A model generated the notes under the pieces. That model was given only the letters and a program-made list of their open reading frames with translations. It ran no database searches and was not told the origin of the DNA. The translations under genes and the position numbers were made by a program. Shown here in pieces: positions 1 through 64,000 of a stretch of 64,000 nucleotides of DNA. The stretch spans positions 1,729,450 to 1,793,449 of the forward strand of contig OZ220482.1 of assembly GCA_965116145.1 (NCBI GenBank), given 5' to 3'. How positions within the stretch are numbered: the stretch's first letter is position 1; each line of letters starts with the position of its first letter. The stretch is from Thermoanaerobaculia bacterium (GTDB lineage: Bacteria; Acidobacteriota; Thermoanaerobaculia; Multivoradales; Multivoraceae).

Positions 1-146
1 ATGTCCGGTGTCGCGCTCGAACTCCGCCGCCAGCGACCCCACCGCCTCCGCCCCGTTCGCCGCCGCCGCCACCGTCGCCTCTCCGGCAAAGGCGCCGGCG
101 GCGGCAAGGGCAAGCAGTCCGTGGCAAAGGCCTTGCAGCACTGCCC

Positions 147-1928
147 TCAACCGGCGGCCGCCTGCGCCGTGCGCCGCGGGTCGCCGCAGGCGACGGCGGC
201 GCCGTCGGCCTCGATCAGAACCCCCTCGAACGAACCGCATAGCCAGTTCCAGGGGTTCACCAACTCGACCGCGGCGCCGGTCTCGCGCAGAAGGTCCGCC
301 GGAGCGCCTGCCAGATCGGCTTCGACGATCAGCGCACCGGGAACGTTCATCGATGTGCCGCCGAACCGCGGCTTGTGGACCGAGCTCTCGAGGTCGAGGC
401 CGAAGTCGAGCAGGTTCGTCGTGTTCTGGACGATGTTCTCGGTCAGGGACACGCTCGGCGAGCCGGAGGCCAGCACCGGGCGGCCGTCCCGGGTGAAGAT
501 GTTCGGGCAGATGCGGGCGTGGGCGCGTCCGCCCGGTTCGACCGGACCGGAGCCGAGGTGGACGCCGGAGGCGCAGGCATAGACGCCGTCGACGTAGATG
601 CCGGTCCGGAACGGCATCGACATGACCGAGTGCAGCACGGTGGCGACGTTGCCTTCGGCGTCGACCACCGTGACGTGGTTCGAGCCCGGCGGAGGCGGCA
701 CGACGCCCAGCGCCTCGAAGCGGTCGTACGGACTGGCCGGCCTGCCGCCGAGCGCCGCGAACCGCTCGGCGGCGTACTCCTTGGAGATCGCCCGCTCGAC
801 GTCTGGCAGCGTGCCGTCGAAACGGCCTCCGATCGCGTCGGCGTAGACCCGGCCGATGATCTGCATCATCCTGAGACTCGTCTCGCCGGACTCGAACGCC
901 GGACCGGTCTGCTGCAGATCGAGCAGCTCGACCATGTTCATGATCTCGACCAGGGCCTGGCCGCCGAAGTCGGGCGCCGGCGAGCCGACCACGCCGTAGC
1001 CGCGGTAAGTGCCCTGGACCGGTTCGTCCCAGGACGCCTCGTAGGCCGCCATGTCCGCCGGCGTGATCAGGCCGCCCCGGGCCTGGACCGTCTCCGCGTA
1101 GCGGCGGCCGAACTCGCCTCGGTAGAAGTGGTCGCCGCCTTCTTCGGCGAGCCGTTCCAGGGTGTCCGCGAGCTCGCTCTGAACGAGCATCTCGCCGATG
1201 TCACGCAGCGTCCTGCCCTTGAAGTAGATCTCCCGGCTGAACGGCTCCCGGCCCAGCACCGCCGCCTCGACGAACATCTCGCCCCACAGGAAGGGGTGGA
1301 TCTCGAAGCCATGGCGGGCGTAGTGGATTGCCGGCGCCATGACGGTCGCCCGCGGCAGCCGGCCGTGGCGGTCGTGCCCGGCCTCGAAGCCGCCCCAGAA
1401 GCCCGGCACGAAGCACAGGGTGCCGTCCGTCTTCGCCATCAGCGCACCGAACGCCGCCGGGTCCATTGCCCGCACGTCCGGCACTGCCTGCGGCGCCGCC
1501 ATCATCCCGTTCACGTAGCTGTACTCACCCGAGGCGGCGTCGTAACAGAGCATCGACAGACAGCCCGAGAGGGTCGTCATGTGCGGCTCGACCACGGCCT
1601 GCGCCATGCTGGCCGCGAGCACGCCGTCGCAGGCGTTGCCGCCCATGGCGAGCATGTCGGCGGCGGCAGCGGAGGCCAGCGGATGGGTGCAGACCGCAAT
1701 CCCCGACCTGCTCCGGACCGCCTGCTTGGGCCCGAAGCGCGCCGTCGCCACGAGCGCCCTGCGCCGCTCCTCGCCCGGCGGCGTCCAGCCGTTCAGCGCC
1801 GCCGCCGGCGGGTCCGAGGGCGCCGATCCCGTACCGCAGCCCATCGCCATCGCCGCACCCCCGGCCGCCGCCAGCAGGGCCCGGCGATCCAGTGTCAGGT
1901 CCGGCGCTTCCTCCACATTCCTGCCCAT
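147..1928 (-). CDS. ggt: gamma-glutamyltransferase (Tat-signal lipoprotein-like N-terminus)
   Basis: GGT-family sequence throughout. The twin-arginine motif LDRRALLAAAGG followed by a Cys suggests the start at the ATG ending at 1928 rather than the 2123 ORF start. Confidence 0.8.
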   Translation of the reverse strand: MGRNVEEAPDLTLDRRALLAAAGGAAMAMGCGTGSAPSDPPAAALNGWTPPGEERRRALVATARFGPKQAVRSRSGIAVCTHPLASAAAADMLAMGGNACDGVLAASMAQAVVEPHMTTLSGCLSMLCYDAASGEYSYVNGMMAAPQAVPDVRAMDPAAFGALMAKTDGTLCFVPGFWGGFEAGHDRHGRLPRATVMAPAIHYARHGFEIHPFLWGEMFVEAAVLGREPFSREIYFKGRTLRDIGEMLVQSELADTLERLAEEGGDHFYRGEFGRRYAETVQARGGLITPADMAAYEASWDEPVQGTYRGYGVVGSPAPDFGGQALVEIMNMVELLDLQQTGPAFESGETSLRMMQIIGRVYADAIGGRFDGTLPDVERAISKEYAAERFAALGGRPASPYDRFEALGVVPPPPGSNHVTVVDAEGNVATVLHSVMSMPFRTGIYVDGVYACASGVHLGSGPVEPGGRAHARICPNIFTRDGRPVLASGSPSVSLTENIVQNTTNLLDFGLDLESSVHKPRFGGTSMNVPGALIVEADLAGAPADLLRETGAAVELVNPWNWLCGSFEGVLIEADGAAVACGDPRRTAQAAAG

Positions 1929-2153
1929 CGCTGCTTGCCCTCCGTCGCGTGTGGTGGAGAGGTTACCCCGCACCGGACCGCCCCATCGACGAACGCCTCG
2001 CCGGCATCCGAGCCCGCGGCCGCGTACAGTCCGAGTCCGCCCGTCAGCCCTCCGCCTGCGGAGGAGAGGTTGCCTCGCGCAAGGCGGCTCCCGGCTGTAT
2101 GCTTGATTCAACATGTGCCCCATGTGGAGTCACTGGCAGCATGAGGGCAGACG

Positions 2154-2387
2154 ATGAGCACGACCGACACACTGCGAACGGCTGAGACCCTGCGCGAGGC
2201 CGGAGTGCCGGAACGGCAGGCCGCGGCGCACGCACGGGCGATCGACGAGGCCGTAGGCGACGGGCACAACGAACTCGCTACGCGCACCGACCTGGCAAGA
2301 CTGGAATCCCGCATCTACCGTGCCCTGCTGATTCAGACCGCCGCCATCGTCGGTGCAATGGTCGCCCTGATGCGGCTGATCCCGTAA
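2154..2387 (+). CDS. small DUF1640-like coiled-coil protein with C-terminal TM helix (paralog 1 of 4)
   Basis: 77 aa with a helical N-terminus (TLREAGVPERQAAAHARAIDEA), a conserved LATRTDLARLESRIY motif and a hydrophobic C-terminus. Paralogous to the ORFs at 11672, 13979 and 43964. Confidence 0.6.
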   Translation: MSTTDTLRTAETLREAGVPERQAAAHARAIDEAVGDGHNELATRTDLARLESRIYRALLIQTAAIVGAMVALMRLIP

Positions 2388-2700
2388 GCGCCCGTCGCAG
2401 TCCGAGCAGCCGCGGGCCTCGCGGACCTTGCCCATTCCGTCTGCGCTGTACGCCGGGCCTCTGTCGGTCCCTGGCCGTCCCGGAAGCAAGGAGCAGGGCC
2501 TGTAGCCGCGCCGAACCCGCGGGGTCGCCGCCATCCACGTCGCCCGGGCCGTCACCTTGGTAGACGGACACGGTCGCGAACGGAGAACAGGCCTGGAGCC
2601 GATGGACACCTGAACGTCGTTGATGCCACGACACGGACAAACAACGAGCGAATTTTGCGGATACCAGTTACAATCAGCCTTCTGATTCGAGGAGGCCGGG

Positions 2701-3975
2701 ATGCTCGTTGCGTTCGCCTTGACCAACAGTAGCTGCTTCCGGGACCGCCAGGAGCTCAGCATGGAGGCCGTCGGCGGCACCGGCGGCGCCTTCGCGTTCG
2801 ACTCGGGCGTGCGCTACGCGCCCCGGCTGAACCGGGTCGCGGCGATCTACGGCCCGAACGGCAGCGGCAAGTCCCGGTTGGTGGACGGCCTCACCTTCGC
2901 CCAGCACTTCGTCCTGGACTCGTCCAAGGGAAGGCAGGCCGGCGAGAAAATCCCCTGCGACCCCTTCCTGTTCCGGGAGGACACTCGCAAGAGCCCCAGC
3001 ACGTTCGACGTAGCCTTCGTCGAAGGCGGCACCCTGTACGAGTACGGGTTCGCCGTGGACTCGGAGCGCGTCCACCAGGAGTGGCTTCTGGCCTGCCCGC
3101 CGGGCGGGCGGATGCGCCGACTGCTGGACCGCTCCTTCGACGCCGACACTCGCGAGGAGCACTGGAAGTTCGGGCCTTCTGTCCGCGGCTCGAAGCAGCT
3201 CTGGCGCGAGAACACGAGACCCGACGCCCTGCTCGTGTCCACTGCCGCCCAGTTGAACAGCGAGACATTCGGGCCTGTGGTCGACTGGTTCGGCCGACTG
3301 CGCGTCCTTGGAACTGAGGGACCGCCACCGATCTACACGGCCAAGGCAATCAACGAGAACGACCGGATGAAGCGGAGCGTCCTGATGCTCATGAAGGAGG
3401 CCGACATCACCGTCGCCGACGTTGCGGTCGATGAAGCCAGTGATTCCCTGGAGGAGCTGAAGGACGAACTGCCTCCCAAGGTGTTCGCAAGGACGATCAA
3501 GCACTCTCCCACGTTCGACTGGCCCCGCGTCGGCTTCGTCCACGAGCCCCGGGACAGCGACTCTCAGCGGATCGACCTCGAGCGCGAATCGGACGGCACA
3601 CAGCGCTACTTCAGTCTTGCGTTTCCCTGGCTGGAAGTCCTGGCGAACAACCGAGTGCTGGTGGTCGACGAACTGGACCGCAGCCTCCATCCGCTGCTCG
3701 TCGCGTCCCTGATCCAGCGCTTCAACCGTGAACCGGAAGACAGCAGCTCCAGCCATGCTCAACTGATCGCGACGATGCACGACGTCACGCTCCTCCAGGA
3801 GACTCTGGATCGCGGACAGGTGTGGTTCACCGAGAAGGACCGGCAGACCGAGGCGGCAAGCCTCATCGCCCTCTCCGACTACCGCCCGCGCAAGAACGAG
3901 GCGCTCATGCGCGGCTACCTGGGCGGCAGATACGGCGCGATCCCCGTCGTCGTTCCGCCCGACGCACTTGACTGA
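2701..3975 (+). CDS. AAA_21-type ATPase (ABC-like NTPase), first gene of the defence operon
   Basis: Walker A YGPNGSGKS and Walker B-like VLVVDELDRSLHP are present. The SD sequence GAGGAGG lies upstream. The tail SDYRPRKNEALMRGYLGGRYG is typical of this ATPase family. Confidence 0.8.
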   Translation: MLVAFALTNSSCFRDRQELSMEAVGGTGGAFAFDSGVRYAPRLNRVAAIYGPNGSGKSRLVDGLTFAQHFVLDSSKGRQAGEKIPCDPFLFREDTRKSPSTFDVAFVEGGTLYEYGFAVDSERVHQEWLLACPPGGRMRRLLDRSFDADTREEHWKFGPSVRGSKQLWRENTRPDALLVSTAAQLNSETFGPVVDWFGRLRVLGTEGPPPIYTAKAINENDRMKRSVLMLMKEADITVADVAVDEASDSLEELKDELPPKVFARTIKHSPTFDWPRVGFVHEPRDSDSQRIDLERESDGTQRYFSLAFPWLEVLANNRVLVVDELDRSLHPLLVASLIQRFNREPEDSSSSHAQLIATMHDVTLLQETLDRGQVWFTEKDRQTEAASLIALSDYRPRKNEALMRGYLGGRYGAIPVVVPPDALD

Positions 3976-4199
3976 CCGAAGCCGCAAGCAGGCCAGGCAG
4001 TCGAGAACTGCAAACGGCTCGACCCGACACAACGAGCTCCCGCCACAGACGTATGGAGGCTCATCGAGCGGCTGCGCGATCTCCGCGAGCGAGACAAGGC
4101 CGGGTAGTGACCGGCGCCTCGCGCGAGGCGCCGGAGCAAGCCACGGGCACCACATCGCCCTGACCGCCGGGGCCGTACCGGGGCTGGTACGTTACGCCG

Positions 4200-7100
4200 A
4201 TGCGGCTTGAGGATCTTCAGCCCCGTTGCACGGTGCGCGGCGTGCATCCCGACGGGGCGGTGGAGGTCGTCAATGTCGAGTGGTTCGGGTCGGAGGCGGT
4301 CGAACTGACGTTCAAGGCGCCGGACGGGGGCGTCATGAACCAGCTTCTCTACCGCGACGACGAGGCCGGGCTGAAGCTGGTCGAGCGGGGGCGGGCGTGG
4401 TCCTTCGACGGGGATGGCGCCCTGTTCCGGCTGGTGTCGGAAGCGCAGCGCATCCGGCTCGCGCATCTGTTCGATCCGGTGCTGGCGGTGCATACGTCCG
4501 TGGTCGAGCCGCTGCCCCACCAGATCACGGCGGTCTACGAGGCGATGCTGCCGCGCCAGCCGCTCCGCTTCCTGCTCGCCGACGACCCGGGCGCCGGCAA
4601 GACGATCATGGCGGGACTGCTGATCAAGGAGCTGATGGCCCGCGGCGATCTCGAGCGCTGCCTGGTGGTCTGTCCGGGCGCCCTGGCCGAGCAGTGGCAG
4701 GACGAGCTCTACCGGCGGTTCCACCTGCCGTTCGAGATCCTGACGAACGACCGGCTGGACGCCGCGCGCACCCGCAACTGGTTCCTGGAAGCGAACCTGG
4801 TCATCGCCCGGTTGGACAAGCTGTCGCGCGACGACGACGTGCAGCAGAAGCTGCAGGCGCCCGGCGCCGAGTGGGACCTCGTCGTCTGCGACGAAGCGCA
4901 CAAGTTCTCGGCGACGTACTTCGGGCACGAGATCAAGTTCACGAAGCGCTACAGGCTGGGCCGGCTTCTCTCCGGCCTGACCCGCAACTTCCTGCTGATG
5001 ACGGCAACCCCTCACAACGGCAAGGAGGCGGATTTCCAGCTCTTCATGGCGCTGCTCGACGACGACCGGTTCGAGGGCCGCTTCCGCGACGGCGTGCACA
5101 CCGTGGATGTGTCCGACCTGATGCGGCGCATGGTCAAGGAACGGCTGCTCAGGTTCGACGGCAGGCCGCTCTTTCCCGAGCGCATCGCCTACACCGTCCC
5201 GTTCGAACTGTCCGACGAAGAAGCCCGTCTCTACGGGGAGGTCACGAGCTACGTCCGCGAGCAGTTCAATCGCGCCGAGGCGCTTGCCAACAGGAAGCGG
5301 ACGAGCGCCGTCGGTTTCGCCCTGACCATCCTGCAGCGGCGGCTGGCGTCCTCGCCGGAGGCCATCTACCGCTCCTTGCGGCGCCGGCGGGAACGGCTGG
5401 AAGGACGCCTGCGCGAACTCGAGGTCCTCCAGAAGGGCGGCCAGCACTCCCTGGTCGTTCAGTTCCTGGCGCCGGAACTCGACGAGGACGATGTCCAGGA
5501 TCTCGCCGACGCCCCGGAGGAGGAGATCGAGGACACCGAGGCGAAGGTCCTCGACCAGGCCACGGCCGCGCAGTCGATCGCCGAGCTGAGGGCCGAGATC
5601 GAGTCCCTGAAGCGACTCGAGGCGCTGGCGCTTGAAGTGCGCCGCGGCGGCCAGGACACGAAGTGGCGCGAACTTGCCAGCCTGCTGAACGAGATCTTCA
5701 GCCCCTCCGGCCGGGCCGACCGGATCGGAGAACGCACGACGCCCACCGGGACCGGTCCGGCGCCGCGGCCGGTCACGTCACCGGGGCAGAAACTCGTGCT
5801 GTTCACCGAGCACCGCGACACGCTGAGCTACCTGCACGAGCGGATCGGCACGCTGCTCGGCCGCGAAGGCTCGGTGGTCGTCATCCACGGCGGCATCGGC
5901 CGCGAGCAGCGCCTGGGCATCCAGGAGGCCTTCCTGTACGACCCGGAGGTCCAGGTGCTGCTGGCGACCGACGCCGCCGGTGAGGGCATCAACCTGCAAC
6001 GGGCGCATCTGATGGTCAACTACGACCTGCCGTGGAACCCGAACCGGCTGGAGCAGCGCTTCGGCCGCATTCACCGGATCGGCCAGCGGGAGGTCTGCCA
6101 TCTCTGGAATCTGGTCGCCAGGGAGACCCGGGAGGGCGATGTCTACCACCGGCTCCTGGAGAAGCTGAACCAGGCCCGCGAGGCGCTCGGAGGACAGGTC
6201 TTCGACGTGCTCGGCAAGCTGGAGTTCGAAGGCCGTCCGCTGCGGGAGCTGCTGCTGCGGGCCATCCGCTACGGCGAGCAGCCCGAGGTACGGGCCCGGC
6301 TCGACACCGCCGTCGACCATGCCCTGGACCACGGTGCGCTGCAGGAGCTGCTCGAAGACCGGCAGCTCGCGCACGACGCGATGGACGCCTCGCGCGTCCG
6401 GCGGGTCCGCGAGGACATGGAACGTGCCGAAGCACGCCGCCTGCAGCCGCACTACATCCGGTCCTTCTTCTTGGCCGCGTTCAGGCGGCTCGGCGGCAGA
6501 CTGCGCGAGCGGGAGCCGGGCCGCTTCGAGGTGACGAAGGTGCCGGCAGCCGTCCGCCGACGCAGCCGGCTGATAGGGACCGGCGCGCCGGTGCTGGGCC
6601 GCTACGAGCGGATCGCGTTCGAGAAACCGCTGGTGGCGCCGCAGGGCCAGCCGCTCGCCGACTTCTTCTGCCCCGGCCATCCCCTGCTGGACACGGTCAC
6701 CGATCTGACCCTCGAAGATCATCGCGGCCTGCTGCGGCGCGGCGCCGTCCTGGTCGACGAACGCGACCACGGCACGGCGCCGCGGGTGCTGTTTTCGATC
6801 GAGCACGCCCTGCAGGACGGCAACACCACCCGCAGCGGCGACCGGAAGGTCGTCTCCCGGCGCATGCTGTACGTGGAACTCGGCGCCGACGGCGATCCGC
6901 GCCACCTGCACTACGCGCCGTATCTCGACTACCGGCCGCTGACCGGCGACGAGCCGAGCGTCGACGACATCCTCGAGCGGCCCGAGTGCCGTTGGATCGA
7001 CCGCGGCCTCGAGCAGAAGGCGCAGGGGTACGCGGTCGCCAACGTCGTGCCCGAACATCTCAAGGAGGTGCGCGACGCGCGGCTCGACCTGCTCGCACGC

Positions 7101-7784
7101 ACCGAGGCGGCGGTCAAGGAGCGCCTGACCAAGGAGATCAGTCACTGGGACCACCGTGCCGCTCAGCTCAGGCTCGACGAAGAAGCCGGGAAGGCCGGCG
7201 CCCGACTCAACTCGGCCGAAGCGCGGCGACGGGCGGAGACCCTGAACGAGCGCCTCAGGAAGCGTCTGACCGAGCTGGAGCGGGATCGGCAGATCTCGCC
7301 CCGACCGCCGATCGTGCTCGGCGGCCTCCTGGTCGTCCCCCGCGGCCTGATCGACACGATGACGGGCGGAACCGGCTCCACCAACGCCGCCGCCGCCGCG
7401 ACCGACACCCAGGCGGCAGCCGCCGAAGCCCGCAACATCGTCATGGCAGCGGAGCGCCGGCTCGGCTTCGAACCCGTCGACCGGGAGTTCGAGAAGCTGG
7501 GCTACGACGTCGAGAGCCGGGACCCGGCCACCGGCAGGCTCCGGTTCATCGAAGTCAAGGGACGACGCAGCGACGCCCCGACGGTCACCGTCACCAGGAA
7601 CGAGATCCTGTATTCCCTGAACAAGCCGGACGACTTCATCCTCGCCATCGTCCTCTTCGACGACAGCGACAGCCCGCCGGTCCGCTACGTGCGGCAGCCG
7701 TTCGGGAAGGAACCCGACTTCGCGGCCGAGAGCGTCAACTACGCCCTGCGGGAACTCCTCGCACGGGCCGAGGACCCGAATTGA
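4200..7784 (+). CDS. SNF2-family helicase with C-terminal DUF3883 (restriction-endonuclease-like) domain
   Basis: SNF2 motifs are present: DDPGAGKT (I), DEAHKF (II), TATPHNG (III) and QRFGRIHRIGQ (VI). The C-terminus GYDVES...RFIEVKG...TRNE matches the DUF3883/NOV-C PD-(D/E)xK fold. Confidence 0.9.
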   Translation: MRLEDLQPRCTVRGVHPDGAVEVVNVEWFGSEAVELTFKAPDGGVMNQLLYRDDEAGLKLVERGRAWSFDGDGALFRLVSEAQRIRLAHLFDPVLAVHTSVVEPLPHQITAVYEAMLPRQPLRFLLADDPGAGKTIMAGLLIKELMARGDLERCLVVCPGALAEQWQDELYRRFHLPFEILTNDRLDAARTRNWFLEANLVIARLDKLSRDDDVQQKLQAPGAEWDLVVCDEAHKFSATYFGHEIKFTKRYRLGRLLSGLTRNFLLMTATPHNGKEADFQLFMALLDDDRFEGRFRDGVHTVDVSDLMRRMVKERLLRFDGRPLFPERIAYTVPFELSDEEARLYGEVTSYVREQFNRAEALANRKRTSAVGFALTILQRRLASSPEAIYRSLRRRRERLEGRLRELEVLQKGGQHSLVVQFLAPELDEDDVQDLADAPEEEIEDTEAKVLDQATAAQSIAELRAEIESLKRLEALALEVRRGGQDTKWRELASLLNEIFSPSGRADRIGERTTPTGTGPAPRPVTSPGQKLVLFTEHRDTLSYLHERIGTLLGREGSVVVIHGGIGREQRLGIQEAFLYDPEVQVLLATDAAGEGINLQRAHLMVNYDLPWNPNRLEQRFGRIHRIGQREVCHLWNLVARETREGDVYHRLLEKLNQAREALGGQVFDVLGKLEFEGRPLRELLLRAIRYGEQPEVRARLDTAVDHALDHGALQELLEDRQLAHDAMDASRVRRVREDMERAEARRLQPHYIRSFFLAAFRRLGGRLREREPGRFEVTKVPAAVRRRSRLIGTGAPVLGRYERIAFEKPLVAPQGQPLADFFCPGHPLLDTVTDLTLEDHRGLLRRGAVLVDERDHGTAPRVLFSIEHALQDGNTTRSGDRKVVSRRMLYVELGADGDPRHLHYAPYLDYRPLTGDEPSVDDILERPECRWIDRGLEQKAQGYAVANVVPEHLKEVRDARLDLLARTEAAVKERLTKEISHWDHRAAQLRLDEEAGKAGARLNSAEARRRAETLNERLRKRLTELERDRQISPRPPIVLGGLLVVPRGLIDTMTGGTGSTNAAAAATDTQAAAAEARNIVMAAERRLGFEPVDREFEKLGYDVESRDPATGRLRFIEVKGRRSDAPTVTVTRNEILYSLNKPDDFILAIVLFDDSDSPPVRYVRQPFGKEPDFAAESVNYALRELLARAEDPN

Positions 7785-7976
7785 CCGGTCGCGCCGCCGA
7801 TCGCCCTGCCGATCGCCCCGCCGGTCATCGCCGGACGGCGCCCTCCCCCGAGGCTCTCCCTGCCCGCAGTTCCCGGCGATCGGCGGCGGCGGCCGCGGAT
7901 TCGCCCGCTGTAGGATGCCCGGCGATGCCCCGACCGACGCACGGCAACCCCGGCCACTAGCTGGACCCGCGCCCCG

Positions 7977-10900
7977 ATGGCCGCAACGAATCACGAGCGC
8001 GTCGGCAAGGCGCTCGAGCTCCTGAGGGCAGGCCTGGCCCCCTTCGTCGACCGCGAGATGAAGCGCGCGGTCAGGAACGGACGGCTCGACCGCAGCGTCC
8101 TGGACTCCTTCAACGATCCCAGGCTGCATCAGCGCCCCCTGGTCGAATGGGACGCCGCGGCGTTGCTCAAGCTGATGTGGGACCACTGGAACAGCGTCTT
8201 CCGGGATGTCCTCGGGCCGGCCGAGCGCAGCTTCGTCGGCGAGCTGCGCGGGCACCGGAACCGCTGGGCGCACCAGGAGGCCTTCTCCGGCGACGACGCG
8301 TACCGAGCGCTCGACACGGCGGGCCGCCTGCTGACCGCGGTTGGCGCGACGAAGGAAGCGGCCGAGGTCGACCAGTCGAAGACGGAGCTTCTGCGGGAAC
8401 GTTACGACCAGCAGACGCGCAACCAGCGGCGGCGCCAGGCGACCCTCTCCATCAAGAGCACGGCGAGCCTCAAGCCGTGGCGGCAGGTCGTGACACCGCA
8501 CCGGGACGTGGCAAGCGGCGGCTACCAGCAGGCCGAGTTCGCCGCCGACCTGTGGCAGGCCTCGCACGGCGAAGGCGCCGAGGAGTACCGCGACCCGGCG
8601 GAGTTCTTCCGCCGCACCCACCTGACCGAGAGCCTCAGGCGGATGCTCGCCGGCGCCGCGCAGCGACTCGCCGGCCAGGGCGGCGATCCGGTCGTCCAGT
8701 TGCAGACGAACTTCGGCGGCGGCAAGACCCACTCGATGCTCGCTCTCTACCACCTGTGCTCGGGTGCGGCGTTCACCGAGCTGCCCGGTGTCGAGGACCT
8801 CATGCGGGAGAGCGGGGCGCCGGACCTGCCGGCGGTCAGGCGGGTCGTGCTGGTCGGCAATCGCATCTCGCCGGGGAATCCGGTGACCAAGGCGGACGGC
8901 ACGGTGGTGCGGACGCTCTGGGGCGAACTCGCCTGGCAGCTCGGCGGCGCCGAGGCTTTCGCCCGCATCGCGGCGGACGACCTGAACGCCACCAACCCCG
9001 GCGATGTCCTGCGGCAGCTTCTCGTCGAGTTCGGTCCCTGCCTGATCCTGATCGACGAATGGGTCGCCTATGCCCGCCAGCTTCACGACCAGGGCGACAT
9101 CCCCGGCGGCAGCTTCGAGACCCAGTTCACGTTCGCGCAGGCGCTGACCGAATCCGCCAAGGTAGCCGGCAACTGCCTGCTGGTGGTCAGCCTGCCGGCC
9201 TCCGACACCGCCAGCTCCCAGGCCGACGACGTCGAGGTCGGCGGTCAGCGCGGCCGCCAGGCTCTCAACCGGCTGCGCAACGTGATCGGGCGCATCGAAT
9301 CGTCCTGGCGCCCGGCCAGCGCGGAGGAGGGCTTCGAGATCGTGCGCCGGCGGCTGTTCGAGCCGTTCGCCGACCCGGAGAAGTTCCGGGACCGCGACGT
9401 TGTCGCCCGGGCGTTCGCCGACCTCTACCGGGACCGGTCTCACGAGTTTCCGCCGGACTGCCGGGACGCCGACTACGAGCAGCGGCTGAAGGCGGCCTAT
9501 CCGATCCACCCGGAGATCTTCGACCGCCTCTACTCGGACTGGTCGACCCTGGTGACGTTCCAGCGCACCCGCGGCGTGCTGCGACTGATGGCCGCGGTGA
9601 TCCACAGCCTCTGGCAGAAGGGCGACAGCAGCCCGCTCATCCTGCCGGCGAGCCTGTCGATCGACGACCCTCAGGTGCAGTTCGAGCTGACCCGCTACCT
9701 GCCTGCGCCCTGGGTGCCAGTGATCGAGAAGGACGTCGACGGCCCGCAGTCCCTGCCGCAGCAGATCGAGAGCGAAGTCACGAACCTGGGCAAGTACTCC
9801 GCCTGCCGACGAGTGGCCCGCACCGTGTATCTCGGTTCTGCTCCGAGCGCCGGCTCGGCACAGCGCGGACTCGAGGATCGCCGGATCAAGCTGGGCTGCG
9901 TCCTTCCCGGCGAGCCCCCCAGGGTCTTCGAGGACGCGCTGCGGCGGCTGGCGTCCCGCGCGACCCACCTCTACCAGGACGGCAGCCGCTACTGGTACGA
10001 CACGCGGCCGACCGTGACGAAGCTGGCCCAGGATCGCGCCGAGCAGCTTCGCCGCGAGCCGGACCAGGTGTCCCAGGCGATCGACGCGAACCTGCGCGCC
10101 GCCCTGCGCGAACGGGCCGGATTCAGCCGCATCCACATCGCGCCGCAGTCCGGCCACGACGTACCGGACGAACGCGATGTCCGTCTCGTCGTCCTCGGCG
10201 CCCGGCACGAGCACCGGCAGGAACCGGACTCCCCTGCCCAGGCCGCAGCAGCGGCCATCCTCGACTCCCGAGGCGCCTCGCCCCGGCTCTACCGCAACAC
10301 CCTCGTCTTCCTGGCGCCGGACCAGACGCGGCTGCAGGACCTCGAAGAGGCCGTCCGCCACCGCCTCGCGTGGGAGTCCATCCTCGCCGAGCGGGAGTCG
10401 CTGGATCTCTCGCCGCACCAGGTCAAGCAGGCGGATACCCAGCTCCAGGCAGCCGCCGAGTCCGTCAACGTCCGCCTGCCCGAGACCTACCGCTGGCTGC
10501 TCGTACCCGTCCAGGACGACCCGGCGGCGGCCGTGACCTGGAACGCCGCCCGACTCTCGGGCCACGCCGATCTCGCCGTCCGTGCCGCCAACCGCCTGAA
10601 GAGCGACGACCGGCTGGCCGCGGCGCTCTCCGGCACCCGGCTGCGGATGGAGCTCGACCGGATTCCGCTGTGGCGCGGTAACCACGTGCCGCTGCCGCAG
10701 CTCGTTGAGGACTTCGCGCAGTACCTCTACCTGCAGCGGCTGCAGAACCCGTCCGTGCTGCTGCGCGCGGTGGCGGACGGGGTCGGGCTGCTGACCTGGG
10801 AACAGGACGCCTTCGCCTGGGCCGACAGCTTCGACGAGACCGGCGGCGGCGCGGTGGCCTCCGGCAGTTCCAGCGGAGCCGGCGGCGCTGCCGTCGACGG

Positions 10901-11462
10901 GGCTGACGGCAGGACCAGCGCCGACGGTCCGGCCGAGACGTCCGGTCGGTACCCCGGCCTCCGCGCCGGCCAGGTGATCTCCCTGACGGACCCGGCGGCC
11001 CCGGGGCTCCTGGTCAAGCCGGACGTTGCACGCCGCCAACTGGAGGCGGAAAGCGCCCCGCCGCCGAGCGCCGCCGGCCCCGCCGCTGCGGCCGGCGCCG
11101 CGACCGACCAGACCGGCTCCGGCAAGACAGCGGCCGGCGCCGCCGCGGGGGCCGCTGCCGGACAGACCCCTCCGCAGGCGCCGGGCCCCAACCGGTTCGA
11201 CGGCGCCGTCTCACTGGACGCCACGCGCGCCGGGTACGAAGCGAGCCGGATCGCCGACGAGGTCATCACCCACCTGGCCAGCCTCGTCGGCTCCAGGGTC
11301 ACCGTGACCCTGGAGATCGAGGCCGAGTTCCCGGACGGGCCGCCTGACCGACCGGACGGGGCAACGGATCGCCCGGGCGGTGCACCGGACCACGTCGTCC
11401 GCACCGTGACCGAAAACTGCCGGACCCTGAAGTTCAGAAGCCACGGCTTCACGCGCGAGTAG
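7977..11462 (+). CDS. DUF499 P-loop ATPase with N-terminal Swt1-like HEPN domain
   Basis: The N-terminus carries the HEPN Rx4H motif (RNRWAHQ). The DUF499 hallmark P-loop FGGGKTH is present. A long Ala/Pro/Gly low-complexity linker precedes a roughly 90-aa C-terminal domain. Confidence 0.85.
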   Translation: MAATNHERVGKALELLRAGLAPFVDREMKRAVRNGRLDRSVLDSFNDPRLHQRPLVEWDAAALLKLMWDHWNSVFRDVLGPAERSFVGELRGHRNRWAHQEAFSGDDAYRALDTAGRLLTAVGATKEAAEVDQSKTELLRERYDQQTRNQRRRQATLSIKSTASLKPWRQVVTPHRDVASGGYQQAEFAADLWQASHGEGAEEYRDPAEFFRRTHLTESLRRMLAGAAQRLAGQGGDPVVQLQTNFGGGKTHSMLALYHLCSGAAFTELPGVEDLMRESGAPDLPAVRRVVLVGNRISPGNPVTKADGTVVRTLWGELAWQLGGAEAFARIAADDLNATNPGDVLRQLLVEFGPCLILIDEWVAYARQLHDQGDIPGGSFETQFTFAQALTESAKVAGNCLLVVSLPASDTASSQADDVEVGGQRGRQALNRLRNVIGRIESSWRPASAEEGFEIVRRRLFEPFADPEKFRDRDVVARAFADLYRDRSHEFPPDCRDADYEQRLKAAYPIHPEIFDRLYSDWSTLVTFQRTRGVLRLMAAVIHSLWQKGDSSPLILPASLSIDDPQVQFELTRYLPAPWVPVIEKDVDGPQSLPQQIESEVTNLGKYSACRRVARTVYLGSAPSAGSAQRGLEDRRIKLGCVLPGEPPRVFEDALRRLASRATHLYQDGSRYWYDTRPTVTKLAQDRAEQLRREPDQVSQAIDANLRAALRERAGFSRIHIAPQSGHDVPDERDVRLVVLGARHEHRQEPDSPAQAAAAAILDSRGASPRLYRNTLVFLAPDQTRLQDLEEAVRHRLAWESILAERESLDLSPHQVKQADTQLQAAAESVNVRLPETYRWLLVPVQDDPAAAVTWNAARLSGHADLAVRAANRLKSDDRLAAALSGTRLRMELDRIPLWRGNHVPLPQLVEDFAQYLYLQRLQNPSVLLRAVADGVGLLTWEQDAFAWADSFDETGGGAVASGSSSGAGGAAVDGADGRTSADGPAETSGRYPGLRAGQVISLTDPAAPGLLVKPDVARRQLEAESAPPPSAAGPAAAAGAATDQTGSGKTAAGAAAGAAAGQTPPQAPGPNRFDGAVSLDATRAGYEASRIADEVITHLASLVGSRVTVTLEIEAEFPDGPPDRPDGATDRPGGAPDHVVRTVTENCRTLKFRSHGFTRE

Positions 11463-11671
11463 GCGGCAACCAGGCGCCGGGGGAGGGCCGGAGCGAGGTT
11501 CCGCAACGCGGACCCGAGGCCCGCTGCGGAGGGCCGACCGAAGCCGAGTCGTCCGGATTGCCAAACGAAGGATCATCCTGATAGCTTCTTGAGCACCGAG
11601 ACACTGCCCCGCGTTCCGTCCAGCAGCGCCTCCGTACCAGATCATCTTGGGTGCCCCAAGAGGGGAAACCC

Positions 11672-11905
11672 ATGACCGACACACTTCTTGTCGCCCGCAA
11701 CCTCGAAGGGGCAGGAATGCACACCGAGCAGGCCGAAGCCGTCGCCGAGGCCAGCCGTGACGCCGTGACCGAGAACAGCGCCACCAGGGCCGACCTTCTC
11801 GACCTGGAACTGCGCCTCACCCGGCGCCTCTACGCGCTCGCGATAGCCCAGGCCGCCGCCACCGCAACGCTCACCGTCACCCTGCTACGCCTGCTGGCAA
11901 CGTAG
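11672..11905 (+). CDS. small DUF1640-like coiled-coil/TM protein (paralog 2)
   Basis: MTDTLLVARNLEGAGMHTEQAEAVAEA...RADLLDLELRLTRRLY followed by a hydrophobic tail. The SD sequence AGAGGGG precedes the ATG at 11672. Confidence 0.55.
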   Translation: MTDTLLVARNLEGAGMHTEQAEAVAEASRDAVTENSATRADLLDLELRLTRRLYALAIAQAAATATLTVTLLRLLAT

Positions 11906-12081
11906 CCAAGACCGCAGTCGACGCCGCCTTGGCACCGCGGCTACGCCCGCGCCGCCTCCTGATCGGGGCGCCATGCGGTCCTGCGCCGACCCACGTTGTG
12001 GTCAACGTCTGTCAACTGCCGTGCTACGCTGACCACAGCCACAGCCGCCCACGACCGGCGGCGCAACCGGGAGTCACCGAC

Positions 12082-12342
12082 ATGGCCGACACCGACAGCC
12101 GCCCAGGGGCGATGTCCCTCTCCGACGAGAAGGCCACGCCCATGAGGGTCTACAGCTCTTTGCGAGAGGCGGAGGTAGCCGCCGCGCGCCAGTACCTGGC
12201 TGCGTCAGGCACTGCCAGGTCGAAGTTCGTGACGCGCGTCGAGCGGGCCCCATTTGGCAAGGGGTACGTAGTGCGCTCCGTCCCCGCCAGCTTCGTGCTC
12301 AACCCGCACCTGCGACGATTGCTCAGGCCGAGAATGTCATAG
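12082..12342 (+). CDS. hypothetical small protein
   Basis: ORF with a GGGAG SD-like sequence before the ATG at 12082. No recognisable domain. Confidence 0.3.
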   Translation: MADTDSRPGAMSLSDEKATPMRVYSSLREAEVAAARQYLAASGTARSKFVTRVERAPFGKGYVVRSVPASFVLNPHLRRLLRPRMS

Positions 12343-12445
12343 AGGTCGAAGACAAGAGCCAATAGCGGCCTGCCCTACGGAACTAGACCCTCGTCGCGCA
12401 CAAAGAAAGAGGGAAGAAGCCAACGACAAAAAGGAGAGCGTAAAC

Positions 12446-12643
12446 GTGAAATCTCGAGTGGAGAGAGGGAGTCAAAGAACCAAGTACGTCGTAATTGACT
12501 TGAATGCCACGAAAGAACTGCAGGACTGGATTCAGAGCGACAGCGTCAATCGTATCCTCAAGTTCGCGGAGACGGCAGAAAAAAACCTGGGCTTGAGGAC
12601 GGCCGGAAAGGACTCTTCGCATCGCACCAACAATGACGGCTGA
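12446..12643 (+). CDS. hypothetical 65-aa protein, first gene of the low-GC cassette
   Basis: GTG start with a strong SD (AAAAGGAGAG). Local GC is far below the genomic background. Its stop overlaps the next start. Confidence 0.45.
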   Translation: MKSRVERGSQRTKYVVIDLNATKELQDWIQSDSVNRILKFAETAEKNLGLRTAGKDSSHRTNNDG

Positions 12644-13334
12644 CCTGCTGGGCTCCCTGTCCCTGAGCGGCGTCGCGGGTTACGTTTTTCTTCGTTGGTC
12701 ATGCCTCAAACGGTTTGATATCCGACGTGCAACAGGAGAACATGTCGTCTTCTGTTCAGTAATCGCGGGAATTTCGTTTGTCGTGCTGGGGCACGGCGTT
12801 CCTGTGCCGGAGATGACGCAACTGGGTTTCCTGAAGCCATACTGGACCCCGCTGCTGGCAGTAGTGTCGGCGGCCGTACTGGCACCAACACTCAACGTGG
12901 TTTCCCGCATTGCGCATCACTTCGGGACTTCAAACCCATTGATTTTCCCTTCATGGGCTGCGTTTGAGCGTGATGCGATCATTCAAGAAGATCCTTTTGT
13001 TGAGGTTCTCAGTTCCCGAGAACCTCTCGAGCTCACCCTACGGGACGGTAAGACGTACATCGGCTTCGTCGTCGCGACCAGTACTCCCCGATCAGGTGTA
13101 TCCCGCGCCTCGAAGATCGTCTGTTATGTGGTGCCAGTACTGAGCGGCTACAGAGATGGACAGACTCAGCAATTGAAGCTCACAACGGGATACGCAGCAC
13201 TCTTGCAAGACGAGGAAAACTGGCACCGTCTGGAGATCGTCATTCCACGGTCGGAGATCACTCGTGCTCGCTTGTTTGACCTCGGCTTGCACGTTGAAGG
13301 CGGGTTCGTGTCGCTGTCCGGTCCCAGCGAGTGA
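12633..13334 (+). CDS. membrane protein (3 predicted TM helices) with soluble C-terminal domain, low-GC cassette
   Basis: Hydrophobic helices in the first 90 aa. The start overlaps the upstream stop and the stop overlaps the macro gene start, so the three genes read as an operon. Confidence 0.6.
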   Translation: MTADLLGSLSLSGVAGYVFLRWSCLKRFDIRRATGEHVVFCSVIAGISFVVLGHGVPVPEMTQLGFLKPYWTPLLAVVSAAVLAPTLNVVSRIAHHFGTSNPLIFPSWAAFERDAIIQEDPFVEVLSSREPLELTLRDGKTYIGFVVATSTPRSGVSRASKIVCYVVPVLSGYRDGQTQQLKLTTGYAALLQDEENWHRLEIVIPRSEITRARLFDLGLHVEGGFVSLSGPSE

Positions 13335-13828
13335 AGTCGCGACGAGAGGCGCTGATCTCCTTCAGGACCGGCGACCTCCTTGATGAGGACGCAGAGGCGT
13401 TGATCAACCCCGTCAACTGCGTCGGGGTCATGGGACGCGGGATTGCACTTCAGTTCAAGAAGAAGTACCCCGGTAACTTTCGGGCCTACGTCGCGGCCTG
13501 CAAGCGGAAGGAGATCGTTCCCGGACGCATGTTCGTCTTCGAGACCGGTGCGCTCCTGTACCCCCGTTTCATCGTGAACTTCCCGACCAAGCGTCACTGG
13601 CGTGGCAAGAGTCGACTCCGGGACATCGAGGACGGGTTGGAGGACCTTGCCAGGCTGATCCGCGAGCGCAGGATCCGCTCCATCGCTGTGCCGGCGCTCG
13701 GCAGCGGACTCGGCGGACTGGACTGGAGCGACGTGCGGCCGCGCATCGAGGAGACCCTGCGCGGCTTCGACGATCTGGACGCGGTCATCTTCGAACCGGG
13801 CAGCGCGCTGGAGGCAAGGAGCGCCTGA
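13331..13828 (+). CDS. TARG1/DarG-like macro domain protein (ADP-ribose hydrolase family)
   Basis: NCVGVMGRGIALQFKKKYPG and PALGSGLGGLDWSDVRPRIEE align with TARG1 motifs (CRMGAGIAVLFKKKFGG; PRIGCGLDRLQWENV). Confidence 0.8.
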   Translation: MKSRREALISFRTGDLLDEDAEALINPVNCVGVMGRGIALQFKKKYPGNFRAYVAACKRKEIVPGRMFVFETGALLYPRFIVNFPTKRHWRGKSRLRDIEDGLEDLARLIRERRIRSIAVPALGSGLGGLDWSDVRPRIEETLRGFDDLDAVIFEPGSALEARSA

Positions 13829-13978
13829 GGTTGCCGGCTCTCTGGCGGCCACCTGCGGCTGAACGCATAGCCCAATCAAGCGCGCAGCCAAGCCTCCCGG
13901 CTCGGTGATCGCCGTGGCCATCTCATGGAGTACGACACGCGACCGACTTGCGCCGTCCGTTGCTCTCCGCGAGGCTCC

Positions 13979-14218
13979 TCAGGCGAACAGGCGCAGGCCG
14001 AGCAGCAGTGCCGCCATCGTGGTGCCGTGAATCAACAAGGACCGGTACAAGGTCGCCTTCATCTCGGCGACCGCCACGTCCAGGTCGGCCTTCGTTGCTC
14101 CGCCCTCGACAACCGCCACACGGCGGGTTTCGACCACGGCGTCCGCTTGCGGTGCGTCCATGCCGGCGGCTTCCAGGGCGCGCGCTGCGGCGAGCGTGTC
14201 GAACGTGGCTGTGTTCAT
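13979..14218 (-). CDS. small DUF1640-like coiled-coil/TM protein (paralog 3)
   Basis: MNTATFDTLAAARALEAAGMDAPQADAVVE...KADLDVAVAEMKATLYRSLL followed by a hydrophobic tail. The ATG at 14218 was chosen by paralog alignment. Confidence 0.55.
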   Translation of the reverse strand: MNTATFDTLAAARALEAAGMDAPQADAVVETRRVAVVEGGATKADLDVAVAEMKATLYRSLLIHGTTMAALLLGLRLFA

Positions 14219-14285
14219 GCTGGAGCAGCGCATCAACTGCGTTGTTGTCGATGCGCGCTCAGGCCCATTGCGGCGGGGAACGAGA

Positions 14286-17200
14286 TCAACTGTCCTCGCC
14301 CTCATCGTCGTCGTCATCATCATCGTCGTCGAAGAGTCCGGGGGTCTCCGGCCGGTCGGGGGTGCGGGCGAGGCGGGTGATCTCCGGCCAGCTCTGGACC
14401 AGGCTGTTGTAGGACAGGGCTTCGGCGGCGCGCTTCTTTCGTTCGCATACCGTGTAGAGCCGATAGCAGAGTTCGCGGGCTGTCTCCGCCCGGCTTCCGA
14501 GGCGCTTCACCAGGTCGGCGGCGCCCTGTTCGCCGCCCGATTCGAGCACCCGAATCAGGTGATGGACTGCCTCCCAGGCAGTGAGGCGCGTGTCCGTCTT
14601 CGGGTCCCAGTCCTCGGGTAGTTCCTTCGGCGCCAGCAGGCGGACCCGGCCGCCTCGGGACTCGACGACCCCTGCCTCGACCATGCCCTCTACGCTGGTG
14701 TTCTTGGCCTTGGACAGGGTCTCCGCGATGCCGAAGTCGCCCTCGTCGAAGCCGTTCTGCTCGAACCAGGCCAGCGCCCAGCGGCTGTCCGCGTCGAAGT
14801 CGCCTTCCTGTTCAGCCAGCACCTCGTCGAGGATCTCGTTGATGAGCGCCAGAGCCTCACGGACAGACATCGCGTTGCCGGCGGCGTCAAGCACCCTCTC
14901 GTGGCGCGTGTATGCCGCCATGCCCGGTCCGATCGCGGCCTGGGCGAGGTCCACCGGCGCGACGTTGCCGGACTGCAGCAGCCGCAGCGCCTTCGGCAGC
15001 TCGGCGCGCAGCGCGGTCAGGAACTCGCGGCGGGTGGCCACCGGAGCGTCGGCAGGCCGGCGGCGGCAGACGAGGACGATGCTGGAGGCCAGGGCGTTCG
15101 TCCTCATGCCGACCATCCGGTTGCTGAGCTCGGTGCGCATCGGCCAGGTGCCGGTGATCGCGAAACCGGACCGGATCGCGGCGTCCAGGAAGGTCTCCCA
15201 ACCGGTGCTCGCCACCCCCGTGTCGCCCTTGCGTTCGGACTGCTTGAAGGCGTAGTAGATCGTGACCGGAAAGCCGGGATGCGCCTGTTCGGCAAGCCGC
15301 TGCAGCGCGTCCGTCATGCCCGAGAGAAAGAAGGTCTCTGCGGCGGCCTTGTTGCCGTGCCGGTAGGGCGTCGCCACCAGTTCCTCGGCCTTCGGCACGG
15401 CCATCGTTGCGAACAGATCCGGAAACACCGGTCTCAGCGAGCGGCGTAACCAGACGTAGAAGAAGTCCGACAGGTCCGCGTAGCCGATGTTGTCGTAGTA
15501 CGGCGGATCGGTGGAGATGACCTTGTCGATGCTCAGGTTCTGAGTGCCCGCATCCGCAAGAGCCGCACTGCCGGCAGTGCTTGTCTGTGATTGGGCCAGA
15601 ATCTTGACGATCCAGCCGCACATGGAAATCCAATTGCCGCTGGACGTGCTCAGGGGATTCGCTTCGGCGTGGTCCCATGTCATCGGGATCGCTTGCCGCG
15701 CAAACGTGTTTCGTATCTTCGTGAACCCGATATCCCAAGTGCAGATCGAGGAGGAACGATCGGCCAAACGGTCCACCGCGAGGCCCAGATACAGGCCGAC
15801 CGCCTCGGCATACGCCGTCGCCCCCACACCGCCGTCGCGGAGCGGCCGTCCGTCGTCGGCGAGACCTGCCGCCGCGGCGTCCTGGCGGACCCGCTCCATC
15901 GCCTCGGCGACGAGATCGGAGAAGGTCGTCAGCGCAACGAGCTGGCGGGAGGTGAACAGGTCACACCAGCGGAGCATCCCGTACTCCTGCACGCGAAAGC
16001 CGAGTGCCCGCTGCGGCAGGTCGGTCTCGGGTGCCCACTCGGGGCTTGCGTTGATCGCCGTGAGCTCCTGGCTGGCCGACGCGTCAAGGTAGAGGCGTTG
16101 CCTGTCTCCTTCCGCGACAACTGCGAGGAGACGAGAACCCAGTCGGCCTGCCTTGCCCTCCGCTCGCAGGTAGTCAAACGGCATCGGTGACCCGGACATC
16201 AGGCACAGAAAGGGGCTGCCGCTGCCGCCGGACTTCGTCCCCCGCTTCGTCGCCTCGGGATCCGGCGGCGGTCCGACCCTTACCTCGAACCGGTACCCCC
16301 GCCCCTCGATCACCGGCTCGACGTACGCCTCCTTGCCCTTCTTCGTCGACAGCATGAACGTCGACGCCAGGGGCACCTCCACCTCCGCAAACGCCGGATT
16401 CGGACTCCGCACCGTCCGCGCCCACAGCCACGCGATCACCGTCAGCTTCCGGCCAGCGTACGGCGCCAGGTCCGGACGAGCCCGCGCCATCGCAGGAGCC
16501 ACCTCCACCTGCGGGTACAGATGGCCGATCCGACGCTTCACCTCGTCCCGCATCCAGCGGCCGTAGCGCCGCACATCTTCCGCCAGCCCCTGCGCACCGC
16601 GCCAGTCCCCGGCCAGCAACCGGGACTCACCCCGGGCCGCCGGATGCACCGGCGCCTTCCCGGCAAACTTCGGCGGCACCTCGATCATCGCCTTGTTGAT
16701 CAGCACCGCCACCGGGTTCAGGTCACTGGCATGGGACAGAAGCCCCAGACGCTGCGCTTCCAGCGGCAACGCCCCGCCCCCCGCAAACGGATCATGAAAC
16801 CCCGGCAACACCCCCGGATCGAACAGCTCCGCCTGCCCGCGGATGACCCGTGTTCGCCGCACAGGTCCGCTCCCAGCTCGCCCTGATCTCGGCCCGAGCC
16901 CGATCGAGCAACGCCTCGTTGGACGTGTTCTCCCACAGCACCAACTCCTCCAGCAACCTGAACAGACGCTCTCGCTCCTGCGCCGCCGCGATCTCCGCCA
17001 GCTCCCGCCTGTCGCGGGAGGCGTCCACCTCCGTCTCGCCGCCCGCACCCGGCTTCTCGCCCGCCGCCCGGCGCAGCCCGAGCGCACGCTCGGCCGCTCG
17101 TCGTCTGGCCGGATCCGACAGCAGCACATCGACGTACTCCTGGGGATCGTCGAGCATCTGGGCGAAGATCACCGCCCGCGCCACGGCGAGCGGCTTGCGC

Positions 17201-17322
17201 GACCACCACAGGTGAAGGGTCGAGGGGTGGCCATGGCGAATGGACTTCTCCCGAGCGCCGGCGACGTTGATCGCATCGAGTGGCAACGCCACCTCGATGA
17301 GCTTCCTGCGATGGGGGTTCAC
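14286..17322 (-). pseudogene. DUF1156-type DNA methyltransferase, copy 1 (full length but frameshifted near codon 165)
   Basis: N-terminus [19 protein letters not shown]...[17 protein letters not shown] is the DUF1156 hallmark. A 1-bp insertion relative to copy 2 (caggcggagc vs caggggagc, at about 16832) splits the reading frame into ORFs 16792..17322 and 14286..17129. The C-terminus is intact and ends in a poly-Asp tail. Confidence 0.8.
14911..16827. repeat. inverted repeat, left arm (identical 1.92-kb core of the methylase paralogs)
   Basis: The encoded protein segment ELFDPG...AAYTRH is 100% identical to the copy-2 segment. The DNA is identical by direct comparison of sampled regions. Duplicated antisense ORFs (e.g. 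15591..16190 and 32520..33119) confirm the repeat. Confidence 0.85.
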
Positions 17323-17437
17323 TTGCGACTCCGTTGCAGTTTCAGGTGTGTCCGGCGCGCGAACGAGGCCCGACCTCGGGATGCGGAGGGCCGTCCTCCC
17401 TTCGGCTGGCGCCTACCCCGGCCGTCGGACCGGACAG

Positions 17438-17632
17438 TCACGACCGCAGGTCAAACCGTCCATCCGCTGTCGTTCCGCCGGCGTCCCAGTCGAAAAAGCG
17501 CTCGCGATAGTCCTTCAGGCTGACCAGGGCGGCCGCCGGAGTCTGCCGCCGACAGATCAGAACCGGCCCACCGCCTCGTTCAAGCTGGTCCAGGACGCTG
17601 CCAAGCGACCGGCGGAGATCAACGGTGTTCAT
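17438..17632 (-). other. Phd/YefM-like antitoxin-type module (64 aa), in frame with integrase 1
   Basis: MNTVDLRRSLGSVLDQLERGGGPVLICRRQTPAAALVSLKDYRERF resembles Phd/YefM antitoxins. It has its own ATG at 17632. No partner toxin lies downstream. Confidence 0.45.
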
Positions 17633-18655
17633 TATCTTCCTGGATTCGGTCACCCTTTCAGCCGGGCTGCCAGGTGTCAACCCTGACGAGGCCCCTGACG
17701 AGGTCGCCGACAGCGTCGTTGGCATGGACCCTGACGTGTCGTCAGAAGGCGCGTCCGAGGCGCCGTGGCCCTCCGTTGCCGGCGCCGCCAGAAGGGCGGC
17801 CATGGCGCCTCCGATCCGCTCGGCCGCCGCTTCGGTGTCCTTGTCGCTGACGTGAGCGTAGCGGAGCGTCATTCGTGCCTGCGAATGGCCGAGCAGCCGC
17901 GAGACCACGGGCAGGGGCACGGACCGCATCACCGCGTGGCTGGCGAACGTGTGCCGGAGATCGTGCAGGCGTGCGTCGGCGATTCCAGCCTCGCGGCGCA
18001 CCTTCCGCCACAGCGACAGCTCATCGGAGCGGCTCGTGGAAGGATCGGTCAGCGAGGGAAACACGTACGGACTTCTGGTTCGGGGCTGACGGGCAAGGAC
18101 GGCGCGTGCCGGCGCGTTCAGGACGACGGTGCGCGGCCCGGTCTTGGTGTCGTTCAGGCGCAGCGAATCCCCGTCGACCTCCGACCAGCGGAGGCGCACG
18201 ATTTCGCCCTTCCGACAGCCTGTCCACAGCAGCAGCCGGATGATCTCCGCCTGCTGCCTGCCCGAGCCGCGGCCGCGGTGAGCGTCCAGAGCGGCGTGCA
18301 GACGTTCGACTTCCGCCCTGGACAGAAAGCGGGTCGGCTTCGGGCGCCGGTTGCGGTGAATGCCGCGGGTGGGATTGGTGGTGATGTGACCGCATGCCAT
18401 CGCGTGGTGGAAGATCTGGCGCAGCACGTCCAGTGTGCGGTTCGCGCCGGCCGGGGCGGACCGGCTGTAGCGGTCGAACCAGGCATTCACCGCCTTGCGG
18501 TCGATTCGGTCGAGCCGCCGCGGCCCGAACGTTGGCAACAACTGGGTGCGCAAGGCGCTGTCCATCCGCTTGCGGGTCGACGGCTTGCAGCGGGCATAGC
18601 TCACTGTCCTCCAGACGCCGGAAACGAACTTCCTGAACGTGGGGGGCCGAGTCAT
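17438..18655 (-). CDS. tyrosine recombinase/integrase 1, read in-frame into a C-terminal Phd/YefM-like module
   Basis: Catalytic region HDLRHTFASH...LGHSQARMTLRYAHV. Start at MTRPPTF (ATG at 18655) overlaps the integrase 2 stop (ATGA). There is no stop before the MNTVDL... module at 17632. Confidence 0.75.
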   Translation of the reverse strand: MTRPPTFRKFVSGVWRTVSYARCKPSTRKRMDSALRTQLLPTFGPRRLDRIDRKAVNAWFDRYSRSAPAGANRTLDVLRQIFHHAMACGHITTNPTRGIHRNRRPKPTRFLSRAEVERLHAALDAHRGRGSGRQQAEIIRLLLWTGCRKGEIVRLRWSEVDGDSLRLNDTKTGPRTVVLNAPARAVLARQPRTRSPYVFPSLTDPSTSRSDELSLWRKVRREAGIADARLHDLRHTFASHAVMRSVPLPVVSRLLGHSQARMTLRYAHVSDKDTEAAAERIGGAMAALLAAPATEGHGASDAPSDDTSGSMPTTLSATSSGASSGLTPGSPAERVTESRKIMNTVDLRRSLGSVLDQLERGGGPVLICRRQTPAAALVSLKDYRERFFDWDAGGTTADGRFDLRS

Positions 18656-19554
18656 CGCCCGGCGTCCAGCGCCGCCCCGACCGCCTCGGCGGCGCCCCGC
18701 ACGAAGGGGTCGGCAACGTGCACGTACTTCAGCGTCGTGGACGGGTCGCGGTGGCCCAGCAGGCGTCCGATCGTCAGCACCGTCTCGCCCTGGCGAAGTG
18801 CGAAACTGGCGTAGGTGTGGCGCAGATCGTGCAGTCGGACGCCGGGAATTCCTGCGGCCGCGCGCAGGGTCCGCCAGCACCTGTAGAGCGTTTCGGTCGG
18901 CATCGGCCCCGGCTTCTCGGCCGCCGGGAACACCCAGCGCCCGTTGCGCGGTATGCGGTCGAGCGCGGCCCGCGCCGCGGTCGAGAGCCAGACGGTGCGC
19001 GGCCCCGACTTGCTGTCGCGCAGGAACAGGTGACCCTCCCGATACTCGGACCACTTCAGTGTGCGGATCTCGCTCTGACGGCAGCCGGTGAGCAACAGCA
19101 GCCGGACGACGGCGACCGCGCAAGGTGCGACGGGTTCGTGGCCAGCCAGCGCGGCGCCCAGCCTGTGGACCTCCGCGGGCGTGAGGTGCCGCTCCCGGCT
19201 CCGCTCGGCGTACCGGTGAATCCCCACGCAGGGGTTGCTGTTCTCCCGGCGGTAGCCGTAGAGCTCGGCCTGCGCCATGATCACCGAGAGGACCGGAAGC
19301 GACCTGTTGGCGGCGGCCGGCGTGGCGCGCAGCGAAGCGAACCAGCTCGACACGTCGTCCCGCGTGATCCCGCCGATTTGCCGGCCGTTGAACCAGGGAC
19401 CGATCTGGTTTCGAAGATAGGACCGGTTGACGTGAAGGGTGCGTGGCTTCCAGCGGCGTCCGTAGCGGCGGAACACCTCTTCTGTCACGACTTCGAACCG
19501 TCTGCCGGCACCGCCATTGGAGGCGTTGGTCTCGGGTACTCGGCTTGCTGGCAT
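18652..19554 (-). CDS. tyrosine recombinase/integrase 2
   Basis: HDLRHTYASF...LGHRDPSTTLKYVHV. SD sequence GAGAGGAA before the ATG at 19554. Translationally coupled to integrase 1. Confidence 0.8.
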   Translation of the reverse strand: MPASRVPETNASNGGAGRRFEVVTEEVFRRYGRRWKPRTLHVNRSYLRNQIGPWFNGRQIGGITRDDVSSWFASLRATPAAANRSLPVLSVIMAQAELYGYRRENSNPCVGIHRYAERSRERHLTPAEVHRLGAALAGHEPVAPCAVAVVRLLLLTGCRQSEIRTLKWSEYREGHLFLRDSKSGPRTVWLSTAARAALDRIPRNGRWVFPAAEKPGPMPTETLYRCWRTLRAAAGIPGVRLHDLRHTYASFALRQGETVLTIGRLLGHRDPSTTLKYVHVADPFVRGAAEAVGAALDAGR

Positions 19555-20000
19555 CTGCTGTTCCTCTCTGGAGGGTCGGCACGGCTGTTCGGAGGGCCGA
19601 ACGCGGCTTCGGCGCGTCCCCGTCTCGTGCCGCACCCTCGGTATCGGCGGCCGCGCTACGGGGGCATGGCGGCAGCGCGGCGGCTACGCCTCGGGCTCGC
19701 GCGCTTGCCGGATCTGCGGCGCCGGTGGACTGTTAGAGTGCCCGAAGACTGGCGCCCCTGGACCGGAGTCCGGCCATTCGTACATTCGAGTGCGTCGCAT
19801 CGGCGCTCCCGCGTTCGGGGGCCGCGGCGAGAGGTCGGCGGTCGGCTGCAGAGGCCGGCCTGCCAGCCTGCAGTTCTCGGCGACTCGCCGCCGGATCGCG
19901 GCCGGGGCACCGGGCGGCGAGCCTCCTGCCAAGCGTCCTCCTGAGCGCTGCCGCCGTCTCCGTTGGGCCGTCACCGGGCACCGCGCAGCCGGAGTCCGGC

Positions 20001-23000
20001 ATGGACGAGCCGGCCTGGTGCCGTGTCTTCCCGAGCGTTCCGGGCTCAGAGAGTCCCGCGATGTCGGCGGACATCGTTGGCGCGAGGGCGCCAGAGGCAC
20101 AAGCGCTGCATTCGGCACAGACGGTCGGCAGCACCGGGACGGGGAAAACCAGCGAGATCACGATCTACTTCTTCTATACGCAGCAATTCGAGGATCAGAT
20201 GGCGTCCGGCCTGTCGTACGGCAGCGGCGCCGCCGCCAGGAAGGCCGGCGTGACCGGCGAGGTCGAGAAATCCGTCGCTCTGACCAACGAGGCCTTTCGC
20301 AACAGTGGGGTCAACGCCAGGCTGGTCATGGTGGGCATCGAGAAGAGCCTGGACCTGCCCGACAGCGTCTGGAAGGCGCGGGACTGGATCCGCGACAGCG
20401 CCTACGCCAAGGCCGTCCGCAACGCCCGGGCCGCCGATCTGGTCTACGCGCTGATCGATGACGACAACCGGAGCTACGGCGGCTACGCGTGCCGGCACTA
20501 CCCGCAGCGGTATGGCTGGCAGAACGACTTCAATCGCGACGACTGCTTCATGGGCATGATCAACTCCCTGAGAGACCACCACCGTGGCCGGATCGCGAAC
20601 TGGCGGACGATCCTGCGGCACGAGGTGGGCCACAACCTGGGCCTTCAGCACCCACCGGAGGAAATCGGCGGCGGGCCGCGAGATTCCTATCCCGGTGGCC
20701 GCGGCTACCGGAGCCCGTCGTCCTGGCCCGGCCGCGCGTACGGCACGGTGATGTCCCAGTTGACGGTCGTGTCCCAGCGCGTGTCGCGCTTCTCTTCGTC
20801 GACGGAGCGGTGGAGGGACCTGGTCATTGGCAAGAAGGGGATCCACGAGGCGTCGTCGGTTCTCAGGCAGACCGTCGGCTACGTCAGCGAGTACCGGTTC
20901 GACGACCTGGCGGTGCCGAAGGTGACCTGGACGCGCGAGTCGCTGGTTGCCGTGGTCCGGGTCGCCGCCAGTACCGCGTTCGGTCAGGAGGTGGTGTTCA
21001 ACGTGGCCTACGGCGGCGCCGCCGACACTGCGGTCGGCGCCAGCAACCCGGCCCGAGCCGACTACGACAACGACGCCGTGACCTCGGTCACGTTCTCGCC
21101 CACCGACACGTCGAAGACCTTCTTGATTCCGATCACCGACGACAAGGAAGACGAGGACGGCGAGACGTTCACGGTGACCCTCGTGCCGGCAGAGGCCCTG
21201 CCGGAAGGGTTCTCGTTCGGCAACATGAGCACGACCGTGAGCATCGCGGACGATGACCATTCGCCGCTGCTGCGGCCGATCGACGCCGTCCAGGTGCGAG
21301 TCGGAGAGACGGTCGACGTCAGGGCGCATGCGACGGACTGGGACGGCGACGCCATCTCCTACCGCTGGACCCGCAAGGCCGGCGAGACGGTGCCGGCCCT
21401 CCCCGCCGGTACGCGGCAGAACCGCGCCCGGCTCAGGTTCACCCCTCCCGGACCCGGCGTCTACACGATGACGGTGAGAGCCTCGGACCGCAACGGCAAC
21501 GTCGACCGCGAGGAGGTGGTCATCACGGTCGGCACGGTCGCCGGGGGCAACTCCCCGCCGGTGCTGGCGCCGCTGACGGACCGGACGGTGAAGGTCGGCC
21601 AGACGGTGGACATCACTGCGGCGGCGACGGACGCGGACAACGACGCGATCGGCTACGCCTGGACGCGCGATGCGAGCGAGACATCGCCGGCAATTCCGGG
21701 CGGCACGGCGCTGGACCAGGCACGACTGACGTTCCGGGCATCGGCGGTGGGCACGTACACGATGACGGTGACGGCATCGGACGGTAACGGCAACTCGGAC
21801 ACCGAGGAGGTCGTGGTCACGGTGGGCAGTGCCGACACGGTGTCGTTGTCGTCGTCGCTGTCGGTGGCCGAGTCTGCGGGCAGCGCGACGGTGAGGGTGA
21901 CGGTGGCGGCGGCGCTGGGCAGGTCGGTGACCTTCACCTTGACGTACGGCGGGTCGGCGACGGGCGCTGCGAGTCCGGGGGACGGCGACGACTACGACAA
22001 CGATGCGGTGACGCTGGTGACGTTCGGCCCCGCCGACACGGCGAAGGCGATCGCGATACCGATCAGGGACGACGGTCTCGACGAGGACAGCGAGACGATC
22101 GAGGTGACGATCGCGGTGGCGGACGGCGGCACACTGCCGGCGGGCTTCGAGCTGGGCGCCACGACGACAACGGTGACGATCACGGACGACGACGAGTCCC
22201 CCGTGTTGTCGCGGCTGGCGGACCGGACAGTGAAGGTCGGCCAGACGGTGGACATCACGGCCGTGGCGACAGACGGCGACAACGACACGATCGGCTACGC
22301 CTGGACGCGCGATGCGAGAGAGACATCGCCGGCAATTCCGGGCGGCACGGCGCTGGACCAGGCACGACTGACGTTCACGGCATCGGCGGTGGGCACGTAC
22401 ACGATGACGGTGACGGCATCGGACGGCAACGGCAACTCGGACACCGAGGAGGTCGTGGTCACTGTGAGGCCGGCAGACCCGGTGGGCGATGACTCCGGCG
22501 GAGGCGACGGTTCGCCGGGCGGCAACCCGGGTAGCAACGACGGCAACGACGGCGGTGGCACGGGCGGGAATGACGGCTCCAGCGGCGGCGGTCCCGGCCC
22601 ACCTGACGACCCGGGCGGCAACGATGGCGGCAACGGCGCCCCGGGCGGGAACAACGGCAGCGACGGTGGTCCTGCCGGGGCTGACAACGGTCCAGGCGGA
22701 AACAGCGGCGGCCCGGGCTTTGGTGGCGGCTCGGGTGGCGGCGGCACGAACGACGATGACGGTGCGGCCGACGACGGTGATGACGACGACGATCGCGGTG
22801 GCCCAGGCGGTAACGATGACGATTCCGGTGACGGCGACTGGTCAGGCGATGCGGGCGGGGCCGTGCGCGCCTCCTTCACCCTGGACGCTCCCTGCGCCGA
22901 TGGCCTCTGCCGCGCCCGGACCGGCGTCCGCGTGTCGTTCCGGGACACGAGCAGCGGCGCCGTGACCTCGCGGACCTGGAACCTCGGGGACGGCGCGACA

Positions 23001-23999
23001 TCCGGCAGCCGGTCGCTGGAGCATGCCTGGTCCGTGCCCGGGTTCTACACGGTGTCGCTGAGGGTCAGCGGCCGGGGTCCTTCCTCGACCGTGTCGCGCA
23101 AGGTGCTGGTCGTGGCGGCCGACCCGGTCGGTACCTGCGCGGCGGACGGCGAGACGCTGTGCCTTCAGGACTCCCGGTTCTCGGTGAAGATGGACTGGTG
23201 GACCGAGGACGGGACGGGAGGCAGGCGCGGGGCAGGCAAGGTGGTCCGCGAGGGGACGAACGACTCGGGGCTGTTCTGGTTCTTCTCGGCGGTGAACTGG
23301 GAGCTGCTGGTCAAGGTGCTCGACGGCTGCTCGGTTAACGGCCGGATGTGGGTGTACGGCGCCTCGGCGACGACGCTGGGTTACTCACTGACGGTGACGG
23401 ACACGGTGACAGGCGCGGCGCAGGAGTACCGGAACGAACCGGGCAGGCAGGCTGAGGCGTTCACCGACAGCGCGGCCTTCCCCGGAAGCTGCACCGATAC
23501 CGCGACGGCGGCTGCGGCAGCGGCCGCGGACGCCAGCGCCTTGCCACTGGTGGCCGAACCGTTGCCCGAACCGGCGCCGGCGGTGCACCATCTCGCCGTC
23601 GCCACTGTCTCGGTCGCCGCGCCGGCGGAGGACGACGTCTGCACCGACACGGCAACCGCGATGTGCCTCCAGAGGGGCCGCTACGAGGTGACCGTGGCGT
23701 GGTCGAACCTTGACGGCATGAGCGGCAAAGGCCGCACGGCCGGTCCGCGGACGGACGATTCCGGCCTGTTCCACTTCTTCTCGCCGGCGAACTGGGAGAT
23801 CCTGGTCAAGGTGCTCGACGGCTGCAGCTTCAACGACCACCACTGGGTGTTCGCTGCCTCCGCCACGGACGTCGGCTTCGATCTGCGGGTGCGGGACACG
23901 GCGACCGGTCGGACCCGGCGATACACCAGGCAGCCAGGCAAGCCGGCCCGGGCCCTGGTCGACATCTCCGCGTTTCCGCACGCCTGTCAGCGTCGGTAG
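20001..23999 (+). CDS. giant metzincin-type zinc metalloprotease with Calx-beta, cadherin/Ig-like (He_PIG-like), PKD domains and two C-terminal copies of an uncharacterised domain (paralog 1)
   Basis: HEVGHNLGLQH (HExxHxxGxxH) is present. Calx-beta-like units match (DYDNDAVTSVTF...DDKEDEDGETFTV). There are Gly/Asp-rich linkers and a poly-Asp run. No signal peptide is evident at the annotated start. Confidence 0.8.
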   Translation: MDEPAWCRVFPSVPGSESPAMSADIVGARAPEAQALHSAQTVGSTGTGKTSEITIYFFYTQQFEDQMASGLSYGSGAAARKAGVTGEVEKSVALTNEAFRNSGVNARLVMVGIEKSLDLPDSVWKARDWIRDSAYAKAVRNARAADLVYALIDDDNRSYGGYACRHYPQRYGWQNDFNRDDCFMGMINSLRDHHRGRIANWRTILRHEVGHNLGLQHPPEEIGGGPRDSYPGGRGYRSPSSWPGRAYGTVMSQLTVVSQRVSRFSSSTERWRDLVIGKKGIHEASSVLRQTVGYVSEYRFDDLAVPKVTWTRESLVAVVRVAASTAFGQEVVFNVAYGGAADTAVGASNPARADYDNDAVTSVTFSPTDTSKTFLIPITDDKEDEDGETFTVTLVPAEALPEGFSFGNMSTTVSIADDDHSPLLRPIDAVQVRVGETVDVRAHATDWDGDAISYRWTRKAGETVPALPAGTRQNRARLRFTPPGPGVYTMTVRASDRNGNVDREEVVITVGTVAGGNSPPVLAPLTDRTVKVGQTVDITAAATDADNDAIGYAWTRDASETSPAIPGGTALDQARLTFRASAVGTYTMTVTASDGNGNSDTEEVVVTVGSADTVSLSSSLSVAESAGSATVRVTVAAALGRSVTFTLTYGGSATGAASPGDGDDYDNDAVTLVTFGPADTAKAIAIPIRDDGLDEDSETIEVTIAVADGGTLPAGFELGATTTTVTITDDDESPVLSRLADRTVKVGQTVDITAVATDGDNDTIGYAWTRDARETSPAIPGGTALDQARLTFTASAVGTYTMTVTASDGNGNSDTEEVVVTVRPADPVGDDSGGGDGSPGGNPGSNDGNDGGGTGGNDGSSGGGPGPPDDPGGNDGGNGAPGGNNGSDGGPAGADNGPGGNSGGPGFGGGSGGGGTNDDDGAADDGDDDDDRGGPGGNDDDSGDGDWSGDAGGAVRASFTLDAPCADGLCRARTGVRVSFRDTSSGAVTSRTWNLGDGATSGSRSLEHAWSVPGFYTVSLRVSGRGPSSTVSRKVLVVAADPVGTCAADGETLCLQDSRFSVKMDWWTEDGTGGRRGAGKVVREGTNDSGLFWFFSAVNWELLVKVLDGCSVNGRMWVYGASATTLGYSLTVTDTVTGAAQEYRNEPGRQAEAFTDSAAFPGSCTDTATAAAAAAADASALPLVAEPLPEPAPAVHHLAVATVSVAAPAEDDVCTDTATAMCLQRGRYEVTVAWSNLDGMSGKGRTAGPRTDDSGLFHFFSPANWEILVKVLDGCSFNDHHWVFAASATDVGFDLRVRDTATGRTRRYTRQPGKPARALVDISAFPHACQRR
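22860..23999. repeat. direct repeat copy A: near-identical 1.14-kb 3' end of the metalloprotease genes
   Basis: Pairs with 27752..28885. Antisense ORFs 23381..23650 and 28273..28536 are also near-identical. Confidence 0.8.
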
Positions 24000-24229
24000 C
24001 TTGCGCCTCGGAATTCGCGACCGACCCGACAACGGTCCTGTGGCCGCCAGGCCTCCGTCTGGAGCAGATGCGGTGGCGCAGATGGACAGAGGGGCCGCTC
24101 ATGGGCTAGCGTCTGCCCTCTCCCTACAAGCACCGGCGAACAGAACGTGCTTGCGAGCGTCGCGAGGCTGTTCCGATGGCCGATCTGCGAGTCCGGCGCA
24201 AGTGAGTTCTCAGGCATGAGACGTCTGCC

Positions 24230-27200
24230 GTGAAGAGCGCCCCCCTCATCCCGTGGCCAGCGAGATGCAGTTGCGTTCTCGGTTGTCTGCTGGCTGCCGG
24301 TCTGCTGGCGGCGCCTGCTGGATCGCAGCAGCCGGCCGACCACCGGGGACATGGTTGGTGCACCGTCGGTTCCGAGCCGGAGCGCTCCGGGCTCGTTGAC
24401 GTGGCCAGCAGGTCACAAGGACGCGGCAGCCTGCTCCTTCCTCCGGTGGAACTTGTTGCGGAGCAGACCGCAACAGGTTCCTCCGAGATCACGATCCTGT
24501 TCTTCTACACGCAGGAATTCCTGGATGCGGCACGGGGCGCCGATGCCGCCGCCAGGCGGAAGACGATCCGAACGCAGATCAGGAAATCGGTCGACCTTGC
24601 AAACGAGGCGCTGCGCAACAGCGACATCGACGCGACGGTGAGAACGGTGGGGCTCGAGAAGAACCTCGATCTGCCCAACGGCAGGGACGCGGCAATCGAC
24701 TGGATCAGGAACAACAAGTTCGCGAAGAAGCGAAGGAACCAGAAGGCTGCCGACCTAGTGTACGGGCTGGTGCACTCCCGCGAGTCTTTCGGATACGCCT
24801 GTCTTCCCGATCGTGAGGAAGGAAGACGGTGGCATTCCGAGATGTGCCACTACGGGCTTCTCATGTCGGAACGCGGGGTGTACGGCGCAGAGCGCTGGCC
24901 GACCCTTCTCCGACACGAGATCGGCCACAACCTGGGGATAATGCACCAGCTCGGCGCTCCGGTCTACAAGCGGTACAAGGGCCTTGCGGCCGGGGCCCGC
25001 GCCTACCTGAGCCCGCGGGGCAGCTCCAGGTGGGGGACGATCATGACCTCGTGGGCTTCCGACTACCTCGAAGTGCCGCGTTACTCCACGTCCAGGGCGC
25101 GTTGGCAAGGACGGGTGATCGGGCACAGGGGTGTCCATGAAGCGTCTTCGGTCATGCGGCAGACCGTGAAGTACGTGAGCACGTACCGTTCCGCCGCGGC
25201 AGCGGGCGGCGTCCGTACCGTGCCGAAGGTCTCGCTGCCGACGAGTCTCTCGGTGGAGGAAGGGGACGACGTCGAGGTCGAGGTCACGCTCGACCTCGCG
25301 TTCGGTGAGCCGGTGACGTTCAACGTGATCTACGGGGGCAGCGCAAGCGGCGCCAGCAGTCCGGCGGACGGCGACTACGACAACGACGAGGTGACCTCCG
25401 TCACGTTCCTGACGATCGAAACGTCGAAGACGATCAGGATCCCGATCACCGACGACGACGAGGACGAGAGCGACGAGACGATCACCGTGACGATTGTTCC
25501 ATCCGGAACTCTGCCGACCGGTTACGGCCTGGGCAACCTGAAGACAACGGTGACGATCACGGACAACGACGGACTGGTCCTGGGCGACCTCGCCGATGTG
25601 ACGGTCCGGCCGGGCGACACGGTGGACATCACCGCCCAGGCGACGGACGACGACAACGACCCGATCAGCTACGCCTGGACGCGCAAGCCCGGCGAGACGT
25701 CGCCGGCGATTCCGCAGGGTACGGCCCTGGACCGGGCGCGCCTGACGTTCACGGCATCGGCCGTGGGCACGTACACCATGACGGTGACGGCTTCCGACAG
25801 CGCCGGTGACAAGGCCACCGAGAACGTGACGATCACGGTGAGAGCCGCGCCGCCCGCCCCGCCGACGGGCCTGACCGCGACAGCGGCCAGCGGGCAGGTC
25901 ACGCTGGCGTGGACGGAACCGACCGATGAGGGCATCACCGGCTACAAGATGCGCTACGGCAGGACGAGCGCACGAGACAGCGCTGCCTGGGCCTCCATCT
26001 CCGGTTCCGGCGCCGGCACGACAAGCCACACGGTAGCGGGGCTCGACAACGGCTCCGAGTACAGCTTCCAGGTGCGCGCGGCGAATGCGGACGGCGACGG
26101 CGACGCCACGGACTGGGTGAAGGCGACGCCGATCGCAGTCTCGCTGCGCATCGCGGATGTGACGGCGGCCGAGGGCGGGACGTTCGCCTTCGTGGTGACG
26201 GCGGATCCTGTGCCGGCGGCGGATGTGAGCTTCAGCTACACGGTGACGGCGGAGTCCGGTGACACTGCGACGGCCGATACAGATTTCACCGCGGTGACAA
26301 GGGCGAAGGCGGTGATCGCGACCGGCGAGACCAGCACGTCGATCACGGTCGCGGTGACGGACGACGGTCTCGACGAGCCGGACGAGACGTTCACGGTGAC
26401 GCTATCGGCGCCGTCCGACGGAGCGACGATCGGGGCGGCCACGGCGACGGGCACGATCACGGACGACGATGCCTCACCGGTGCTGTCGCTGATCGCGGAC
26501 CGGACGGTGAAGGTCGGCCAGGCGGTGACCATCACGGCGGTGGCGACGGACGGCGACAACGACCCGATCGGCTACGCCTGGACGCGCGCTGCCAGCGAAA
26601 CGCTGCCGCCGCTGCCGGGCGGCACGGCGCTGGACCGGGCGAGGCTGACGTTCACGGCGCCGGCCGTGGGCACGTACACGATGACGGTGACGGCGAACGA
26701 CGGCAACGGCAATGAAGACACCGAGGAGGTGACGATCACGGTAGGCACCGCGGACACGGTGTCGTTGCCGTCGTCGCTGTCGGTGACGGAGGGGACGGAC
26801 AGCAGCGCGGCGTTGCGGATCACGGCGTCCGCGGCGCTCGGGGAGTCGGTGACGCTGAGCGTGACGTACAGCGACACGACGGCGACGGGCGCTGCCGATC
26901 CTGCAGCGGGCGACTACGGCAGCAACGCGGTGAGATCGGTGCCGTTCGGCCCAGCCGACACGGTTCAGGACATCGCGATTCCGATCACGGACGACGATCT
27001 GGACGAGCCCGCCGAGACCTTCACGGTGACGATCTCGGTCTCGGGTGAGCTGCCCGAGGGCTTCATCCTGGGCAACGCGGCGACGACGGTGACGATCGTG
27101 GACGACGACGAGTCACCGGTGCTGTCGCCGATCACGGACCTGGCGGTCACGGTCGGCCAGGTCGTGGACATCACGGCGGCGGCGAGGGACGGCGACAACG

Positions 27201-28885
27201 ATCCGATCGCCTACGCCTGGGCACGCAAGGCCGACGAGCCGTCGCCTGCGCTGCCGGGCGGCACAGCTCTGAACCAGGCGCGTCTGACGTTCACGACGGC
27301 GGCGCCGGGCACGTACACGATGACGGTGACGGCATCGGACGGCAACGGCAACGCGGACACCGAGGAGGTCGTCGTCACGGTGAGGCAGGCAAACCCGGTT
27401 GGCGACGGTTCCGGCGGAGGCGGTAACGGTCCGCCGGTCAATCCGGGCGGCAATGGCGGGGGCAGCAGCGGCGGTGGCGGTCCGGGCGGAAACGACGGTT
27501 CCAGCGGCGGCGGGTCCGGCCCACCTGGCGACCCGGGCGGGAATGGCGGCGGCAACGGTGGTCCTGCCGGGGGTGGAAGCGGTTCAGGTGGAAACGGCGG
27601 CGCCACGGGCGCTGGCAGCGGTGGCGCTGGCGGCGGCACGAACGATGACAGTGACAATGACGATGACGACGACGATGATGATGACGACCGCGCTGGCCCA
27701 GGCGGCAACGGCGCCGGCGGTTCCGGCGGCGGTTCAGGCGGTGCCGGCGAGGCCGTGCGCGCCTCCTTCACCCTGGACGCTCCCTGCGCCGATGGCCTCT
27801 GCCGTGCGCGGACCGGCGTCCCCCTGTCGTTCCTGGACAGAAGCAGCGGGGCGGTGACCTCGCGGACCTGGAACCTCGGGGACGGCACGACGTCCCGCAG
27901 CCGTTCGCTGGAGCACGCCTGGTCCGTGCCCGGGTTCTACACGGTGTCGCTGACCGTCAGCGGTCAGGGTCCTTCCTCGACCGTATCCCGCAAGGTGCTG
28001 GTCGAGGCGGCCGACCCGGTCGGCGCCTGCGCGGCGGACGGCGAGACGCTGTGCCTTCAGGACTCCCGGTTCTCGGTGAAGATGGACTGGTGGACCGAGC
28101 ACGGTGCGGACGGCGAGCGTGGGGCGGGCAAGGTGGTCCACGAGGGGACGAACGACTCGGGGCTGTTCTGGTTCTTCTCGGCGGTGAACTGGGAGCTGCT
28201 GGTCAAGGTGCTCGACGGCTGCTCGGTCAACGGCCGCATGTGGGTGTACGGCGCCTCGGCGACGACCCTGGGCTATTCACTCAAGGTGACGGACACGGTG
28301 ACGGGCGCGGTGCAGGAGTACCGGAACGAACCGGGCAGGCAGGCTGAAGCGTTCACCGACAGCGCGGCCTTCCCCGGAAGCTGCACCGCGCCCGCGGCGG
28401 CGACTGCGGCCGCGGACGCCAGCGCCTTGCCACTGGTGGCCGAGCCGTTGCCCGAACCGGCGCCGGCGGTGCACCATCTCGCCGTCGCCACTGTCTCGGT
28501 CGCCGCGCCGGCGGAGGACGACGGCTGCACCGACACGGCAACCGCGATGTGCCTCCAGAAGGGCCGCTACGAGGTGACTGTTACGTGGTCGAACCTTGAC
28601 GGCAGGAGCGGCAAAGGCCGCACGGCCGGTCCGCGGACGGACGATTCCGGCCTGTTCCACCTCTTCTCGTCGGCGAACTGGGAGATCCTGGTCAAGGTGC
28701 TCGACGGCTGCAGCTTCAACGATCACCACTGGGTGTTCGCCGCCTCCGCCACGGACGTCGGCTTCGACCTGCGGGTCCGCGACACGGCGACCGGCCGGAC
28801 CCGGCAGTACACCAAGCAGCCAGGCAAGCCGGCCCGTGCGCTGGTCGACGTGTCCGCGTTCCCGGACGCGTGCCGGCAGCAGTAG
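24230..28885 (+). CDS. giant metzincin-type zinc metalloprotease with Calx-beta, Ig-like, FN3, PKD domains and duplicated C-terminal domain (paralog 2)
   Basis: Signal peptide MKSAPLIPWPARCSCVLGCLLAAGLLAAPAGS. HEIGHNLGIMHQ is present. FN3 (LTATAASGQVTLAWTEP...YSFQVRAANADGDGD) is present. A poly-Asp DDDDDDDDDD run is present. The C-terminal 375 aa are about 94% identical to paralog 1. Confidence 0.85.
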   Translation: MKSAPLIPWPARCSCVLGCLLAAGLLAAPAGSQQPADHRGHGWCTVGSEPERSGLVDVASRSQGRGSLLLPPVELVAEQTATGSSEITILFFYTQEFLDAARGADAAARRKTIRTQIRKSVDLANEALRNSDIDATVRTVGLEKNLDLPNGRDAAIDWIRNNKFAKKRRNQKAADLVYGLVHSRESFGYACLPDREEGRRWHSEMCHYGLLMSERGVYGAERWPTLLRHEIGHNLGIMHQLGAPVYKRYKGLAAGARAYLSPRGSSRWGTIMTSWASDYLEVPRYSTSRARWQGRVIGHRGVHEASSVMRQTVKYVSTYRSAAAAGGVRTVPKVSLPTSLSVEEGDDVEVEVTLDLAFGEPVTFNVIYGGSASGASSPADGDYDNDEVTSVTFLTIETSKTIRIPITDDDEDESDETITVTIVPSGTLPTGYGLGNLKTTVTITDNDGLVLGDLADVTVRPGDTVDITAQATDDDNDPISYAWTRKPGETSPAIPQGTALDRARLTFTASAVGTYTMTVTASDSAGDKATENVTITVRAAPPAPPTGLTATAASGQVTLAWTEPTDEGITGYKMRYGRTSARDSAAWASISGSGAGTTSHTVAGLDNGSEYSFQVRAANADGDGDATDWVKATPIAVSLRIADVTAAEGGTFAFVVTADPVPAADVSFSYTVTAESGDTATADTDFTAVTRAKAVIATGETSTSITVAVTDDGLDEPDETFTVTLSAPSDGATIGAATATGTITDDDASPVLSLIADRTVKVGQAVTITAVATDGDNDPIGYAWTRAASETLPPLPGGTALDRARLTFTAPAVGTYTMTVTANDGNGNEDTEEVTITVGTADTVSLPSSLSVTEGTDSSAALRITASAALGESVTLSVTYSDTTATGAADPAAGDYGSNAVRSVPFGPADTVQDIAIPITDDDLDEPAETFTVTISVSGELPEGFILGNAATTVTIVDDDESPVLSPITDLAVTVGQVVDITAAARDGDNDPIAYAWARKADEPSPALPGGTALNQARLTFTTAAPGTYTMTVTASDGNGNADTEEVVVTVRQANPVGDGSGGGGNGPPVNPGGNGGGSSGGGGPGGNDGSSGGGSGPPGDPGGNGGGNGGPAGGGSGSGGNGGATGAGSGGAGGGTNDDSDNDDDDDDDDDDRAGPGGNGAGGSGGGSGGAGEAVRASFTLDAPCADGLCRARTGVPLSFLDRSSGAVTSRTWNLGDGTTSRSRSLEHAWSVPGFYTVSLTVSGQGPSSTVSRKVLVEAADPVGACAADGETLCLQDSRFSVKMDWWTEHGADGERGAGKVVHEGTNDSGLFWFFSAVNWELLVKVLDGCSVNGRMWVYGASATTLGYSLKVTDTVTGAVQEYRNEPGRQAEAFTDSAAFPGSCTAPAAATAAADASALPLVAEPLPEPAPAVHHLAVATVSVAAPAEDDGCTDTATAMCLQKGRYEVTVTWSNLDGRSGKGRTAGPRTDDSGLFHLFSSANWEILVKVLDGCSFNDHHWVFAASATDVGFDLRVRDTATGRTRQYTKQPGKPARALVDVSAFPDACRQQ
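27752..28885. repeat. direct repeat copy B: near-identical 1.14-kb 3' end of the metalloprotease genes
   Basis: Pairs with 22860..23999. Confidence 0.8.
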
Positions 28886-28971
28886 CTCAGCCGGACGGCC
28901 ACTCCCTGACCTCGACTGCCGCCATCGGGTAGTCCTTCACGTCGGCAGTGGCCGCGGCAATCGCCCCGGGA

Positions 28972-29220
28972 TCAGCCTGAACGCCGCCGGTCGCCGCGCC
29001 GCTGGCTCCGCACCCACTCGGCCGGGTCGTCGTCCCAGTCGCGGCCTGTGTCCGGAATGCCGCCAAGTGCCGCTTCGATGTCGTCCCAACGCCGCTGGTC
29101 GTCGAGTCCGTCAAGTCCTCGCTGAATCAACTGCACGATGAAGGCGCTGCGCTGCCCGGGACCGGCAAGCCGGTCGACTTCGGCAACAAGCTCGTCGCCC
29201 AAGGCGATACGCAAGCGCAT
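28972..29220 (-). CDS. ribbon-helix-helix (CopG/antitoxin-like) DNA-binding protein
   Basis: MRLRIALGDELVAEVDRLAG...RSAFIVQLIQRGL is a classic RHH N-terminus. Divergent from the ATPase operon across a 174-bp intergenic region. Confidence 0.6.
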   Translation of the reverse strand: MRLRIALGDELVAEVDRLAGPGQRSAFIVQLIQRGLDGLDDQRRWDDIEAALGGIPDTGRDWDDDPAEWVRSQRRGDRRRSG

Positions 29221-29394
29221 GGATCCAAGCTACCACTCCCCGTTCGGTCTCTCGACCCGGCGCCAGCGACGGCGTGGAAGACCGGTCCACCAGAGGACGA
29301 ATCCCCGGGCACGGGGTGCTATCTTCCGTCGCGTGACCGTCAACTTGGACGATCCGTCGCCCTGCCCGCTGCCAGCCGTTGGCGAGCATGGTCG

Positions 29395-30948
29395 ATGACA
29401 GGCCAGCAGCCCATCCGGCCTCGACCGGGCGACTATCGGATCGCGGTCAAGAACTTCGGGCCGATCGTGACGGCCGAAGTCGACGTGCGGCCGCTGACGA
29501 TCTTCGTGGGCCCCAGCAACACGGGCAAGTCCTACCTGGCCGTTCTGCTCTACGTGCTGCACCGCTGTCTCGGCCGTGGGGTTCCTTACGGCTATGGCGC
29601 TGCCGGGTTCCCGGGACGCCGGGGCCGGTCCCTTGACTTCTCGGACACTCCGGCCCGGCAAGCGGTCCACCAGAGCCTGGACGAGTGGATTGCAGCAGTC
29701 CTGAGATCGGAAGCGCCGCAGGACCTGCCGGCCGATGTCGCCGCGCACCTGCATTCCGCACTCCAGGCAGCGGAGGGACTCGAAGGCAGTGTCACGTATG
29801 AGCTGAAACGCTGCTTCGGTGTCGAGGATGTCGGGGTCCTGGTTCGAAGGGCGGGGAAGGCCGCGCTGACGCACGTCTGCCTGGGCGTGCCTTGGCGGGC
29901 CGATTCCGAGGCGCGCTACGACATCGAACTCGGCTCGGAAGTGTCTCGGCTGACCGGCCGGTTTCCTCGTGTGACTTCGCTGCAGCACGACGCCACCGTC
30001 GGCGCCGCCGATTGGATCCAGCACCTGTTGCGGAGCACGCCCGCCCGCCAGGAGACTTCGTTCGCCCTTGAGAGGGTGCTCCGCTTCCTGATGGACAGGG
30101 TGGCAGCGTCCGTTCTGGGACCGTTGTACCGCAACGCATACTACCTGCCGGCGGATCGCACCGGGGTCATGCACAGTCACCAGGTTGTGGTCAGCACGAT
30201 CGTGCAGAGCGCATCCACGACCGGTCTGCGGCCTTCTCCCGACGTTCCGATGCTCTCCGGGGTGCTGACCGACTTCCTGGACCAGTTGATCGGGATCGGC
30301 GATCGCACTCGAAGACGCCGGAGCCGGTCCGGTCCTCGCGGCGGCAGAGTCCGTGCCGGCAACCTGGCCGACCTGCTGGAAGAGAACGTTCTCGAGGGAG
30401 CGGTCGTCACGGAGCGGAGCGAGACCGGCTATCCGACGTTCGCCTATCGACCGCGCGGATGGCGGGACGACATCGCACTGATGCGGGCCTCCTCCATGGT
30501 CTCGGAGCTCGCCCCCGTCGTGTTGTACCTGAGATACGTCGTGCAACCGGGAGACCTGCTGATCATCGAGGAACCGGAGGCCCATCTGCACCCGGCCATG
30601 CAGACCGCGTTCGCCCGAGAGCTGGCGCGGCTGGTTCATGCCGGTGTCCGCGTGGTCATGACCACGCACAGCGAGTGGTTCCTCGAGCAGATCGGCAACC
30701 TGGTCAGGGCTGGCACACTCCCCAGAAAGAAACGAACGAGGATTCCAGGCGCGGAGTTCGCCCTGGATCCCGGGCAGGTGGGCGCCTGGCTCTTCAGACC
30801 CTCCAAACGGCCACGGGGGTCGATCGTTGAAGAGGTCCGGTTCGACCCTGAGTCCGGTCTCTTCCCCACCGACTACGACCAGGTAAGCGAAGCGCTGTAC
30901 AACGAAAGCGCTCTCATGTTCAACAGCTTGCAGGAAGCCGGCCAGTGA
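29395..30948 (+). CDS. AAA_15/AAA_21-type ATPase (OLD/Septu PtuA-like) with C-terminal extension
   Basis: Walker A GPSNTGKSY and Walker B LLIIEEPEAHLHP are present. The roughly 90-aa C-terminal tail resembles the DUF3696-type tails seen on some AAA_21 proteins (uncertain). Confidence 0.75.
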   Translation: MTGQQPIRPRPGDYRIAVKNFGPIVTAEVDVRPLTIFVGPSNTGKSYLAVLLYVLHRCLGRGVPYGYGAAGFPGRRGRSLDFSDTPARQAVHQSLDEWIAAVLRSEAPQDLPADVAAHLHSALQAAEGLEGSVTYELKRCFGVEDVGVLVRRAGKAALTHVCLGVPWRADSEARYDIELGSEVSRLTGRFPRVTSLQHDATVGAADWIQHLLRSTPARQETSFALERVLRFLMDRVAASVLGPLYRNAYYLPADRTGVMHSHQVVVSTIVQSASTTGLRPSPDVPMLSGVLTDFLDQLIGIGDRTRRRRSRSGPRGGRVRAGNLADLLEENVLEGAVVTERSETGYPTFAYRPRGWRDDIALMRASSMVSELAPVVLYLRYVVQPGDLLIIEEPEAHLHPAMQTAFARELARLVHAGVRVVMTTHSEWFLEQIGNLVRAGTLPRKKRTRIPGAEFALDPGQVGAWLFRPSKRPRGSIVEEVRFDPESGLFPTDYDQVSEALYNESALMFNSLQEAGQ

Positions 30949-31415
30949 GCGGGCCGGTGGAGGCGGTCGCCAATGCGGTCCCGCACGAATGTCACACCAG
31001 AAGCTGTCGGAGGCACGGGTGCTCCGTCTCGATGAGCGGGGCGCCGAAGCGCCGTGTGGTCATCGACCTCGACTGCGAGACGCTCTGCCTCGATGCGCAG
31101 GCACACTGTGACCTGCTGTTCGTCGGGGAAGACGAGGACGTGAGTTGGGTGGCGCCGGTCGAACTCAAGAGCGGGCATGTCAACGGCACGGCGACTGCCG
31201 CGCAGCTCCAGGGCGGCGCCAGTGTCGCAGAGGCGTGGCTTGCGAACGTTGGAGCGTTCCGGTTCGTTCCGATCCTCGTCCACGGCGGGGGAATCCACAG
31301 GGCCGAGCAGAAAAAACTGCGCCGAGCCAGGATCACGTTGCGCGGGCATTCCAGGCAGCCCGTGCTGATCCGCTGCGGCGCCCCGATCACGGCGGCGTTC
31401 ACGATGGGTACCTGA
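30945..31415 (+). CDS. small Cys/His-rich protein with putative PD-(D/E)xK nuclease core, translationally coupled to the ATPase
   Basis: GTG start overlaps the ATPase stop (GTGA). N-terminal HECHTRSCRRHGC cluster. VVIDLD...CDLLFVGEDEDVSWVAPVELK fits the D...ExK spacing. Confidence 0.5.
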   Translation: MSGPVEAVANAVPHECHTRSCRRHGCSVSMSGAPKRRVVIDLDCETLCLDAQAHCDLLFVGEDEDVSWVAPVELKSGHVNGTATAAQLQGGASVAEAWLANVGAFRFVPILVHGGGIHRAEQKKLRRARITLRGHSRQPVLIRCGAPITAAFTMGT

Positions 31416-31505
31416 CGTGACGGTCGATTCGTGCGGCGGACGCTTGCAGGCCAAGACGGCCGGAGCACCCGGCGAGCGGTCTGTCCAGGACACGCTCCAG
31501 ACCTG

Positions 31506-34130
31506 ATGGGCAAGGCTCTGATGGGCGAGCCCAGGAAACTGATCGAGGTGGCGTTGCCGCTCGATGCGATCAACGCTGCGTCGGCGCGGGAGAAGTCGAT
31601 TCGCCACGGGCATCCCTCCACCTTGCACCTGTGGTGGGCTCGGCGGCCGCTGGCGGCGGCGCGGGCGGTGATCTTCGCGCAGATGGTGGACGATCCGGGG
31701 TCCTGGATCGACGACCCCGAGGCGGCGGCGCAGGAGCGGAAACGCCTGTTTGACTTGCTCGAGAAGTTGGTGCTGTGGGAGAACACGTCCAACGAGGCGT
31801 TGCTCGATCTTGCTCGGGCCGAGATCAGGGCGAGCTGGGAGCGGACGTGTGCGGCGAACACGGGTCATCCGCGGGCAGGGGAGCTGTTCGATCCGGGGGT
31901 GTTGCCGGGGTTTCATGATCCGTTTGCGGGGGGCGGGGCGTTGCCGCTGGAAGCGCAGCGTCTGGGGCTTCTGTCCCATGCCAGTGACCTGAACCCGGTG
32001 GCGGTGCTGATCAACAAGGCGATGATCGAGGTGCCGCCGAAGTTTGCCGGGAAGGCGCCGGTGCATCCGGCGGCCCGGGGTGAGTCCCGGTTGCTGGCCG
32101 GGGACTGGCGCGGTGCGCAGGGGCTGGCGGAAGATGTGCGGCGCTACGGCCGCTGGATGCGGGACGAGGTGAAGCGTCGGATCGGCCATCTGTACCCGCA
32201 GGTGGAGGTGGCTCCTGCGATGGCGCGGGCTCGTCCGGACCTGGCGCCGTACGCTGGCCGGAAGCTGACGGTGATCGCGTGGCTGTGGGCGCGGACGGTG
32301 CGGAGTCCGAATCCGGCGTTTGCGGAGGTGGAGGTGCCCCTGGCGTCGACGTTCATGCTGTCGACGAAGAAGGGCAAGGAGGCGTACGTCGAGCCGGTGA
32401 TCGAGGGGCGGGGGTACCGGTTCGAGGTAAGGGTCGGACCGCCGCCGGATCCCGAGGCGACGAAGCGGGGGACGAAGTCCGGCGGCAGCGGCAGCCCCTT
32501 TCTGTGCCTGATGTCCGGGTCACCGATGCCGTTTGACTACCTGCGAGCGGAGGGCAAGGCAGGCCGACTGGGTTCTCGTCTCCTCGCAGTTGTCGCGGAA
32601 GGAGACAGGCAACGCCTCTACCTTGACGCGTCGGCCAGCCAGGAGCTCACGGCGATCAACGCAAGCCCCGAGTGGGCACCCGAGACCGACCTGCCGCAGC
32701 GGGCACTCGGCTTTCGCGTGCAGGAGTACGGGATGCTCCGCTGGTGTGACCTGTTCACCTCCCGCCAGCTCGTTGCGCTGACGACCTTCTCCGATCTCGT
32801 CGCCGAGGCGATGGAGCGGGTCCGCCAGGACGCCGCGGCGGCAGGTCTCGCCGACGACGGACGGCCGCTCCGCGACGGCGGTGTGGGGGCGACGGCGTAT
32901 GCCGAGGCGGTCGGCCTGTATCTGGGCCTCGCGGTGGACCGTTTGGCCGATCGTTCCTCCTCGATCTGCACTTGGGATATCGGGTTCACGAAGATACGAA
33001 ACACGTTTGCGCGGCAAGCGATCCCGATGACATGGGACCACGCCGAAGCGAATCCCCTGAGCACGTCCAGCGGCAATTGGATTTCCATGTGCGGCTGGAT
33101 CGTCAAGATTCTGGCCCAATCACAGACAAGCACTGCCGGCAGTGCGGCTCTTGCGGATGCGGGCACTCAGAACCTGAGCATCGACAAGGTCATCTCCACC
33201 GATCCGCCGTACTACGACAACATCGGCTACGCGGACCTGTCGGACTTCTTCTACGTCTGGTTACGCCGCTCGCTGAGACCGGTGTTTCCGGATCTGTTCG
33301 CAACGATGGCCGTGCCGAAGGCCGAGGAACTGGTGGCGACGCCCTACCGGCACGGCAACAAGGCCGCCGCAGAGACCTTCTTTCTCTCGGGCATGACGGA
33401 CGCGCTGCAGCGGCTTGCCGAACAGGCGCATCCCGGCTTTCCGGTCACGATCTACTACGCCTTCAAGCAGTCCGAACGCAAGGGCGACACGGGGGTGGCG
33501 AGCACCGGTTGGGAGACCTTCCTGGACGCCGCGATCCGGTCCGGTTTCGCGATCACCGGCACCTGGCCGATGCGCACCGAGCTCAGCAACCGGATGGTCG
33601 GCATGAGGACGAACGCCCTGGCCTCCAGCATCGTCCTCGTCTGCCGCCGCCGGCCTGCCGACGCTCCGGTGGCCACCCGCCGCGAGTTCCTGACCGCGCT
33701 GCGCGCCGAGCTGCCGAAGGCGCTGCGGCTGCTGCAGTCCGGCAACGTCGCGCCGGTGGACCTCGCCCAGGCCGCGATCGGACCGGGCATGGCGGCATAC
33801 ACGCGCCACGGGCCGTTGTCGGGCCCGGCTCGAAGTTCTCGCCGATCTCCGCGATGTACGCGGATCCAGCCGCTGCAATGGGGCCAGAGCGTCTTTCCCG
33901 GCGCTGTGCCGCCGGCGAGTTCCTGCACGGACTCACGCGCGGCGCGAAGACAGCGCTGCAGGCAAGGACACCGAGGCTGCCGGCACCCGGTCGCGGCGTC
34001 GCGGGTGATCGCCGGAGCAGAACAGCGTCGCGGCGTCCGGTCGGCGTTGCTTCGGCGGCCTCGGTGTCGGACCACCGGACCGGCGGCGCGTGTGCGCACC
34101 GGAGCTGAGCAGGCGCACGCCGGATCATGA
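31506..34130 (+). pseudogene. DUF1156-type DNA methyltransferase, copy 2 (intact divergent N-terminus and identical core, but C-terminally truncated after codon ...AAYTRH)
   Basis: [43 protein letters not shown]. Identity to copy 1 ends at 33811, after which the frame reads non-homologous low-complexity sequence up to 34130. Confidence 0.75.
31884..33811. repeat. inverted repeat, right arm (identical core of methylase copy 2)
   Basis: See left arm 14911..16827. Boundaries are defined by the first mismatches on both sides. Confidence 0.85.
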
Positions 34131-35674
34131 GCCAGCACACTCCGGTTCTCGTCGGCGTTGCGCAGGTTCTGCAGCGCGCCGACGACCCGGCAGCGGCGCA
34201 GGCGCCGATCGCGCTGATGATCGACGCGGTCCGGGACGCCCTGGCGGACGCCGAAGCGCCGGGCCTGCGCGGGCGCATCGATTCGGTGCGGGCGATGAAG
34301 GGCGTCTGGGGCTACCGGAACCCTGCGCTCAGGGTGGCCGAGGCGCTGGACATGTCCGGCGTCGAAACCGGGCTCTCGGTGATCGGCGGCAACCAGGTGC
34401 AGGCGGTGCTCAACCGGACCGCACTCGACATCCAGAGCGGCCGCCGCGAGGCGGTCGTCCTCTGTTCGGCCGAGTGCGGCCGGACGATGGGGCGGGCGGC
34501 GAAGGCGGGTCTGGAGCTCGACTGGCTCCAGGACGACGATCCGCCCGCGCTCCCCCACGCGAGCTACGGCGACGGCCGCTGGACCCGGCACGAAATGGAG
34601 ATGGCGCTCGGCCTCCGGCAGGCGGTGCAGTACTACTCGCTGTTCGAGATCGCGCTGCGGCGCCGGAACGGCGAGACGGTGGACGGACACCGCGCCCGCA
34701 TCGCCGAGCTCTGGGCGGGCTTCAGCAGAGTGGCGCAGGACAACCCGAATGCCTGGATCCGGAAGCCGTTCACCGCCGCCGAGATCGGCACGGTGTCTCC
34801 GGGCAACCGCGCCGTCACGTTCCCCTACACGAAGCTGATGAACGCGAACATGCGGGTCGACATGGCGGCGGCGCTGGTTGTCTGTTCGCTGGAGCGAGCA
34901 CGGGCGCTCGGTGTGCCAGGGGAGAAGATGGTCTTCCCGCTGAGCGGCGCCGACGCGGTCGACCACTACTTCGTGTCCGAGCGCGACAACCTGCACTCCT
35001 CGCCGGCGATCCGACTGGCCGGGCGCCGAGCGCTGGAACTCGCCGACATCGAGGCGGCGGACCTCGACTTCATCGATGTCTACAGCTGCTTCCCCAGTGC
35101 GGTGCAGGTTGCGGCAAGGGAACTCGACCTGGACCTGGCAGACCGTCCGCTGACGGTGACCGGCGGCCTGACATTCGGCGGCGGGCCGCTGAACAGCTAC
35201 GTGATGCACTCGATCGCCCGAACGGTCGAGCTGCTTCGGGGCAGCGACGGCGGCCGCGCCCTGGTGACCGCCAACGGCGGCATGCTGACCAAGCACTCCC
35301 TCGGCGTCTACGGTTCCGCAGAACCCGACCGGGCCTACAGCCACGAGGACCTGACCCTGGAAGTCCAGGCACTGCCGAAACGCGCCGCCGCCTTCGACGC
35401 CGCCGGACCGGCCGAGATCGAATCCTGCGCGGTGATGTTCGGCGGCGGCGCCGCCGGCGACGGCAGGTCGTCCGCTTCGTTCCGTGACGTCTACGGCAAG
35501 CGGGCGGCCCCGACCGCCGAACCGTCCGTCGCCCACCTGGCCTGCCGACTGCCGGACGGCCGCAGGACCTGGGCCAACGTCGACGATCCCGATACCCTGA
35601 ACGCAATGTGCCAACAGGAGTTCTGCGGCCGACCCGTCCACCTCGACGGCGCCGGGGCCGCCGTGTGCCGGTGA
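34127..35674 (+). CDS. thiolase-like (SCP-x/lipid-transfer-type) protein with C-terminal OB-fold/DUF35-like extension
   Basis: Thiolase-like layout with a Cys-containing N-terminal half and a Gly-rich C-terminal catalytic region. 515 aa with an extra C-terminal roughly 100 aa. Confidence 0.6.
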
Positions 35675-37422
35675 TCCTTCGGTTCGGCACCGCCGCGGTT
35701 GCCGCCCTCGCCCTCGCCGCCCTGCTGCTGACGGGCTGCCTGGGCCATCCCCCCAGCCCGGCGCGCAGCGCGATGTTCGACTACGACCCGGGTACGGATC
35801 CGATCTCGAACCCTGAAGCGCTGTTCGCTCCGTTCGATCCCGAACGGGCCGACACGGACGCCACGATCAATCGCTACTCGCTCGACCAGCCGACCTCGCT
35901 GAATCCGCTCTTCATCCGCGCCTGGACGGACGGGTTCCTCTACCGCCTGCTGTTCGACCCGATCGCCCACCGGAACTCGGAACTGACCGCGGAGTGGAAT
36001 CCGGCGATGGTGGATGAGGTCGAGGAACTCGAGGACGGCCGCGTCCACCGCATCCGGCTCCACGCGGGGCTGCGCTGGCACGACGGAGCGCCGCTCACGT
36101 CCGAGGACGTCCGCTTTTCCTGGGAAGCGATCGCGGACGACAACGTGCCGGCGGTCGACTACAAGTACAAGGCCGCCGAGATCGAGGAAGTCCGCGTCAT
36201 CGACGACATCACCTTCGACGTCGTCCATCGGCAGGTGTCGGCGTTACGGATCGACAACCTCTACTTCCCCATCGTTCCGGCGCACATCCTGAACCACCCC
36301 GAAGAGCGGGCGGCAGACCCGACCCTGCGCACCAGCGCCTACTACAACCGCTACCTGCGGGAGCTCGGCATCGGCAACGGGCCGTACCGGTTCGTCGAGT
36401 GGGTCCACGCCGACCGGGTGGTCGTCGAACGCTGGGAGGACTACCCGTTCGAGCAGCCGCCGACCCGGCGCCAGGCGATCACCACGCACAGCGACCGAAA
36501 CGCCGCCCTGCTCCAGTTCCGCAAGGGGCAGCTCGACGACATCTGGCTGACCGTCCAGCAGCACGGCAGCCAGACGAACGACGACGAGTTCCGCGCCGTC
36601 GGCGTCAAGGCCTGGGGACCTCGGTGGATGCAGGCCTACATCGGCTGGCAGCAGGGCGGCAACAACCCGTTCTTCGGAGATGTCCGGGTGCGGCGGGCGA
36701 TGGCCCACGCCTACGACGCCGAGCGGGTCCTGCGGCAGGTGAGCTGGAACGTCTACACCCCCTCGAACGGCATGTTCCCGCCGAGCCACTGGAGCCACAA
36801 CCCGCAGATCGAACCGCTCGAGTACGACCTCGACAAGGCGGCAGTGCTGCTGGACGAGGCCGGTTGGCGGACCAGCCCGGACGACGGCTGGCGCTACAAG
36901 GAGATCGACGGTCGGAAGGTTCGCTTCCACTTCATGATGAATCTGCCGCAGTCCTTCGTCGACGCCCGCCGCATGGTCGACATCTACCGCGACGACCTGC
37001 GCCGGATCGGCGTCTCCTTCGACACCGAGATCCAGGAGAACGCAAGCCGCTCGCCGCTCCTGATCCAGCACGAGATGATCGCCCACGTCGACACCTTCCA
37101 GGTCTTCGCCGACCCAGATGTCTGGCGCAACTTCTTCCACAGCGAAGCGATCGACAACGGCCGCAACTACGACAGCTACAGCAATCCCAGGGTCGACGAG
37201 CTGTTCGACCGGTCGCGCCTCGAACTCGATCCCCAGCGCCGCGCCGAGCTGCTGCGCGAGCTGCAGGCCCGCATTCAGGCCGACCAGCCCGCCCTGTTCC
37301 TGTGGAACTACAGCACCACCTGGGGCTTCAGCAAGCGGATGCGCGGCGTCGAGCTCGGGCCGTCAGGCGTCACGGCGTTCGTTCCCGGCACGCGCAACTG
37401 GTGGGTCGAGCGGGCAGAGTAG
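35665..37422 (+). CDS. ABC transporter substrate-binding protein, family 5 (peptide/nickel type), lipoprotein
   Basis: Signal/lipobox AALALAALLLTGCLG. SBP_bac_5-like core. GTG start inferred near 35665. Confidence 0.75.
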   Translation: MPVILRFGTAAVAALALAALLLTGCLGHPPSPARSAMFDYDPGTDPISNPEALFAPFDPERADTDATINRYSLDQPTSLNPLFIRAWTDGFLYRLLFDPIAHRNSELTAEWNPAMVDEVEELEDGRVHRIRLHAGLRWHDGAPLTSEDVRFSWEAIADDNVPAVDYKYKAAEIEEVRVIDDITFDVVHRQVSALRIDNLYFPIVPAHILNHPEERAADPTLRTSAYYNRYLRELGIGNGPYRFVEWVHADRVVVERWEDYPFEQPPTRRQAITTHSDRNAALLQFRKGQLDDIWLTVQQHGSQTNDDEFRAVGVKAWGPRWMQAYIGWQQGGNNPFFGDVRVRRAMAHAYDAERVLRQVSWNVYTPSNGMFPPSHWSHNPQIEPLEYDLDKAAVLLDEAGWRTSPDDGWRYKEIDGRKVRFHFMMNLPQSFVDARRMVDIYRDDLRRIGVSFDTEIQENASRSPLLIQHEMIAHVDTFQVFADPDVWRNFFHSEAIDNGRNYDSYSNPRVDELFDRSRLELDPQRRAELLRELQARIQADQPALFLWNYSTTWGFSKRMRGVELGPSGVTAFVPGTRNWWVERAE

Positions 37423-37576
37423 GCTTCGGAGAGGCTCGGTGCCCGAGAGCCGCTGAGACCGACGGCGTCCATTCCGCAGCAGGGTCAGCCGCCACGGGCA
37501 TCCCATCGGATCGCCGGACGCGCGCCTGTAGTCTTGCCCGGCCCTGTGATCCGGACAGCAAGGCGAGGAGGCTGCC

Positions 37577-38290
37577 ATGAACCACCGACCGACGGCCGGC
37601 ACAAACGGTCGGCTCATCCTTGATCGACCGACCTACAACGCCTCGGAAGCCGGCCGACTTGCCGGCCTGAAGCCCGATCGGGTGCGCCGCTGGCTCCGCG
37701 GCTACATCTTCCGGCATGCAGGCGGTGCACGCCGACAGGAGCCGCTCGTTCGTCGCTCCGACCCGAAGCAGCCCGCGAACTACGCGTCCTTCCTCGAACT
37801 CGTGGATCTCCTGTTCGTCAAGGAGTTCCTCGATGAAGGCGTCTCCTTGCAGCAGCTCCGCCGAGCGCTGGCCGAAGCAGCGGAGCTTCTCGACATCACC
37901 CACTTCGCCCGGCAGGTCTTCTTCACCGAAGGCAAGAGAATCCACCTTCAGATCCGCGAAAAGGGCGGGAAGGCGCTTCTGCAGCTTCAGTCCGGCGGGC
38001 AGTGGGTCATCGCTCCGGTCATCCTTGAGCTGGCCAAGCGGATCGAATTCGACGATGCCAGCGAACTCGCCACCCGCTGGTACCCGCGCGGACCGACAGG
38101 GCGTATCGTCGTGGATCCGGCAGTTGCCTTCGGCCAGCCGACCATTGAGCGCCACGGAGTCGCCACCGCCAACGTCCTCGACCTCTACGAGGCAGAAGGC
38201 AAGAGCATCGAAGCGGTTTGCAGATGGTGGGGGCTGGCTCCCGAAGACGCCGAGGCTGCCATCGAGTTCGAGCGCAGCCTCGTCGCATGA
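37577..38290 (+). CDS. DUF433-containing protein (antitoxin-like partner of a PIN-like protein)
   Basis: C-terminal VDPAVAFGQPTIERHGVATANVLDLYEAEGKSIEAV is a DUF433 motif. The stop overlaps the next start (ATGA). Confidence 0.7.
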   Translation: MNHRPTAGTNGRLILDRPTYNASEAGRLAGLKPDRVRRWLRGYIFRHAGGARRQEPLVRRSDPKQPANYASFLELVDLLFVKEFLDEGVSLQQLRRALAEAAELLDITHFARQVFFTEGKRIHLQIREKGGKALLQLQSGGQWVIAPVILELAKRIEFDDASELATRWYPRGPTGRIVVDPAVAFGQPTIERHGVATANVLDLYEAEGKSIEAVCRWWGLAPEDAEAAIEFERSLVA

Positions 38291-38667
38291 CGTTCTTCAT
38301 CGACGCCAACCTCGGAGAGCAGATCGCGCGTGGGATGCAGGGGTTCGGCGAGGATGTCGTCCACCTGAAGGACTGCTTCGACGAGGGCGAAGCCGATGAA
38401 GTCTGGCTGAAGCACATCGGCGCGAAGGGCTGGTTCCTCCTGACGCGGGACGAACGGATTCGCTGGAAGCCGGCAGAAAGAGCGGCGCTCAGGACGCACA
38501 ACATCGGCGCCTTCTTCCTCGGAGGCAAGAATCTGAAGCGATGGCAGCTCATCGAGCAGGTCGTTCGGAACTGGACTCGCATTCAGCAACTCGCCAGGTC
38601 GACCCAGCCTCCCTTCGCGTACCGCGTCCCACCGCACGGAACGAAGATCAACGCCCTGGAACTTTGA
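38287..38667 (+). CDS. DUF5615-type PIN-like domain protein (toxin-like)
   Basis: MTFFIDANLGEQIARGMQGFGEDVVHLKD is a typical DUF5615/Mut7-C-like N-terminus. Confidence 0.7.
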   Translation: MTFFIDANLGEQIARGMQGFGEDVVHLKDCFDEGEADEVWLKHIGAKGWFLLTRDERIRWKPAERAALRTHNIGAFFLGGKNLKRWQLIEQVVRNWTRIQQLARSTQPPFAYRVPPHGTKINALEL

Positions 38668-38692
38668 ACGACACGTCCGTTCGCAGGCAACG

Positions 38693-38830
38693 ATGCTGGA
38701 CTTCCCGCACCGGCTGGCGGCTGGTGCGCGGCTGACTCTCAGCAGAGCTCTCCGTCCCACAGGCGTCGGACGAACGTCTCGGCCGGCAGGATCTCGATGC
38801 CGTCACCGTGATGCGCGACCGGGGCTCGAG
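38693..38830. repeat. direct repeat copy 1 (about 130 bp, decayed copy of DUF4411 3' end plus DUF4143-ATPase 3' end)
   Basis: About 95% identical to 40985..41110 by direct alignment, with one indel and a few substitutions. Confidence 0.8.
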
Positions 38831-39066
38831 TCAAGCTCGGGGCGGCGGGCGTCACCACGTTCTTGTTTGTCGATCACCGCGGCGGCAACCGTTCACGCCT
38901 GCCACCGCAAGGCCGCCAAGGGAGCGTTCGCTCCCGGGACGCGGAACCGGTGTGGGTCGAGCGGCAGTGACGGGGCTACGACCCGCGGAGCCGGACCCCG
39001 GATAGGCTCGGGCGGAACGGGCCGGCGTGGACAGCGCCGACCCCGAGTTCACGCAACGTCGCGAGA

Positions 39067-39339
39067 GTGCCGCCAATGGTCCTGCTGGTTCGAAACCGGG
39101 TCAAGGACATGGCCCGCTGGAAGCGGGTCTTCGACGAGCAGGAGGCGGCGGGACTGGCCGCCGGCCTCTCGGTGCGGCGCGTATGGCGTTCCGCCGACCG
39201 GGATGACGAGGTGTTCTTCCTCCTCGGCGTCGAAGACCGCGCGCGGGCCGAGGCATACATGGCGACACCCGAGGCCGCCGCGGTCGGCGAGCAGGCCGGC
39301 GCCATCGACGGCGAGTACTGGTTCCTGGAGAGACTGTAG
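39067..39339 (+). CDS. hypothetical small protein
   Basis: ORF whose stop overlaps the GTG start of the HTH-ImmA gene. No clear domain. Confidence 0.35.
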   Translation: MPPMVLLVRNRVKDMARWKRVFDEQEAAGLAAGLSVRRVWRSADRDDEVFFLLGVEDRARAEAYMATPEAAAVGEQAGAIDGEYWFLERL

Positions 39340-40505
39340 TGCCGGCCGTGAACCCGGATGTCCTCTGCTGGGCACGGGACTCGGCCGGGCTGACGAAGGA
39401 AGAGGCCGCGGCCAGGCTCCAGTTCAGGGACGCGAGCAGCAGGAGCGCCATCGAACGGCTGGAGCAGCTCGAGTCCGGCGCCGTTCTTCCGTCCCGGTCG
39501 GTGCTGGCGAGGATGGCAAGGCAGTATCGAAGACCGCTGGTCGCGCTCTACCTGGCCGAACCGCCGCCGCCCGGCGACCGGAGCACGGACTTCCGCACCC
39601 TGGACGGAGCGCCGGCGCCCGCCGACGATGCTGCGGTTCAGACGCTGGTCCGCCAGATCCTTGCCAGTCAAAGTACGGTGCGCGAGGTGCTGCTGGAGGA
39701 GGAGGCGGACGAGGTCGACCTGGTCGGCTCGCTGACCTTGGAAGACGGCCGCGCCGTTGCCATCGATCATCTCGAACAGCTGATCGGGGCTGCCCATCCG
39801 CGCAGCGCGCCCAACCCGGAAAGGGCCTTTCGGAAATTGCGGTCCGCAGTACACGAACAGCGCGTGTTCGTACTGCTCAAGGGCGACCTCGGAAGCCATC
39901 ACACGGCGGTCACCACGGAGCAGTTCCGGGGCTTCGCGCTGGCGGACCGGGTGGCGCCGTTCATCGTGGTCAATCCCAACGACGCAAGAGCCGCATGGTC
40001 GTTCACGCTCGTCCACGAACTGGTTCATCTCCTGCTCGGCAACAGCGGCATCAGTGCGCTTGGCGCAGACAACGAGGTGGAACGCTTCTGCAATGGCGCC
40101 GCCGCCGAGTACCTGCTTCCGCTTGACGCCATCGAGGATCTGGCGCCGCCGCGGCTCGGCTTCCCGGAACTGGTCGCCGCCATCGACGCAGCCGCCAACA
40201 CGAACAACGTCAGCCGCCCGGTCGTGGCCTACCGGCTGCGTCAGGTCAACCGCATCGACGGCGCACAGTTGCGAAGACTGCTCAGCCATTTTCGCCAGCA
40301 GTGGCTGAGCAGCCGGACGGACAGGAGCGAAGTGAAGGCCGAGCGCGTACCGATTTCGCCTTACAGAGTAAAACGGCACCGCGCCGGCGAGGCGCTGCTC
40401 GACCTGGTGCGGCGCGCACACGGAGAAGGTGCGCTGCCGACGACCCGCGCCGCGGTCGCGCTCGGCGTGAAGTCCACGCAGGTCCGACAGATGCTGGACA
40501 GCTAG
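39339..40505 (+). CDS. HTH (XRE-like) + ImmA/IrrE-family zinc metallopeptidase fusion
   Basis: HEXXH motif LVHELVHLLLG. The N-terminal region is consistent with an XRE-like HTH regulator. GTG start. Confidence 0.75.
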   Translation: MPAVNPDVLCWARDSAGLTKEEAAARLQFRDASSRSAIERLEQLESGAVLPSRSVLARMARQYRRPLVALYLAEPPPPGDRSTDFRTLDGAPAPADDAAVQTLVRQILASQSTVREVLLEEEADEVDLVGSLTLEDGRAVAIDHLEQLIGAAHPRSAPNPERAFRKLRSAVHEQRVFVLLKGDLGSHHTAVTTEQFRGFALADRVAPFIVVNPNDARAAWSFTLVHELVHLLLGNSGISALGADNEVERFCNGAAAEYLLPLDAIEDLAPPRLGFPELVAAIDAAANTNNVSRPVVAYRLRQVNRIDGAQLRRLLSHFRQQWLSSRTDRSEVKAERVPISPYRVKRHRAGEALLDLVRRAHGEGALPTTRAAVALGVKSTQVRQMLDS

Positions 40506-40519
40506 CGAGAAAGGCCTGC

Positions 40520-41023
40520 TTGCGCTACCTGCTGGACGCGAACGTCCTGATCGACGCAGAGCGTGACTACCAACCCCTTGACCGCGTTCCGGAGTTCTGG
40601 GAATGGCTGCTCCATCTCGCCGAGCAAGGACGCATCAAGGTGCCGCGGGAGGTGTACGACGAAGTTGCGCAGGGCAAGGACGACGCCTTGGCCAAGTGGA
40701 TCAAGGCGAACAGGGCGCTGCTCCTGGAGACCTCGGAACCGGACGTGGAAGCTGTGCGCCATGTGACGACGAATGGCTACGCTCCTGACCTCACGGAGGA
40801 CGAACTCGAAACACTCCGGGCCGACCCGCTGCTTGTTGCCTACGCGTTCGTCGCGCCCCGCTTGATCGCCGTGGTGACAATGGAGCGAAGCAAGCCGAGG
40901 CGGGAACGTGCCAACCGCCACCTGCCCGATGTCTGCGGCGACCTGGGCGTCACCTGCATCGACACGTTCGAACTGCTTCGCCGTCTGGACTTCCGCACCG
41001 GCTGGCGGCAGGTGCGCGGCTGA
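40520..41023 (+). CDS. DUF4411-type PIN-like protein (toxin-like partner of ImmA/IrrE)
   Basis: LRYLLDANVLIDAERDY... is typical of the DUF4411 N-terminus. The start codon is uncertain (TTG near 40520), downstream of a GAAAGG sequence. Confidence 0.6.
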   Translation: MRYLLDANVLIDAERDYQPLDRVPEFWEWLLHLAEQGRIKVPREVYDEVAQGKDDALAKWIKANRALLLETSEPDVEAVRHVTTNGYAPDLTEDELETLRADPLLVAYAFVAPRLIAVVTMERSKPRRERANRHLPDVCGDLGVTCIDTFELLRRLDFRTGWRQVRG

Positions 41024-41110
41024 CTCTCAGCAGAGCTCTCCGTCCCACAGGCGTCGGACGAACGTCTCGGCCGGCAGGATCTCGATGCCGTCGTCCGTGA
41101 TGCGGGACCG
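40985..41110. repeat. direct repeat copy 2 (functional 3' ends of DUF4411 and DUF4143-ATPase genes)
   Basis: Pairs with 38693..38830. Confidence 0.8.
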
Positions 41111-42235
41111 GGGCTCGAGGCTGACGACGATCCGGCGGCCGGTCTTCGGGTGATCCTGCACCAGACTGCGGAGCCCCTTCAGGTGCTGACGTCCGATCTG
41201 GCGGACTGCCTTCGCCTCCACGGCGAGCTCCATGTCCCCGAGCACGAAGTCGACCTCGGTGCCGCCGGCCAGACGCCAGAAGGACAGGGCCTCGTCACGC
41301 TCCCGGTAACTGACAAAGGCGGCAAGCTCGTGGTGGATCCAGTTCTCGAAGGCGTGGCCGTAGGCCTCGGACCCTCGTTCCAGCCGTTGTCGACGCGCGA
41401 GCCGATTCACGATCCCGACATCCGCGAAGTAGAACTTCGGCGCCTGGATCACCCTGCGCTTCGGCCGCTTGCGGTAGGCCGGGAGCCAGCTTCCGAGCAG
41501 CGTGTCCTCGAGAATGCCGAACCAGGCCCGCACCGTGTGACCCGAGATGCCGCAGTCGCGCGCGATGTTCGAGAAGTTGACGATGCCCCCGTCGCTCAGC
41601 GCGGCAGCGTCCAGGAACTCAGCGAAGACGGGAAGAGACCGCACGGCGCCTTCTGCCGCGACCTCTTCCCGCAGGTAGTCGCCGACATAGGCGTCGAGCA
41701 ACCGCAGCGGCCGCCGACTCCGATACACGGGCGGCAGGAAACCGTGGTTCAACAGCCGGTCGAGGTCGAGGTCTGCTCCCAGCTCGTACGCGACGAGCCC
41801 CCGCAGCTCGTACCTCAGGGCCCTGCCGCCCAGCAGATTGGCCGCACCGCGCCGCATCTTGCGGGCGCTCGATCCGCAGAGAGCAAAGCGCAGGCCGCGG
41901 TTCTCGATCAGCCAGTGGACTTCGTCCAGCAGCGCCGGCGCCTTCTGGATCTCGTCGATCACGACCTGCCGGGACGGGTCCGCGCCCACCGCCTCGATCT
42001 CCTGCCGCAGCAGTTCGGGTCGACTCGCGTAGCGGCGGTACTCGTCCGCCTTCAGCAGGTCGATCCAGCGGCCATCGGGATAGGCCGAGTGCAGCAAGGT
42101 GCTCTTGCCTGTCTGCCGAGGCCCCCAGAGGAAGAACGTCTCGCGTCCAGAGGGCGGCAATTCCAGCGCACGCCTGAACATGTAGCGCAAACTATCATGA
42201 TCATCGGAAGTGGCGCTGCACATGCGCATGCGCAC
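41027..42235 (-). CDS. AAA ATPase with DUF4143 domain (AAA_14 family)
   Basis: P-loop GPRQTGKSTL. The family architecture is typical. The true start is possibly at MFRRALE (42181). Confidence 0.75.
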   Translation of the reverse strand: MRMRMCSATSDDHDSLRYMFRRALELPPSGRETFFLWGPRQTGKSTLLHSAYPDGRWIDLLKADEYRRYASRPELLRQEIEAVGADPSRQVVIDEIQKAPALLDEVHWLIENRGLRFALCGSSARKMRRGAANLLGGRALRYELRGLVAYELGADLDLDRLLNHGFLPPVYRSRRPLRLLDAYVGDYLREEVAAEGAVRSLPVFAEFLDAAALSDGGIVNFSNIARDCGISGHTVRAWFGILEDTLLGSWLPAYRKRPKRRVIQAPKFYFADVGIVNRLARRQRLERGSEAYGHAFENWIHHELAAFVSYRERDEALSFWRLAGGTEVDFVLGDMELAVEAKAVRQIGRQHLKGLRSLVQDHPKTGRRIVVSLEPRSRITDDGIEILPAETFVRRLWDGELC

Positions 42236-42325
42236 CCGAGGCGTCGCCGCGCCAGCCTCACGGTCCCCGTCGCGAGGTGCCAGCCAGCGCCCAAGAACTG
42301 TGTTGCGTTCTGCGGCGCAGGGTCC

Positions 42326-43864
42326 TCAGTTGAACTGCTCCCGCAGCAGGCGCTTCAGGATCTTGCCCGACGGGTTGCGGGGCAACTGGTCAATGAAGTG
42401 GACAGCCACGGGTTGCTTGAAGCGGGCCAGCTTGTCCTGGCAGAACTCGAGGATCTCCTCGCCCTCGAGGCTGTCGTCGGAGCGAACGACGATGGCGACC
42501 GGGGACTCGCCCCACGTTTCGTTCTCGCGACCGATGACTCCGACTTCGAGGATCTTGGGGTGGCGGCCGATGACCTCTTCAAGCTCGGCCGGATAGACGT
42601 TCTCACCGCCGGAGATGATCATGTCCTTCAGCCGGTCCTGAATGTAGACGAAGCCGTCCTCGTCCATCACTGCGCCGTCGCCGGTGCGGAGCCAGCCGTC
42701 GACGATCGCCTCGGCTGTGGCCTCGGGACGGTTCCAGTACTCCTTCATCAGGTGGCGGCCGGCGACCAGCACCTCACCGGCGTCGCCGGGGGCGCAGTCG
42801 TTGCCCTCGTTGTCGACGACGCGAACGGAGGTGTGGAAGAACGCCTTGCCGGTGGAGCCCGCCTTGCGGATCGCGTCCTCGGGCGAGATCAGGCAGGCCG
42901 GCCCGCAGGTCTCGGTCAGGCCGTAGACCTGGTGGATCTCGATGCCGAGCTTCTCGTAGGCCTCGATCAGGTTGACCGGCACCGGCGCCGCGCCGCTCAT
43001 GCACCAGCGCAGCCGTTCGTGCCGGCAACGCTCCGGATCGTGAGCCTGGAGCATGAAGTTGAGCATCGCCGGCACCTTCAGCATGACGTCGATGTTCTCT
43101 TCGTCGATCAGTTGCCAGGTGCGTACGGGATCGAACGAGCGCATGACGATGCTGGTGCTGCCGCGGTGGACGTTGCCGGTCGCCGGGGTCAGTGCGCCGA
43201 CGTGGAAGAGCGGCAGGGAGACGAGGTAGCGGTCGCCGTACCGGGTGTCGGCGGTCGTCATGATCGTCAGGCAGGCCCACAGCGCCGACTCGTGGGTGTG
43301 GACCGCGCCCTTGGGCAGCCCGGTCGTGCCCGAGGTGTACATGATGTAGAGCAGATCGCTGTCCGCCGCTGCGATCCCGGGCTCCGCCTCGCTCGCCGCG
43401 GCCGTCGCGTCGAGGTACGAAAGGCAGCCCTCCGGACGCTGTTCGTCCGGACCGACGTGCACCCACCTGGTGACACCCGTGCCGTTCTCGCCGCCGCCGC
43501 GCGCCATCAGATCCAGCACCTGGGCCCGGAACTCGTCGCCGAAGATCAGGGCGCCGGCGCCGGCATCGCGGATGATGAAGGCAAGCTCCTCGGGCGTCAG
43601 CCGCCAGTTGAGCGGCACGCAGACGGCGCCGATCTTGGCGATCGCGAAGAAGGACTCCATGTACTCGACGCTGTTCATCAGGAGCAGCGCGACCCGGTCG
43701 CCCTTGCCGACGCCCAGGCCGCGGAGCGCATGGGCGGTCCGGTTCGAGCGCAGGTTCCACTCGGCAAACGTGAACCGGCGCTCCGTTTCGATGTCGACGA
43801 AGCCCTCCAGGTCCGGCGACAGGGAGGCGCGCTTGGTCAGGATGAGTCCGACGTTGTCCTGCAT
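42326..43864 (-). CDS. acyl-CoA synthetase (AMP-binding, long/medium-chain fatty-acid--CoA ligase)
   Basis: AMP-binding motifs YTSGTTGLPKG and GYGLTE, plus the C-terminal PSGKILKR. Confidence 0.9.
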   Translation of the reverse strand: MQDNVGLILTKRASLSPDLEGFVDIETERRFTFAEWNLRSNRTAHALRGLGVGKGDRVALLLMNSVEYMESFFAIAKIGAVCVPLNWRLTPEELAFIIRDAGAGALIFGDEFRAQVLDLMARGGGENGTGVTRWVHVGPDEQRPEGCLSYLDATAAASEAEPGIAAADSDLLYIMYTSGTTGLPKGAVHTHESALWACLTIMTTADTRYGDRYLVSLPLFHVGALTPATGNVHRGSTSIVMRSFDPVRTWQLIDEENIDVMLKVPAMLNFMLQAHDPERCRHERLRWCMSGAAPVPVNLIEAYEKLGIEIHQVYGLTETCGPACLISPEDAIRKAGSTGKAFFHTSVRVVDNEGNDCAPGDAGEVLVAGRHLMKEYWNRPEATAEAIVDGWLRTGDGAVMDEDGFVYIQDRLKDMIISGGENVYPAELEEVIGRHPKILEVGVIGRENETWGESPVAIVVRSDDSLEGEEILEFCQDKLARFKQPVAVHFIDQLPRNPSGKILKRLLREQFN

Positions 43865-43963
43865 GGTCTCCTTCTCCTCAGACGTTCGGCACCCGGCGTT
43901 CGGTCAACGACAGCACCGGCTGGAAGTCCGGATGCTAACCCGCAGATCAGGCCTTCCTGCGCT

Positions 43964-44326
43964 ATGCTCCACGCCATGGCGGTTGCGGAGCCCATACCAC
44001 CCGGCGCGTCGGAGGCGGTGACCCGCTCCGACCTGGACCTCCTGCGCGCCGACATCCGTGCGGACATTGCCGAGCATCGCGGCGAGACCCGCGGTGACAT
44101 CGGTGAACTGCGCGGGGATGTCGGCGAACTGCGCGGAGCCGTCAGCGAACTGCGCGGCACCGTCGGTGAACTGCGCGGCGGCCAGGAAAAACTGCGCGCC
44201 GACATGAGCGATCTGCGCACCGACATGGGCGAACTGCGAGGTGAAGTCCGCGCCATGCGCTGGACCGTCTCACTGGTCGGTGTCGGCGTGGCGGCGCTGA
44301 TGCTGCTGTTGCGCCTGCTCGGCTGA
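43964..44326 (+). CDS. DUF1640-like coiled-coil/TM protein with expanded ELRG heptad-like repeats (paralog 4)
   Basis: MLHAMAVAE...SDLDLLRADIRADIAEHRGETRGDIGELRGDVGELRGAVSELRGTVGELRG...TVSLVGVGVAALMLLLRLLG. The ATG at 43964 lies in the tail of a spurious 1058-aa ORF. Confidence 0.55.
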   Translation: MLHAMAVAEPIPPGASEAVTRSDLDLLRADIRADIAEHRGETRGDIGELRGDVGELRGAVSELRGTVGELRGGQEKLRADMSDLRTDMGELRGEVRAMRWTVSLVGVGVAALMLLLRLLG

Positions 44327-44392
44327 CGCCGGGCCGTTCCGGCCTCGCCCGGGCAGTCCGCGGCCCGCAGGACCGAGTCGTACCCGGAGCGG

Positions 44393-45520
44393 TCAGACGG
44401 AGCGCTCGGCCAGCCACTCCTCGAGCCGCGGCCACAGCCGGCGGACGGCGTTTCGGCCGGCGACCAGGCTGACGTGGCCGCCCTTCAGCACGACCTCCTG
44501 ACGATCCTCGGAGCCGACCATGCCGACCAGATCGCGGGCCGCCGCGTAAGGCACGATGTGGTCGTGCTCCGCCACGACGTGGATGAAGGGCGCCCGGATG
44601 TTCGACAGGTCGACGAGCCGGCCGTCCAGCCGGAACTCGCCCTTCATCAGCAGATTCTGCTGCTGAAGCTCCTTGGTCGTCTGACGGAAGCACTCGCCGG
44701 GGAACGGAATCTGGTCTTCTGCCCAACGCTGGAGCCGACGGTACGAGGTGACGAACTCGTCGTTCCACAGGTTGTCCCAGAGCCGCATCCGGTCCGCGAC
44801 CCGGGAGACCGGCCGCAGCGCGTTGAACGAGGCGTAGAGCAGTTGCGGCGGGACGTTTCCCAGCCGGTCGACGATCCGGTCGACGTCGAAGTGGGCCGGA
44901 TCGGTCCAGGTCCTGAACAGGCCCATCCCGTCGTAGTTGACCGGCGTCGTGAAGCAGGCCAGGTTGCGCAGCCTCCCGCCGGCCGACACGTCCGGATGAA
45001 GCGCCGCATGCAGCGCGGCCAGCAGGCCGCCCATGCAGTAGCCGACCATCGACACGTCGGGCTCGCCGCTCCGCTCGTGAACGACCTCGACGCACTCGGG
45101 AAGGAAGTCGAGAACGTAGTCCTCGAGGCGCAACCGCCTGTCTTCGGGCCGGGGCGTGCCCCAGTCGATCAGATAGACGTCAAAGCCGCGGTCGAGCAGA
45201 AACTCGATCAGGCTGTGGCCCGGCGCGAGGTCAAGGATGTACGGCTTGCTGATCAGGGACATGACCAGCAGGATCGGCGTCCGGTACACCTCGTCGACCC
45301 GGGCACGGTAGTGATGGAGCCGGAGCGTGCCGCGGCTGTGCACGGTCTCCTTCGGCGTCAGACCGACGCCCGGATCCCCGGTCGAAAGGTACTTGAAGCT
45401 CTTGAGCGGGCGGCGGAGAGCGCGCTCCACCTCGCGCCGCACACTGCCCGCCACGTCGACGGCTGCGCCCACGACCGGCGCCGTGCCGCGCTCCGGCCGA
45501 GCGGCCGCTCGGGTCGTCAC
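44393..45520 (-). CDS. phaC: class III poly(3-hydroxyalkanoate) synthase catalytic subunit
   Basis: Lipase box GYCMGG. Length of about 375 aa is typical of class III/IV PhaC. Follows phaE with a 4-bp overlap. Confidence 0.85.
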   Translation of the reverse strand: MTTRAAARPERGTAPVVGAAVDVAGSVRREVERALRRPLKSFKYLSTGDPGVGLTPKETVHSRGTLRLHHYRARVDEVYRTPILLVMSLISKPYILDLAPGHSLIEFLLDRGFDVYLIDWGTPRPEDRRLRLEDYVLDFLPECVEVVHERSGEPDVSMVGYCMGGLLAALHAALHPDVSAGGRLRNLACFTTPVNYDGMGLFRTWTDPAHFDVDRIVDRLGNVPPQLLYASFNALRPVSRVADRMRLWDNLWNDEFVTSYRRLQRWAEDQIPFPGECFRQTTKELQQQNLLMKGEFRLDGRLVDLSNIRAPFIHVVAEHDHIVPYAAARDLVGMVGSEDRQEVVLKGGHVSLVAGRNAVRRLWPRLEEWLAERSV

Positions 45521-45981
45521 GCCGGGTCCGCCCCTTCCTCGGCCGCCGGAACCTCGTCAACCGGCTTCCCGCCGGCCTCCGGCGCCGGCGGCGCCTCGGA
45601 CTTCTGCCGGGAAGGCGGGCGGCGGGTGCGCGCCGGCCTGGACGCCGGCGTCGCCGCGCCCTTGCGGCCGATCGCTTCGGCGAGCAGGCCCTCGATCCGC
45701 AGCAGCCGTTCCTCGATCGCGGTCAGGCGCTCCGCCAGCTCGCCGAGATCCGTTCGCGTCGGGAGATTCACGGCCTGCATGTAGCGCTGGGCGCCTTCGT
45801 TCATCGTCTGCTGGAACATGGTCATCGCCTCGATCCAGCCGCCGGAAGCGCGCGCGAACTGCTCGGTCCCCATCATGTCGTTGAACGCCTTGTTCAACTG
45901 GTGCTCGGAGCGGGTCACCCACTCGCGCCAGGCGTCGAAGGGGTCGAGAGACGGGCTCGAGGGATGACGGTCATCGGCCAT
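45517..45981 (-). CDS. phaE: PHA synthase subunit PhaE
   Basis: PhaE-like N-terminal region with a charged C-terminal tail. Immediately upstream of phaC. Confidence 0.7.
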   Translation of the reverse strand: MADDRHPSSPSLDPFDAWREWVTRSEHQLNKAFNDMMGTEQFARASGGWIEAMTMFQQTMNEGAQRYMQAVNLPTRTDLGELAERLTAIEERLLRIEGLLAEAIGRKGAATPASRPARTRRPPSRQKSEAPPAPEAGGKPVDEVPAAEEGADPA

Positions 45982-46351
45982 GGCGGCAGTCCTGGCAGTC
46001 GTTGCGGTCGGTGGAACAGGTTACACCAGGCGCCGAGCACAGCCAGGCGGCCGTCCGGCAGGGCACTGCAGGTGAGCATACCGGGCGGCTTCAGCCGAAC
46101 GGCCGAAGAACCGGACGGGGCGTTCCACGGACGACTGCACGCGGCGCAACGTGCACCCGTCGCCCGAACCCGGCCGCGCGCCATGGCCGCCGTCACGCTT
46201 CGATTCGACGAGTGGTCCGAAACGCGACCGAAGCCGGTCTGAACCAAACGCGCCCGATTCCCGGGTGAATCCCGGAAACCGGGCTGTCGGCGGCGGGCCA
46301 CGGACGGCGGCCGGCCGCCCCCGGCCTGATCAGCGGCCGATCTGCGGCGGT

Positions 46352-46690
46352 CTACGACTCCTCCGCCTGCGCGGAGAGCGAGTCGAGGTAGCTGTTCGCC
46401 AGGCCGAAGCTCGCCTCGACCGCCGAGCGGTACGCGCCGCGGCGATCCTGGAACAGACGGATCCACTCCTGCACCAGGCCCTTGGCCTCGACCGGCAGCC
46501 GCTCCGAGTTCTCGGTCCACCGGGTGATCGCGTCTTCGCGGCGCTCCTGCAGCGACGCGACCATGTCGAAGCTCGTGTCGAAGACGCGCTTCTGAAGGTC
46601 GAGCGCCCGCCGGTTGGCGTCGATGAGCGGGCCGCTCCAGGCCCGGGCCGGGCTCTTCGGCGCCGTGGTCGTGGTCGTGCTGGTCGTCAT
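46352..46690 (-). CDS. phasin-like PHA granule-associated protein
   Basis: 112-aa helical protein with an AGGAGA SD before the ATG at 46690. Sits in the PHA cluster. Confidence 0.55.
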   Translation of the reverse strand: MTTSTTTTTAPKSPARAWSGPLIDANRRALDLQKRVFDTSFDMVASLQERREDAITRWTENSERLPVEAKGLVQEWIRLFQDRRGAYRSAVEASFGLANSYLDSLSAQAEES

Positions 46691-46862
46691 CTGAGGTCTC
46701 CTGAATGGTAGGCTCCGCAGTCCGGATGGCCCACGCGGTTTCGGCTCGGAAGCCTGGTTGGACGGTTGCGACGGCGGCCCCGGTTCGATCGACGAAGGCC
46801 TTTCTTGTGCAACGCAGCAAGAATCCTGCACGCTATGCTGCACTGTGTCAACCCCCTTGCGC

Positions 46863-47468
46863 ATGACCGACCCGATCGTCATCAGGAAGTACGAGAACCG
46901 CCGGCTGTACGACACCCACAACAGCCGCCACGTGAACCTCGACGGCGTCGCGGAGCTGGTCCGCGCCGGCCGGGACGTCCAGGTCATCGACTCGAAGTCG
47001 GGAGAAGACGTCACCCGCCACGTGCTGGCGCAGATCATCGTGGAAGACGCAAAGCACCCGGAGCACGGGCCGCCGCTCGAGTTCCTCCGCGACCTGGTGC
47101 GGGCCCGCGACCAGGCCGGGCGGGATTTCCTGCAGTGGTACCTGAAGAGCGCCGGCGAGGTTTACGCACGGGTGCGCGAGACGATGCGCGGCAACCCGTT
47201 CGCACCGGACCCGTCCTGGATGCGCCTGTGGGATCCCCGCGCCATCGCCGAGGCGATGCACACGCAGATGACCCGGCAGCGCGGGCGGGCATTCGGCAGC
47301 ACCAGCAAGACCGCCGACGGCGCCGGGGCTGCGCAGCCTCCGGCTCCCCGCAAGGCAGCCGCCCGGCCGCAGGAAGCAGGCGGCAGCGGCGCCGCCCGCG
47401 CCGAACTCGACGAACTGAGGCAACGGCTCCAGGATCTCGAACGCCGTCTCACGGACGCCGCGGATTGA
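46863..47468 (+). CDS. phaR: PHA synthesis repressor PhaR
   Basis: MTDPIVIRKYENRRLYDTHNSRHVNLDGVAELVRAGRDVQVIDSKSGEDVTRHVLAQII matches the PhaR N-terminal DNA-binding domain. Confidence 0.85.
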   Translation: MTDPIVIRKYENRRLYDTHNSRHVNLDGVAELVRAGRDVQVIDSKSGEDVTRHVLAQIIVEDAKHPEHGPPLEFLRDLVRARDQAGRDFLQWYLKSAGEVYARVRETMRGNPFAPDPSWMRLWDPRAIAEAMHTQMTRQRGRAFGSTSKTADGAGAAQPPAPRKAAARPQEAGGSGAARAELDELRQRLQDLERRLTDAAD

Positions 47469-47491
47469 GCCGACGCGGAACGCCCGACCCC

Positions 47492-48367
47492 ATGCCTCTC
47501 TCCACCGCCGCGGCCGGCAGCGAACTCGAGCCCGCGACGCGCGAAATCACCGTGCGAGACGTGCTGGCCTACGCCGCCGGCATCGGCGACACCGGCGAGT
47601 CCGTGTTCGACGACGCTCGCGGCGGCGGCATCGCGGCGCCGCCTTCGTACTGCGTGTCTCTCGAGTGGCCCGTTGTCAGCGACGGCCGCGGGTCGGAGCT
47701 CCTCGGCGGCACGCCCCAGGAGCGGAGACGCGGCGTCCACGCCAGCCAGGACTCACACTTCCACCGTCCGGTCCGGCCCGGCGATTCGCTGACGACCCGC
47801 GGCCGCTACATCGGCATCCGGGGCACGCGCGCCGGCGTGCTGCTGACCACCCGCCTCGACACCGTGGACGAGCAGGGTCGGCCCGTCACGACGTCCTGGT
47901 CGCGTTCAATCTTCCGTGGCGTTGATACGGCGGGCCCCGACGCAGAGACCGAGCCTGCTCCCGAACCGCCAAGACCGAGGCTTGACGAAGCCACCCGGAC
48001 GCGGAGCGCCGTCTTCGTACCGCGGGAGATGCCCCACGTATACACGGAATGCGCGCGGATCTGGAATCCGATCCACACGGAGCGCGCGACCGCGTTGGCC
48101 GCCGGTCTGCCGGACATCATCCTTCACGGCACGGCGACCTGGGCTCTTGCCGGGCGCGAAGTGCTGCGCGCCTGCGGCGGCGGTGATCCGCTCCGGCTCG
48201 TGCGGCTCCACGGCCGGTTCAGCGCGATGGTCATTCCCGGCAGCACGATCACCGTGGAACACGCGCCCGCCGGCCCGGCGGAAGGCGGCGGACACCTAGT
48301 CGCCTTCCGGGTGCTCAACACGGACGGGCAGGAGGCGGTGAGCCATGGCGTCGCGGTCGTCGCGTAG
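47492..48367 (+). CDS. MaoC-like (R)-specific enoyl-CoA hydratase / double hot-dog dehydratase (PhaJ-like)
   Basis: Hot-dog fold signatures are present. Sits in the PHA cluster. Confidence 0.65.
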   Translation: MPLSTAAAGSELEPATREITVRDVLAYAAGIGDTGESVFDDARGGGIAAPPSYCVSLEWPVVSDGRGSELLGGTPQERRRGVHASQDSHFHRPVRPGDSLTTRGRYIGIRGTRAGVLLTTRLDTVDEQGRPVTTSWSRSIFRGVDTAGPDAETEPAPEPPRPRLDEATRTRSAVFVPREMPHVYTECARIWNPIHTERATALAAGLPDIILHGTATWALAGREVLRACGGGDPLRLVRLHGRFSAMVIPGSTITVEHAPAGPAEGGGHLVAFRVLNTDGQEAVSHGVAVVA

Positions 48368-48580
48368 ACTACCGACCCGAACCTGGCGGCCCGTGGCAGA
48401 CTCGCGCTGCGTTCGTCAGAGCCGTGTATCCGTCCGGCGGCGTTGCTCTTCGCTCACATACCCCCAACGTGCTCACCTGTACGCCGTGCCGGACGGGTGC
48501 CTGACCGCTCTCGGCGCGACACGCATTTCGCCACGGGCTGCCAGGCAGGACCAGTGACCAACCGACGGAGACAGCAGGAG

Positions 48581-49489
48581 ATGGGCATTCTCGAGGGCAG
48601 GACGGCAATCGTCACCGGCGCCGGCCGAGGCATCGGCAAGGGCATCGCGCTCAGGTTCGCGGAAGAAGGCGCCAACGTGGTGGTCAACGACCTTGGCGGC
48701 GCGACCGACGGCACGGGAGGATCGAGGATCGCCGACGACGTTGTCGAGGAGATCCGCGCCGCCGGCGGATCGGCAGCGCCGAACCACGACTCGGTGGCCA
48801 CGGTCGAGGGCGGCCGGAACATCTTCCAGACCGCGCTCGACGAGTTTGGAGGTCTGGACATCCTGGTCAACAACGCCGGCATCCTGCGCGATCGGACCAT
48901 CTTCAACCTCGAAGAGGCCGACTGGGACGCGGTGCTCGACGTTCATCTGAAGGGGCACTACTGCTGCAGCCGGCCGTTCGCCTGCTACATCCGGGAGACG
49001 AACCGTCCGAATTGCCGGATCATCAACTTCTCCTCGGTGTCGGGCCTATACGGCAACTTCGGCCAGTCGAACTACGCGGCGGCCAAGGCCGGCATCGCCG
49101 GCCTCTCCCGCGTGCTGGCCCTGGAGCTTGCCAAGTACGGCTGCACGGTGAACACGATCTCGCCGGGCGCCACCACCCGGATGACGGCGGATCTTCGCGC
49201 TTCGCGCGGCATGGAGGTCGACGAGGACGCGCCGGAGCAGAGCCCGAATCAGATCGCGCCGGTCTGCGCCTGGCTGGCCTCGGACGCCGGCCGGGACATG
49301 ACCGCCCAGATCATCGACGTGATGCGGGGCTGGGTCGGGATCATGCAGCAGCCCAAGGTGATCCGGAAGTTCAGCAAGGACGGCATGTGGGACAACCGCG
49401 ACATCGATCTGATCATGCCGCAGCTTCTCAAGGCGAAGCAGGAACACGACGCCGCGGTCGACGCCGGCGCCGAACCGACGCCGGTCTGA
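48581..49489 (+). CDS. SDR-family oxidoreductase (acetoacetyl-CoA reductase-like) with C-terminal extension
   Basis: TGAGRGIGKGIA Rossmann motif, NNAG, and a Yx3K region. The ATG at 48581 has a GCAGGAG SD. Confidence 0.85.
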   Translation: MGILEGRTAIVTGAGRGIGKGIALRFAEEGANVVVNDLGGATDGTGGSRIADDVVEEIRAAGGSAAPNHDSVATVEGGRNIFQTALDEFGGLDILVNNAGILRDRTIFNLEEADWDAVLDVHLKGHYCCSRPFACYIRETNRPNCRIINFSSVSGLYGNFGQSNYAAAKAGIAGLSRVLALELAKYGCTVNTISPGATTRMTADLRASRGMEVDEDAPEQSPNQIAPVCAWLASDAGRDMTAQIIDVMRGWVGIMQQPKVIRKFSKDGMWDNRDIDLIMPQLLKAKQEHDAAVDAGAEPTPV

Positions 49490-49511
49490 GATCCTCTGCT
49501 GCGAACAGCGG

Positions 49512-49748
49512 TCAGCTCAGCCAGCGCACATACCAGGGCGCACCGTCGGCCCTGAGCTGTTCCTTGAAGCGCTGGCGCTCCAGCCGCCGCAGCCAGGCTT
49601 CGCCCTGGTCGAAGTGGCAGTCCTTGTACTTCCGACCGCTGCCGCAGGGACACGCTTCGTTGCGCTGCACCTTGCTGAAGCTCCGCGGCGCGGTCACCAC
49701 CGACTTGCGGCCGGCGATCGCGTTGCTCAGTCGTCTTCCGCTCTTCAT
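49512..49748 (-). CDS. SEC-C motif small metal-binding protein (YchJ-like)
   Basis: CPCGSGRKYKDCH SEC-C motif. 78 aa. Lies at the low-coordinate end of an otherwise antisense 599-aa ORF. Confidence 0.6.
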   Translation of the reverse strand: MKSGRRLSNAIAGRKSVVTAPRSFSKVQRNEACPCGSGRKYKDCHFDQGEAWLRRLERQRFKEQLRADGAPWYVRWLS

Positions 49749-49826
49749 CCCGTTCGCCCCACCGTGTCCCGCCCGTGTCCCGCTTCGAGCCGCTGCCCCG
49801 GACCGGGGAAGCGACGCGCTCCGATC

Positions 49827-49842
49827 GCTGTTATATAACAGC
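49827..49842. promoter_or_regulatory. 16-bp perfect AT-rich palindrome GCTGTTATATAACAGC between the divergent SEC-C and ugd genes
   Basis: Read directly. The TTATATAA core stands out in a 70% GC genome. Candidate operator or -10-like element. Confidence 0.4.
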
Positions 49843-49940
49843 CGGACTGCTCCGGGGCGATGCGGGCGACGGAACGTGACGCTTCCGGGCCCGGACCTGC
49901 GGCCCGGACAAGATGACCGCCACGAGCAACCGAGGCTGAC

Positions 49941-51362
49941 ATGAGAATCTGCGTCGTCGGGTCCGGCTACGTCGGCCTGGTCACCGGGGCCTGTCTTGCC
50001 GATTTCGGCATGGATGTCGTCTGTGTCGACCAGGACGAATCCAAGATCGCGCAGCTCAAGGCTGGAGATCTCCCGATCTACGAGCCCGGACTCAGGACCC
50101 TGGCGGCGAAGAACGAGGAGGCCGGCCGGCTGAGCTTCACGACCGACCTCGGACCGGCGCTCGAGTCCGCGATCGCCGTTTTCATCGCGGTCGGCACACC
50201 GCCCCGCGAGGACGGATCCTCCGACCTGCGCTATGTCCGCGATGTGGCGCATGCCATCTCCGACCGGCTCGGCGGCTACAAGGCGATCGTGACGAAGAGC
50301 ACGGTGCCGGTCGGCACCGGCCGGATGATCGAGGAGATCGTGGGCGCCGGCGCCGGCCGCAGCTTCTCCGTCGTCAGCAACCCCGAGTTCCTGCGCGAAG
50401 GCTCGGCGATCGAGGACTTCATGCGCCCGGACCGGCTGGTCATCGGCAGCAGGGACCAGCGCGCGACGGAGATCATGCTGGAGATCTACTCTCCGCTGCG
50501 CGCGCGCGGCGTGCCGATCGTGGTCACCGATGTCGAGACGGCGGAGATGATCAAGTACGCCTCGAACAGCTTCCTCGCCACTCGCATCTCCTTCATCAAC
50601 GAGGTGGCCGAGCTGTGCGAACGGACCGGCGCCGATGTCCAGGTGGTCGCCCGCGGGATGGGCCTGGACCGCCGGATCGGACCGTTGTTCCTGCGGCCGG
50701 GACCGGGCTTCGGCGGCTCCTGCTTCCCCAAGGACACCCGCGCCATGGTGTCGATGGCCCGGAACGCGGGCGCCCGGGCACGGATCGTCGAGGCGACCCT
50801 CGAGGCGAACCGACACGTCCAGGAACGGATGCTGGAGAAGATCGAGTCGGTGCTGGGCGACCCCGACGGCCGGACCGTTGCCCTGCTCGGGCTTTCGTTC
50901 AAGCCCGACACCGACGACATCCGGGAATCGCCGGCCCTGTTCGTGCTGGATCGGCTTCTTGCCCGCGGCGCCGCCGTGCAGGCATACGATCCGGCAGCAA
51001 TGGAAAACGCTCGGCGCCTCCGTCCCGACGCGGTCTACTGCGGCGACCCCTACGAAGCTGCCGAAGGCGCCGACCTGCTGGTCATCCTCACCGAGTGGAA
51101 CCAGTTCCGGGCGCTCGAGTTCGACCGGCTGCGCGGACTGCTGCGAACGCCGTCGATCGTCGACCTCCGCAATCTCTACGAGCCGGAACGCGCCGCCGCA
51201 GCCGGCTTCCGCTACGCCTCGCTCGGCAGAGTCGACGCGGCGCCCGGCCGTCCGCGGCGCACGGCCTCGACCCGATCTGCCGCCGGTTCGGGGCGCCGAC
51301 GACCGGATCACGAGGCCGGGACAGGTGAACCGGCGGCCGCTGCCGGATCGGGGGCGGGATGA
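49941..51362 (+). CDS. ugd: UDP-glucose 6-dehydrogenase
   Basis: N-terminal GSGYVG Rossmann motif and the catalytic GGSCFPKD motif. Confidence 0.9.
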
Positions 51363-52321
51363 GCCGCCCGCATTCCGTCGTCACCGGGGGCGCCGGCTTC
51401 ATCGGCTCCCACCTCTGCGAACGGCTGCTCGGCGAAGGCCACCGTGTCTCCTGCATCGACAACTTCATCACCGGCAACCCGGCGAACATCGAGCATCTTC
51501 GCGGCAACAGGCGCTTCACCCTGATCGAGCACGACGTCAGCACGCCGGTCTACGTCGGGCCGCAGGTTGACAACGTCCTCCACTTCGCCTCCCCGGCCAG
51601 CCCGGTCGACTACCTGGAGCTCCCGATCCAGACCCTGAAGGTGGGTTCGCTCGGCACCCACAACTCGCTCGGACTGGCCAAGCACCACGGCGCCCGCTAT
51701 CTGCTCGCCTCCACCTCGGAGGTCTACGGCGATCCCCTGGTCCACCCGCAACCGGAGTCCTACTGGGGCAACGTGAACCCCGTCGGCCCGCGCGGCGTCT
51801 ACGACGAGGCGAAGCGGTTCGCCGAGGCGATGGTCATGGCCTACCACCGGATCCACGGCCTGGACACCCGGATCGTCCGTATCTTCAACACCTACGGACC
51901 GCGGATGCGGCTGCGGGATGGCCGGGTCGTGCCGAATTTCATCCGTCAGGCCCTCTCCGGCAAGGCCCTCACCGTCTACGGAGACGGCAGCCAGACCCGT
52001 TCCTTCTGCCACATCGACGATCTGGTCGAAGGCGTCTGGCGGCTTCTCGACTCCTCGGAGACGGATCCGGTCAACGTTGGCAACCCCAGCGAGATGACCG
52101 TGCTCGAGTTCGCCCGGATCATCAAGGACATCACCGGCAGCCGCAGCGAAATCGACTTCCTGCCCCTGCCGGTCGACGATCCGAAGACACGGCAGCCGGA
52201 CATCTCCCGTGCGGCGGATCTGCTGGGATGGAAGCCCCGGGTGGATCTGAAGACCGGCCTCGGCCGGACGATCCGATACTTCGAGGAGCTGCTGGGCAGG
52301 CAGGAGCGCTCGGGACGGTAG
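51359..52321 (+). CDS. uxs: UDP-glucuronate decarboxylase (UDP-xylose synthase)
   Basis: [16 protein letters not shown] and the UXS-typical region. Overlaps the ugd stop. Confidence 0.85.
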
Positions 52322-52405
52322 GATCGGGAGTCTCCCGAACGACTGCAGGCGGGCAGGGCGCCGGCAGATCCCCTCTGTCGACGACGTCTGCCGAGAGGAG
52401 GATCC

Positions 52406-52984
52406 ATGGCCAGGTCAGCAACCACCGAATCCAACGTCAGGCGCCCGCCCGGCGCGCGGCACGCGGCAGCGATCGCGGCTATCGCGCCGAGCGCGGTCCT
52501 CTCGATCGCCATGTTCGGGGCGTCGCCGCTGGCAGCCGCAAACCCGGAATTCGCCGGCATCTGGCAGCTGGACGTCGACCGCAGCGATTCGATCAGCCGC
52601 GGCCGCCCCGACCAGGAACAACCACCAGTCGATGTCGAGATCGAGATCGGACTGGACGGCGAGGACCTCGACATGGTCTTCACGATGCGTCGGGACGATT
52701 GGGCGGCGCCGGCCCGGGTTTCCCAGCGCGTCACCACGAACGGCAAGCCTCACCAGGTCCCGAATCTGCGCGGGGACATGCGCACCGTGCGTGCGAAGTG
52801 GCGCAAGGCCAGGTTGTCGCTTTCCTATACCGCACGGCTGCCGTACGGCGAGTTCGACATCACCGAGACCTGGCAACTGTCCAGGGACGGCAGCGAACTC
52901 CAGGTGACGATGCATACCCGGATCCCGGACCGGCGCCCGGACATCCGCAAGTTCATCTACACACGCGCCACGACGGTCCAGTAA
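52406..52984 (+). CDS. secreted hypothetical protein (signal peptide)
   Basis: AAIAAIAPSAVLSIAMFGASPLAAA signal-like N-terminus. No known domain recognised. Confidence 0.5.
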   Translation: MARSATTESNVRRPPGARHAAAIAAIAPSAVLSIAMFGASPLAAANPEFAGIWQLDVDRSDSISRGRPDQEQPPVDVEIEIGLDGEDLDMVFTMRRDDWAAPARVSQRVTTNGKPHQVPNLRGDMRTVRAKWRKARLSLSYTARLPYGEFDITETWQLSRDGSELQVTMHTRIPDRRPDIRKFIYTRATTVQ

Positions 52985-53018
52985 CCGGGCCGCGACCGAA
53001 GGAGGGACCCAAGGGACC

Positions 53019-54074
53019 ATGCGGACAGCAATCGGCATCGGCAGCGCATACGCCTCCGGCACGAACTGGGACGCCCTGACGGAGTACGTCGTCGAGGCGG
53101 ACCGCATGGGCATCGACGACGTCTGGTCGGCCGAGGCCTGGGGGACCGACGCGGTCACCCCTCTCGCCTTCCTCGCCGGCAGGACCGAGCGCATCCGCCT
53201 CGGCACCGGCATCATGCAGATCTCGGCTCGGGCGCCGTCGATGACCGCGATGACCGCGATGTCGCTGGCGTCGATGTCGAAGGACCGCTTCGTCCTCGGA
53301 CTCGGCGTCTCCGGCCCGCAGGTTGTCGAAGGCCTGCACGGCGTGCCCTTCGCCATGCCGCTCGGCCGGCTGCGCGAGTACGTCGACATCCTGAAGATCG
53401 CCCTGTCGGGGGAGAAGGTCGCCTACCGCGGCAGGCATTACACCCTGCCCCGGCCGGGCGGCGAGGGCAAAGCGATCCGCATGTCGCAGCCACCCCGGCC
53501 CGACCTGCCGATCTACCTCGCGACCCTCGGCCCGAAGTCGCTCGAGTACACCGGCGAGGTTGCCGACGGCTGGCTCGGCACGTCGTTCATGCCCGAACAC
53601 AGCGACGCCTTCTTTCCGTCGCTCCGGACCGGCGCGGAACGGACCGGCAGGTCTCTCGCCGACATTGACGTCCAGGTCGGCGGTGACGTCGAGTTCGGCG
53701 ACGATCTGGAACAGATGGTGAACCGCCGCAAGCCGGCGATGGCCTTCACCCTCGGCGCCATGGGCTCGGCGCAGACGAACTTCTACAACGACGCGTACCG
53801 CCGCGCCGGCTTCGTGGACGCGGCCCGGGAGGTGCAGGCGCTCTGGATCGCCGGCAAGCGCGACGAGGCAGCGGCGCGGGTTCCCGACGAGATGGTGCTC
53901 GCGACCACCCTGGTCGGCAACGAGGCCCGCCTCCGGGAGCGTATCCGCGCCTACCGGACGGCCGGCGTCACCACCTTGCGGCTCAGCCCGGCCGGGGCCA
54001 CGGTCCGTGAACGGCTGGACACCCTGGGACGGTTCCTCGAACTGGTCCGCCTGGAGGCCCCTGCCGCCGGATGA
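53019..54074 (+). CDS. LLM-class F420-dependent (luciferase-like) oxidoreductase
   Basis: Luciferase-like monooxygenase fold motifs throughout. Confidence 0.8.
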   Translation: MRTAIGIGSAYASGTNWDALTEYVVEADRMGIDDVWSAEAWGTDAVTPLAFLAGRTERIRLGTGIMQISARAPSMTAMTAMSLASMSKDRFVLGLGVSGPQVVEGLHGVPFAMPLGRLREYVDILKIALSGEKVAYRGRHYTLPRPGGEGKAIRMSQPPRPDLPIYLATLGPKSLEYTGEVADGWLGTSFMPEHSDAFFPSLRTGAERTGRSLADIDVQVGGDVEFGDDLEQMVNRRKPAMAFTLGAMGSAQTNFYNDAYRRAGFVDAAREVQALWIAGKRDEAAARVPDEMVLATTLVGNEARLRERIRAYRTAGVTTLRLSPAGATVRERLDTLGRFLELVRLEAPAAG

Positions 54075-54751
54075 GCTTTCCGGCCCGGCACGGCCCGGAG
54101 CTCCACGACCACGCGGAACGGAACCTCGGGCGGTTCGACCAACGGGCGATCGATCCGGAGGAGGCGGCGACGCGGGCCGCCGAGGCCTCGGGCCGCACCG
54201 GCGCGGCGCCGGCCAACGCGCACGCCGCGGTCGCGATGACGTTGCTCCCCGATCGCGGCGGCCGCGGCTGCTTCCTGCTCACGCGGCGCTCGCTCCGGCT
54301 GCGCCGGCACCGCGGCCAGTGGGCTCTCCCGGGCGGCCGGATCGACGCCGGGGAAACCCCCGAGCAGGCGGCGCTCCGCGAGCTCCAGGAAGAGGTCGGC
54401 CTGGACCTCACCCCGTCGGCCGCCCTCGGTCGCCTGGACGACTTCGGCACCCGCTCGGGCTTCGTCATCACTCCGGTCGTCCTCTGGTGCGGCGAATACC
54501 GCGACCTGGAGCCCAACCCGGACGAGGTCCACAAGGCCTACCGCATCCCCCTGATCGATCTCGACCGCCCCGACGTACCGGTGCTGCGGGACATCCCCGA
54601 AAGCGACCACCCGGTGCTGTCGATGCCGATCCGCGGCGGCCTCGTCCACGCGCCCACCGCGGCGATCGTGTACCAGATGCTCGAGGTCGTGCTGCGCGGC
54701 AACGATGTCCGCGTCGCCCACTACGAGCAACCTGTCTTCGCCTGGCGCTGA
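54071..54751 (+). CDS. NUDIX hydrolase (CoA pyrophosphatase-like)
   Basis: Nudix box GQWALPGGRIDAGETPEQAALRELQEEVGL. Confidence 0.85.
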   Translation: MSFPARHGPELHDHAERNLGRFDQRAIDPEEAATRAAEASGRTGAAPANAHAAVAMTLLPDRGGRGCFLLTRRSLRLRRHRGQWALPGGRIDAGETPEQAALRELQEEVGLDLTPSAALGRLDDFGTRSGFVITPVVLWCGEYRDLEPNPDEVHKAYRIPLIDLDRPDVPVLRDIPESDHPVLSMPIRGGLVHAPTAAIVYQMLEVVLRGNDVRVAHYEQPVFAWR

Positions 54752-54794
54752 CCCGGGGAGTGCGGGCCGACGCTGGCCCGCACGTCTCACCGCG

Positions 54795-55682
54795 TCACCG
54801 AAGCGCGTGACCGGACACCAGGGAGATCCAGATCAGAGGCAGCACAACGAGGGAACCCAGGAAGACGGCCCTGGCGCGGGCGGGGCTGCGGTCCACGACG
54901 AAGCCCAGGGCGGCCACAGCAAGGAGCGCGCCGAAGCCCGCGGCCGCGGCGGCAAAGACCGGAGGCGTGAGGCCGACGGCGGCCGCGAGCAGACTCAGCC
55001 CGGCGAGCAGAACGGCCCAGACCAACGAGTGGACCGCGGTGCGGCGCCCGTCCGCGTCGGCAACCGCCAGCACCTTGAACCCGGCCCGGGCGTAGTCGTC
55101 GCGGTAGAGCCAGGCCAGGGAGTGGAAGTGCGGGAGCTGCCAGGCGAAGACGATCCCGAAGAGCAGCCAGGCCTCGACGGTCAACGCGCCCGCCGCCGCG
55201 GCCCAGCCGATCACCGGCGGCAGCGCGCCCGGCACCGCGCCGACAAGGACAGCCCAGGACGTTCGGCGCTTGAGCGGCGTGTAGATCCAGGCGTAGCTGA
55301 CCAGGGTCGCAAGCGCGACGACGGCAGCAAGCAGGTTCGCGCCGACGACCAGGACGACCAGCCCCGCAACGCTCAGCACGGCGGCGACGAGCCGGGCCGC
55401 TGCCGGCGAAACGCTGCCCAGGGGCAGCGGACGGCTCCGCGTGCGCGCCATCAGAGCATCGAGATCGCGCTCCGAGACCTGGTTGAACGCCGCACCGCCG
55501 CCCGCCACCAGGGCAGCGCCGATGAGGACGGACAGCAGCACGCCCAGGTCGAACTCGGCGGCTCCCAGGTAGTAGCCGATACCGACAGTGGCGACCGCCA
55601 GGGCGTTGAGACGCGGCTTGACCAGCGCCAGCATCAGGGCGGCGCGTTTGGGGCGGGCCGCAACCGCGGCCGGCCGGGTCAC
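54795..55682 (-). CDS. ctaB: protoheme IX farnesyltransferase (heme O synthase)
   Basis: UbiA-family polytopic membrane protein with the typical CyoE/CtaB sequence. Follows ctaA with a 4-bp overlap. Confidence 0.85.
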   Translation of the reverse strand: MTRPAAVAARPKRAALMLALVKPRLNALAVATVGIGYYLGAAEFDLGVLLSVLIGAALVAGGGAAFNQVSERDLDALMARTRSRPLPLGSVSPAAARLVAAVLSVAGLVVLVVGANLLAAVVALATLVSYAWIYTPLKRRTSWAVLVGAVPGALPPVIGWAAAAGALTVEAWLLFGIVFAWQLPHFHSLAWLYRDDYARAGFKVLAVADADGRRTAVHSLVWAVLLAGLSLLAAAVGLTPPVFAAAAAGFGALLAVAALGFVVDRSPARARAVFLGSLVVLPLIWISLVSGHALR

Positions 55683-56659
55683 GCCGGGATCCGCCCGGCG
55701 ACCCGGTCCGCGCGGTGCAATGCGCGGCCTGCCGGGCTCGCTTCCGCGTCGTCACGGAACCAGGCGCGGTGGACGCGCAGGGCCAGCGTCACGGCGACGA
55801 CCCACAGCAGCCCGCCGGTTGCCACGTGGGCTGTGTTGACATGCGGCTGCAGGCCGCTCCACACGGTCCAGGCGCCCAGGCCGACCTGAACGAGCAGCAC
55901 GCACCCCAGGAGCAGCGCCGGACGGACAAGTTCCGGACGCTCGCCGTGGCGGCGAACCACCCGCGCGATCAGTGCGACGGCGGCCGCGGTCACGGCCAGG
56001 GCGCCCAGTCGGTGCGCGAAGTGCAGGGCGATGCCCAGGCTCCACTCCGGCGGAACCAGCCGCCCGAACGCGAGCGGAAAGTCGGGAATCGCGAGCCCGG
56101 CGTCGTTGTGGCGCATCGTTGCGCCGAGCAGGATCTGGACGTACACCAGCACCGGGACGGCCAGGGCCAGCCTGGCAAGCATCGGGTCGGCAAGCGGCTC
56201 CGTCCGTCCGAAGCCCGACCGCCAGCCCGGCGACGTGAAGATGCCCAGGCTCACCACGAGCGCGAAGAAGAGCTGCGCCAGGCCGGCATGGCTGATCGAG
56301 ATCGGCCTCGGCAGGAGGTAGATCACGGTGAGACCGCCGAGCAGCCCCTGAAACACGACCGCCGCCAACGCCGTCCACGCCAGCCGCCGGACCCAGGCCC
56401 GGGTCTCGACGCGGGCGGTCCACACCGCCAGACCGATCGTCAGCAGGCCGACCACGCTGGCAATGAGCCGGTGCCCATGCTCGTAGAGGATGCCGCCCAC
56501 CATCTTCGAGAACGGGAAGGAGAACATGAAGTAGCCGTACGTGTTCGGCCAGTCGGGAACGGCCAGCCCCGAATCCGTGCTCGTCACCAGCCCGCCCGCC
56601 GCGATGAGCAGCAGGGACGCCGCGGCCAGCAACCGAACGTAGTAGTGCAGCCAGCGCAC
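55679..56659 (-). CDS. ctaA: heme A synthase (COX15/CtaA)
   Basis: Polytopic membrane protein with conserved His residues in the helices. Paired with ctaB. Confidence 0.8.
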   Translation of the reverse strand: MRWLHYYVRLLAAASLLLIAAGGLVTSTDSGLAVPDWPNTYGYFMFSFPFSKMVGGILYEHGHRLIASVVGLLTIGLAVWTARVETRAWVRRLAWTALAAVVFQGLLGGLTVIYLLPRPISISHAGLAQLFFALVVSLGIFTSPGWRSGFGRTEPLADPMLARLALAVPVLVYVQILLGATMRHNDAGLAIPDFPLAFGRLVPPEWSLGIALHFAHRLGALAVTAAAVALIARVVRRHGERPELVRPALLLGCVLLVQVGLGAWTVWSGLQPHVNTAHVATGGLLWVVAVTLALRVHRAWFRDDAEASPAGRALHRADRVAGRIPA

Positions 56660-56816
56660 GACCAGCCGACTCTATCCCGCCGACAGCAGTCCAGGGCGAA
56701 CACCGAGCTGAAAGCGAGCAGCCGGGCCGTGCTGCCCGCCTGCTCGCAACACGCCGCCGCCCAGCGGAGCTGCAGCGCGCAGTGACCGGATCCGAAGGCG
56801 GAAGGCGGCGCGCCTG

Positions 56817-59243
56817 CTACCGGCCGGACCGGGCCGGGATTCCCTGCCGGTACTGGTCGAGTCTCCGGTTCAGGAGGTCCAGGAGGCGCTGGCGGTCGGG
56901 CGGCGTTGCGGCTTGCCGGCTCTCGCTGTTGCCGACGATCTCGATGGCTTCTTCCACGGTGCTTGCGGCGGCCTCGAAGTCGCCGGTTTCGGCGTGGGCG
57001 GCGGCCAGGGTCTCCAGCAGGGCGGGCTCGGCGCCGCCGGCGACTGCGTTCAGTTCGAGGGCGATCAGAAGGGCGAGCTGGCCGTCCCGGCGGGCGGCGT
57101 CGCGGTGGGTCGCCAGGGCCCAGGCGATGTCGTTGCCTCGTTCCAGCAGGCGCCGATCTTCGAGGTAGGCGCGGCGCAGGTGTTCCGCGCCCTCCGCGGC
57201 ACCGGCCGGACCATTGCGGATCAGGGCCAGACCGAGCTCGTGGCGACCGGCCGCGTGGCGCGGGTCGTGGGAGAGCAGTGCCCGGTAGTTCTCGACCGCC
57301 CGATCCAGGCGGCCCGCTGCGGCGGCGGCCCGGGCCGCGCCGAGCAGGGCCTCCGCGTCCTGCGGCAGAACATCCAGGATGGCCCGATAGTGGGCCCAGG
57401 CGGCGCCGAGTTCATCGCTGCGGACGGCGGCGTCGGCCAGGATGCGATGCGCCTCGACGTGACGCGGATCGAGGGTGACGACCGCCGCGAACTGCTCCAT
57501 CGCTTCGCGAAGCCGCTCCGCCTTGCCGAGCAACTGGCCGAACAGGTAACGCAGCTCCGCGTCGCGCGGGCGCTGCTCGACGGCGCGGCCAAGCTCCCTC
57601 ACCGCCTCGTCGGTGCGGCCTTCCGTGTCGAGCAGCTCGGCCAGGCGCACTCTGGCGGCGATGTTGGTCGGGTCGGCAGCGAGCGCGGCCTCGGTCTGTG
57701 CCAGGACCGAACCGGTCTCGCCGGCATCGAGAAGCGCGTTCTGCCAGGCGGCCCGCACCGCCGGATCGTCCGGATCGACGTTGAGCGCGGCGCGCGCATG
57801 GCGGACGGCGGCTTCGCTGTTGCCGCGCCGGCTCTCCAGCACGGTCAGCCGCTTCAGGGATCCGAGCAGGCGGTCCCGCGCACCCTGCCGCTCGAACGAG
57901 CGTCGGTCGTCAAGGCCGAGGCGGTCGAGGCGCGCCCTCTCCACGTCGACCGAACGCTGCAGCAGGGCGACGGACTCGGCCGGATACCGCTCCTCGTACC
58001 AGCGCGCGTAGCTCGCGAGGGACACCTCGTCCGGGGGTTCGGTGTACCAGCGACCGGGAAGCGGCGTCGACGCCGCGCGCAGGTCGGCGTCCTGCGCGCC
58101 CAGGAGCTCGAGGTCCGCGAGGAGGTCGGCCGCTGTCACTCCTCCACGGTAGAGCGCGGCGACCCGCCCCTCGCCGTCGATCAGCAGGGAGAACGGCAGC
58201 GACAGCGGAAAGCGGCGGTCGAACAGCGACCGCTTGACGATCTCGACCTTGTCCAGCGTCTCCTCGGTCGCCATCCCGTGCAGGAACGGGAAGCCGATCT
58301 CGCCGATGAACTTCCTTGCCGCCTGCGGGGTGGTGCCCGGTGTGTCGCCCATGCCGTCGGTCGACAGGGCGGCGATCTCGAGCCCCGCCGCCCGCAGCGC
58401 GGCCTCCTCGGCCGTCAGGTCGCGCAGCTCGGAGCGGCAGGGGGCGCACCAGCTCGCCCAGATGTTGAGCAGCACCGGCCGGCCCCGCCCCACCTCGACC
58501 GCGACAGGTTCGGAGGCGTCGAAGGGACGAAGCGTCAACGAGGGCGACGGAGGCCTGGGCGAAAGCACCACGCGCGCGCCCGTGGTCGGCGCCGGGGGCT
58601 GCTGGTCACGCGGATCGAGCGCTGCCCGCCGCGCCGGCGCCGGCAGAGCCGCGGCCCGGCCGTTGCCCTGAACAAGACGGTAGCGGCCGCCGGGTTCGAC
58701 GCCGGCAAAGGTCTCGCGGCTGCCGCCAGGCCAATGGACACTCGGCGGACCTGAAAGCGCACTGTCGCCCAGGCCGAAGTGGAGCCAGCGGCTCGACTGC
58801 GAGAGGAAACCCTCGCCGGCGCGCACCGACCGCCGGAGGACGCCGGAGGAGGTCGGCAGTTCCACCCGCGCACCGACCGCGTCCCGGTTCGTCCCCGCGC
58901 CGTTGCCTTCGAGGCGCAGGGCGACGAACCGCTTCCCGGCCGGCAGTTCGTTGCGCATCAGCCGCAGACGCGGCGCCGTCCGGTTGCTGATCGCGACGTC
59001 CAGGTCGCCGTCACCCTCCAGATCGAAGAACGCAGCGCCTCGGCCGTCGTCCGGGAAGTCCAGGCCGCTGACCGCCGAGGCGTTGGCGAAGGCGCCGCCG
59101 GCCGCACCCGGGTTCAGGTAGACGCAGTTCCGTTCGCTGCCGCTGAACGAGAGCCCCTCGTCCAGCCGCTCATGAAGCGCCCGCAGCGACTCGAGATACG
59201 GCTCGAGCGACCGGTCATCCGGGGTCCGGGGCGCGCGCGGCAC
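56817..59243 (-). CDS. C-terminal part of CRTAC1-like protein: UnbV/ASPIC domain + TlpA-like thioredoxin (CAPC) + TPR repeats
   Basis: NRDAVGARVEL...GFLSQSSRWLHFGLG (UnbV_ASPIC). WASWCAPCRSE (redoxin). Multiple TPR-like helices. GTG start. In frame with the upstream FG-GAP ORF. Confidence 0.7.
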   Translation of the reverse strand: MPRAPRTPDDRSLEPYLESLRALHERLDEGLSFSGSERNCVYLNPGAAGGAFANASAVSGLDFPDDGRGAAFFDLEGDGDLDVAISNRTAPRLRLMRNELPAGKRFVALRLEGNGAGTNRDAVGARVELPTSSGVLRRSVRAGEGFLSQSSRWLHFGLGDSALSGPPSVHWPGGSRETFAGVEPGGRYRLVQGNGRAAALPAPARRAALDPRDQQPPAPTTGARVVLSPRPPSPSLTLRPFDASEPVAVEVGRGRPVLLNIWASWCAPCRSELRDLTAEEAALRAAGLEIAALSTDGMGDTPGTTPQAARKFIGEIGFPFLHGMATEETLDKVEIVKRSLFDRRFPLSLPFSLLIDGEGRVAALYRGGVTAADLLADLELLGAQDADLRAASTPLPGRWYTEPPDEVSLASYARWYEERYPAESVALLQRSVDVERARLDRLGLDDRRSFERQGARDRLLGSLKRLTVLESRRGNSEAAVRHARAALNVDPDDPAVRAAWQNALLDAGETGSVLAQTEAALAADPTNIAARVRLAELLDTEGRTDEAVRELGRAVEQRPRDAELRYLFGQLLGKAERLREAMEQFAAVVTLDPRHVEAHRILADAAVRSDELGAAWAHYRAILDVLPQDAEALLGAARAAAAAGRLDRAVENYRALLSHDPRHAAGRHELGLALIRNGPAGAAEGAEHLRRAYLEDRRLLERGNDIAWALATHRDAARRDGQLALLIALELNAVAGGAEPALLETLAAAHAETGDFEAAASTVEEAIEIVGNSESRQAATPPDRQRLLDLLNRRLDQYRQGIPARSGR

Positions 59244-59264
59244 GACCTGCCGCCAGAAGAAGCT

Positions 59265-61086
59265 TCACAGGTCGTCCGGGAGGGTCTGTGTCAGGTTGCC
59301 GTTGGCGATGACCAGATCCTCCCAGCCGTCGTTGTTGATGTCCGCGAACACGGACGACCAGGCCCACCTGCCCATCGTGACGCCGGCGTCGACGCTGCGG
59401 TCGACGAAGCCCCCGTCCGGTGCACCCGCGAACAGGGAGTTGCCGCGCGCCATCCGTTGCACGAAGGCCAGCGGACCGGTGCGCTGGCGGTCGCGCTCGA
59501 ACTTCCGCTGGTAGGTGATGCGGTTGCCGGCGGCGGAGAACATGTTGCCGACGTAGACATCCATCCGACCGTCCCGGTTGTAGTCGGCCCAGCTGACGGA
59601 CATGCCGGACGAGATGTCCTCGACGCCGGCCGCCTCCGCCACGTCGACGAACGTGCCGCCGTCGTTGCGGTACAGGTTGTTGCGGCCGTAGTCGTTCGCA
59701 ACGTAGAGGTCGGGGTCGCCGTCGCCGTCCATGTCCTCCCAGGACGCCGCCAGGCTGAACCGGCGGTTGTTCCGGTCGAGCCCGGTCTCGACTGTCGCGT
59801 CAACGAACTGGAAGCCGCCGTCGTTGCGCAGCAGCGCGTTCCGGCCGCCGTTGTTCGCGTCGTGGTAGGGCGCCGGACTCGCCACGCCGCGCTCGTCGTA
59901 GGCCCGGCGATAGGCACAGACGTAGAGGTCGAGGTCGCCGTCGCCGTCCATGTCCGCGGCCGACAGCGAGGTGCTGTCCGGGATGTGACCGGCGATGTGG
60001 CGAACCCGGGCGAAACGGCCGGCGCCGTCGTTCTCCAGCACGAGGACCGCGGGGCGGCTCGACAGAACGAGGTCCGGGTCGCCGTCGTTGTCGAGATCGA
60101 CGAACAGTCCGGCCAGAGCCCGCTCGAGGTAGTCGACCGCCGCCTCGACCGAGCGGTCGTCGAACGTGCCGTCCCGGTTCTGAACGTAGAGGCGATTCGG
60201 CAACCCGCCCTGCTCGGGCAGGAAGATGTCGTCGAGTCCGTCGCCGTCGACGTCCGCGACCGCAATGCCCTGCCAGCCGGTCTTGTTGTAGCCGGCCGCC
60301 TTCGGGATCCGGTTGAGCCAGGCGTCGGGCGGCTGCAGCAGTTGATCCCGGTAGCTCGGATTGCGGCCGAATGCGGCTTCGGTGACGTCGACGAACAACG
60401 GCCCGCCAACCGCCGCGGTCTCCTCGTGATCGGCAACGTCGACCGACCGCAGCAGCGGCTGGCCGCCTTCGGCAGAGGCCGGCGTCCAGGTGGTCGTCCA
60501 CAGCGCGTTCAACTGACGGACGCCCGCTGTCGTCGCCGCCGCAGCCTCGAACCAGGAGCGGGTCGTGAAGCCTGCAGCACCGCTCTCGATGGCAAACAGC
60601 TTGAAGGCCACGCGCGGTTCGCCTCGCAGCTCGTCGCTGCCGGCCAGCCGTGCCGCCAGTGGACCGAGCGACCGCACAAAGCCGCTGACGCCCCGATAGC
60701 CGGCGTTCCCGCGGGCCGCGGCGACGCCCCGTGCGACCGCGAACGTCCCGCCCGCGTAGCGCTCGGTCAGATCGCCGGGAACGAGGCCGCGGGTTTCGAA
60801 GTCGCCGTCGACCACCGCCGCCAGCTCGTCCGCGATGTCCGCATCCGTACCGCCGGACGCGAGTCGAACCAGCCAGCCGGCGACCAGCTTGAGCTGGGCC
60901 TCCGCCTGCTCGCTCCGGGCTTCGCTGTCCCAGCCGTCCGTCCGCGGATCGACCGCCGCGGCGAAGTCCTCCGCGGCGAAGGCAGGCGTCACGGCCGCAT
61001 CCCGAGCCGGCGACGCCTGGTGCTGCGCCGCAGCGGCCGGCACGAGCGCTGCGGCCAGACCGACGAATGCGGGCAGAATGCGCATG
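59265..61086 (-). CDS. N-terminal part of CRTAC1-like protein: signal peptide + FG-GAP/VCBS beta-propeller repeats
   Basis: MRILPAFVGLAAALVPAAAA signal. Repeated DxDGDGxxD Ca-binding FG-GAP motifs. Ends at a TGA that is in frame with 56817..59243. Confidence 0.7.
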
Positions 61087-61252
61087 TCCGGCAATTCTAC
61101 TGCCACGTCCGGCCGGCGCGCCCCTGCGCCGCGTGCCCGCCGGCATGGCGGTACGCCGCGGCCTGACCCGACGCCTGTTCGATTGACGATCCCGCAGGCT
61201 GGGCATAGGTTGACCGCGGGCGAGGTTGACCACCTCCGGGGAGGGTACAACC

Positions 61253-61288
61253 ATGAAGGACGAAACGATGAGAAGGACCGCACGGTGA
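61253..61288 (+). other. 11-codon leader uORF (MKDETMRRTAR) coupled to the gdh start
   Basis: Strong SD GGGGAGGG 7 nt before the ATG. Its TGA stop overlaps the in-frame GTG start of GDH (GTGA). Confidence 0.35.
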
Positions 61289-62736
61289 CCGTGGCGGCAG
61301 TCAGACCCGCGGTGGGCGAAGCCGCTTCACGACTGACTTTCTTCGAGCAGGTGAACGCCGCCTTCGACCTGGCGGCGAAGTACACGGATCACGATCCGAC
61401 CCTGCTGGAGCAGGTGAAGTGCGTGAATTCGGTCTACCGGACGAGCTTCCCGCTCCGGCGGGACGACGGCACGATCGAGGTCATCCACGCCTGGCGCGCC
61501 GAGCACAGCCATCACCGGCTGCCGACCAAGGGCGGTATCCGCTACGCGCTCAGCGTCAGCGAGGACGAGGTGATGGCACTGGCGGCGCTGATGACCTACA
61601 AGTGCGCCCTCGTCGACGTCCCCTTCGGCGGCGCCAAGGGCGGCGTCCGCGTCGACCGGCGGAAATACTCCAAGGGAGAACTGGAACGTCTGACGCGGCG
61701 CTACACCGCCGAACTCCAGCGCAAGTCGTTCATCGGGCCGGGCAAGGACGTGCCGGCCCCCGACTACGGAACCGGTGAACAGGAGATGGCCTGGATCGCC
61801 GACACCTACGCCCAGATCGAACACGGCGAGGTGAACGTCGCCGCCTGCGTCACCGGCAAGCCGGTCGAGCACGGCGGCATTCAGGGCCGCGCCGGAGCAA
61901 CCGGCCTGGGCGTCTTCTTCGGCATCCGCGAAGCCTGTTCGTTCGGGGACGACATGGCGAAGCTCGGGCTCGAACCGGGTGTGGCAGGCAAGCGAGTCGT
62001 GATCCAGGGACTCGGGAACGTCGGCTATCACGCCGCCAGGCACCTGCAGGACGCCGGCGCCCGGCTGGTCGGTCTCGCCGAGGTGGAGGGGGCGATCGCC
62101 TGCCCGGACGGGGTCGACATCGACGAAGTGGTCGAGCACCGAAGGCGCAACGGGTCGATCCTCGGCTTCCCGGGCGCCGCCGGCATCGAGCCGAGCCGCA
62201 AGGCGCTGGAGCTCGACTGCGACATCCTGGTGCCGGCCGCCCTCGAAGACCAGATCACCATGGAGAACATAGGTCGCCTCTCCTGCCGCATTCTGGCCGA
62301 GGCGGCGAACGGTCCGACCAGCGCCGCAGCCAGCGCCGAGGCAGCCAGGCGCGGCATCCTGGTGATTCCGGACGTGTACCTGAACGCCGGCGGCGTCACC
62401 GTGTCCTACTTCGAGTGGCTCAAGAATCTCTCCCATGTCCGGTTCGGACGGATGCAGAAGCGGTTCGAGGAAACCGTGCGCCGGGACCTCGTGCAGGCGA
62501 TGAGCGCGGCGACCGGCACCAGCTTCAGCCGGGACGAGATCAGGATTCTGGCCCGGGGAGCCGACGAGATCGATCTCGTGAACTCGGGCCTCGAAGAGAC
62601 GATGGCGACCGCCTACCACCACATCCGCCGCTACCGGGAGAAGCTCGGCCCCGGGGTCGACCTGCGTACGGCCGCGATGGTCCTGGCAATCGACAAGGTC
62701 GCCGCCTCCTACAGCACTGCGGGTATCTTCCCGTAG
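61285..62736 (+). CDS. gdhA: glutamate dehydrogenase (Glu/Leu/Phe/Val dehydrogenase family)
   Basis: Catalytic K region VPFGGAKGG. The NAD(P) Rossmann motif IQGLGNVG is present. GTG start inferred, with AAGGA 8 nt upstream. Confidence 0.85.
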   Translation: MTVAAVRPAVGEAASRLTFFEQVNAAFDLAAKYTDHDPTLLEQVKCVNSVYRTSFPLRRDDGTIEVIHAWRAEHSHHRLPTKGGIRYALSVSEDEVMALAALMTYKCALVDVPFGGAKGGVRVDRRKYSKGELERLTRRYTAELQRKSFIGPGKDVPAPDYGTGEQEMAWIADTYAQIEHGEVNVAACVTGKPVEHGGIQGRAGATGLGVFFGIREACSFGDDMAKLGLEPGVAGKRVVIQGLGNVGYHAARHLQDAGARLVGLAEVEGAIACPDGVDIDEVVEHRRRNGSILGFPGAAGIEPSRKALELDCDILVPAALEDQITMENIGRLSCRILAEAANGPTSAAASAEAARRGILVIPDVYLNAGGVTVSYFEWLKNLSHVRFGRMQKRFEETVRRDLVQAMSAATGTSFSRDEIRILARGADEIDLVNSGLEETMATAYHHIRRYREKLGPGVDLRTAAMVLAIDKVAASYSTAGIFP

Positions 62737-63719
62737 CCGCGCGCGCTACCGACTCGAAGACCGTCCTGATCTCCCTGCTTCAGATCGTTCTCGGGATTGC
62801 CGCGCTCTGGGCCGGCGGCGAAATCCTCGTGCGTTCGGTGACCGGCCTCGCCGCCGTGCTTCGGGTCAGTCCGACGGTGATCGGGCTGACGGTCGTCGCC
62901 TTCGGCACCTCGGCGCCGGAACTCGCGGCGGCAGTGTTCGCGGCGCTGCGGGACTCGCCCGGTCTGGTCTACGGCAACGTCGTCGGCTCGAACATCGCCA
63001 ATGTCGGACTGATCCTGGGCGTGTCGGCGCTGGTGGCGCCGCTGCTCAACAACGACGACGCGAGCGACCGCCAGGCGGTGCGGCTGGTCCGCCGCGAGCT
63101 GCCCTTTCTGCTCGCCACGTCGCTGCTCGTCCTGACCTTCACCGCGTTCGGCCGACTCGCCCGGTTCGAGGGCGCCGTGCTGCTCGCCCTGATGGCGTAC
63201 TTCCTCGTCGTGCTCGTCCGCGCCGGGCACGTCGAAGAACCGGAACCGCGGCCTGCCAACGGACTGAAGTCGGCCCTCGGCACGCTGGCGGGACTCGCAC
63301 TGCTCGTCGTCGGCGCGGCATGGCTGCTGGTGCCGGCGGCGGAAGACCTTGCCCGCGAGCTCGGGGTCAGCGAGCGGGTGATCGGCCTCACCGTCGTGGC
63401 CTTCGGCACCAGCGTGCCGGAGCTCGCGGCCTGCGCGGTGGCGGCGTACCGCAGGCACCACGGCATCGTGCTGGGCAACATCATCGGATCGAACGTGTTC
63501 AACATCCTGCTCATCCTGCCGACCGCGATGCTCATCCGGCCCTTCGAGACCACCTTCCGCGCCGAAGGGCTGGACGCGGCTGTCATGCTCGTCTTCAGCC
63601 TGCTGATGTTCCTCGCTGTCTACCTGCTCCGCCACGGCCGCATCATCGGCCGGGGCTGGAGCCTGCTTCTTCTGCTCGCCTACGGCGGCTACATCGTTCA
63701 ACTGGCTCTCGGGACATGA
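62737..63719 (+). CDS. CaCA-family sodium/calcium exchanger (YrbG-like); start codon unresolved
   Basis: Two alpha-repeats (GTSAPELAAAVFAA... and GTSVPELAACAVAA...). There is no ATG/GTG/TTG in frame between the gdh stop and the first TM helix. Confidence 0.65.
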
Positions 63720-64000
63720 CCGCCTCCGGACCCGCCGGCAACCGCACCGCCAGCGGTGAACTGCCCTTTGCCGACCGCCACATCGGGCCCCGCGCGGCCG
63801 ACGTTCGGCAGATGCTCGATGCACTCGGGCAGTCTTCGCTTGCCGGTCTGATCGACGCGGCCGTGCCGGCCGCGATCCGTGCGGACGGACCCGAAGACGG
63901 CCTGGCAGACCTGCCGCCGGCGGCTTCGGAAGCCGAGGCACTGGCAGAACTCGATGAGATCGCCGGCAGCAACCGCGTGCTGCGCAGTCTGATCGGCATG
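63716..64000 (+). CDS. gcvP: glycine dehydrogenase (decarboxylating), N-terminal fragment (runs off window)
   Basis: FADRHIGP...MLDALG...SLAGLIDAAVPAAIR...SEAEALAELDEIA matches the GcvP N-terminus. ATG overlaps the upstream stop (ATGA). Confidence 0.85.
   Translation, partial: MTASGPAGNRTASGELPFADRHIGPRAADVRQMLDALGQSSLAGLIDAAVPAAIRADGPEDGLADLPPAASEAEALAELDEIAGSNRVLRSLIGM

Follow-up and report, generated by a model that had tools for sequence, protein, structure and literature searches.

An Hma defence locus with a probable shufflon-like methylase switch, apparently caught in its OFF state

Introduction

In a stretch of 64,000 nucleotides from a Thermoanaerobaculia bacterium (GCA_965116145.1, contig OZ220482.1, positions 1,729,450 to 1,793,449; hereafter the window) we find an Hma defence locus whose methylase gene is probably controlled by a shufflon-like switch, apparently caught in the OFF state. 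The switch would consist of hmaB, which keeps a complete 3' end, an inverted second copy, hmaB', which lacks the C-terminal domain, and two co-translated recombinase genes, int2 and int1, lying between them (table 1). An earlier note on this DNA described an uncharacterised restriction–modification-like trio extended by an ATPase, and mentioned in passing that the methylase is interrupted and duplicated. That passing mention is the part that matters.

Table 1. Features of the Hma locus and its surroundings, in window coordinates.
Feature	Coordinates	Strand	Description
Orphan AbiLi-like AAA_21 (ABC-type) ATPase	2701..3975	+	Pfam AAA_21 E=3.9e-30; best PADLOC match AbiLi, 269 bits
hmaA	4200..7784	+	SNF2 helicase, C-terminal NOV_C (DUF3883) PD-(D/E)xK-type nuclease (PADLOC, Pfam)
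hmaC	7977..11462	+	Swt1-like HEPN (aa 11-123) fused to DUF499 ORC/Cdc6-type AAA+ ATPase (Pfam, PADLOC)
65-aa ORF (12446-12643) overlapping 233-aa ORF (12633-13334)	12446..13334	+	Embedded two-gene cassette
Stand-alone DarG-like macrodomain gene	13331..13828	+	Pfam Macro E=1.1e-24; PADLOC DarG 247.8 bits
hmaB ('expression locus')	14286..17322	-	DUF1156 N6-adenine-type methyltransferase; 3' end complete; +1 frameshift (extra C at 16831)
Inverted repeat, left arm	14900..16989		Inside hmaB; blastn against 31722-33810
Site 2 (candidate)	14900..14924	-	In hmaB, outer end of inverted repeat; GGCATGGCGGCATACACGCGCCACG; codons GMAAYTRH
Site 1 (candidate)	15785..15809	-	In hmaB; GCCGAGGCGGTCGGCCTGTATCTGG; codons AEAVGLYL
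int1	17438..18655	-	Tyrosine recombinase, 405 aa, C-terminal Phd/YefM-like domain; Pfam Phage_integrase E=6e-24
int2	18652..19635	-	Second tyrosine recombinase; Pfam Phage_integrase E=3.2e-19
Two paralogous giant secreted-type proteins	20001..28885	+	M12B metalloprotease, PKD, Calx-beta and Ig-like domains (Pfam)
ABC-type ATPase (29395-30948, PD-T4-4_A-like) and overlapping 156-aa partner (30945-31415)	29395..31415	+	Directly upstream of hmaB'
hmaB' ('silent locus')	31431..34130	+	Second methylase copy; 5' and central part intact, C-terminal domain missing
Inverted repeat, right arm	31722..33810		Holds site 1 (32901-32925) and site 2 (33786-33810)

The trio and its passengers

What are the large genes of this locus? 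Profile searches with Pfam and PADLOC confirmed the four reading frames and the domains first claimed for them; the assignments to DUF1156, DUF499 and DUF3883 (now NOV_C) all held, and the matches of the four proteins lie far beyond chance. The R-M-like reading of the trio was right. PADLOC matched HmaA, HmaB and HmaC. HmaA scores 1628.6 bits over positions 2–1172 of the 1176 in its profile. Pfam finds SNF2-rel_dom, ResIII, Helicase_C and NOV_C (aa 1077–1163) in it; it carries GAGKT at aa 131, DEAH at aa 231 and FIEVKG in the tail, and it is about 70% identical to its relatives over its full length. We presume it to be the restriction effector. HmaC (1090.9 bits; HEPN_Swt1, E=3.5e-32; DUF499, E=6.2e-22) has RNRWAH at aa 94–99 as the Rx4H motif of its HEPN domain, and its 80 full-length relatives, 58–74% identical, come from many phyla.

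The trio HmaA/HmaB/HmaC is the Hma system, a Type-1 DUF499-centred BREX-related system. Hma was named by Payne et al. 2021 (PMC8565338), and its HmaA blocks T4, for which both the helicase and the nickase domains are required (Liu et al. 2024, PMC11232893). The family has since been reclassified under the Type-1 heading, with the HEPN fusion on record in 1370 taxa (Rakesh & Krishnan 2026, PMC12839542). The term 'uncharacterised' is thus outdated, the more so as the mechanism of the sister system MANTIS has been worked out; the earlier note itself held that an already named system would be known rather than novel, and the trio therefore counts as known. All three core proteins are matched at full length in the window, the DUF499 ATPase being the HEPN-fused variant. 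The gene order is rare: hmaA directly adjoins hmaC in 3 of 80 loci, and hmaB lies on the opposite strand in 2 of 80. The window differs further in its inverted hmaB pair around two recombinases, with neither copy intact as assembled.

Does the AAA_21 ATPase belong to the machine, as the fourth part of an extended, uncharacterised R-M-like system beside the helicase, the DUF499 ATPase and the methylase? Its gene precedes hmaA on the same strand at a distance of 225 nt, and no other family is found inside Hma loci as often as the ABC-type ATPases (bioRxiv 10.1101/2024.01.29.577857). However, just one of the 80 HmaC-anchored loci (L059) has a homologue, 40% identical, between hmaA and hmaB; an AbiLii gene follows it there (PADLOC 97.8 bits), which makes it part of a self-contained AbiL pair. 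Moreover, such ATPase cassettes are viewed in the literature as independent embedded defence systems, and the trio is already named and partly characterised. We consider a four-component machine very improbable. The window protein matches AbiLi, yet it is half of a system, tblastn having found no trace of the AbiLii partner in the window. It is an orphan AbiLi-like ATPase, of a kind commonly lodged in Hma loci, and not a fourth Hma subunit.

Small accessory genes do lie between the components, as had been observed: the interval 11462–14286 holds several small ORFs and the DarG-like macrodomain gene. Among them is a two-gene cassette without a match in Pfam, PADLOC or NCBIfam, the N-terminal half of its 233-aa product looking hydrophobic by eye. 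Homologues of the cassette fall into only 5 clusters among 5.8 billion proteins. Of the three contexts shown, two (L169 and L171) have an ORF of about 70 aa ahead of the homologue, and none has a macrodomain gene called beside it, the L171 contig ending soon after the gene. The cassette sits in a patch of lower G+C (0.605 for 12001–14000). The macrodomain gene has a GTG start that shares bases with the stop of the 233-aa ORF (GTGA). Its product passes the NCBIfam antitoxin_DarG cut-off (256.4 against 250 bits) but covers only positions 1–154 of 338 in the DarG profile; compared with DarTG, the C-terminal half of DarG is missing, and no DarT gene was found.

The ABC-type ATPase upstream of hmaB' matches PD-T4-4_A in PADLOC (E=4.4e-35) and AAA_15 and AAA_21 in Pfam. 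It and its 156-aa partner keep their order in L022, between hmaA and hmaB (44% and 36% identity). The insertion of other defence genes within Hma has already been described (bioRxiv 10.1101/2024.01.29.577857), and the window likewise has further defence genes in and around its locus. The AbiLi-like ATPase, the 65-aa/233-aa pair, the DarG-like macrodomain protein and the ABC ATPase with its partner are separate passengers of a kind known in Hma loci.

Two defective copies of the methylase

In what state is the methylase? Two reading frames make up hmaB. An N-terminal fragment (16792–17322) matches DUF1156 (E=1.7e-25) and positions 8–130 of the HmaB profile; the main ORF (14286–17129), with DPPY at aa 541, matches positions 131–955 of 967 (PADLOC, 1302 bits). 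Comparison with hmaB' traces the interruption, rightly seen in the earlier note, to the one extra C, whose removal gives an uninterrupted ORF of 1011 aa without a stop. The second copy matches HmaB (1256 bits; Pfam DUF1156, E=1.2e-28; DPPY at aa 591) over positions 7–781 of 967 only. Its homology ends at 33810 and an unrelated tail of 106 aa follows, in place of the conserved C-terminal 190 or so residues that 45 of 45 full-length HmaB relatives retain. So truncated, HmaB' is probably inactive. Genes downstream of it are of an ordinary metabolic type (thiolase-like, SBP_bac_5). The duplication, too, is real, although the duplicate lies outside the interval 2701–17322 in which it had been placed: the copies share an inverted repeat of 2090 bp (blastn, 99.33% identity, 13 mismatches, 1 gap), with arms 100% identical over 1931 bp (14900 to 16830). 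With the frameshifted cassette at the complete locus and the intact cassette at the truncated one, no full-length HmaB is encoded, and the system is apparently OFF.

Might the frameshift be an error of sequencing or assembly, so that hmaB is intact and the locus an ordinary, active (ON) Hma with a silent cassette beside it? A one-base difference between otherwise identical repeats of 1.9 kb could plausibly arise from the mis-assignment of reads during polishing, and deletion of one base suffices to give back the full-length ORF. The inserted C, however, stands outside any homopolymer (GGCAGG[C]GGAG), and frameshifted cassettes recur in four related invertible loci (L161, L165, L167 and L168), which makes such lesions a recurrent feature. 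There is perhaps some chance that the base is an error, but we think it unlikely and the frameshift probably real.

The recombinases and their candidate sites

Both recombinase genes between the copies (17438–19635) are intact. The stop codon of int2 overlaps the start of int1 (ATGA), and int1 precedes hmaB on their common strand at a distance of 116 nt. The two proteins are 42% identical, and each has the complete catalytic set R, K, HxxR, H and Y. The C-terminal domain of int1, whose sequence is identical to P0001, scores 24.2 bits against TIGR01552 phd_fam (cut-off 20.8) and 28.4 bits against PhdYeFM, slightly below the cut-off of 29.8. The window has no PIN gene to partner this Phd domain, though relatives do.

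If these recombinases act on hmaB, are they found with it elsewhere? In every close relative of int1 whose contig showed neighbouring genes, int2–int1 adjoins hmaB, and the tandem order is kept in all related loci examined. An inverted hmaB pair surrounds int2–int1 in L020, L081, L082, L161–L162–L164, L165, L166, L168 and L172; L167 and L173 have variant layouts, and L002 and L083 show a single hmaB copy before the contig ends. More distant int pairs (at most 59% identity) were flanked by inverted paralogues in none of 18 loci.

One long-read metagenome contains a single related strain in both orientations. The left flanks of L161 and L162/L164 agree at 100.000% over 6913 nt, and the two also have in common a 6.3-kb segment that is 99.98% identical and runs in opposite directions. 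A reciprocal crossover has taken place within a core of 26 bp, between copies that are only 76% alike. We conclude that inversion takes place in this related strain.

Site 1 of the window is the positional equivalent of that core, the one with the reciprocal crossover between L161 and L162, and identity between the copies breaks at it in five further loci (L082, L165, L166, L167 and L168). The window copies are 100% identical across site 1, flanks included, and no breakpoint is therefore visible there. The site sequences of the window differ from those of the inverting strain: window site 1 has no match to the 26-bp core within 6 mismatches. Variable blocks (about aa 330–480 and 511–630) form a mosaic flanking site 1 on both sides. 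This is also where the family is least conserved, and it lies between motif I and DPPY, the place given for the TRD insert (Rakesh & Krishnan 2026, PMC12839542). Site 2 is the point at which the truncated copy stops matching the full one in the window and in L082, L161, L165, L166, L167 and L168; in L161 and L168 it also ends a stretch over which the copies, elsewhere diverged, are more alike.

Could the window nevertheless be a decaying defence island? On that view, past rearrangements or the merging of two Hma loci left hmaB', the frameshift and the recombinases behind, switching has ceased, and Hma is dead or reduced to HmaA and HmaC. Both hmaB copies are defective; AbiLi stands without AbiLii, the DarG-like gene without DarT, and int1 without the PIN partner of its relatives. 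The block of ATPase, 156-aa partner and hmaB' resembles the middle of a canonical hmaA–X–hmaB–hmaC locus such as L022, the related L173 is clearly decayed, with IS insertions, and hmaB is absent from about 15% of hmaA loci (PMC11232893). Against decay, hmaA, hmaC, int1 and int2 are full length with their catalytic residues present. Only one base in 1.93 kb distinguishes the two hmaB copies, which points to a very recent lesion or to homogenisation that still goes on. The truncation falls at conserved site 2, common to seven loci, and not at a random break, and a related strain has this layout in active form. We judge decay an improbable reading.

A model for the switch

How would the switch work? 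Recombination at site 1 (about aa 500, in the variable region between motifs I and IV), with site 2 as a possible second core in use, would invert the segment between the copies and set the other 5' cassette before the only complete 3' end. Were the roughly 17 kb from 15.8 kb to 32.9 kb inverted once, an intact hmaB of 997 aa would come to lie directly downstream of the ATPase cassette; the chimera of intact 5' part and complete 3' end, when computed, is an ORF of 997 aa with no stop. Inversion probably still occurs in this genome. The switch of the window cannot alter specificity but only the N-terminal 165 or so residues and the ON/OFF status.

Several observations run against the switch model. 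The site sequences differ from those of the inverting strain, and the identity of the copies across site 1 leaves no breakpoint in view. The putative segment of about 17 kb carries two large unrelated genes, for the giant paralogues (84.5% identical over 2.4 kb), cargo that is not seen in the segments of relatives; these are roughly 4–6 kb where measurable (L161–L164, L020, L081, L082). The incomplete neighbouring modules (AbiLi, the DarG-like gene and the int1 Phd domain, each without its partner) would be in keeping with a decaying island.

If Hma resembles BREX and MANTIS, a short motif in host DNA would be marked by HmaB, while HmaC would provide loading and a scaffold. Unmarked DNA that these two recognise would pass to HmaA, which would translocate on it, driven by ATP, and nick or cleave it. 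The HEPN RNase may serve as a back-up suicide effector.

Discussion

MANTIS (Gao_RL, a Type-2 BR system) has a biochemical mechanism in which hemimethylation is ATPase-loaded and restriction needs all components (bioRxiv 10.64898/2026.09.23.753747). Its DUF499 ATPase, N6-methyltransferase and helicase-nuclease are homologous to those of Hma, for which it is the best experimental model. It differs in having a small fourth component, MtsB, and a helicase whose nuclease is of the PLD/HKD type, neither of which the window has; HmaA instead carries the C-terminal NOV_C nuclease and HmaC the N-terminal HEPN domain. As the methyltransferase of MANTIS is needed for both methylation and restriction, the OFF state of Hma should be safe.

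Inverted silent partial genes with short conserved cores inside the coding sequence are familiar from the hsdS shufflons of Type I R-M systems (e.g. pneumococcal ivr/SpnD39III), in which a neighbouring tyrosine recombinase generates heterogeneous methylation across the population. The logic is the same. There, however, shuffling is confined to the specificity subunit and every product works, whereas the hmaB switch would recombine the catalytic methyltransferase itself, and null (frameshifted) cassettes are common in hmaB loci.

Programmed inversions of pglX (BREX type 1) and drmMI (DISARM) are also documented (Milman et al. 2023, PMC9881135). They too combine a defence methyltransferase gene, an inverted partial copy and an adjacent recombinase; they too change part of the protein with one terminus fixed, yield intermediate or null forms without the C-terminus, and have been caught in both orientations in long-read data, as Hma has in the related strain. 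The methyltransferase family is different, being DUF1156/HmaB here. At hmaB it is the 3' end that stays in place while the 5' cassettes move. For the BREX of L. rhamnosus a single recombinase gene is mentioned, whereas here there are two tandem tyrosine recombinases, one with a Phd antitoxin domain.

Recombinase-flanked hmaB pairs go unmentioned in the published Hma surveys searched, one of which left out loci with repeated, opposite-strand or pseudogenised hma genes (bioRxiv 10.1101/2024.01.29.577857). Neither 'Hma' nor 'DUF1156' occurs in the searched papers on inversions. Hma itself is known; its probable invertible methylase switch is without a report in the literature searched. At such a locus, flipping the DNA between the two inverted copies could swap the methylase or switch it off.

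The helicase, ATPase and methylase genes are those of Hma

At a G+C content of about 70%, long spurious open reading frames are common in the window. Despite these, profile searches (Pfam, PADLOC) clearly recover the four ORFs described in the earlier note, whose domain assignments for the four proteins stand (table). The helicase-nuclease matches the PADLOC HmaA profile at 1628.6 bits over positions 2-1172 of 1176, and contains Walker A and DEAH motifs. The Swt1-like HEPN domain of the DUF499 ATPase, HmaC, carries RNRWAH at residues 94-99. Both copies of the DUF1156 methyltransferase gene, designated hmaB and hmaB', are clearly HmaB in sequence by PADLOC profile (1302 and 1256 bits) and retain DPPY. 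Searches of PDB sequences with HmaB' and HmaC returned no match. The NCBIfam models ‘anti-phage-associated DUF1156’ and ‘anti-phage-associated DUF499’ match hmaB' and hmaC weakly, at 99.5 bits (cut-off 1000) and 167.7 bits (cut-off 1200), respectively; these models therefore describe another BREX-related branch, not Hma.

Positions and profile matches of features in the window
Feature	Position	Strand	Remarks
AAA_21 ATPase	2701-3975	+	Best PADLOC match AbiLi, 269 bits
hmaA	4200-7784	+	Pfam SNF2-rel_dom, ResIII, Helicase_C, C-terminal NOV_C (formerly DUF3883)
hmaC	7977-11462	+	Pfam N-terminal HEPN_Swt1, then DUF499; PADLOC HmaC 1090.9 bits
65-aa + 233-aa gene pair	12446-13334		Between hmaC and hmaB; lower-G+C patch
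hmaB main ORF	14286-17129	-	HmaB profile positions 131-955/967
hmaB N fragment	16792-17322	-	DUF1156; HmaB profile positions 8-130
int1	17438-18655	-	Tyrosine recombinase, immediately upstream of hmaB
int2	18652-19635	-	Tyrosine recombinase; stop overlaps int1 start (ATGA)
Giant paralogous genes	20001-23999, 24230-28885		M12B metalloprotease, PKD, Calx-beta, Ig-like domains
PD-T4-4_A-like ABC ATPase + overlapping 156-aa partner	29395-31415		Upstream of hmaB'
hmaB'	31431-34130	+	From whole-window HmaB search
Inverted repeat, 2090 bp	14900-16989, 31722-33810		13 mismatches, one gap
Small ORFs, 77-79 aa	2154-2387, 11672-11905, 13979-14218	+, +, -	Look like paralogues
Direct repeat, 136 nt	38696-38830, 40985-41119		96% identity; coincides with or precedes the starts of two large ORFs

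Payne et al. (2021) gave Hma (helicase, methylase, ATPase) its name on the basis of 1,638 operons in 26 phyla (PMC8565338). The HmaA of Halomonas meridiana lowers T4 propagation about 100-fold (Liu et al. 2024, PMC11232893), and over-expression of HmaB leaves T4 infectivity unchanged (PMC11232893). Rakesh & Krishnan (2026) renamed the family Type-1 ‘DUF499-centred BREX-related’ (BR) and proposed an R-M-like mechanism for it (PMC12839542). The trio, which had been taken for uncharacterised, is already known: it is Hma, named and partly characterised, and the R-M-like reading given to it was right. In MANTIS, the reconstituted sister Type-2 family, the methyltransferase hemimethylates asymmetric 6-bp sites once the ATPase and a small co-factor have loaded it, and all four proteins are required for restriction (bioRxiv 10.64898/2026.09.23.753747). 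Type-2 systems bear a PLD/HKD nuclease on the helicase, whereas hmaA of the window has no PLD domain; nor did we find a candidate for the small MtsB gene, the small ORFs scanned having no PADLOC, Pfam or NCBIfam match.

The gene order of the window is rare

How does the locus compare with other Hma loci? We assembled 80 loci, from many phyla, that encode full-length HEPN-HmaC relatives at 58-74% identity. In 67 of these hmaC is preceded on its own strand by hmaB, which directly adjoins it in 46. The usual order is hmaA-(inserts)-hmaB-hmaC on one strand; that of the window is instead hmaA-hmaC-inserts-hmaB, the genes clustered and hmaB on the opposite strand. This layout is rare, since hmaA adjoins hmaC in only three of the 80 loci and hmaB is inverted in only two. 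It is common to L001, L020 and probably L017. L001, a MAG of Ca. Multivorans thiocomprendens, holds the closest relative of hmaA (84%) and of hmaC (73-74% identity). It carries hmaA, hmaC and an inverted hmaB, and its contig ends at 9365, some 70-100 nt upstream of the position of site 1, a candidate recombination core within hmaB discussed below. Such an end would look like the assembly break expected at an invertible site.

Two copies of hmaB

The earlier note had the methylase both interrupted and duplicated, and it was correct on both counts: hmaB is split over two frames, and hmaB' lies 14 kb past the span that the note had covered. The large inverted repeat came to light only by a search of the whole window with HmaB. 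All of its mismatches are confined to the inner 160 bp, and the copies are identical from 16830 to 14900. Its sole gap is due to one additional base in the assembled hmaB, a C at 16831 (GGCAGG[C]GGAG), which is the apparent frameshift; hmaB' reads through this point in frame. The match of hmaB' to the HmaB profile ends at position 781 of 967, so that positions 782-967, the C-terminal 190 or so residues, are absent, and the gene ends in 106 residues of unrelated sequence. Beyond it are genes that look like ordinary metabolism (thiolase-like, SBP_bac_5 solute-binding protein).

Is the missing C-terminal region a regular part of the enzyme? The matches of all 45 full-length HmaB relatives (856-1165 aa) but one reach residues 921-933 of the window's 947-aa main ORF; in L068 the match breaks in two at residue ~844. 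By this measure the C-terminal region is conserved in HmaB. Judged by their sequences, then, hmaB and hmaB' are each defective in a different way. Removing the extra C from hmaB in silico yields an ORF of 1011 aa; joining the 5' part of hmaB' to the 3' part of hmaB yields one of 997 aa. An intact HmaB needs either a 1-nt correction or one inversion. The copies are homogenised over aa 165-800, and differ only in the frameshift and the N-terminal ~165 residues (19-81% nucleotide identity over aa 1-120).

A tandem recombinase pair between the copies

A shufflon-like switch has an inverted pair of copies, one of them incomplete, and beside or between the repeats a recombinase with its catalytic residues. 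The window contains both: the 2090-bp repeat with its truncated hmaB', and int2-int1 at 17438-19635. The two recombinases are 42% identical. Aligned to an E. coli XerD sequence, both keep the catalytic R, K, HxxR, H and Y. At its C-terminus int1 bears a Phd/YefM-like domain, which is also found in precomputed Pfam matches of some 40 homologue clusters.

Other int1 homologues have a MazE/AbrB (PF04014) or HigB (PF05015) domain in place of Phd. In the relatives L161-L165 a PIN (VapC-like) toxin gene follows int1, and a second small-ORF/PIN pair lies at the opposite end of the invertible segment. In the window int1 carries its Phd domain, and a PIN gene is absent. The window contains no tRNA gene that might mark the end of an island, and a search for short direct or inverted repeats at island ends gave only chance-level matches. 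A scan for consensus promoters and terminators over 11.3-20.1 kb was uninformative.

Is the association of this pair with hmaB peculiar to the window? We sampled relatives of int1 in three ways: from the HmaC-anchored genome loci, by a metagenome scan and by a protein search. Among the genome loci, L020 has the order hmaA, hmaC, truncated hmaB (-), int1, int2, second hmaB (+), and L002 has int2, int1 and an hmaB that runs off the contig end. The metagenome scan gave three close matches to int1, at 67-72% identity. In two of these (L081, L082) inverted hmaB copies flank int2-int1 on both sides; in the third (L083) int2-int1-hmaB is followed by the contig end. The protein search returned 3402 homologues (E <= 1e-30). 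hmaB adjoins every close homologue the contig of which was fetched (P0003, P0009, P0011, P0031, P0034, P0065 and P0120, 67-77% identical to int1), and in six of these seven a second, inverted hmaB, usually truncated or split, lies across the recombinase pair. L167 and L173 are variant or decayed layouts. In L167 (1258-7691) two convergent hmaB copies, one split into 398 + 532 aa, lie on the same side of int2-int1 and hmaC on the other, an arrangement outside a simple two-arm model.

It might be supposed that the whole family of tandem recombinases flanks itself with inverted paralogues. This is ruled out by our negative control, 18 loci longer than 9 kb with tandem recombinases <= 59% identical: none contains hmaB, and neither blastn nor tblastx finds inverted paralogues flanking the recombinases in any of them. 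We conclude that the link to hmaB is specific to one clade of recombinases, and it recurs in distant taxa.

Inversion in a related strain, and the two sites

Does the segment between the copies invert? P0003, 71% identical to int1, occurs as an identical protein on four contigs of the long-read metagenome ERZ19489113. We compared locus L161 (on a 1.84-Mb contig) with L162 and L164. The left flank is 100.000% identical over 6913 nt and the right flank 99.1-99.6% identical. A 6.3-kb segment is 99.98% identical, in the opposite orientation relative to the flanks. It comprises the 5' 1.5 kb of one hmaB, a PIN gene, a small ORF, int2, int1-Phd, a second PIN gene and the 5' 1.5 kb of the other hmaB. 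Both orientations of a related strain's segment thus occur within one metagenome sample. All four junctions show a clean reciprocal exchange within a 26-bp core, GCGGTAGCCCTGTATTTGGCGTTTGC, the codons of which, AVALYLAFA, lie at about residue 500 of HmaB. The two hmaB copies of the L161 strain are 76% identical overall, and differ in the sequence beside the core. An exchange confined to 26 bp with differing flanks is the hallmark of site-specific, not homologous, recombination. A long-read assembler might instead have mis-joined at the 26-bp repeat; we consider this unlikely. The use of site 1, as we call this core, in recombination by the related strain is observed directly.

In L082, L165, L166, L167 and L168 the identity of the copies breaks at site 1 as well, ...GCCGAGGCGGTnnnnSTGTATYTGG. 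An equivalent is present in both copies of the window, several bases different from the sites of the strain with the observed inversion; the flanks in the window are identical, so no breakpoint is visible. At site 2 the match of the truncated copy to the full one ends directly behind the codons M-A-V-Y-T-R-Y (...GGCATGGCGGTATACACnCGnTACG). This junction is common to the window, L082, L161, L165, L166, L167 and L168. In L161 and L168, where the copies have otherwise diverged, a tract of higher identity ends here, and in the window it is the exact outer end of the 2090-bp repeat (14900 / 33810). Judged by these comparisons, site 2 may be used as well.

What inversion would change

Copy-versus-copy identity in L020 and L082 is a mosaic: near-identical blocks at ~aa 121-180, 481-510 and 640 onward alternate with variable blocks at aa 61-120 and about 330-480 and, in L082, also at 511-630. 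Among 45 family members the least conserved stretch of HmaB is aa 390-570. This stretch lies between motif I (DPFAGGG, at about aa 181 of HmaB') and motif IV (DPPY, at aa 591), and it is between these motifs that the TRD insert has been placed (PMC12839542). From the motif positions, the family variability and the literature, site 1 presumably lies within the TRD. In the relatives, then, the two copies would trade the promoter-proximal part and much of the presumed target-recognition region on inversion at site 1, and the C-terminal domain of HmaB would be unchanged.

What of the window itself? In the assembled state it is the frameshifted cassette that runs into the complete 3' end, and the truncated locus has the intact one. 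If 15785-15809 and 32901-32925 were to recombine, the resulting inversion would bring the intact cassette to the complete locus. The ABC ATPase and its 156-aa partner would travel with the hmaB' cassette, and the resulting order, ATPase-partner-hmaB, is that of the canonical locus L022. The putative invertible segment is unusually long, at ~17 kb, and has two large unrelated genes within. Hma of the window is probably silent as assembled and one inversion from being active.

Frameshifted or split cassettes are frequent in related invertible loci. In L165 the affected cassette is the one joined to the complete 3' end, and L167 and L168 also have split copies. In L161 a frameshift, GGG to GG, lies at the silent locus and is the sole difference from L162 within the 6.3-kb inverted segment. 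It falls in the DUF1156-coding part of one cassette (L161 11820-11823, L162 7987-7989), which is in frame at the expressed locus and frameshifted at the silent one. Such recurrent broken cassettes fit an ON/OFF component of the proposed switch; they also fit weakened selection on the cassette that happens to be silent. If restriction by Hma depends on the methyltransferase, as by analogy with MANTIS it may, an OFF state with no full-length HmaB encoded should do no harm. We infer both the inactivity of the truncated HmaB' and the mechanism of Hma restriction.

Passenger genes and other features

Other defence genes are inserted within ~63% of Hma loci, a pattern termed ‘embedding’, most often as ABC-type ATPase cassettes (bioRxiv 10.1101/2024.01.29.577857). 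The passenger genes of the window fit this pattern and are not needed to explain the trio. This applies to the AAA_21 ATPase, which the earlier note had made an extension of the trio: it is AbiLi-like and dispensable in explaining it. L059 has a homologue (40% identity) between hmaA and hmaB, with an AbiLii gene after it. AbiL consists of AbiLi and AbiLii; the window has the AbiLi-like gene alone, the AbiLii of L059 having no match in it. An 80-aa ORF at 3968-4210 was rejected as an AbiLii remnant, having no match.

The 65-aa/233-aa pair belongs to a very rare family (five homologue clusters, 30-38% identity), and its homologues lie near transposase, integrase or ParA genes. A DarG-like macrodomain gene comes next, overlapping the pair at GTGA. 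DarTG comprises DarT (DUF4433) and a full-length DarG; here only the macrodomain half (profile 1-154/338) is present, the C-terminal half of DarG being missing, and a DarT gene was not found at this locus. The 233-aa ORF was rejected as DarT: it has no DUF4433 match, and no macrodomain gene is called beside any homologue.

The ABC ATPase and its 156-aa partner form a candidate two-gene defence cassette, and the pair is conserved upstream of hmaB in L022 (5078-7047). The partner, with a ‘VELK’ stretch, is possibly a small PD-(D/E)xK nuclease.

The three 77-79-aa ORFs lie at the edges of three units, the AbiLi-hmaA-hmaC block, the embedded block and hmaB, and are not conserved in other Hma loci. 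The third is 60% identical to the second over 40 aa, and on visual comparison the first resembles both; Pfam gives one of the three a weak CCDC90-like match. The giant genes, between the recombinases and hmaB' and so within the putative invertible segment, share 84.5% identity over 2.4 kb and have internal 285-nt repeats.

Discussion

With moderate confidence we propose that the window represents, in its OFF state, a sub-family of Hma with a dedicated XerC/D-like recombinase pair that inverts hmaB at two sites. The sub-family would be sizeable, and the recombinase pair domesticated, one member often being fused to Phd and then followed by a PIN toxin gene. Inversion of hmaB cassettes at two conserved intragenic sites would create alternative methyltransferase specificities or null alleles, and hence population-level bet-hedging of the whole BREX-related defence system. 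Integrases co-occur with Hma in 19% of cases, which has been taken as mobility (PMC11232893); at least part of this may be switching instead.

Programmed inversions are known for pglX of BREX type 1, DISARM-like drmMI and Type IIG enzymes (PMC9881135). The Hma and BR papers, and full-text searches, yielded no mention of inversion, recombinases or duplicated hmaB.

What would such a switch signify? Rediscovery of the trio adds little, for it is already catalogued. One survey left out loci with repeated, opposite-strand or pseudogenised hma genes (bioRxiv 10.1101/2024.01.29.577857), and automated surveys that require single-copy, same-strand, intact hma genes miss loci of this kind. An invertible methylase offers a testable reason for the frequent integrase genes beside Hma. 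The natural pairs of alleles that differ in the presumed target-recognition region could map how HmaB reads DNA, and could test whether Hma restriction needs the methylase, as in MANTIS. The proposed design is unusual, with two recombinases, two sites, a catalytic subunit that is itself recombined and null cassettes that are common; with it, the programmed inversion of methyltransferase genes known from BREX and DISARM would also reach their DUF499-centred relatives.

Follow-up and report, generated by a model that had tools for sequence, protein, structure and literature searches.

An Hma defence system that holds three short, overlapping genes raises the question of whether these genes make up a single functional system or have been brought together from separate sources. 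The first-pass annotation of this locus had favoured a single system centred on a macro domain protein. In the present work, we have analysed the cassette within the window (viz. the whole 64-kb stretch of DNA under study) and its relatives in genomes, metagenomes, and prophages. We consider it probable that the cassette is a mosaic, in which an acquired gene pair, encoding a small protein and a membrane protein, and the stump of a DarG gene have separate histories and now form one operon.

Organization and base composition of the cassette

The cassette is nested in an Hma defence system, with HmaC on one side and HmaB on the other; the HmaA helicase, HmaB methylase, and HmaC ATPase of this system were all identified by PADLOC in one locus. 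HmaA (4200-7784; 1628.6 bits) and HmaC (7977-11462; 1090.9 bits) are encoded on the plus strand and copy A of the HmaB methylase (14286..17129; 1302 bits) on the minus strand, convergent with the cassette; HmaB has undergone duplication and rearrangement, one of its copies carries a frameshift, and a 15-kb segment separates the HmaB repeats. Hence, the earlier view that foreign DNA is lodged within a defence system is borne out by the embedding of the cassette in this HmaA/HmaC/HmaB locus. Two small DUF1640/CCDC90-like genes with weak matches to Pfam PF07798 are located at 11651..11905 (plus strand) and 13979-14323 (minus strand), the latter at the other boundary of the inserted stretch, and they are paralogous to each other (BLASTP E = 1e-7). 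A search for homologues of the ORF at 12082-12342, 5' of the cassette, found none, and a search for flanking direct or inverted repeats marking the insertion yielded only short matches at chance level. Embedded genes are held by 62.7% of Hma systems, and known defence systems account for 22.8% of these embedded genes (bioRxiv 10.1101/2024.01.29.577857).

ORF calling has confirmed the three plus-strand open reading frames (ORFs) that were described earlier, between positions 12446 and 13828 and overlapping stop-to-start. They encode a 65 amino acid (aa) protein (12446..12643; GTG start; also annotated in the source record), a 233 aa membrane protein (12633..13334), and a 165 aa macro domain protein (13331..13828). 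The first overlap is 11 bp in length and the second is 4 bp (GTGA). A Shine-Dalgarno-like AAGGAG (12431-12436) is located 9 nt 5' of the GTG start of the 65 aa ORF, within a plus-strand low-GC leader (12343..12445; 53% GC) of the putatively acquired module. Scans of 11400-14400 for sigma-70 promoters and intrinsic terminators gave nothing that exceeds shuffled expectation, and an Rfam scan of 11000-15000 gave zero matches.

In a sliding-window analysis of GC content, the 1-kb interval starting at 12301 has the lowest GC of the entire 64 kb (54.5%), the remainder showing a mean of 69.2% +/- 2.3% and a minimum of 63.1%. This dip (z = -6.3) is real and chance is ruled out as its cause; however, of the approximately 1.5 kb over which a GC drop had been reported, only about 1.0 kb (12343-13334; 54.8% GC), comprising the first two genes, is affected. 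The GC content at third codon positions (GC3) is 0.65 for the 65 aa gene and 0.60 for the 233 aa gene, against 0.81-0.91 for the neighbouring genes. The macro gene, at 64.5% GC, has a GC3 of 0.84, similar to those of HmaB (0.83) and the DUF1640-like genes (0.81). Since the dip is limited to the first two genes and the GC3 of the macro gene is host-like, the break in composition falls at the junction of the membrane protein and macro genes, and it is this break (0.65/0.60 vs. 0.84) that argues for separate histories of the pair and the macro gene. The region 12343-13334 would then represent a horizontally acquired, self-contained two-gene module.

A truncated DarG macro domain

The macro protein is matched by the NCBIfam DarG model NF048014 (256.4 bits, above the equivalog cut-off of 250) over profile positions 1-154 of 338, by the PADLOC DarG model (4.8e-74), and by Pfam PF01661 (87.1 bits, above the gathering threshold of 22). 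Its matches in the PDB include 5m3i (1.3e-53) and 5m31 (2.9e-50), with the Mycobacterium tuberculosis DarG at 1e-53, whereas the TARG1 chains reach only about 1e-5. Hence, of the earlier label "TARG1/DarG-like" the DarG part stands and an assignment to the TARG1/OARD1 subfamily does not; the profile searches place the protein in DarG and not in a housekeeping family. Both motifs quoted for it earlier, GRGIALQFKKKYPG and GSGLGGLDW, are present. The domain is 64-67% identical to full-length plasmid DarGs and retains both glycine-rich loops and all of the DarG-invariant positions; its K87 and W90 correspond in the alignment to K80 and W83 of DarG, whose roles have been described (PMC9967889). Because the catalytic lysine and the thymine-stacking tryptophan are kept, the domain probably still removes ADP-ribose from DNA thymidine.

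The remainder of a DarTG system is lacking. The macro ORF ends at residue 165, as compared with about 340-370 aa for DarG, and the C-terminal DarT-binding domain (approximately residues 160-340) is absent; tblastn searches of the 64-kb window with three full DarGs at a relaxed E-value revealed no remnant of it. The earlier statement that no DarT (DUF4433/PF14487) is encoded here is upheld by Pfam searches of the scanned ORFs (12446-13828, 11651-11905, 11929-12342, and 13979-14323) and by tblastn searches of the 64 kb with two full DarTs and one fragment, in which the best E-value was 0.12. Further differences from DarTG loci are an unrelated membrane protein gene on the 5' side and the loss of the native start: the native methionine of the macro ORF is now a leucine (CTG at 13352), and due to this loss the start has moved to the GTG at 13331, inside the end of the membrane protein gene and over its stop codon. 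For the macro gene, DarTG system is the wrong name in annotation.

The nearest relatives of this macro domain are other truncated DarGs within type I restriction-modification (RM) operons. Examples include a type I RM operon that contains a DarT fragment together with a split DarG (L007) and a macro-only gene between hsdS and hsdR (L008). The macro gene is one of many independently truncated DarGs, resembling other decaying DarTG loci, and the region 13331-13828 is the remnant of a DarTG toxin-antitoxin system of which the DarG macro domain alone survives. A foreign cassette may have landed at or upstream of the usual position of darT, capturing the expression of the surviving macro domain, which would be expressed by read-through from the inserted pair and would not regulate the membrane protein. 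The 4-bp overlap and the macro start inside the membrane protein gene show tight co-expression, which is also compatible with a newly evolved functional link between the macro gene and the pair.

The most suitable reading of the macro protein is that of an orphan antitoxin domain, which may be of use when DarT toxins arrive from outside. A stand-alone macro protein with no cognate DarT is also found in Streptomyces coelicolor, where the actinobacterial SCO6735 cleaves thymidine-linked ADP-ribose and has been suggested to protect against foreign DarT-like toxins (PMC9411070). SCO6735 differs in having Gln85 in place of the catalytic lysine, and its distance is too great for it to figure among the PDB sequence matches, whereas the protein studied here is a true DarG macro domain. 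An anti-defence role, which had also been proposed for the cassette, may apply to the macro gene, but no positive evidence for it was obtained. The recurrence of intact macro-only DarG stumps in RM operons raises the question of whether orphan DarGs are kept as immunity against DarT.

The small protein and membrane protein pair

The 233 aa protein is predicted to begin with an N-terminal helix and a positively charged loop, after which come two transmembrane (TM) helices and a Sm-like beta-barrel at approximately residues 121-214. The strongly hydrophobic helices are centred near residues 46 and 82, and the N-terminal helix is weaker, indicating 2-3 TM helices; the barrel is predicted to be cytoplasmic. 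The earlier description of a membrane protein with a soluble C-terminal domain therefore agrees with both hydropathy and the AF2 model (pLDDT 84.5), in which the helices are followed by a folded domain. The top Foldseek matches of this model are Sm/LSm proteins (E = 3e-3, probability 1.0, target TM-score 0.6-0.69), and the Sm-fold protein YaeO shows a weak profile match to the membrane protein. All of the residues that are invariant in the family (viz. N88, Y142, G144, S171, G172, R174, and F215) are retained. The 233 aa protein matches phrog_3630 (2e-13), for which PHROGs gives no functional name, and neither it nor the 65 aa protein has a significant match in Pfam, NCBIfam, or PADLOC. In PADLOC-DB 2.0 (including HEC, PDC, PD-T4, and PD-Lambda, and any models of P2/P4-hotspot systems in it), no match at E <= 0.1 was found for the pair, nor for 8 diverse members of the membrane protein family and 2 small partners.

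A word-index search retrieved only 6 relatives of the membrane protein; an exhaustive profile search showed the family to be large, with 3,013 representatives at E <= 1e-3 (about 3,000 clusters at 50% identity). A scan of genome contigs gave 3 loci. With the 233 aa protein as the query, tblastn searches of phage and plasmid collections found no match, and relatives were found only by profile searches or with prophage members as queries. The distribution of the family is scattered and indicative of mobility, and it is also common outside of prophages, on chromosomal contigs.

A 5' ORF of 55-90 aa is nearly universal across 58 metagenome and 75 viral loci of the family. These small ORFs share a pattern of a hairpin, a glycine, a D/N position, and a helix, and their spacing to the membrane protein gene is tight (-1 to about 60 bp). 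Six relatives (P0002-P0006 and P0136) each carry a 60-71 aa ORF directly 5' and no macro gene. By hmmsearch, a macro gene was found in 0 of about 136 family loci from metagenomes, genomes, and prophages, for which 4-6 kb was requested on each side and many of the metagenome contigs extend just 1-2 kb. Because the small ORF is near-universal and the macro gene is found in none of these loci, the true unit is the small protein together with the membrane protein, and the macro gene is a passenger and not a regulator.

The 65 aa ORF of the window is the positional equivalent of the small ORF that precedes almost every member of the family, and its product is a candidate regulator or antitoxin-like partner of the membrane protein. 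It resembles the small proteins of the family only marginally (L003: BLASTP E = 0.001) and does not match an HMM built from them; it carries an arginine at the family's near-invariant glycine and an 8 aa insertion. In view of this marginal similarity, the window's copy of the module may be degenerate. A single-sequence AF2 model of the 65 aa protein (two helices, pLDDT 74) is uninformative.

Genomic placement and candidate functions of the pair

Relatives of the pair are located between gpA and the portal gene Q in all 43 P2-like prophage loci that have both genes in the flank, and the pair invariably precedes any other cargo 3' of gpA/DinI in P2-like phages; 8 of the 43 loci have no space for further cargo. 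In E. coli TUM1881 the pair makes up all of the cargo that lies between DinI and the portal gene, in Salmonella phage SEN5 it follows gpA, and in Klebsiella phage ST15-OXA48phi14.1 it adjoins a SEFIR gene. The E. coli prophage version of the pair consists of WP_000094764 and WP_000212611, and the gpA-Q pair is found in 62 E. coli genomes; about 1% of complete E. coli genomes carry the pair. Outside of P2-like phages, the pair is found between hsdS and hsdR, i.e., within a type I RM operon (L046), beside RM, OLD-like, and PIN genes (L012 and L072), and next to type IIG RM genes. The gpA-Q interval is a documented P2 anti-phage hotspot (PMC9122126), whose cargo the pair resembles in being a small autonomous cassette between gpA and Q (Rousset et al., 2022). 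Table S5A of that study enters the E. coli version only as "hypothetical + hypothetical", and no match to the E. coli protein sequence was found among the tested systems in the available parts of its supplements. A similar likeness holds for the small autonomous cassettes nested in Hma and type I RM loci (Payne et al., 2024, bioRxiv; HEC/PDC); however, HEC, PDC, and the other PADLOC 2.0 models match neither protein of the pair.

A neutral gene would hardly be expected in three different kinds of defence hotspot. The pair would move among genomes and repeatedly land where phage-defence cargo lands, and its most likely function would be that of a toxin-antitoxin-like phage-exclusion or abortive-infection module. 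A role for the membrane protein as a defence effector is plausible, and we propose it for the 233 aa protein. Its layout, in which a small cytoplasmic beta-barrel comes after a few TM helices, recalls that of MscS channels, CBASS Cap15, and RexB. The MscS beta-barrel domain is Sm-like, and oligomerised MscS-type or abortive-infection membrane effectors form or disrupt a membrane pore. However, the pair's membrane protein has no sequence similarity to such effectors, the best structural matches of the 233 aa protein are soluble Sm/LSm proteins and not MscS, and a nucleotide-signal synthase is absent nearby. Judging purely from the fold of the model, the Sm-like domains may form an oligomeric ring, which is the usual behaviour of Sm folds, and so bring the TM helices together in an assembly that disrupts the membrane or blocks entry; the small protein would hold this assembly in check or sense the trigger.

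That the pair is a widespread, hitherto undescribed anti-phage system with a membrane-anchored Sm-ring effector is a tentative proposal, to which we give somewhat less than even chances; a possible recruitment, at this locus, of a DarG macro domain as a third component would be a rarer extension of it. To our knowledge, no defence system with a membrane-anchored Sm ring has been reported. Should the pair act in defence, it would constitute a common and still unnamed addition to the bacterial immune repertoire with an unusual effector design, a membrane-tethered Sm-like domain, of which the E. coli prophage version offers a testable form.

Two other accounts of the pair are each unlikely. According to the first, a sub-variant of the defence reading with another mechanism, it is a superinfection-exclusion module of prophages or mobile elements, which blocks the entry of phage DNA at the inner membrane and does not kill the cell. 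The P2 locus of the pair is also that of the exclusion genes old and tin, a SieB gene lies within this hotspot in some E. coli loci, and the AF2 model indicates an inner-membrane protein with a cytoplasmic fold of a nucleic-acid-binding type; the commonness of the family on chromosomal contigs and the tightly coupled small 5' gene, which looks more toxin-antitoxin-like, speak against it. The second, with a similarly low probability, denies the pair any defence role: it would be solely an addiction module or a physiological or phage-internal membrane protein, and the stretch between HmaC and HmaB would be a set of decaying insertions. In P2-like phages, where the pair comes first among the cargo in every case, it might be an accessory gene that is conserved within the lineage and has a phage-internal role. 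Several chromosomal relatives adjoin ordinary genes (encoding a Na/H exchanger, MutS2, a P-type ATPase, and a GGDEF protein), and the divergence of the window's small ORF, the truncation of DarG, the frameshifted HmaB duplicate, and the lack of a function name for the pair in PADLOC 2.0, Pfam, NCBIfam, and PHROGs all agree with such decay or neutrality. Nevertheless, the 233 aa protein retains every family-invariant residue, the macro ORF is intact at all DarG-invariant positions, and the hotspot placements described above are unexpected for a neutral gene.

The single system envisaged by the first-pass annotation, in which the macro protein acts as an ADP-ribose hydrolase or sensor that restrains or tunes the membrane effector (or, in its variants, counters a non-DarT toxin in the manner of DarG or belongs to a split version of a Macro-TM signalling effector), agrees with the stop-to-start overlaps, the GTG start that ties expression of the macro ORF to the pair, and the intact catalytic residues, but is very improbable in view of the absence of a macro gene from the family loci, the occurrence of the pair alone in P2 hotspots, the sharp difference in GC3, the many independent truncations of DarG, and the failure to find a TIR, ADP-ribosyltransferase (ART), or DarT partner for the cassette proteins. 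Type II Thoeris has Macro and TM effectors; a Thoeris-II-like reading was rejected, as no ThsA/ThsB model in PADLOC matched the cassette proteins and the macro domain is specifically that of DarG. Under the mosaic reading that we prefer, the locus illustrates the rebuilding of defence islands. A membrane protein family of similar size, also with no assigned function, is DUF6338 (PF19865); Pfam searches gave no match of it to the window protein or the prophage members, and one relative (P0136) shows a sub-threshold match (E = 7e-5; 22.9 bits, cut-off 26.5) that takes in the TM region and the first part of the soluble domain.

A mosaic cassette at an Hma junction

The locus is a mosaic, in which a conserved unit of a small protein and a membrane protein is followed by a truncated darG gene with a separate compositional history. 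The three forward-strand ORFs of the cassette, encoding a small protein of 65 aa (12446-12643), a membrane protein of 233 aa (12633-13334) and a macro-domain protein of 165 aa (13331-13828), overlap each other, as the first-pass annotation had proposed, with 11 bp shared at the first junction and 4 bp at the second; the source record annotates all three, and each is a singleton at 90% identity. The drop in GC content previously noted here is real, although it extends over approximately 1.0 kb and not the 1.5 kb claimed. When the whole 64 kb is scanned per kilobase, the minimum starts at 12301 (54.5%; z = -6.3), compared with 69.2 +/- 2.3% and a minimum of 63.1% in the rest of the window. The GC3 values of the 65-aa and 233-aa genes are 0.65 and 0.60, whereas that of the macro gene (0.84) is indistinguishable from those of HmaB (0.83) and the flanking DUF1640-like genes (0.81) and close to that of HmaA and HmaC (0.91). 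Hence, the compositional boundary is the junction between the membrane-protein gene and the macro gene.

The cassette occupies the convergent junction of the genes of an Hma defence system, viz. HmaA (4200-7784; PADLOC 1628.6 bits), HmaC (7977-11462; 1090.9 bits) and HmaB (14286-17129, reverse strand; 1302 bits). Embedded genes are present in 62.7% of 1,485 Hma systems, 22.8% of these embedded genes are part of known defence systems, and the same kind of embedding occurs in type I restriction-modification (RM), BREX and DISARM systems (Payne et al., bioRxiv 10.1101/2024.01.29.577857); the cassette thus lies where defence cargo is known to insert. A small DUF1640/CCDC90-like gene (11651-11905, forward) and its paralogue in inverted orientation (13979-14323, reverse; BLASTP E = 1e-7) flank a 2-kb stretch containing an orphan ORF, the pair of low-GC genes and the macro gene, and each seems to close one of the convergent hma transcription units. 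An 86-aa high-GC ORF (12082-12342, forward) just upstream of the low-GC segment matched only itself among 5.8 billion proteins.

The macro gene as a DarTG remnant

The macro protein matches Pfam Macro (87 bits) and PADLOC DarG (4.8e-74), and it scores above the NCBIfam DarG equivalog cut-off (256.4 vs 250) while spanning positions 1-154 of the 338-position model. Among solved structures, the macro domains of DarG from M. tuberculosis (5m3i; 1.3e-53) and from Thermus aquaticus (5m31; 2.9e-50) rank first, whereas TARG1 reaches only ~1e-5, so that of the earlier "TARG1/DarG-like" description the DarG half is retained and the TARG1 half is not. Identity in the macro domain is 64-67% to full-length plasmid DarGs, which are encoded immediately downstream of DUF4433 (DarT) genes. 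Residues K87 and W90 align with DarG K80 and W83, which function in catalysis and thymine stacking, respectively (PMC9411070, PMC9967889), and all positions invariant in an alignment of 14 DarG sequences are retained. The ORF terminates about eight residues past the macro domain, and tblastn searches of the window revealed neither a DarG C-terminal remnant (three full DarGs as queries) nor any DarT (two DarTs and a DarT fragment), the latter in accordance with the first-pass annotation. Where DarG has its canonical initiator Met, a Leu is encoded here (CTG at 13352), and the ORF starts at a GTG (13331) within the stop of the membrane-protein gene.

The nearest relatives of the macro protein (65-79% identity, 150-280 aa) include four proteins (P0008, P0011, P0012 and P0049) that alignment identifies as DarGs truncated at differing sites, either in the linker or within the C-terminal domain. 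All three relatives checked in their genomic context lie inside type I RM operons: in L007 (4843-7055) a 98-aa DarT fragment accompanies a DarG broken up into separate macro and C-terminal ORFs, the latter with 64% identity to full DarG residues 158-342; in L008 (4486-9446) a macro-only gene lies between hsdS and hsdR, overlapping the hsdR start; and in L006 (4117-6546) a macro-only gene adjoins an insertion sequence. The macro gene is thus a DarTG remnant of a recurrent kind and does not represent a new macro family; decay of DarTG seems repeatedly to leave intact macro-only stumps. The gene is an ordinary one, in that both its family and its state of decay are known. The stump has probably kept its thymidine-ADP-ribose hydrolase activity and may give protection against DarT of foreign origin, a role proposed earlier for SCO6735, an orphan macro protein (PMC9411070).

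A conserved pair in defence hotspots

A word-index search recovered five relatives of the 233-aa protein, and an exhaustive profile search recovered 3,013 cluster representatives at E <= 1e-3, of which 294 reach <= 1e-30, with a length of 220-290 aa in almost all cases; the protein in the window keeps seven of seven family-invariant residues. No family in Pfam, NCBIfam or PADLOC matched it; it matches phrog_3630, a PHROG without a functional name (2e-13), and one relative gave a sub-threshold match to DUF6338. An AlphaFold2 model (alignment of 46 sequences; pLDDT 84.5) consists of helices at 2-32, 35-54 and 65-96, two short helices and a six-stranded barrel at 132-214. Foldseek ranks Sm/LSm proteins highest among the PDB matches of this model (E = 3e-3, probability 1.0, target TM-score 0.6-0.69), in agreement with a weak profile match to the Sm-fold protein YaeO. 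Hydropathy indicates two strong transmembrane segments and a weaker N-terminal one, and because the first loop carries 5 K/R vs 2 D/E, the positive-inside rule would place the barrel in the cytoplasm.

All relatives examined by gene calls have a 60-71 aa gene directly upstream, and none has a macro gene downstream. Among 58 metagenome and 75 viral loci fetched for this survey, an iterated HMM found the small partner in 36 ORFs, nearly all remaining loci carry a same-strand ORF of 55-90 aa directly upstream of the membrane-protein gene, ending mostly within ~50 bp of its start, and hmmsearch with a DarG-macro profile found no macro gene. The conserved unit is therefore the small protein and the membrane protein. 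The small partners are highly divergent and have in common a near-invariant glycine flanked by two short hydrophobic stretches, followed by a D/N and then a helix. The 65-aa ORF of the window fits in position and size and matches the partner in L003 (BLASTP E = 0.001), but it has no BLASTP match to that in L001, is not recognised by the family HMM, and has R in place of the glycine as well as 8 inserted residues; in view of this marginal similarity, its homology to the family is probable, not proven.

The pair, which is unnamed in Pfam, NCBIfam, PADLOC 2.0 and RefSeq naming, recurs in three kinds of defence hotspot. It lies between the P2-type replication gene gpA and the portal gene Q in 43/43 viral loci with both genes in the fetched flank, and in 8 of these less than 700 bp is left before Q, so that no other cargo shares the interval. 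Among annotated phages, the pair is found in Klebsiella phage ST15-OXA48phi14.1, in the order gpA, DinI, the pair, a SEFIR protein and portal, and in SEN4 and SEN5 of Salmonella. In P2, this gpA-Q interval is the anti-phage hotspot where old and tin reside (PMC9122126). Of 5,426 complete E. coli genomes, 62 carry the pair or DNA related to it, always annotated 'hypothetical protein'; Table S5A of PMC9122126 enters it as 'hypothetical + hypothetical', adjoining PIN, DUF262/DUF1524 or SieB cargo, and the available portions of that paper and its supplements give no sign of it among the tested systems. The P2-like prophage of E. coli TUM1881 (NZ_CP128979.1, 1230241-1231298), where WP_000094764.1 and WP_000212611.1 are the sole cargo from DinI to the portal gene, provides a convenient experimental model. 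Outside prophages, one type I RM operon carries the pair between its hsdS and hsdR genes (L046, 2148-7839), an embedding that mirrors the one inside Hma in the window; in other cases the pair adjoins a type IIG methylase (L072) or lies near OLD-like ATPase, Eco57I and PIN genes (L012); other contigs have ordinary neighbour genes.

Possible function and history

Its hotspot distribution makes the pair a good candidate for a new defence system, with an unusual predicted architecture, and it is probably a toxin-antitoxin-like module for phage exclusion or abortive infection. The predicted Sm-like domains may oligomerise as a ring, arranging the transmembrane helices into a membrane-active assembly that the small protein would restrain or trigger. 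The least supported of the earlier proposals, that the macro domain holds the membrane effector in check, is very improbable given that no macro gene accompanies the family in the surveyed loci, that the macro gene of the window differs from the pair in base composition and that the pair is autonomous, and the tight co-expression of the macro and membrane-protein genes leaves it a slim chance at this one locus. Under the preferred reading of a pair beside a DarTG remnant, it is plausible that a DarTG system was embedded in this Hma system, that the low-GC pair displaced darT or followed its loss, that DarG, with DarT gone, lost a C-terminal domain that no longer served a purpose, and that the macro ORF gained a new start codon coupled to the membrane-protein gene.

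The surrounding region contains two HmaB methylase genes in inverted orientation (copy A, 14286-17129, reverse; copy B, 31431-34130, forward), which share a perfect 1,931-bp inverted repeat (arms 14900-16830 and 31880-33810; 643 identical residues), with identity continuing at 92% and 83% toward the N-termini. Copy A has a full C-terminus and an N-terminal region in another reading frame, and the true N-terminus is found in copy B, which ends in a short and dissimilar C-terminus. If the 15 kb between the arms were inverted, one full-length HmaB would be restored, and the arrangement could represent phase variation, rearrangement or an assembly artefact. Within this segment lies a 714-aa tyrosine recombinase with a XerC/D-like core (17438-19582, reverse), whose C-terminus has a weak Phd-antitoxin-like match. 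Two very large paralogous ORFs of 1,332 aa (20001-23999, forward) and 1,551 aa (24230-28885, forward), without PADLOC match, contain many internal ~300-nt repeats and long stretches 90-96% identical between both. A 517-aa ORF (29395-30948, forward) with matches in its C-terminal part to defence ATPases of the ABC/OLD type (PD-T4-4_A, 4e-35; also AriA and GajA) may be a further embedded defence gene.

Follow-up and report, generated by a model that had tools for sequence, protein, structure and literature searches.

Shufflons of type I restriction-modification (R-M) hsdS loci, such as SpnD39III with CreX and hsd of Mycoplasma pulmonis, carry inverted partial copies of the specificity gene with a recombinase gene between or beside them; their constant repeats are homogenised and their recognition cassettes diversified, as in the module described here. 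Programmed inversions are also found at pglX of BREX type 1 and at drmMI of class 1 DISARM (Goldfarb et al. 2015; Milman et al. 2023, PMC9881135). A further group related to BREX, the Hma (helicase-methylase-ATPase) or DUF499-centred BREX-related type 1 systems, has defence genes embedded in its loci (Payne 2021, PMC8565338; Payne 2024, bioRxiv 10.1101/2024.01.29.577857; PMC12839542). In these surveys, only loci with single, one-strand copies of each hma gene were retained (bioRxiv 10.1101/2024.01.29.577857), and recombinases, inverted copies and phase variation go unmentioned in their searched text (PMC8565338, bioRxiv 10.1101/2024.01.29.577857, PMC12839542).

Here, we describe a locus within a 64,000-nt stretch of bacterial DNA (the window) in which the methylase gene hmaB is present as two inverted copies. 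Together with the module found in its relatives, it probably represents a DNA-flipping switch undescribed for the Hma system, and this family of programmed inversions is apparently undescribed so far.

An Hma locus with two inverted hmaB copies

The gene content assigns the window locus to the Hma defence systems, since a DUF1156-type N6-adenine methylase is accompanied by a neighbouring helicase and a DUF499 ATPase (Table 1). The hmaA product is 50-80% identical to the helicase adjoining hmaB in the relatives' loci, and hmaC homologues adjoin hmaB in most of the 80 hmaB loci. Both methylase copies were recognised as HmaB by PADLOC (1302 and 1256 bits) and matched Pfam DUF1156. The curation rule of Payne 2024, a single copy per gene on one strand, does not describe this locus, where two hmaB copies occupy opposite strands and the tail-bearing one is convergent with hmaA and hmaC. 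An assignment as a BREX or DISARM inversion locus was considered and rejected: the scanned ORFs gave no BREX or DISARM match, and HmaB, an SNF2 helicase and a DUF499 ATPase were found instead.

Table 1. Features of the window, in order of position
Feature	Position	Strand	Evidence or remark
hmaA, SNF2-family helicase with C-terminal NOV_C, effector component of the Hma / type-1 BR system	4200..7784	+	Pfam SNF2-rel_dom, ResIII, Helicase_C, NOV_C
hmaC, HEPN_Swt1 + DUF499 ATPase	7977..11462	+	Pfam HEPN_Swt1, DUF499
Cargo between hmaC and hmaB tail	11651..14323		ORF list, Pfam, PADLOC
Small ORFs in this cargo	11651-11905 and 11929-12342	+	
Unknown 233-aa ORF in this cargo	12633-13334	+	
DarG-like macro-domain protein in this cargo	13331-13828	+	Pfam Macro; PADLOC DarG E=5e-74
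Small ORF in this cargo	13979-14323	-	
hmaB tail, last 204 codons, C-terminal HTH-like region	14286..14899	-	Aligns to family residues 769-972; sole tail copy in window
Candidate recombinase crossover site, GCGGCATACACGCGCCACG (minus-strand reading)	14900..14918	-	Head-tail junction
Left perfect-repeat arm, head A from just before methylase motif I to junction	14900..16830	-	Repeat search; PADLOC HmaB 1302 bits
Extra C separating DUF1156 N-terminal domain of head A from remainder	16831..16831	-	Alignment, three-frame translation
Head A N-terminal part, DUF1156 'long' variant, 43-aa insert	16832..17322	-	Pfam DUF1156; 92-83% nt identity to head B; protein alignment
Int2, tyrosine recombinase, no arm-binding domain, in-frame C-terminal Phd/YefM-like domain	17438..18655	-	Pfam Phage_integrase, Phage_int_M, PhdYeFM_antitox
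Int1, tyrosine recombinase, about 300 aa	18652..19554	-	Pfam Phage_integrase
Paralogous pair of giant secreted metzincin / PKD / Calx-beta proteins, 20001-23999 and 24230-28885	20001..28885	+	Pfam + NCBIfam; internal repeats
AAA_15 ATPase, closest PADLOC family PD-T4-4_A	29395-30948	+	First gene of embedded cassette directly upstream of head B
156-aa AAA_15 partner protein	30945-31415	+	Second gene of embedded cassette 29395..31415
Head B N-terminal part, DUF1156 'short' variant, frame intact	31506..31879	+	Pfam DUF1156
Right perfect-repeat arm, head B up to junction, including candidate crossover site 33792-33810	31880..33810	+	Repeat search
Non-coding read-through past truncated head B, spacer before thiolase-like gene 34127-35674	33811..34130	+	No codon periodicity; Arg/Pro/Ser/Ala-rich translation

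As the first-pass annotation had reported, the two methylase copies form perfect inverted repeats, with arms of 1931 nt each that are 100% complementary and separated by 15,049 nt (repeat search of the window). Beyond the perfect arms, identity towards the N terminus falls to 92% (16832-16989 / 31722-31879) and then to 83% (17144-17308 / 31532-31696), and on the C-terminal side the homology ends abruptly at 14899/33811. Pairwise alignment placed the frameshift claimed for copy 1 at a single extra C at 16831 (GGGCAGGCGGAGC versus GGGCAGG-GGAGC in copy 2), the first mismatch outside the perfect core, and three-frame translation revealed a +1 shift that breaks copy 1 into ORFs 16792-17322 and 14286-17129. 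Copy 1 thus carries the tail behind a frameshifted head (head A), leaving the present orientation without an intact hmaB, and copy 2 consists of an intact 768-codon head (head B) that ends at the head-tail junction. The truncation of copy 2 was correctly recognised, but 204 codons are missing rather than about 150, and the N-terminal indel given as 58 aa measures 43 aa. The non-homologous end ascribed to copy 2 also holds: past the end of homology at 33811, codon periodicity is absent (GC by codon position 0.73/0.75/0.71), compared with 0.67/0.52/0.84 in the core and 0.72/0.44/0.84 in the hmaB tail.

Heads A and B are 100% identical across both of the blocks that vary in relatives, and only the N-terminal ~125-165 codons differ, one version being frameshifted. 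Joining the N-terminal part of head B, the core and the tail by in-silico inversion yielded a 972-aa chimera that aligns end to end with the HmaB family (98% coverage and 67-74% identity against members of 960-1010 aa), which agrees with the earlier proposal that inversion would restore a full-length methylase gene downstream of the AAA_15 cassette. The window displays inverted repeats within a gene together with an inverted partial copy of that same gene, as expected of a programmed inversion.

The cassette itself had been annotated as an ATPase-nuclease operon; the AAA_15 ATPase gene is there, but its partner has no recognisable nuclease domain. A counterpart lies immediately upstream of hmaB in the related locus L003 (68% and 56% identity). 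The giant metzincin pair is an unusual cargo for an invertible segment, and homologues were found in none of the relatives' module loci. Between hmaC and the tail, the two small ORFs that flank the cargo are paralogous and inverted; the corresponding gap in L025 is just 114 nt.

Paired recombinases without an arm-binding domain

Both tyrosine recombinases announced inside one end of the segment were recovered. They are tandem genes with 43% identical products, and the Int1 stop codon overlaps the Int2 start (ATGA). Their NCBIfam scores fall far under the Xer cut-offs, and a Pfam scan detected no Arm-DNA-bind domain in either, although related integrases from hmaB-free contexts possess one. The Int1 catalytic residues are invariant in 16 homologues, and the R, K, HxxR, H and Y residues of Int2 are kept wherever the aligned stretch reaches them (17 orthologues). 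The Phd/YefM-like fusion of Int2 is common to L004, L025, L029, L083 and L084. The tandem arrangement of paralogues, their degree of identity and the stop/start overlap suggest a heteromeric Int1/Int2 complex, which may act on an asymmetric site.

The module recurs in distant bacteria

The same module was found in at least 17 loci from other phyla: a pair of hmaB heads in inverted orientation, most often with a single tail, accompanied by Int1 and Int2 orthologues. The recombinase genes sit beside the heads in two of these loci and between them in all the others. Among 80 hmaB loci, an inverted second hmaB copy was present in 8, and exactly those 8 contained both Int1 and Int2 orthologues (60-73% identity; 8/8 versus 0/72, Fisher p=3e-11). 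The search from the recombinase side gave a matching picture: an Int1 homologue lay between divergent hmaB heads in all three loci sampled (3/3). Abutting Int1 and Int2 genes occurred in seven metagenome loci, five of them with the pair between divergent heads as well; the remaining two are one sequence on two contigs, in which the pair lies between hmaC and a head fragment. Every recombinase-side locus with abutting Int1 and Int2 genes also contains hmaB. The recombinase association typical of programmed inversions is thus conserved, and in the window the two genes are located within the segment.

Among the relatives, all of them distant, the recombinase segment is present in either orientation: L004 and L029 share collinear outer flanks with L033, and the Int1-Int2 segment between these flanks is inverted. 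The head downstream of Int2 bears the tail in six loci with one full and one truncated head (the window counted) and lacks it in L033 and L084. The partner heads have uninterrupted reading frames in 9 of the 12 examined. The large size of the segment emphasised by the first-pass annotation is confirmed in the window, at 14-15 kb, but is not a family trait, as the heads of relatives lie 2-5.5 kb apart; the extra length is due to the cargo genes inside the segment. No close or same-species relative of the window was found, and every protein of the window remains a singleton when clustered at 90% identity.

Mosaic heads and the head-tail junction

Comparison of the eight genome relatives with both heads aligned revealed that the heads are mosaics. 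Three constant blocks share 85-100% nucleotide identity within a locus versus 58-84% between loci, and each constant block finds its best match in its own partner head without exception; in the variable blocks, within-locus identity drops to 32-70%, no higher than between unrelated loci, and the best match is never the own partner. The constant blocks are thus homogenised per locus by concerted evolution. The variable blocks coincide with peaks in the family-wide entropy profile (residues ~300-560); these fall between motif I and DPPY, in a region identified as the target-recognition insert (PMC12839542). Alternative variable cassettes between repeats are present in all eight relatives and absent from the window. 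The window heads, unlike those of these relatives, are identical through the variable blocks, which deprives the module of its presumed purpose.

Homology between the heads stops inside one ~15-nt stretch in 7 lineages, the window and six others; the outer end of the window repeat falls right where the partner heads of those six end. At this junction each head carries a single occurrence of the motif RYATACAC, and a motif search of the heads found none in the mid and 5' constant blocks. A silent third-position A, present in 19 of 28 module heads versus 1 of 33 non-module hmaB genes, creates RYATACAC at the junction of module loci only. The window has GCATACAC at this position, compared with the commoner GTATACAC. 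The motif marks the head-tail junction, where the candidate crossover site is placed.

Proposed mechanism and alternative explanations

Taken together, these findings make it fairly likely that hmaB is built as an invertible module with two heads, one tail and flipping linked to Int1 and Int2, whose heads have become homogenised in the window. Two divergently oriented heads of ~768 codons, each comprising a DUF1156 domain, methylase core and target-recognition insert, would compete for the single 204-codon tail, and recombination between them would flip the intervening DNA and join the tail in frame to the head that previously lacked it. The flip might take place by site-specific recombination at the head-tail junction, where GCGGCATACACGCGCCACG is the candidate site, or through RecA anywhere in the shared sequence. 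We infer from the sequence that Int1 and Int2 would catalyse it, perhaps cutting at the junction, that flipping may continue in the population and that it would have a phenotypic outcome.

Because the relatives' heads differ in their variable blocks, a flip there would most likely alter methylation and defence specificity. The inversion switch first proposed for this locus gains strong, independent support from the recurrence of the module in distant loci with concerted repeats and both orientations, but the relatives exchange divergent heads and assemble no broken gene, which points to a change of specificity and not to the repair of a broken gene. In the window, gene conversion would have equalised the heads up to the junction, starting at residue ~126 in the chimera and ~166 in copy 1 once its frameshift is corrected, giving rise to the perfect repeat. 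A flip could then no longer alter specificity, making the window an atypical family member; nothing beyond the N-terminal ~125-165 codons and the genes upstream would be exchanged, and the methylase could be switched only between intact and broken, the flipped orientation placing an intact 972-aa HmaB behind the AAA_15 cassette. Inversion in the window's own genome is likewise a prediction, and the ON/OFF reading of the window hangs on one frameshift, possibly a lesion of recent origin or an error in the consensus. As assembled, the locus combines intact helicase and ATPase ORFs with the lack of an intact methylase, a state that fits decay as well as an OFF phase.

It is conceivable, though we regard it as unlikely, that the window holds a decayed relic, namely a dead Hma system derived from an invertible module, in which any remaining inversion would be incidental, RecA-mediated and without selected function. 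The identity of the heads through both variable blocks, the frameshift in head A, the defects of both copies in the assembled orientation, the 8.9 kb of unrelated protease genes in the segment and the 2.8-kb insert between hmaC and the tail would all suit such decay, which is also seen in the relatives L022, L025 and the IS-disrupted L085. However, Int1, Int2, HmaA, HmaC, head B and the tail retain long intact frames and catalytic residues, the copies must have exchanged sequence very recently to be perfectly identical over 1.9 kb, and one inversion would regain a complete gene. Less probable still is an assembly artefact, whole or in part, in which repeat collapse or polishing, an arbitrary orientation of the 15-kb segment and a consensus error at the extra C would conceal an intact head A. 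Long-read MAG chromosomes are the source of many related loci, and two relatives look like assembly problems around such modules (L083, holder of the closest Int1 relative, with a 5.6-kb 100% inverted repeat reaching to within ~240 nt of a contig end, and L031, with a smaller mirrored flank); moreover, the perfect repeat ends precisely where the frameshift lies. Against this, the window repeat is internal to a 3.7-Mb contig with unmirrored flanks, and its outer boundary falls within the same ~15-nt stretch as the head-tail junction of independent assemblies. Copy 2 has more than 20 nt of identical context on each side of the indel and lacks the extra base, making a systematic base-calling error unlikely, and about 25 kb of neighbouring genes contain no other frameshift.

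It is very improbable that Int1 and Int2 are the integrases of a mobile element carrying the proteases and AAA_15 cassette, with the second hmaB as a target duplication and no switch. The two are 58-62% identical to paired integrases with an arm-binding domain on hmaB-free metagenome contigs, and the segment holds foreign-looking cargo. Yet integration yields direct and not inverted repeats, the Hma-associated recombinases lack the arm-binding domain, and those of the relatives usually sit between heads with cargo limited to small defence cassettes. No tRNA gene was found flanking the segment, and no direct att-like repeats (at least 40 nt) bracket it, the listed repeat families lying in the protease genes or being chance-like.

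Comparison with described systems

The tandem of two paralogous, arm-less, catalytically complete tyrosine recombinases resembles XerC/XerD, but the context of Int1/Int2 is inversion of a defence gene and not dimer resolution, and Int2 carries a Phd/YefM-like domain. With published Hma systems the window shares the three core genes and the tendency to embed cassettes beside hmaB (for example AAA_15 ABC ATPases with a small partner, or toxin-antitoxin pairs); it differs in its hmaB, which is duplicated in inverted orientation and runs convergent to hmaA and hmaC. Unlike the hsdS shufflons, the Hma module targets a 970-aa methylase and not a separate specificity subunit, swaps the promoter-proximal part and includes a pair of recombinases. 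The loci of pglX and drmMI likewise combine a defence N6-adenine methylase gene with an inverted copy of part of it and a neighbouring tyrosine recombinase, with repeats that flank variable target-recognition sequence and with non-functional intermediates lacking the C terminus (PMC9881135). The Hma target, however, is HmaB (DUF1156, related to the BREX type 3 methylases), accompanied by two recombinases rather than one. Whereas pglX and drmMI swap an internal or C-terminal segment, the Hma module swaps whole N-terminal heads onto a fixed tail, each head having its own start codon and upstream genes, with the further peculiarity that in the window the heads are identical.

Two inverted hmaB copies share a perfect repeat

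A repeat search recovered the inverted repeat that the first-pass annotation had described between the two copies of hmaB, the gene of the DUF1156 N6-adenine methylase, with arms of 1931 nt that are 100% complementary and separated by 15,049 nt. Beyond these perfect arms, toward both N-termini, homology between copy 1 (head A plus tail) and copy 2 (head B) drops to 92% and then to 83%. Base-by-base alignment placed the first mismatch outside the perfect core at one extra C in copy 1; single substitutions follow 23 and about 100 nt beyond it. This extra base shifts the frame between the DUF1156 domain and the remaining gene, which are read from separate ORFs. On the C-terminal side, the homology stops sharply at 14899/33811, and the sequence 3' of copy 2 lacks codon periodicity and leads into a thiolase-like gene. 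Copy 2 is therefore an open 768-codon head that lacks the last 204 codons, more than the roughly 150 estimated earlier, and the N-terminal indel between the copies, previously put at 58 aa, measured 43 aa. Joining the N-terminal part of copy 2, the core and the tail of copy 1 in silico yielded a chimera of 972 aa. Of this length, 98% aligns with family members of 960-1010 aa, the best non-self identity being 74%. As originally claimed, the in-silico flip places this intact hmaB behind the AAA_15 cassette. Both copies match HmaB, the Hma methylase, in PADLOC (1302 and 1256 bits).

Coordinates of the features in and around the hmaB region
Feature	Position (strand)	Context
SNF2/NOV_C helicase (Hma gene)	4200-7784	directly left of methylase region
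HEPN_Swt1-DUF499 ATPase (Hma gene)	7977-11462	directly left of methylase region
Small paralogous ORFs	11651-11905 (+); 13979-14323 (-)	after hmaC; overlapping hmaB-tail stop codon
Macro-domain gene	within 12633-13828	cargo between ATPase and copy 1 tail
Copy 1, C-terminal ORF	14286-17129	frame of the remaining gene
Repeat arms	14900-16830; 31880-33810	copy 1; copy 2
Extra C	16831	copy 1
Copy 1, DUF1156 ORF	16792-17322	N-terminal domain
Int2	17438-18655	tyrosine recombinase; same direction as copy 1; start overlaps Int1 stop
Int1	18652-19554	tyrosine recombinase inside 15-kb segment; same direction as copy 1
Giant tandem paralogues	20001-28885	inside invertible segment
Candidate crossover site	33792-33810 (+); 14918-14900 (-)	would be the head-tail junction site
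Flanking chromosome	44393-54074	69% GC

Apart from the recombinase pair Int1 and Int2, the segment between the heads encodes two giant metzincin/PKD/Calx-beta proteins, followed by an AAA_15 ATPase and a 156-aa protein whose genes sit directly upstream of copy 2. In the giant proteins (1332 and 1551 aa), a metzincin-like N-terminus is combined with numerous PKD, Calx-beta, He_PIG and Big_9 repeats, and the DNA is 66-96% identical between and within the genes; these proteins were absent from every other locus carrying the module of two inverted heads and Int1/Int2. On the other side, 2.8 kb of cargo separates the ATPase gene from the copy 1 tail and includes a DarG-like macro-domain protein of 165 aa whose match to PADLOC DarG (E=5e-74) is confined to the N-terminal half of DarG. 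An ORF of 233 aa lies upstream of its gene with a 4-nt overlap and had no match in Pfam, NCBIfam or PADLOC; the two may form a DarTG-like pair of an unrecognised toxin and a short antitoxin. Two inverted small ORFs with weak CCDC90-like matches flank this cargo and share 57% identity over 28 aa. Genes for F420-dependent LLM oxidoreductases, a class III PHA synthase and a UDP-glucose dehydrogenase lie in the flanking chromosome; this gene content, taken with the 69% GC, is suggestive of an actinobacterium-like host.

A search for sigma-70-like promoters in the 13.8-20.1 kb interval and an Rfam family search of the window found none. All window proteins tested were singletons at 90% identity, and a close strain for comparing orientations was not found. 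The exact-protein look-up of the two hmaB products (P0001, P0002) returned no contig on record, and an exact 36-mer from the hmaB tail had no match among metagenome contigs.

Inverted heads co-occur with the recombinase pair

HmaB alignments were used to scan one genome per species, and the best 80 loci, none of them from the window's own genome, were then searched with the window proteins. In most of these loci, the helicase, methylase and ATPase genes follow one another in this order on a single strand. An inverted second hmaB copy was identified in eight of the 80 (L004, L016, L022, L025, L029, L031, L033 and L042), seven from Acidobacteriota (Vicinamibacteria, Thermoanaerobaculia, Bryobacterales and unclassified) and one from Longimicrobiales. 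Orthologues of both Int1 and Int2 (60-73% identity) were present in exactly these eight loci, whereas the remaining 72 had neither inverted hmaB copy nor Int orthologues (p=3e-11 for co-occurrence). The pair lies between the heads in seven of the eight and beside them in L042. In L004, L016, L029 and L033, the partner copy spans residues ~10-768/771, which corresponds to the truncation point of window copy 2. The layout of the window matches that of L025: the helicase and ATPase genes converge with the tail-bearing copy, and Int2, Int1 and the partner head come next. Another relative, L003, carries the same AAA_15 and 156-aa cassette directly 5' of hmaB.

The association held when relatives were reached through the recombinases. 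All three Int1 homologues picked from a protein search lie between divergent hmaB heads, and small defence cassettes (AAA_15 + DUF3226, HSDR_N, MNT/HepT and PIN/Phd) are located between their recombinases and heads. Such cassettes indicate that cargo in the invertible segment is normal for the family, with the 8.9 kb of protease genes as an exception. Among metagenome loci whose Int1 and Int2 genes abut and whose Int1 shows 59-68% identity, hmaB heads were present in 7/7 cases, five of them with the recombinases between two inverted heads; in L093 and L094, two contigs with the same sequence, the pair lies between hmaC, the DUF499 ATPase gene, and a short head fragment.

In more distant pairs on metagenome contigs (L095-L120; 58-62% identity), the two genes are separated by 290 nt and the first encodes an Arm-DNA-bind_3 domain; L106 has a second, inverted recombinase pair. 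These 'group B' pairs were rejected as module members, since they lack hmaB and, in six of the seven searched, also any inverted repeat; they look like ordinary integrative-element integrases.

Several further arrangements were observed. Two hmaB genes in direct orientation, without recombinases, occur in L020 and L073. In L001, L010 and L052, a short N-terminal hmaB fragment lies 5' of embedded genes (for example, UvrD_C_2 + DUF2290 in L001), an arrangement reminiscent of cassette entry through recombination inside the conserved hmaB 5' end. Int2 of the window (17438-17640) is fused in frame, via a low-complexity linker, to a Phd/YefM-antitoxin-like domain, and an adjoining toxin gene is absent; the same fusion occurs in L004, L025, L029, L083 and L084. 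L085 instead has a separate Phd gene further downstream, located after the first PIN gene and with PIN genes on both sides.

Partner heads are mosaics of shared and divergent blocks

Across an alignment of 18 heads, identity was scored in 90-nt bins, both for heads of one locus and for heads of different loci, with residues numbered as in frameshift-corrected copy 1. A 5' constant block (residues ~116-335) displayed within-locus nucleotide identity of 85-100% in most loci, compared with 58-84% between loci. The corresponding values were 99-100% (three loci) and 68% for a mid constant block (residues ~470-500), and 79-100% and 71-81% for a 3' constant block (residues ~752-810) that ends at the junction. 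In the variable blocks between them, within-locus identity fell to 32-70% and was equally low between loci. The best match of a constant block was always the same-locus partner, while that of a variable block never was, the window excepted. The variable blocks overlap the family-wide entropy peaks (chimera residues ~300-560), and their position between motif I (136-144) and DPPY (566-569) places them in the recognition insert. Uninterrupted frames in 9/12 partner heads examined indicate that these heads are maintained and not decaying.

Both orientations appear among relatives. Compared with L033, the outer flanks of L004 and L029 are collinear while the Int1-Int2 segment is inverted. The head downstream of Int2 carries the tail in L004, L016, L022, L029, L085 and the window, and is the truncated one in L033 and L084. 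In L025 this head also has the tail, yet the partner copy retains most of its own.

A candidate crossover site at the head-tail junction

In seven lineages, partner-head homology ends within the same ~15-nt window, just 3' of ...ATGGC(G/C)GTATACACGCGCTACG. The candidate junction site is centred on GCGGCATACACGCGCCACG, and the octamer RYATACAC occurs once per head, only at the junction. In module loci, 19 of 28 heads use a codon with a final A before TAC, compared with 1 of 33 non-module hmaB genes (p=4e-8 by copy, 1.6e-6 by locus). Such codons are a rare choice in these genomes of about 85% GC3, and their excess at the junction amounts to a constraint at the DNA level. Int1 and Int2 both keep full catalytic sets and lack the arm-binding domain; together with the junction motif, this suggests that an Int1-Int2 heteromer would bind a simple asymmetric site, in a manner like XerC/XerD. 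The motif was not found in the mid and 5' constant blocks, which makes homologous exchange the likelier cause of their homogenisation.

No solved structure related to HmaB by sequence was found. Two AlphaFold runs gave mean pLDDT values of 52.9 and 64.5 with pTM of 0.34-0.35, too low for a fold search, and only the locally confident region 720-950 was used. In these models, the junction residue 768 is predicted to sit between a confident helix (750-766), which it follows directly, and a beta-hairpin.

A proposed head-swap switch and its alternatives

Taken together, Hma loci may carry a head-swap inversion switch that is driven by Int1/Int2 at the junction and that, in the window, would act as an ON/OFF toggle flipping 14 kb, a reading that we put forward tentatively and rate a little short of probable. 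In this proposal, numerous soil bacteria (Acidobacteriota, one Longimicrobiales genome and the window host) may carry a dedicated heteromeric tyrosine recombinase pair that would flip the stretch separating two divergent methylase heads, acting at the head-tail junction site. Each inversion would thereby join the single C-terminal tail to the other 768-residue head, together with that head's recognition insert and upstream embedded defence cassette. A possibility is that the tail-less head still methylates, so that the chromosome would be protected at both specificities while the restriction specificity switches.

In the window, the heads are identical through both variable blocks, which is unusual in the family and for which a gene conversion spanning from the 5' constant block to the homology end is the simplest explanation. 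A flip consequently cannot change specificity there, and owing to the frameshift in head A, the assembled orientation has no intact hmaB. The switch would thus have turned into an ON/OFF toggle of the whole Hma system, carrying 14 kb of cargo with it, including the two giant secreted proteases; this cargo accounts for a segment of 14-15 kb. Two reasons might explain why the lack of an intact methylase is tolerated: restriction may depend on HmaB, much as BREX defence depends on PglX, or head B may retain methylation activity despite its missing tail. Since RecA acts efficiently on an inverted repeat of 1.9 kb with perfect identity, some inversion is to be expected regardless of what Int1 and Int2 do. 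The inversion switch proposed in the first-pass annotation was right in kind and has comparative evidence behind it, while its ON/OFF reading is peculiar to the window, an atypical and possibly degenerating member of the family.

A less likely reading is that the window locus is a decayed relic. Decay would account for the homogenised heads, the frameshift and the cargo, although the recombinases, helicase, ATPase, head B and tail, all intact, agree with it less well. Fold-back-like repeats in two relatives, L083 (1-5611/13996-19606) and L031 (1476-3593/12184-14300), hint that the window repeat could be an assembly artefact; the repeats of these relatives are 98-100% identical and run from mid-hmaB through the tail and kilobases of flank, in L083 to ~240 nt from the contig end. 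These are either module-triggered fold-back assembly artefacts or real large inverted duplications. The window repeat, however, ends at the biological head-tail junction, no mirroring is seen in its flanks, and the extra base is missing from copy 2 although the local context is identical. We rejected integration of a mobile element as the source of the duplicate hmaB, since a circular element predicts direct repeats while those of the window are inverted, att-like repeats of at least 40 nt, the minimum length sought, are absent, and a tRNA gene search of the window found none.

Relation to known phase-variable defence systems

Hma was defined by Payne et al. 2021 and reported from 26 phyla (PMC8565338); it has since been renamed a DUF499-centred BREX-related type 1 system, a form reported from 2446 taxa (PMC12839542). 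It is one of the most widespread newer defence systems. Curation in the published surveys demanded single-copy, same-strand genes and excluded duplicated or oppositely oriented hma genes; the text searched makes no mention of recombinases or inversion. A full-text literature search for Hma or DUF499 with recombinases, inverted repeats or inversion, with subscription journals outside its coverage, found nothing, and a head-swap switch in Hma or BR type-1 systems may be previously undescribed.

If true, the module would indicate the insert at residues ~300-560 as the specificity determinant and the C-terminal HTH-like tail as a separable, shared part of the enzyme, and would make available a compact inversion system that has two recombinases and a candidate target site. 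The window would then be a natural ON/OFF allele, providing a test of whether HmaB is needed in restriction besides modification. Phase-variable methylases give mixed populations that differ in phage resistance and genome-wide methylation, and are known in Type I, Type IIG, Type III, BREX and DISARM systems. Programmed inversions have been documented for hsdS, BREX PglX, DISARM DrmMI and Type IIG enzymes, and if the invertible hmaB module is conserved, Hma would join these phase-variable defence systems.
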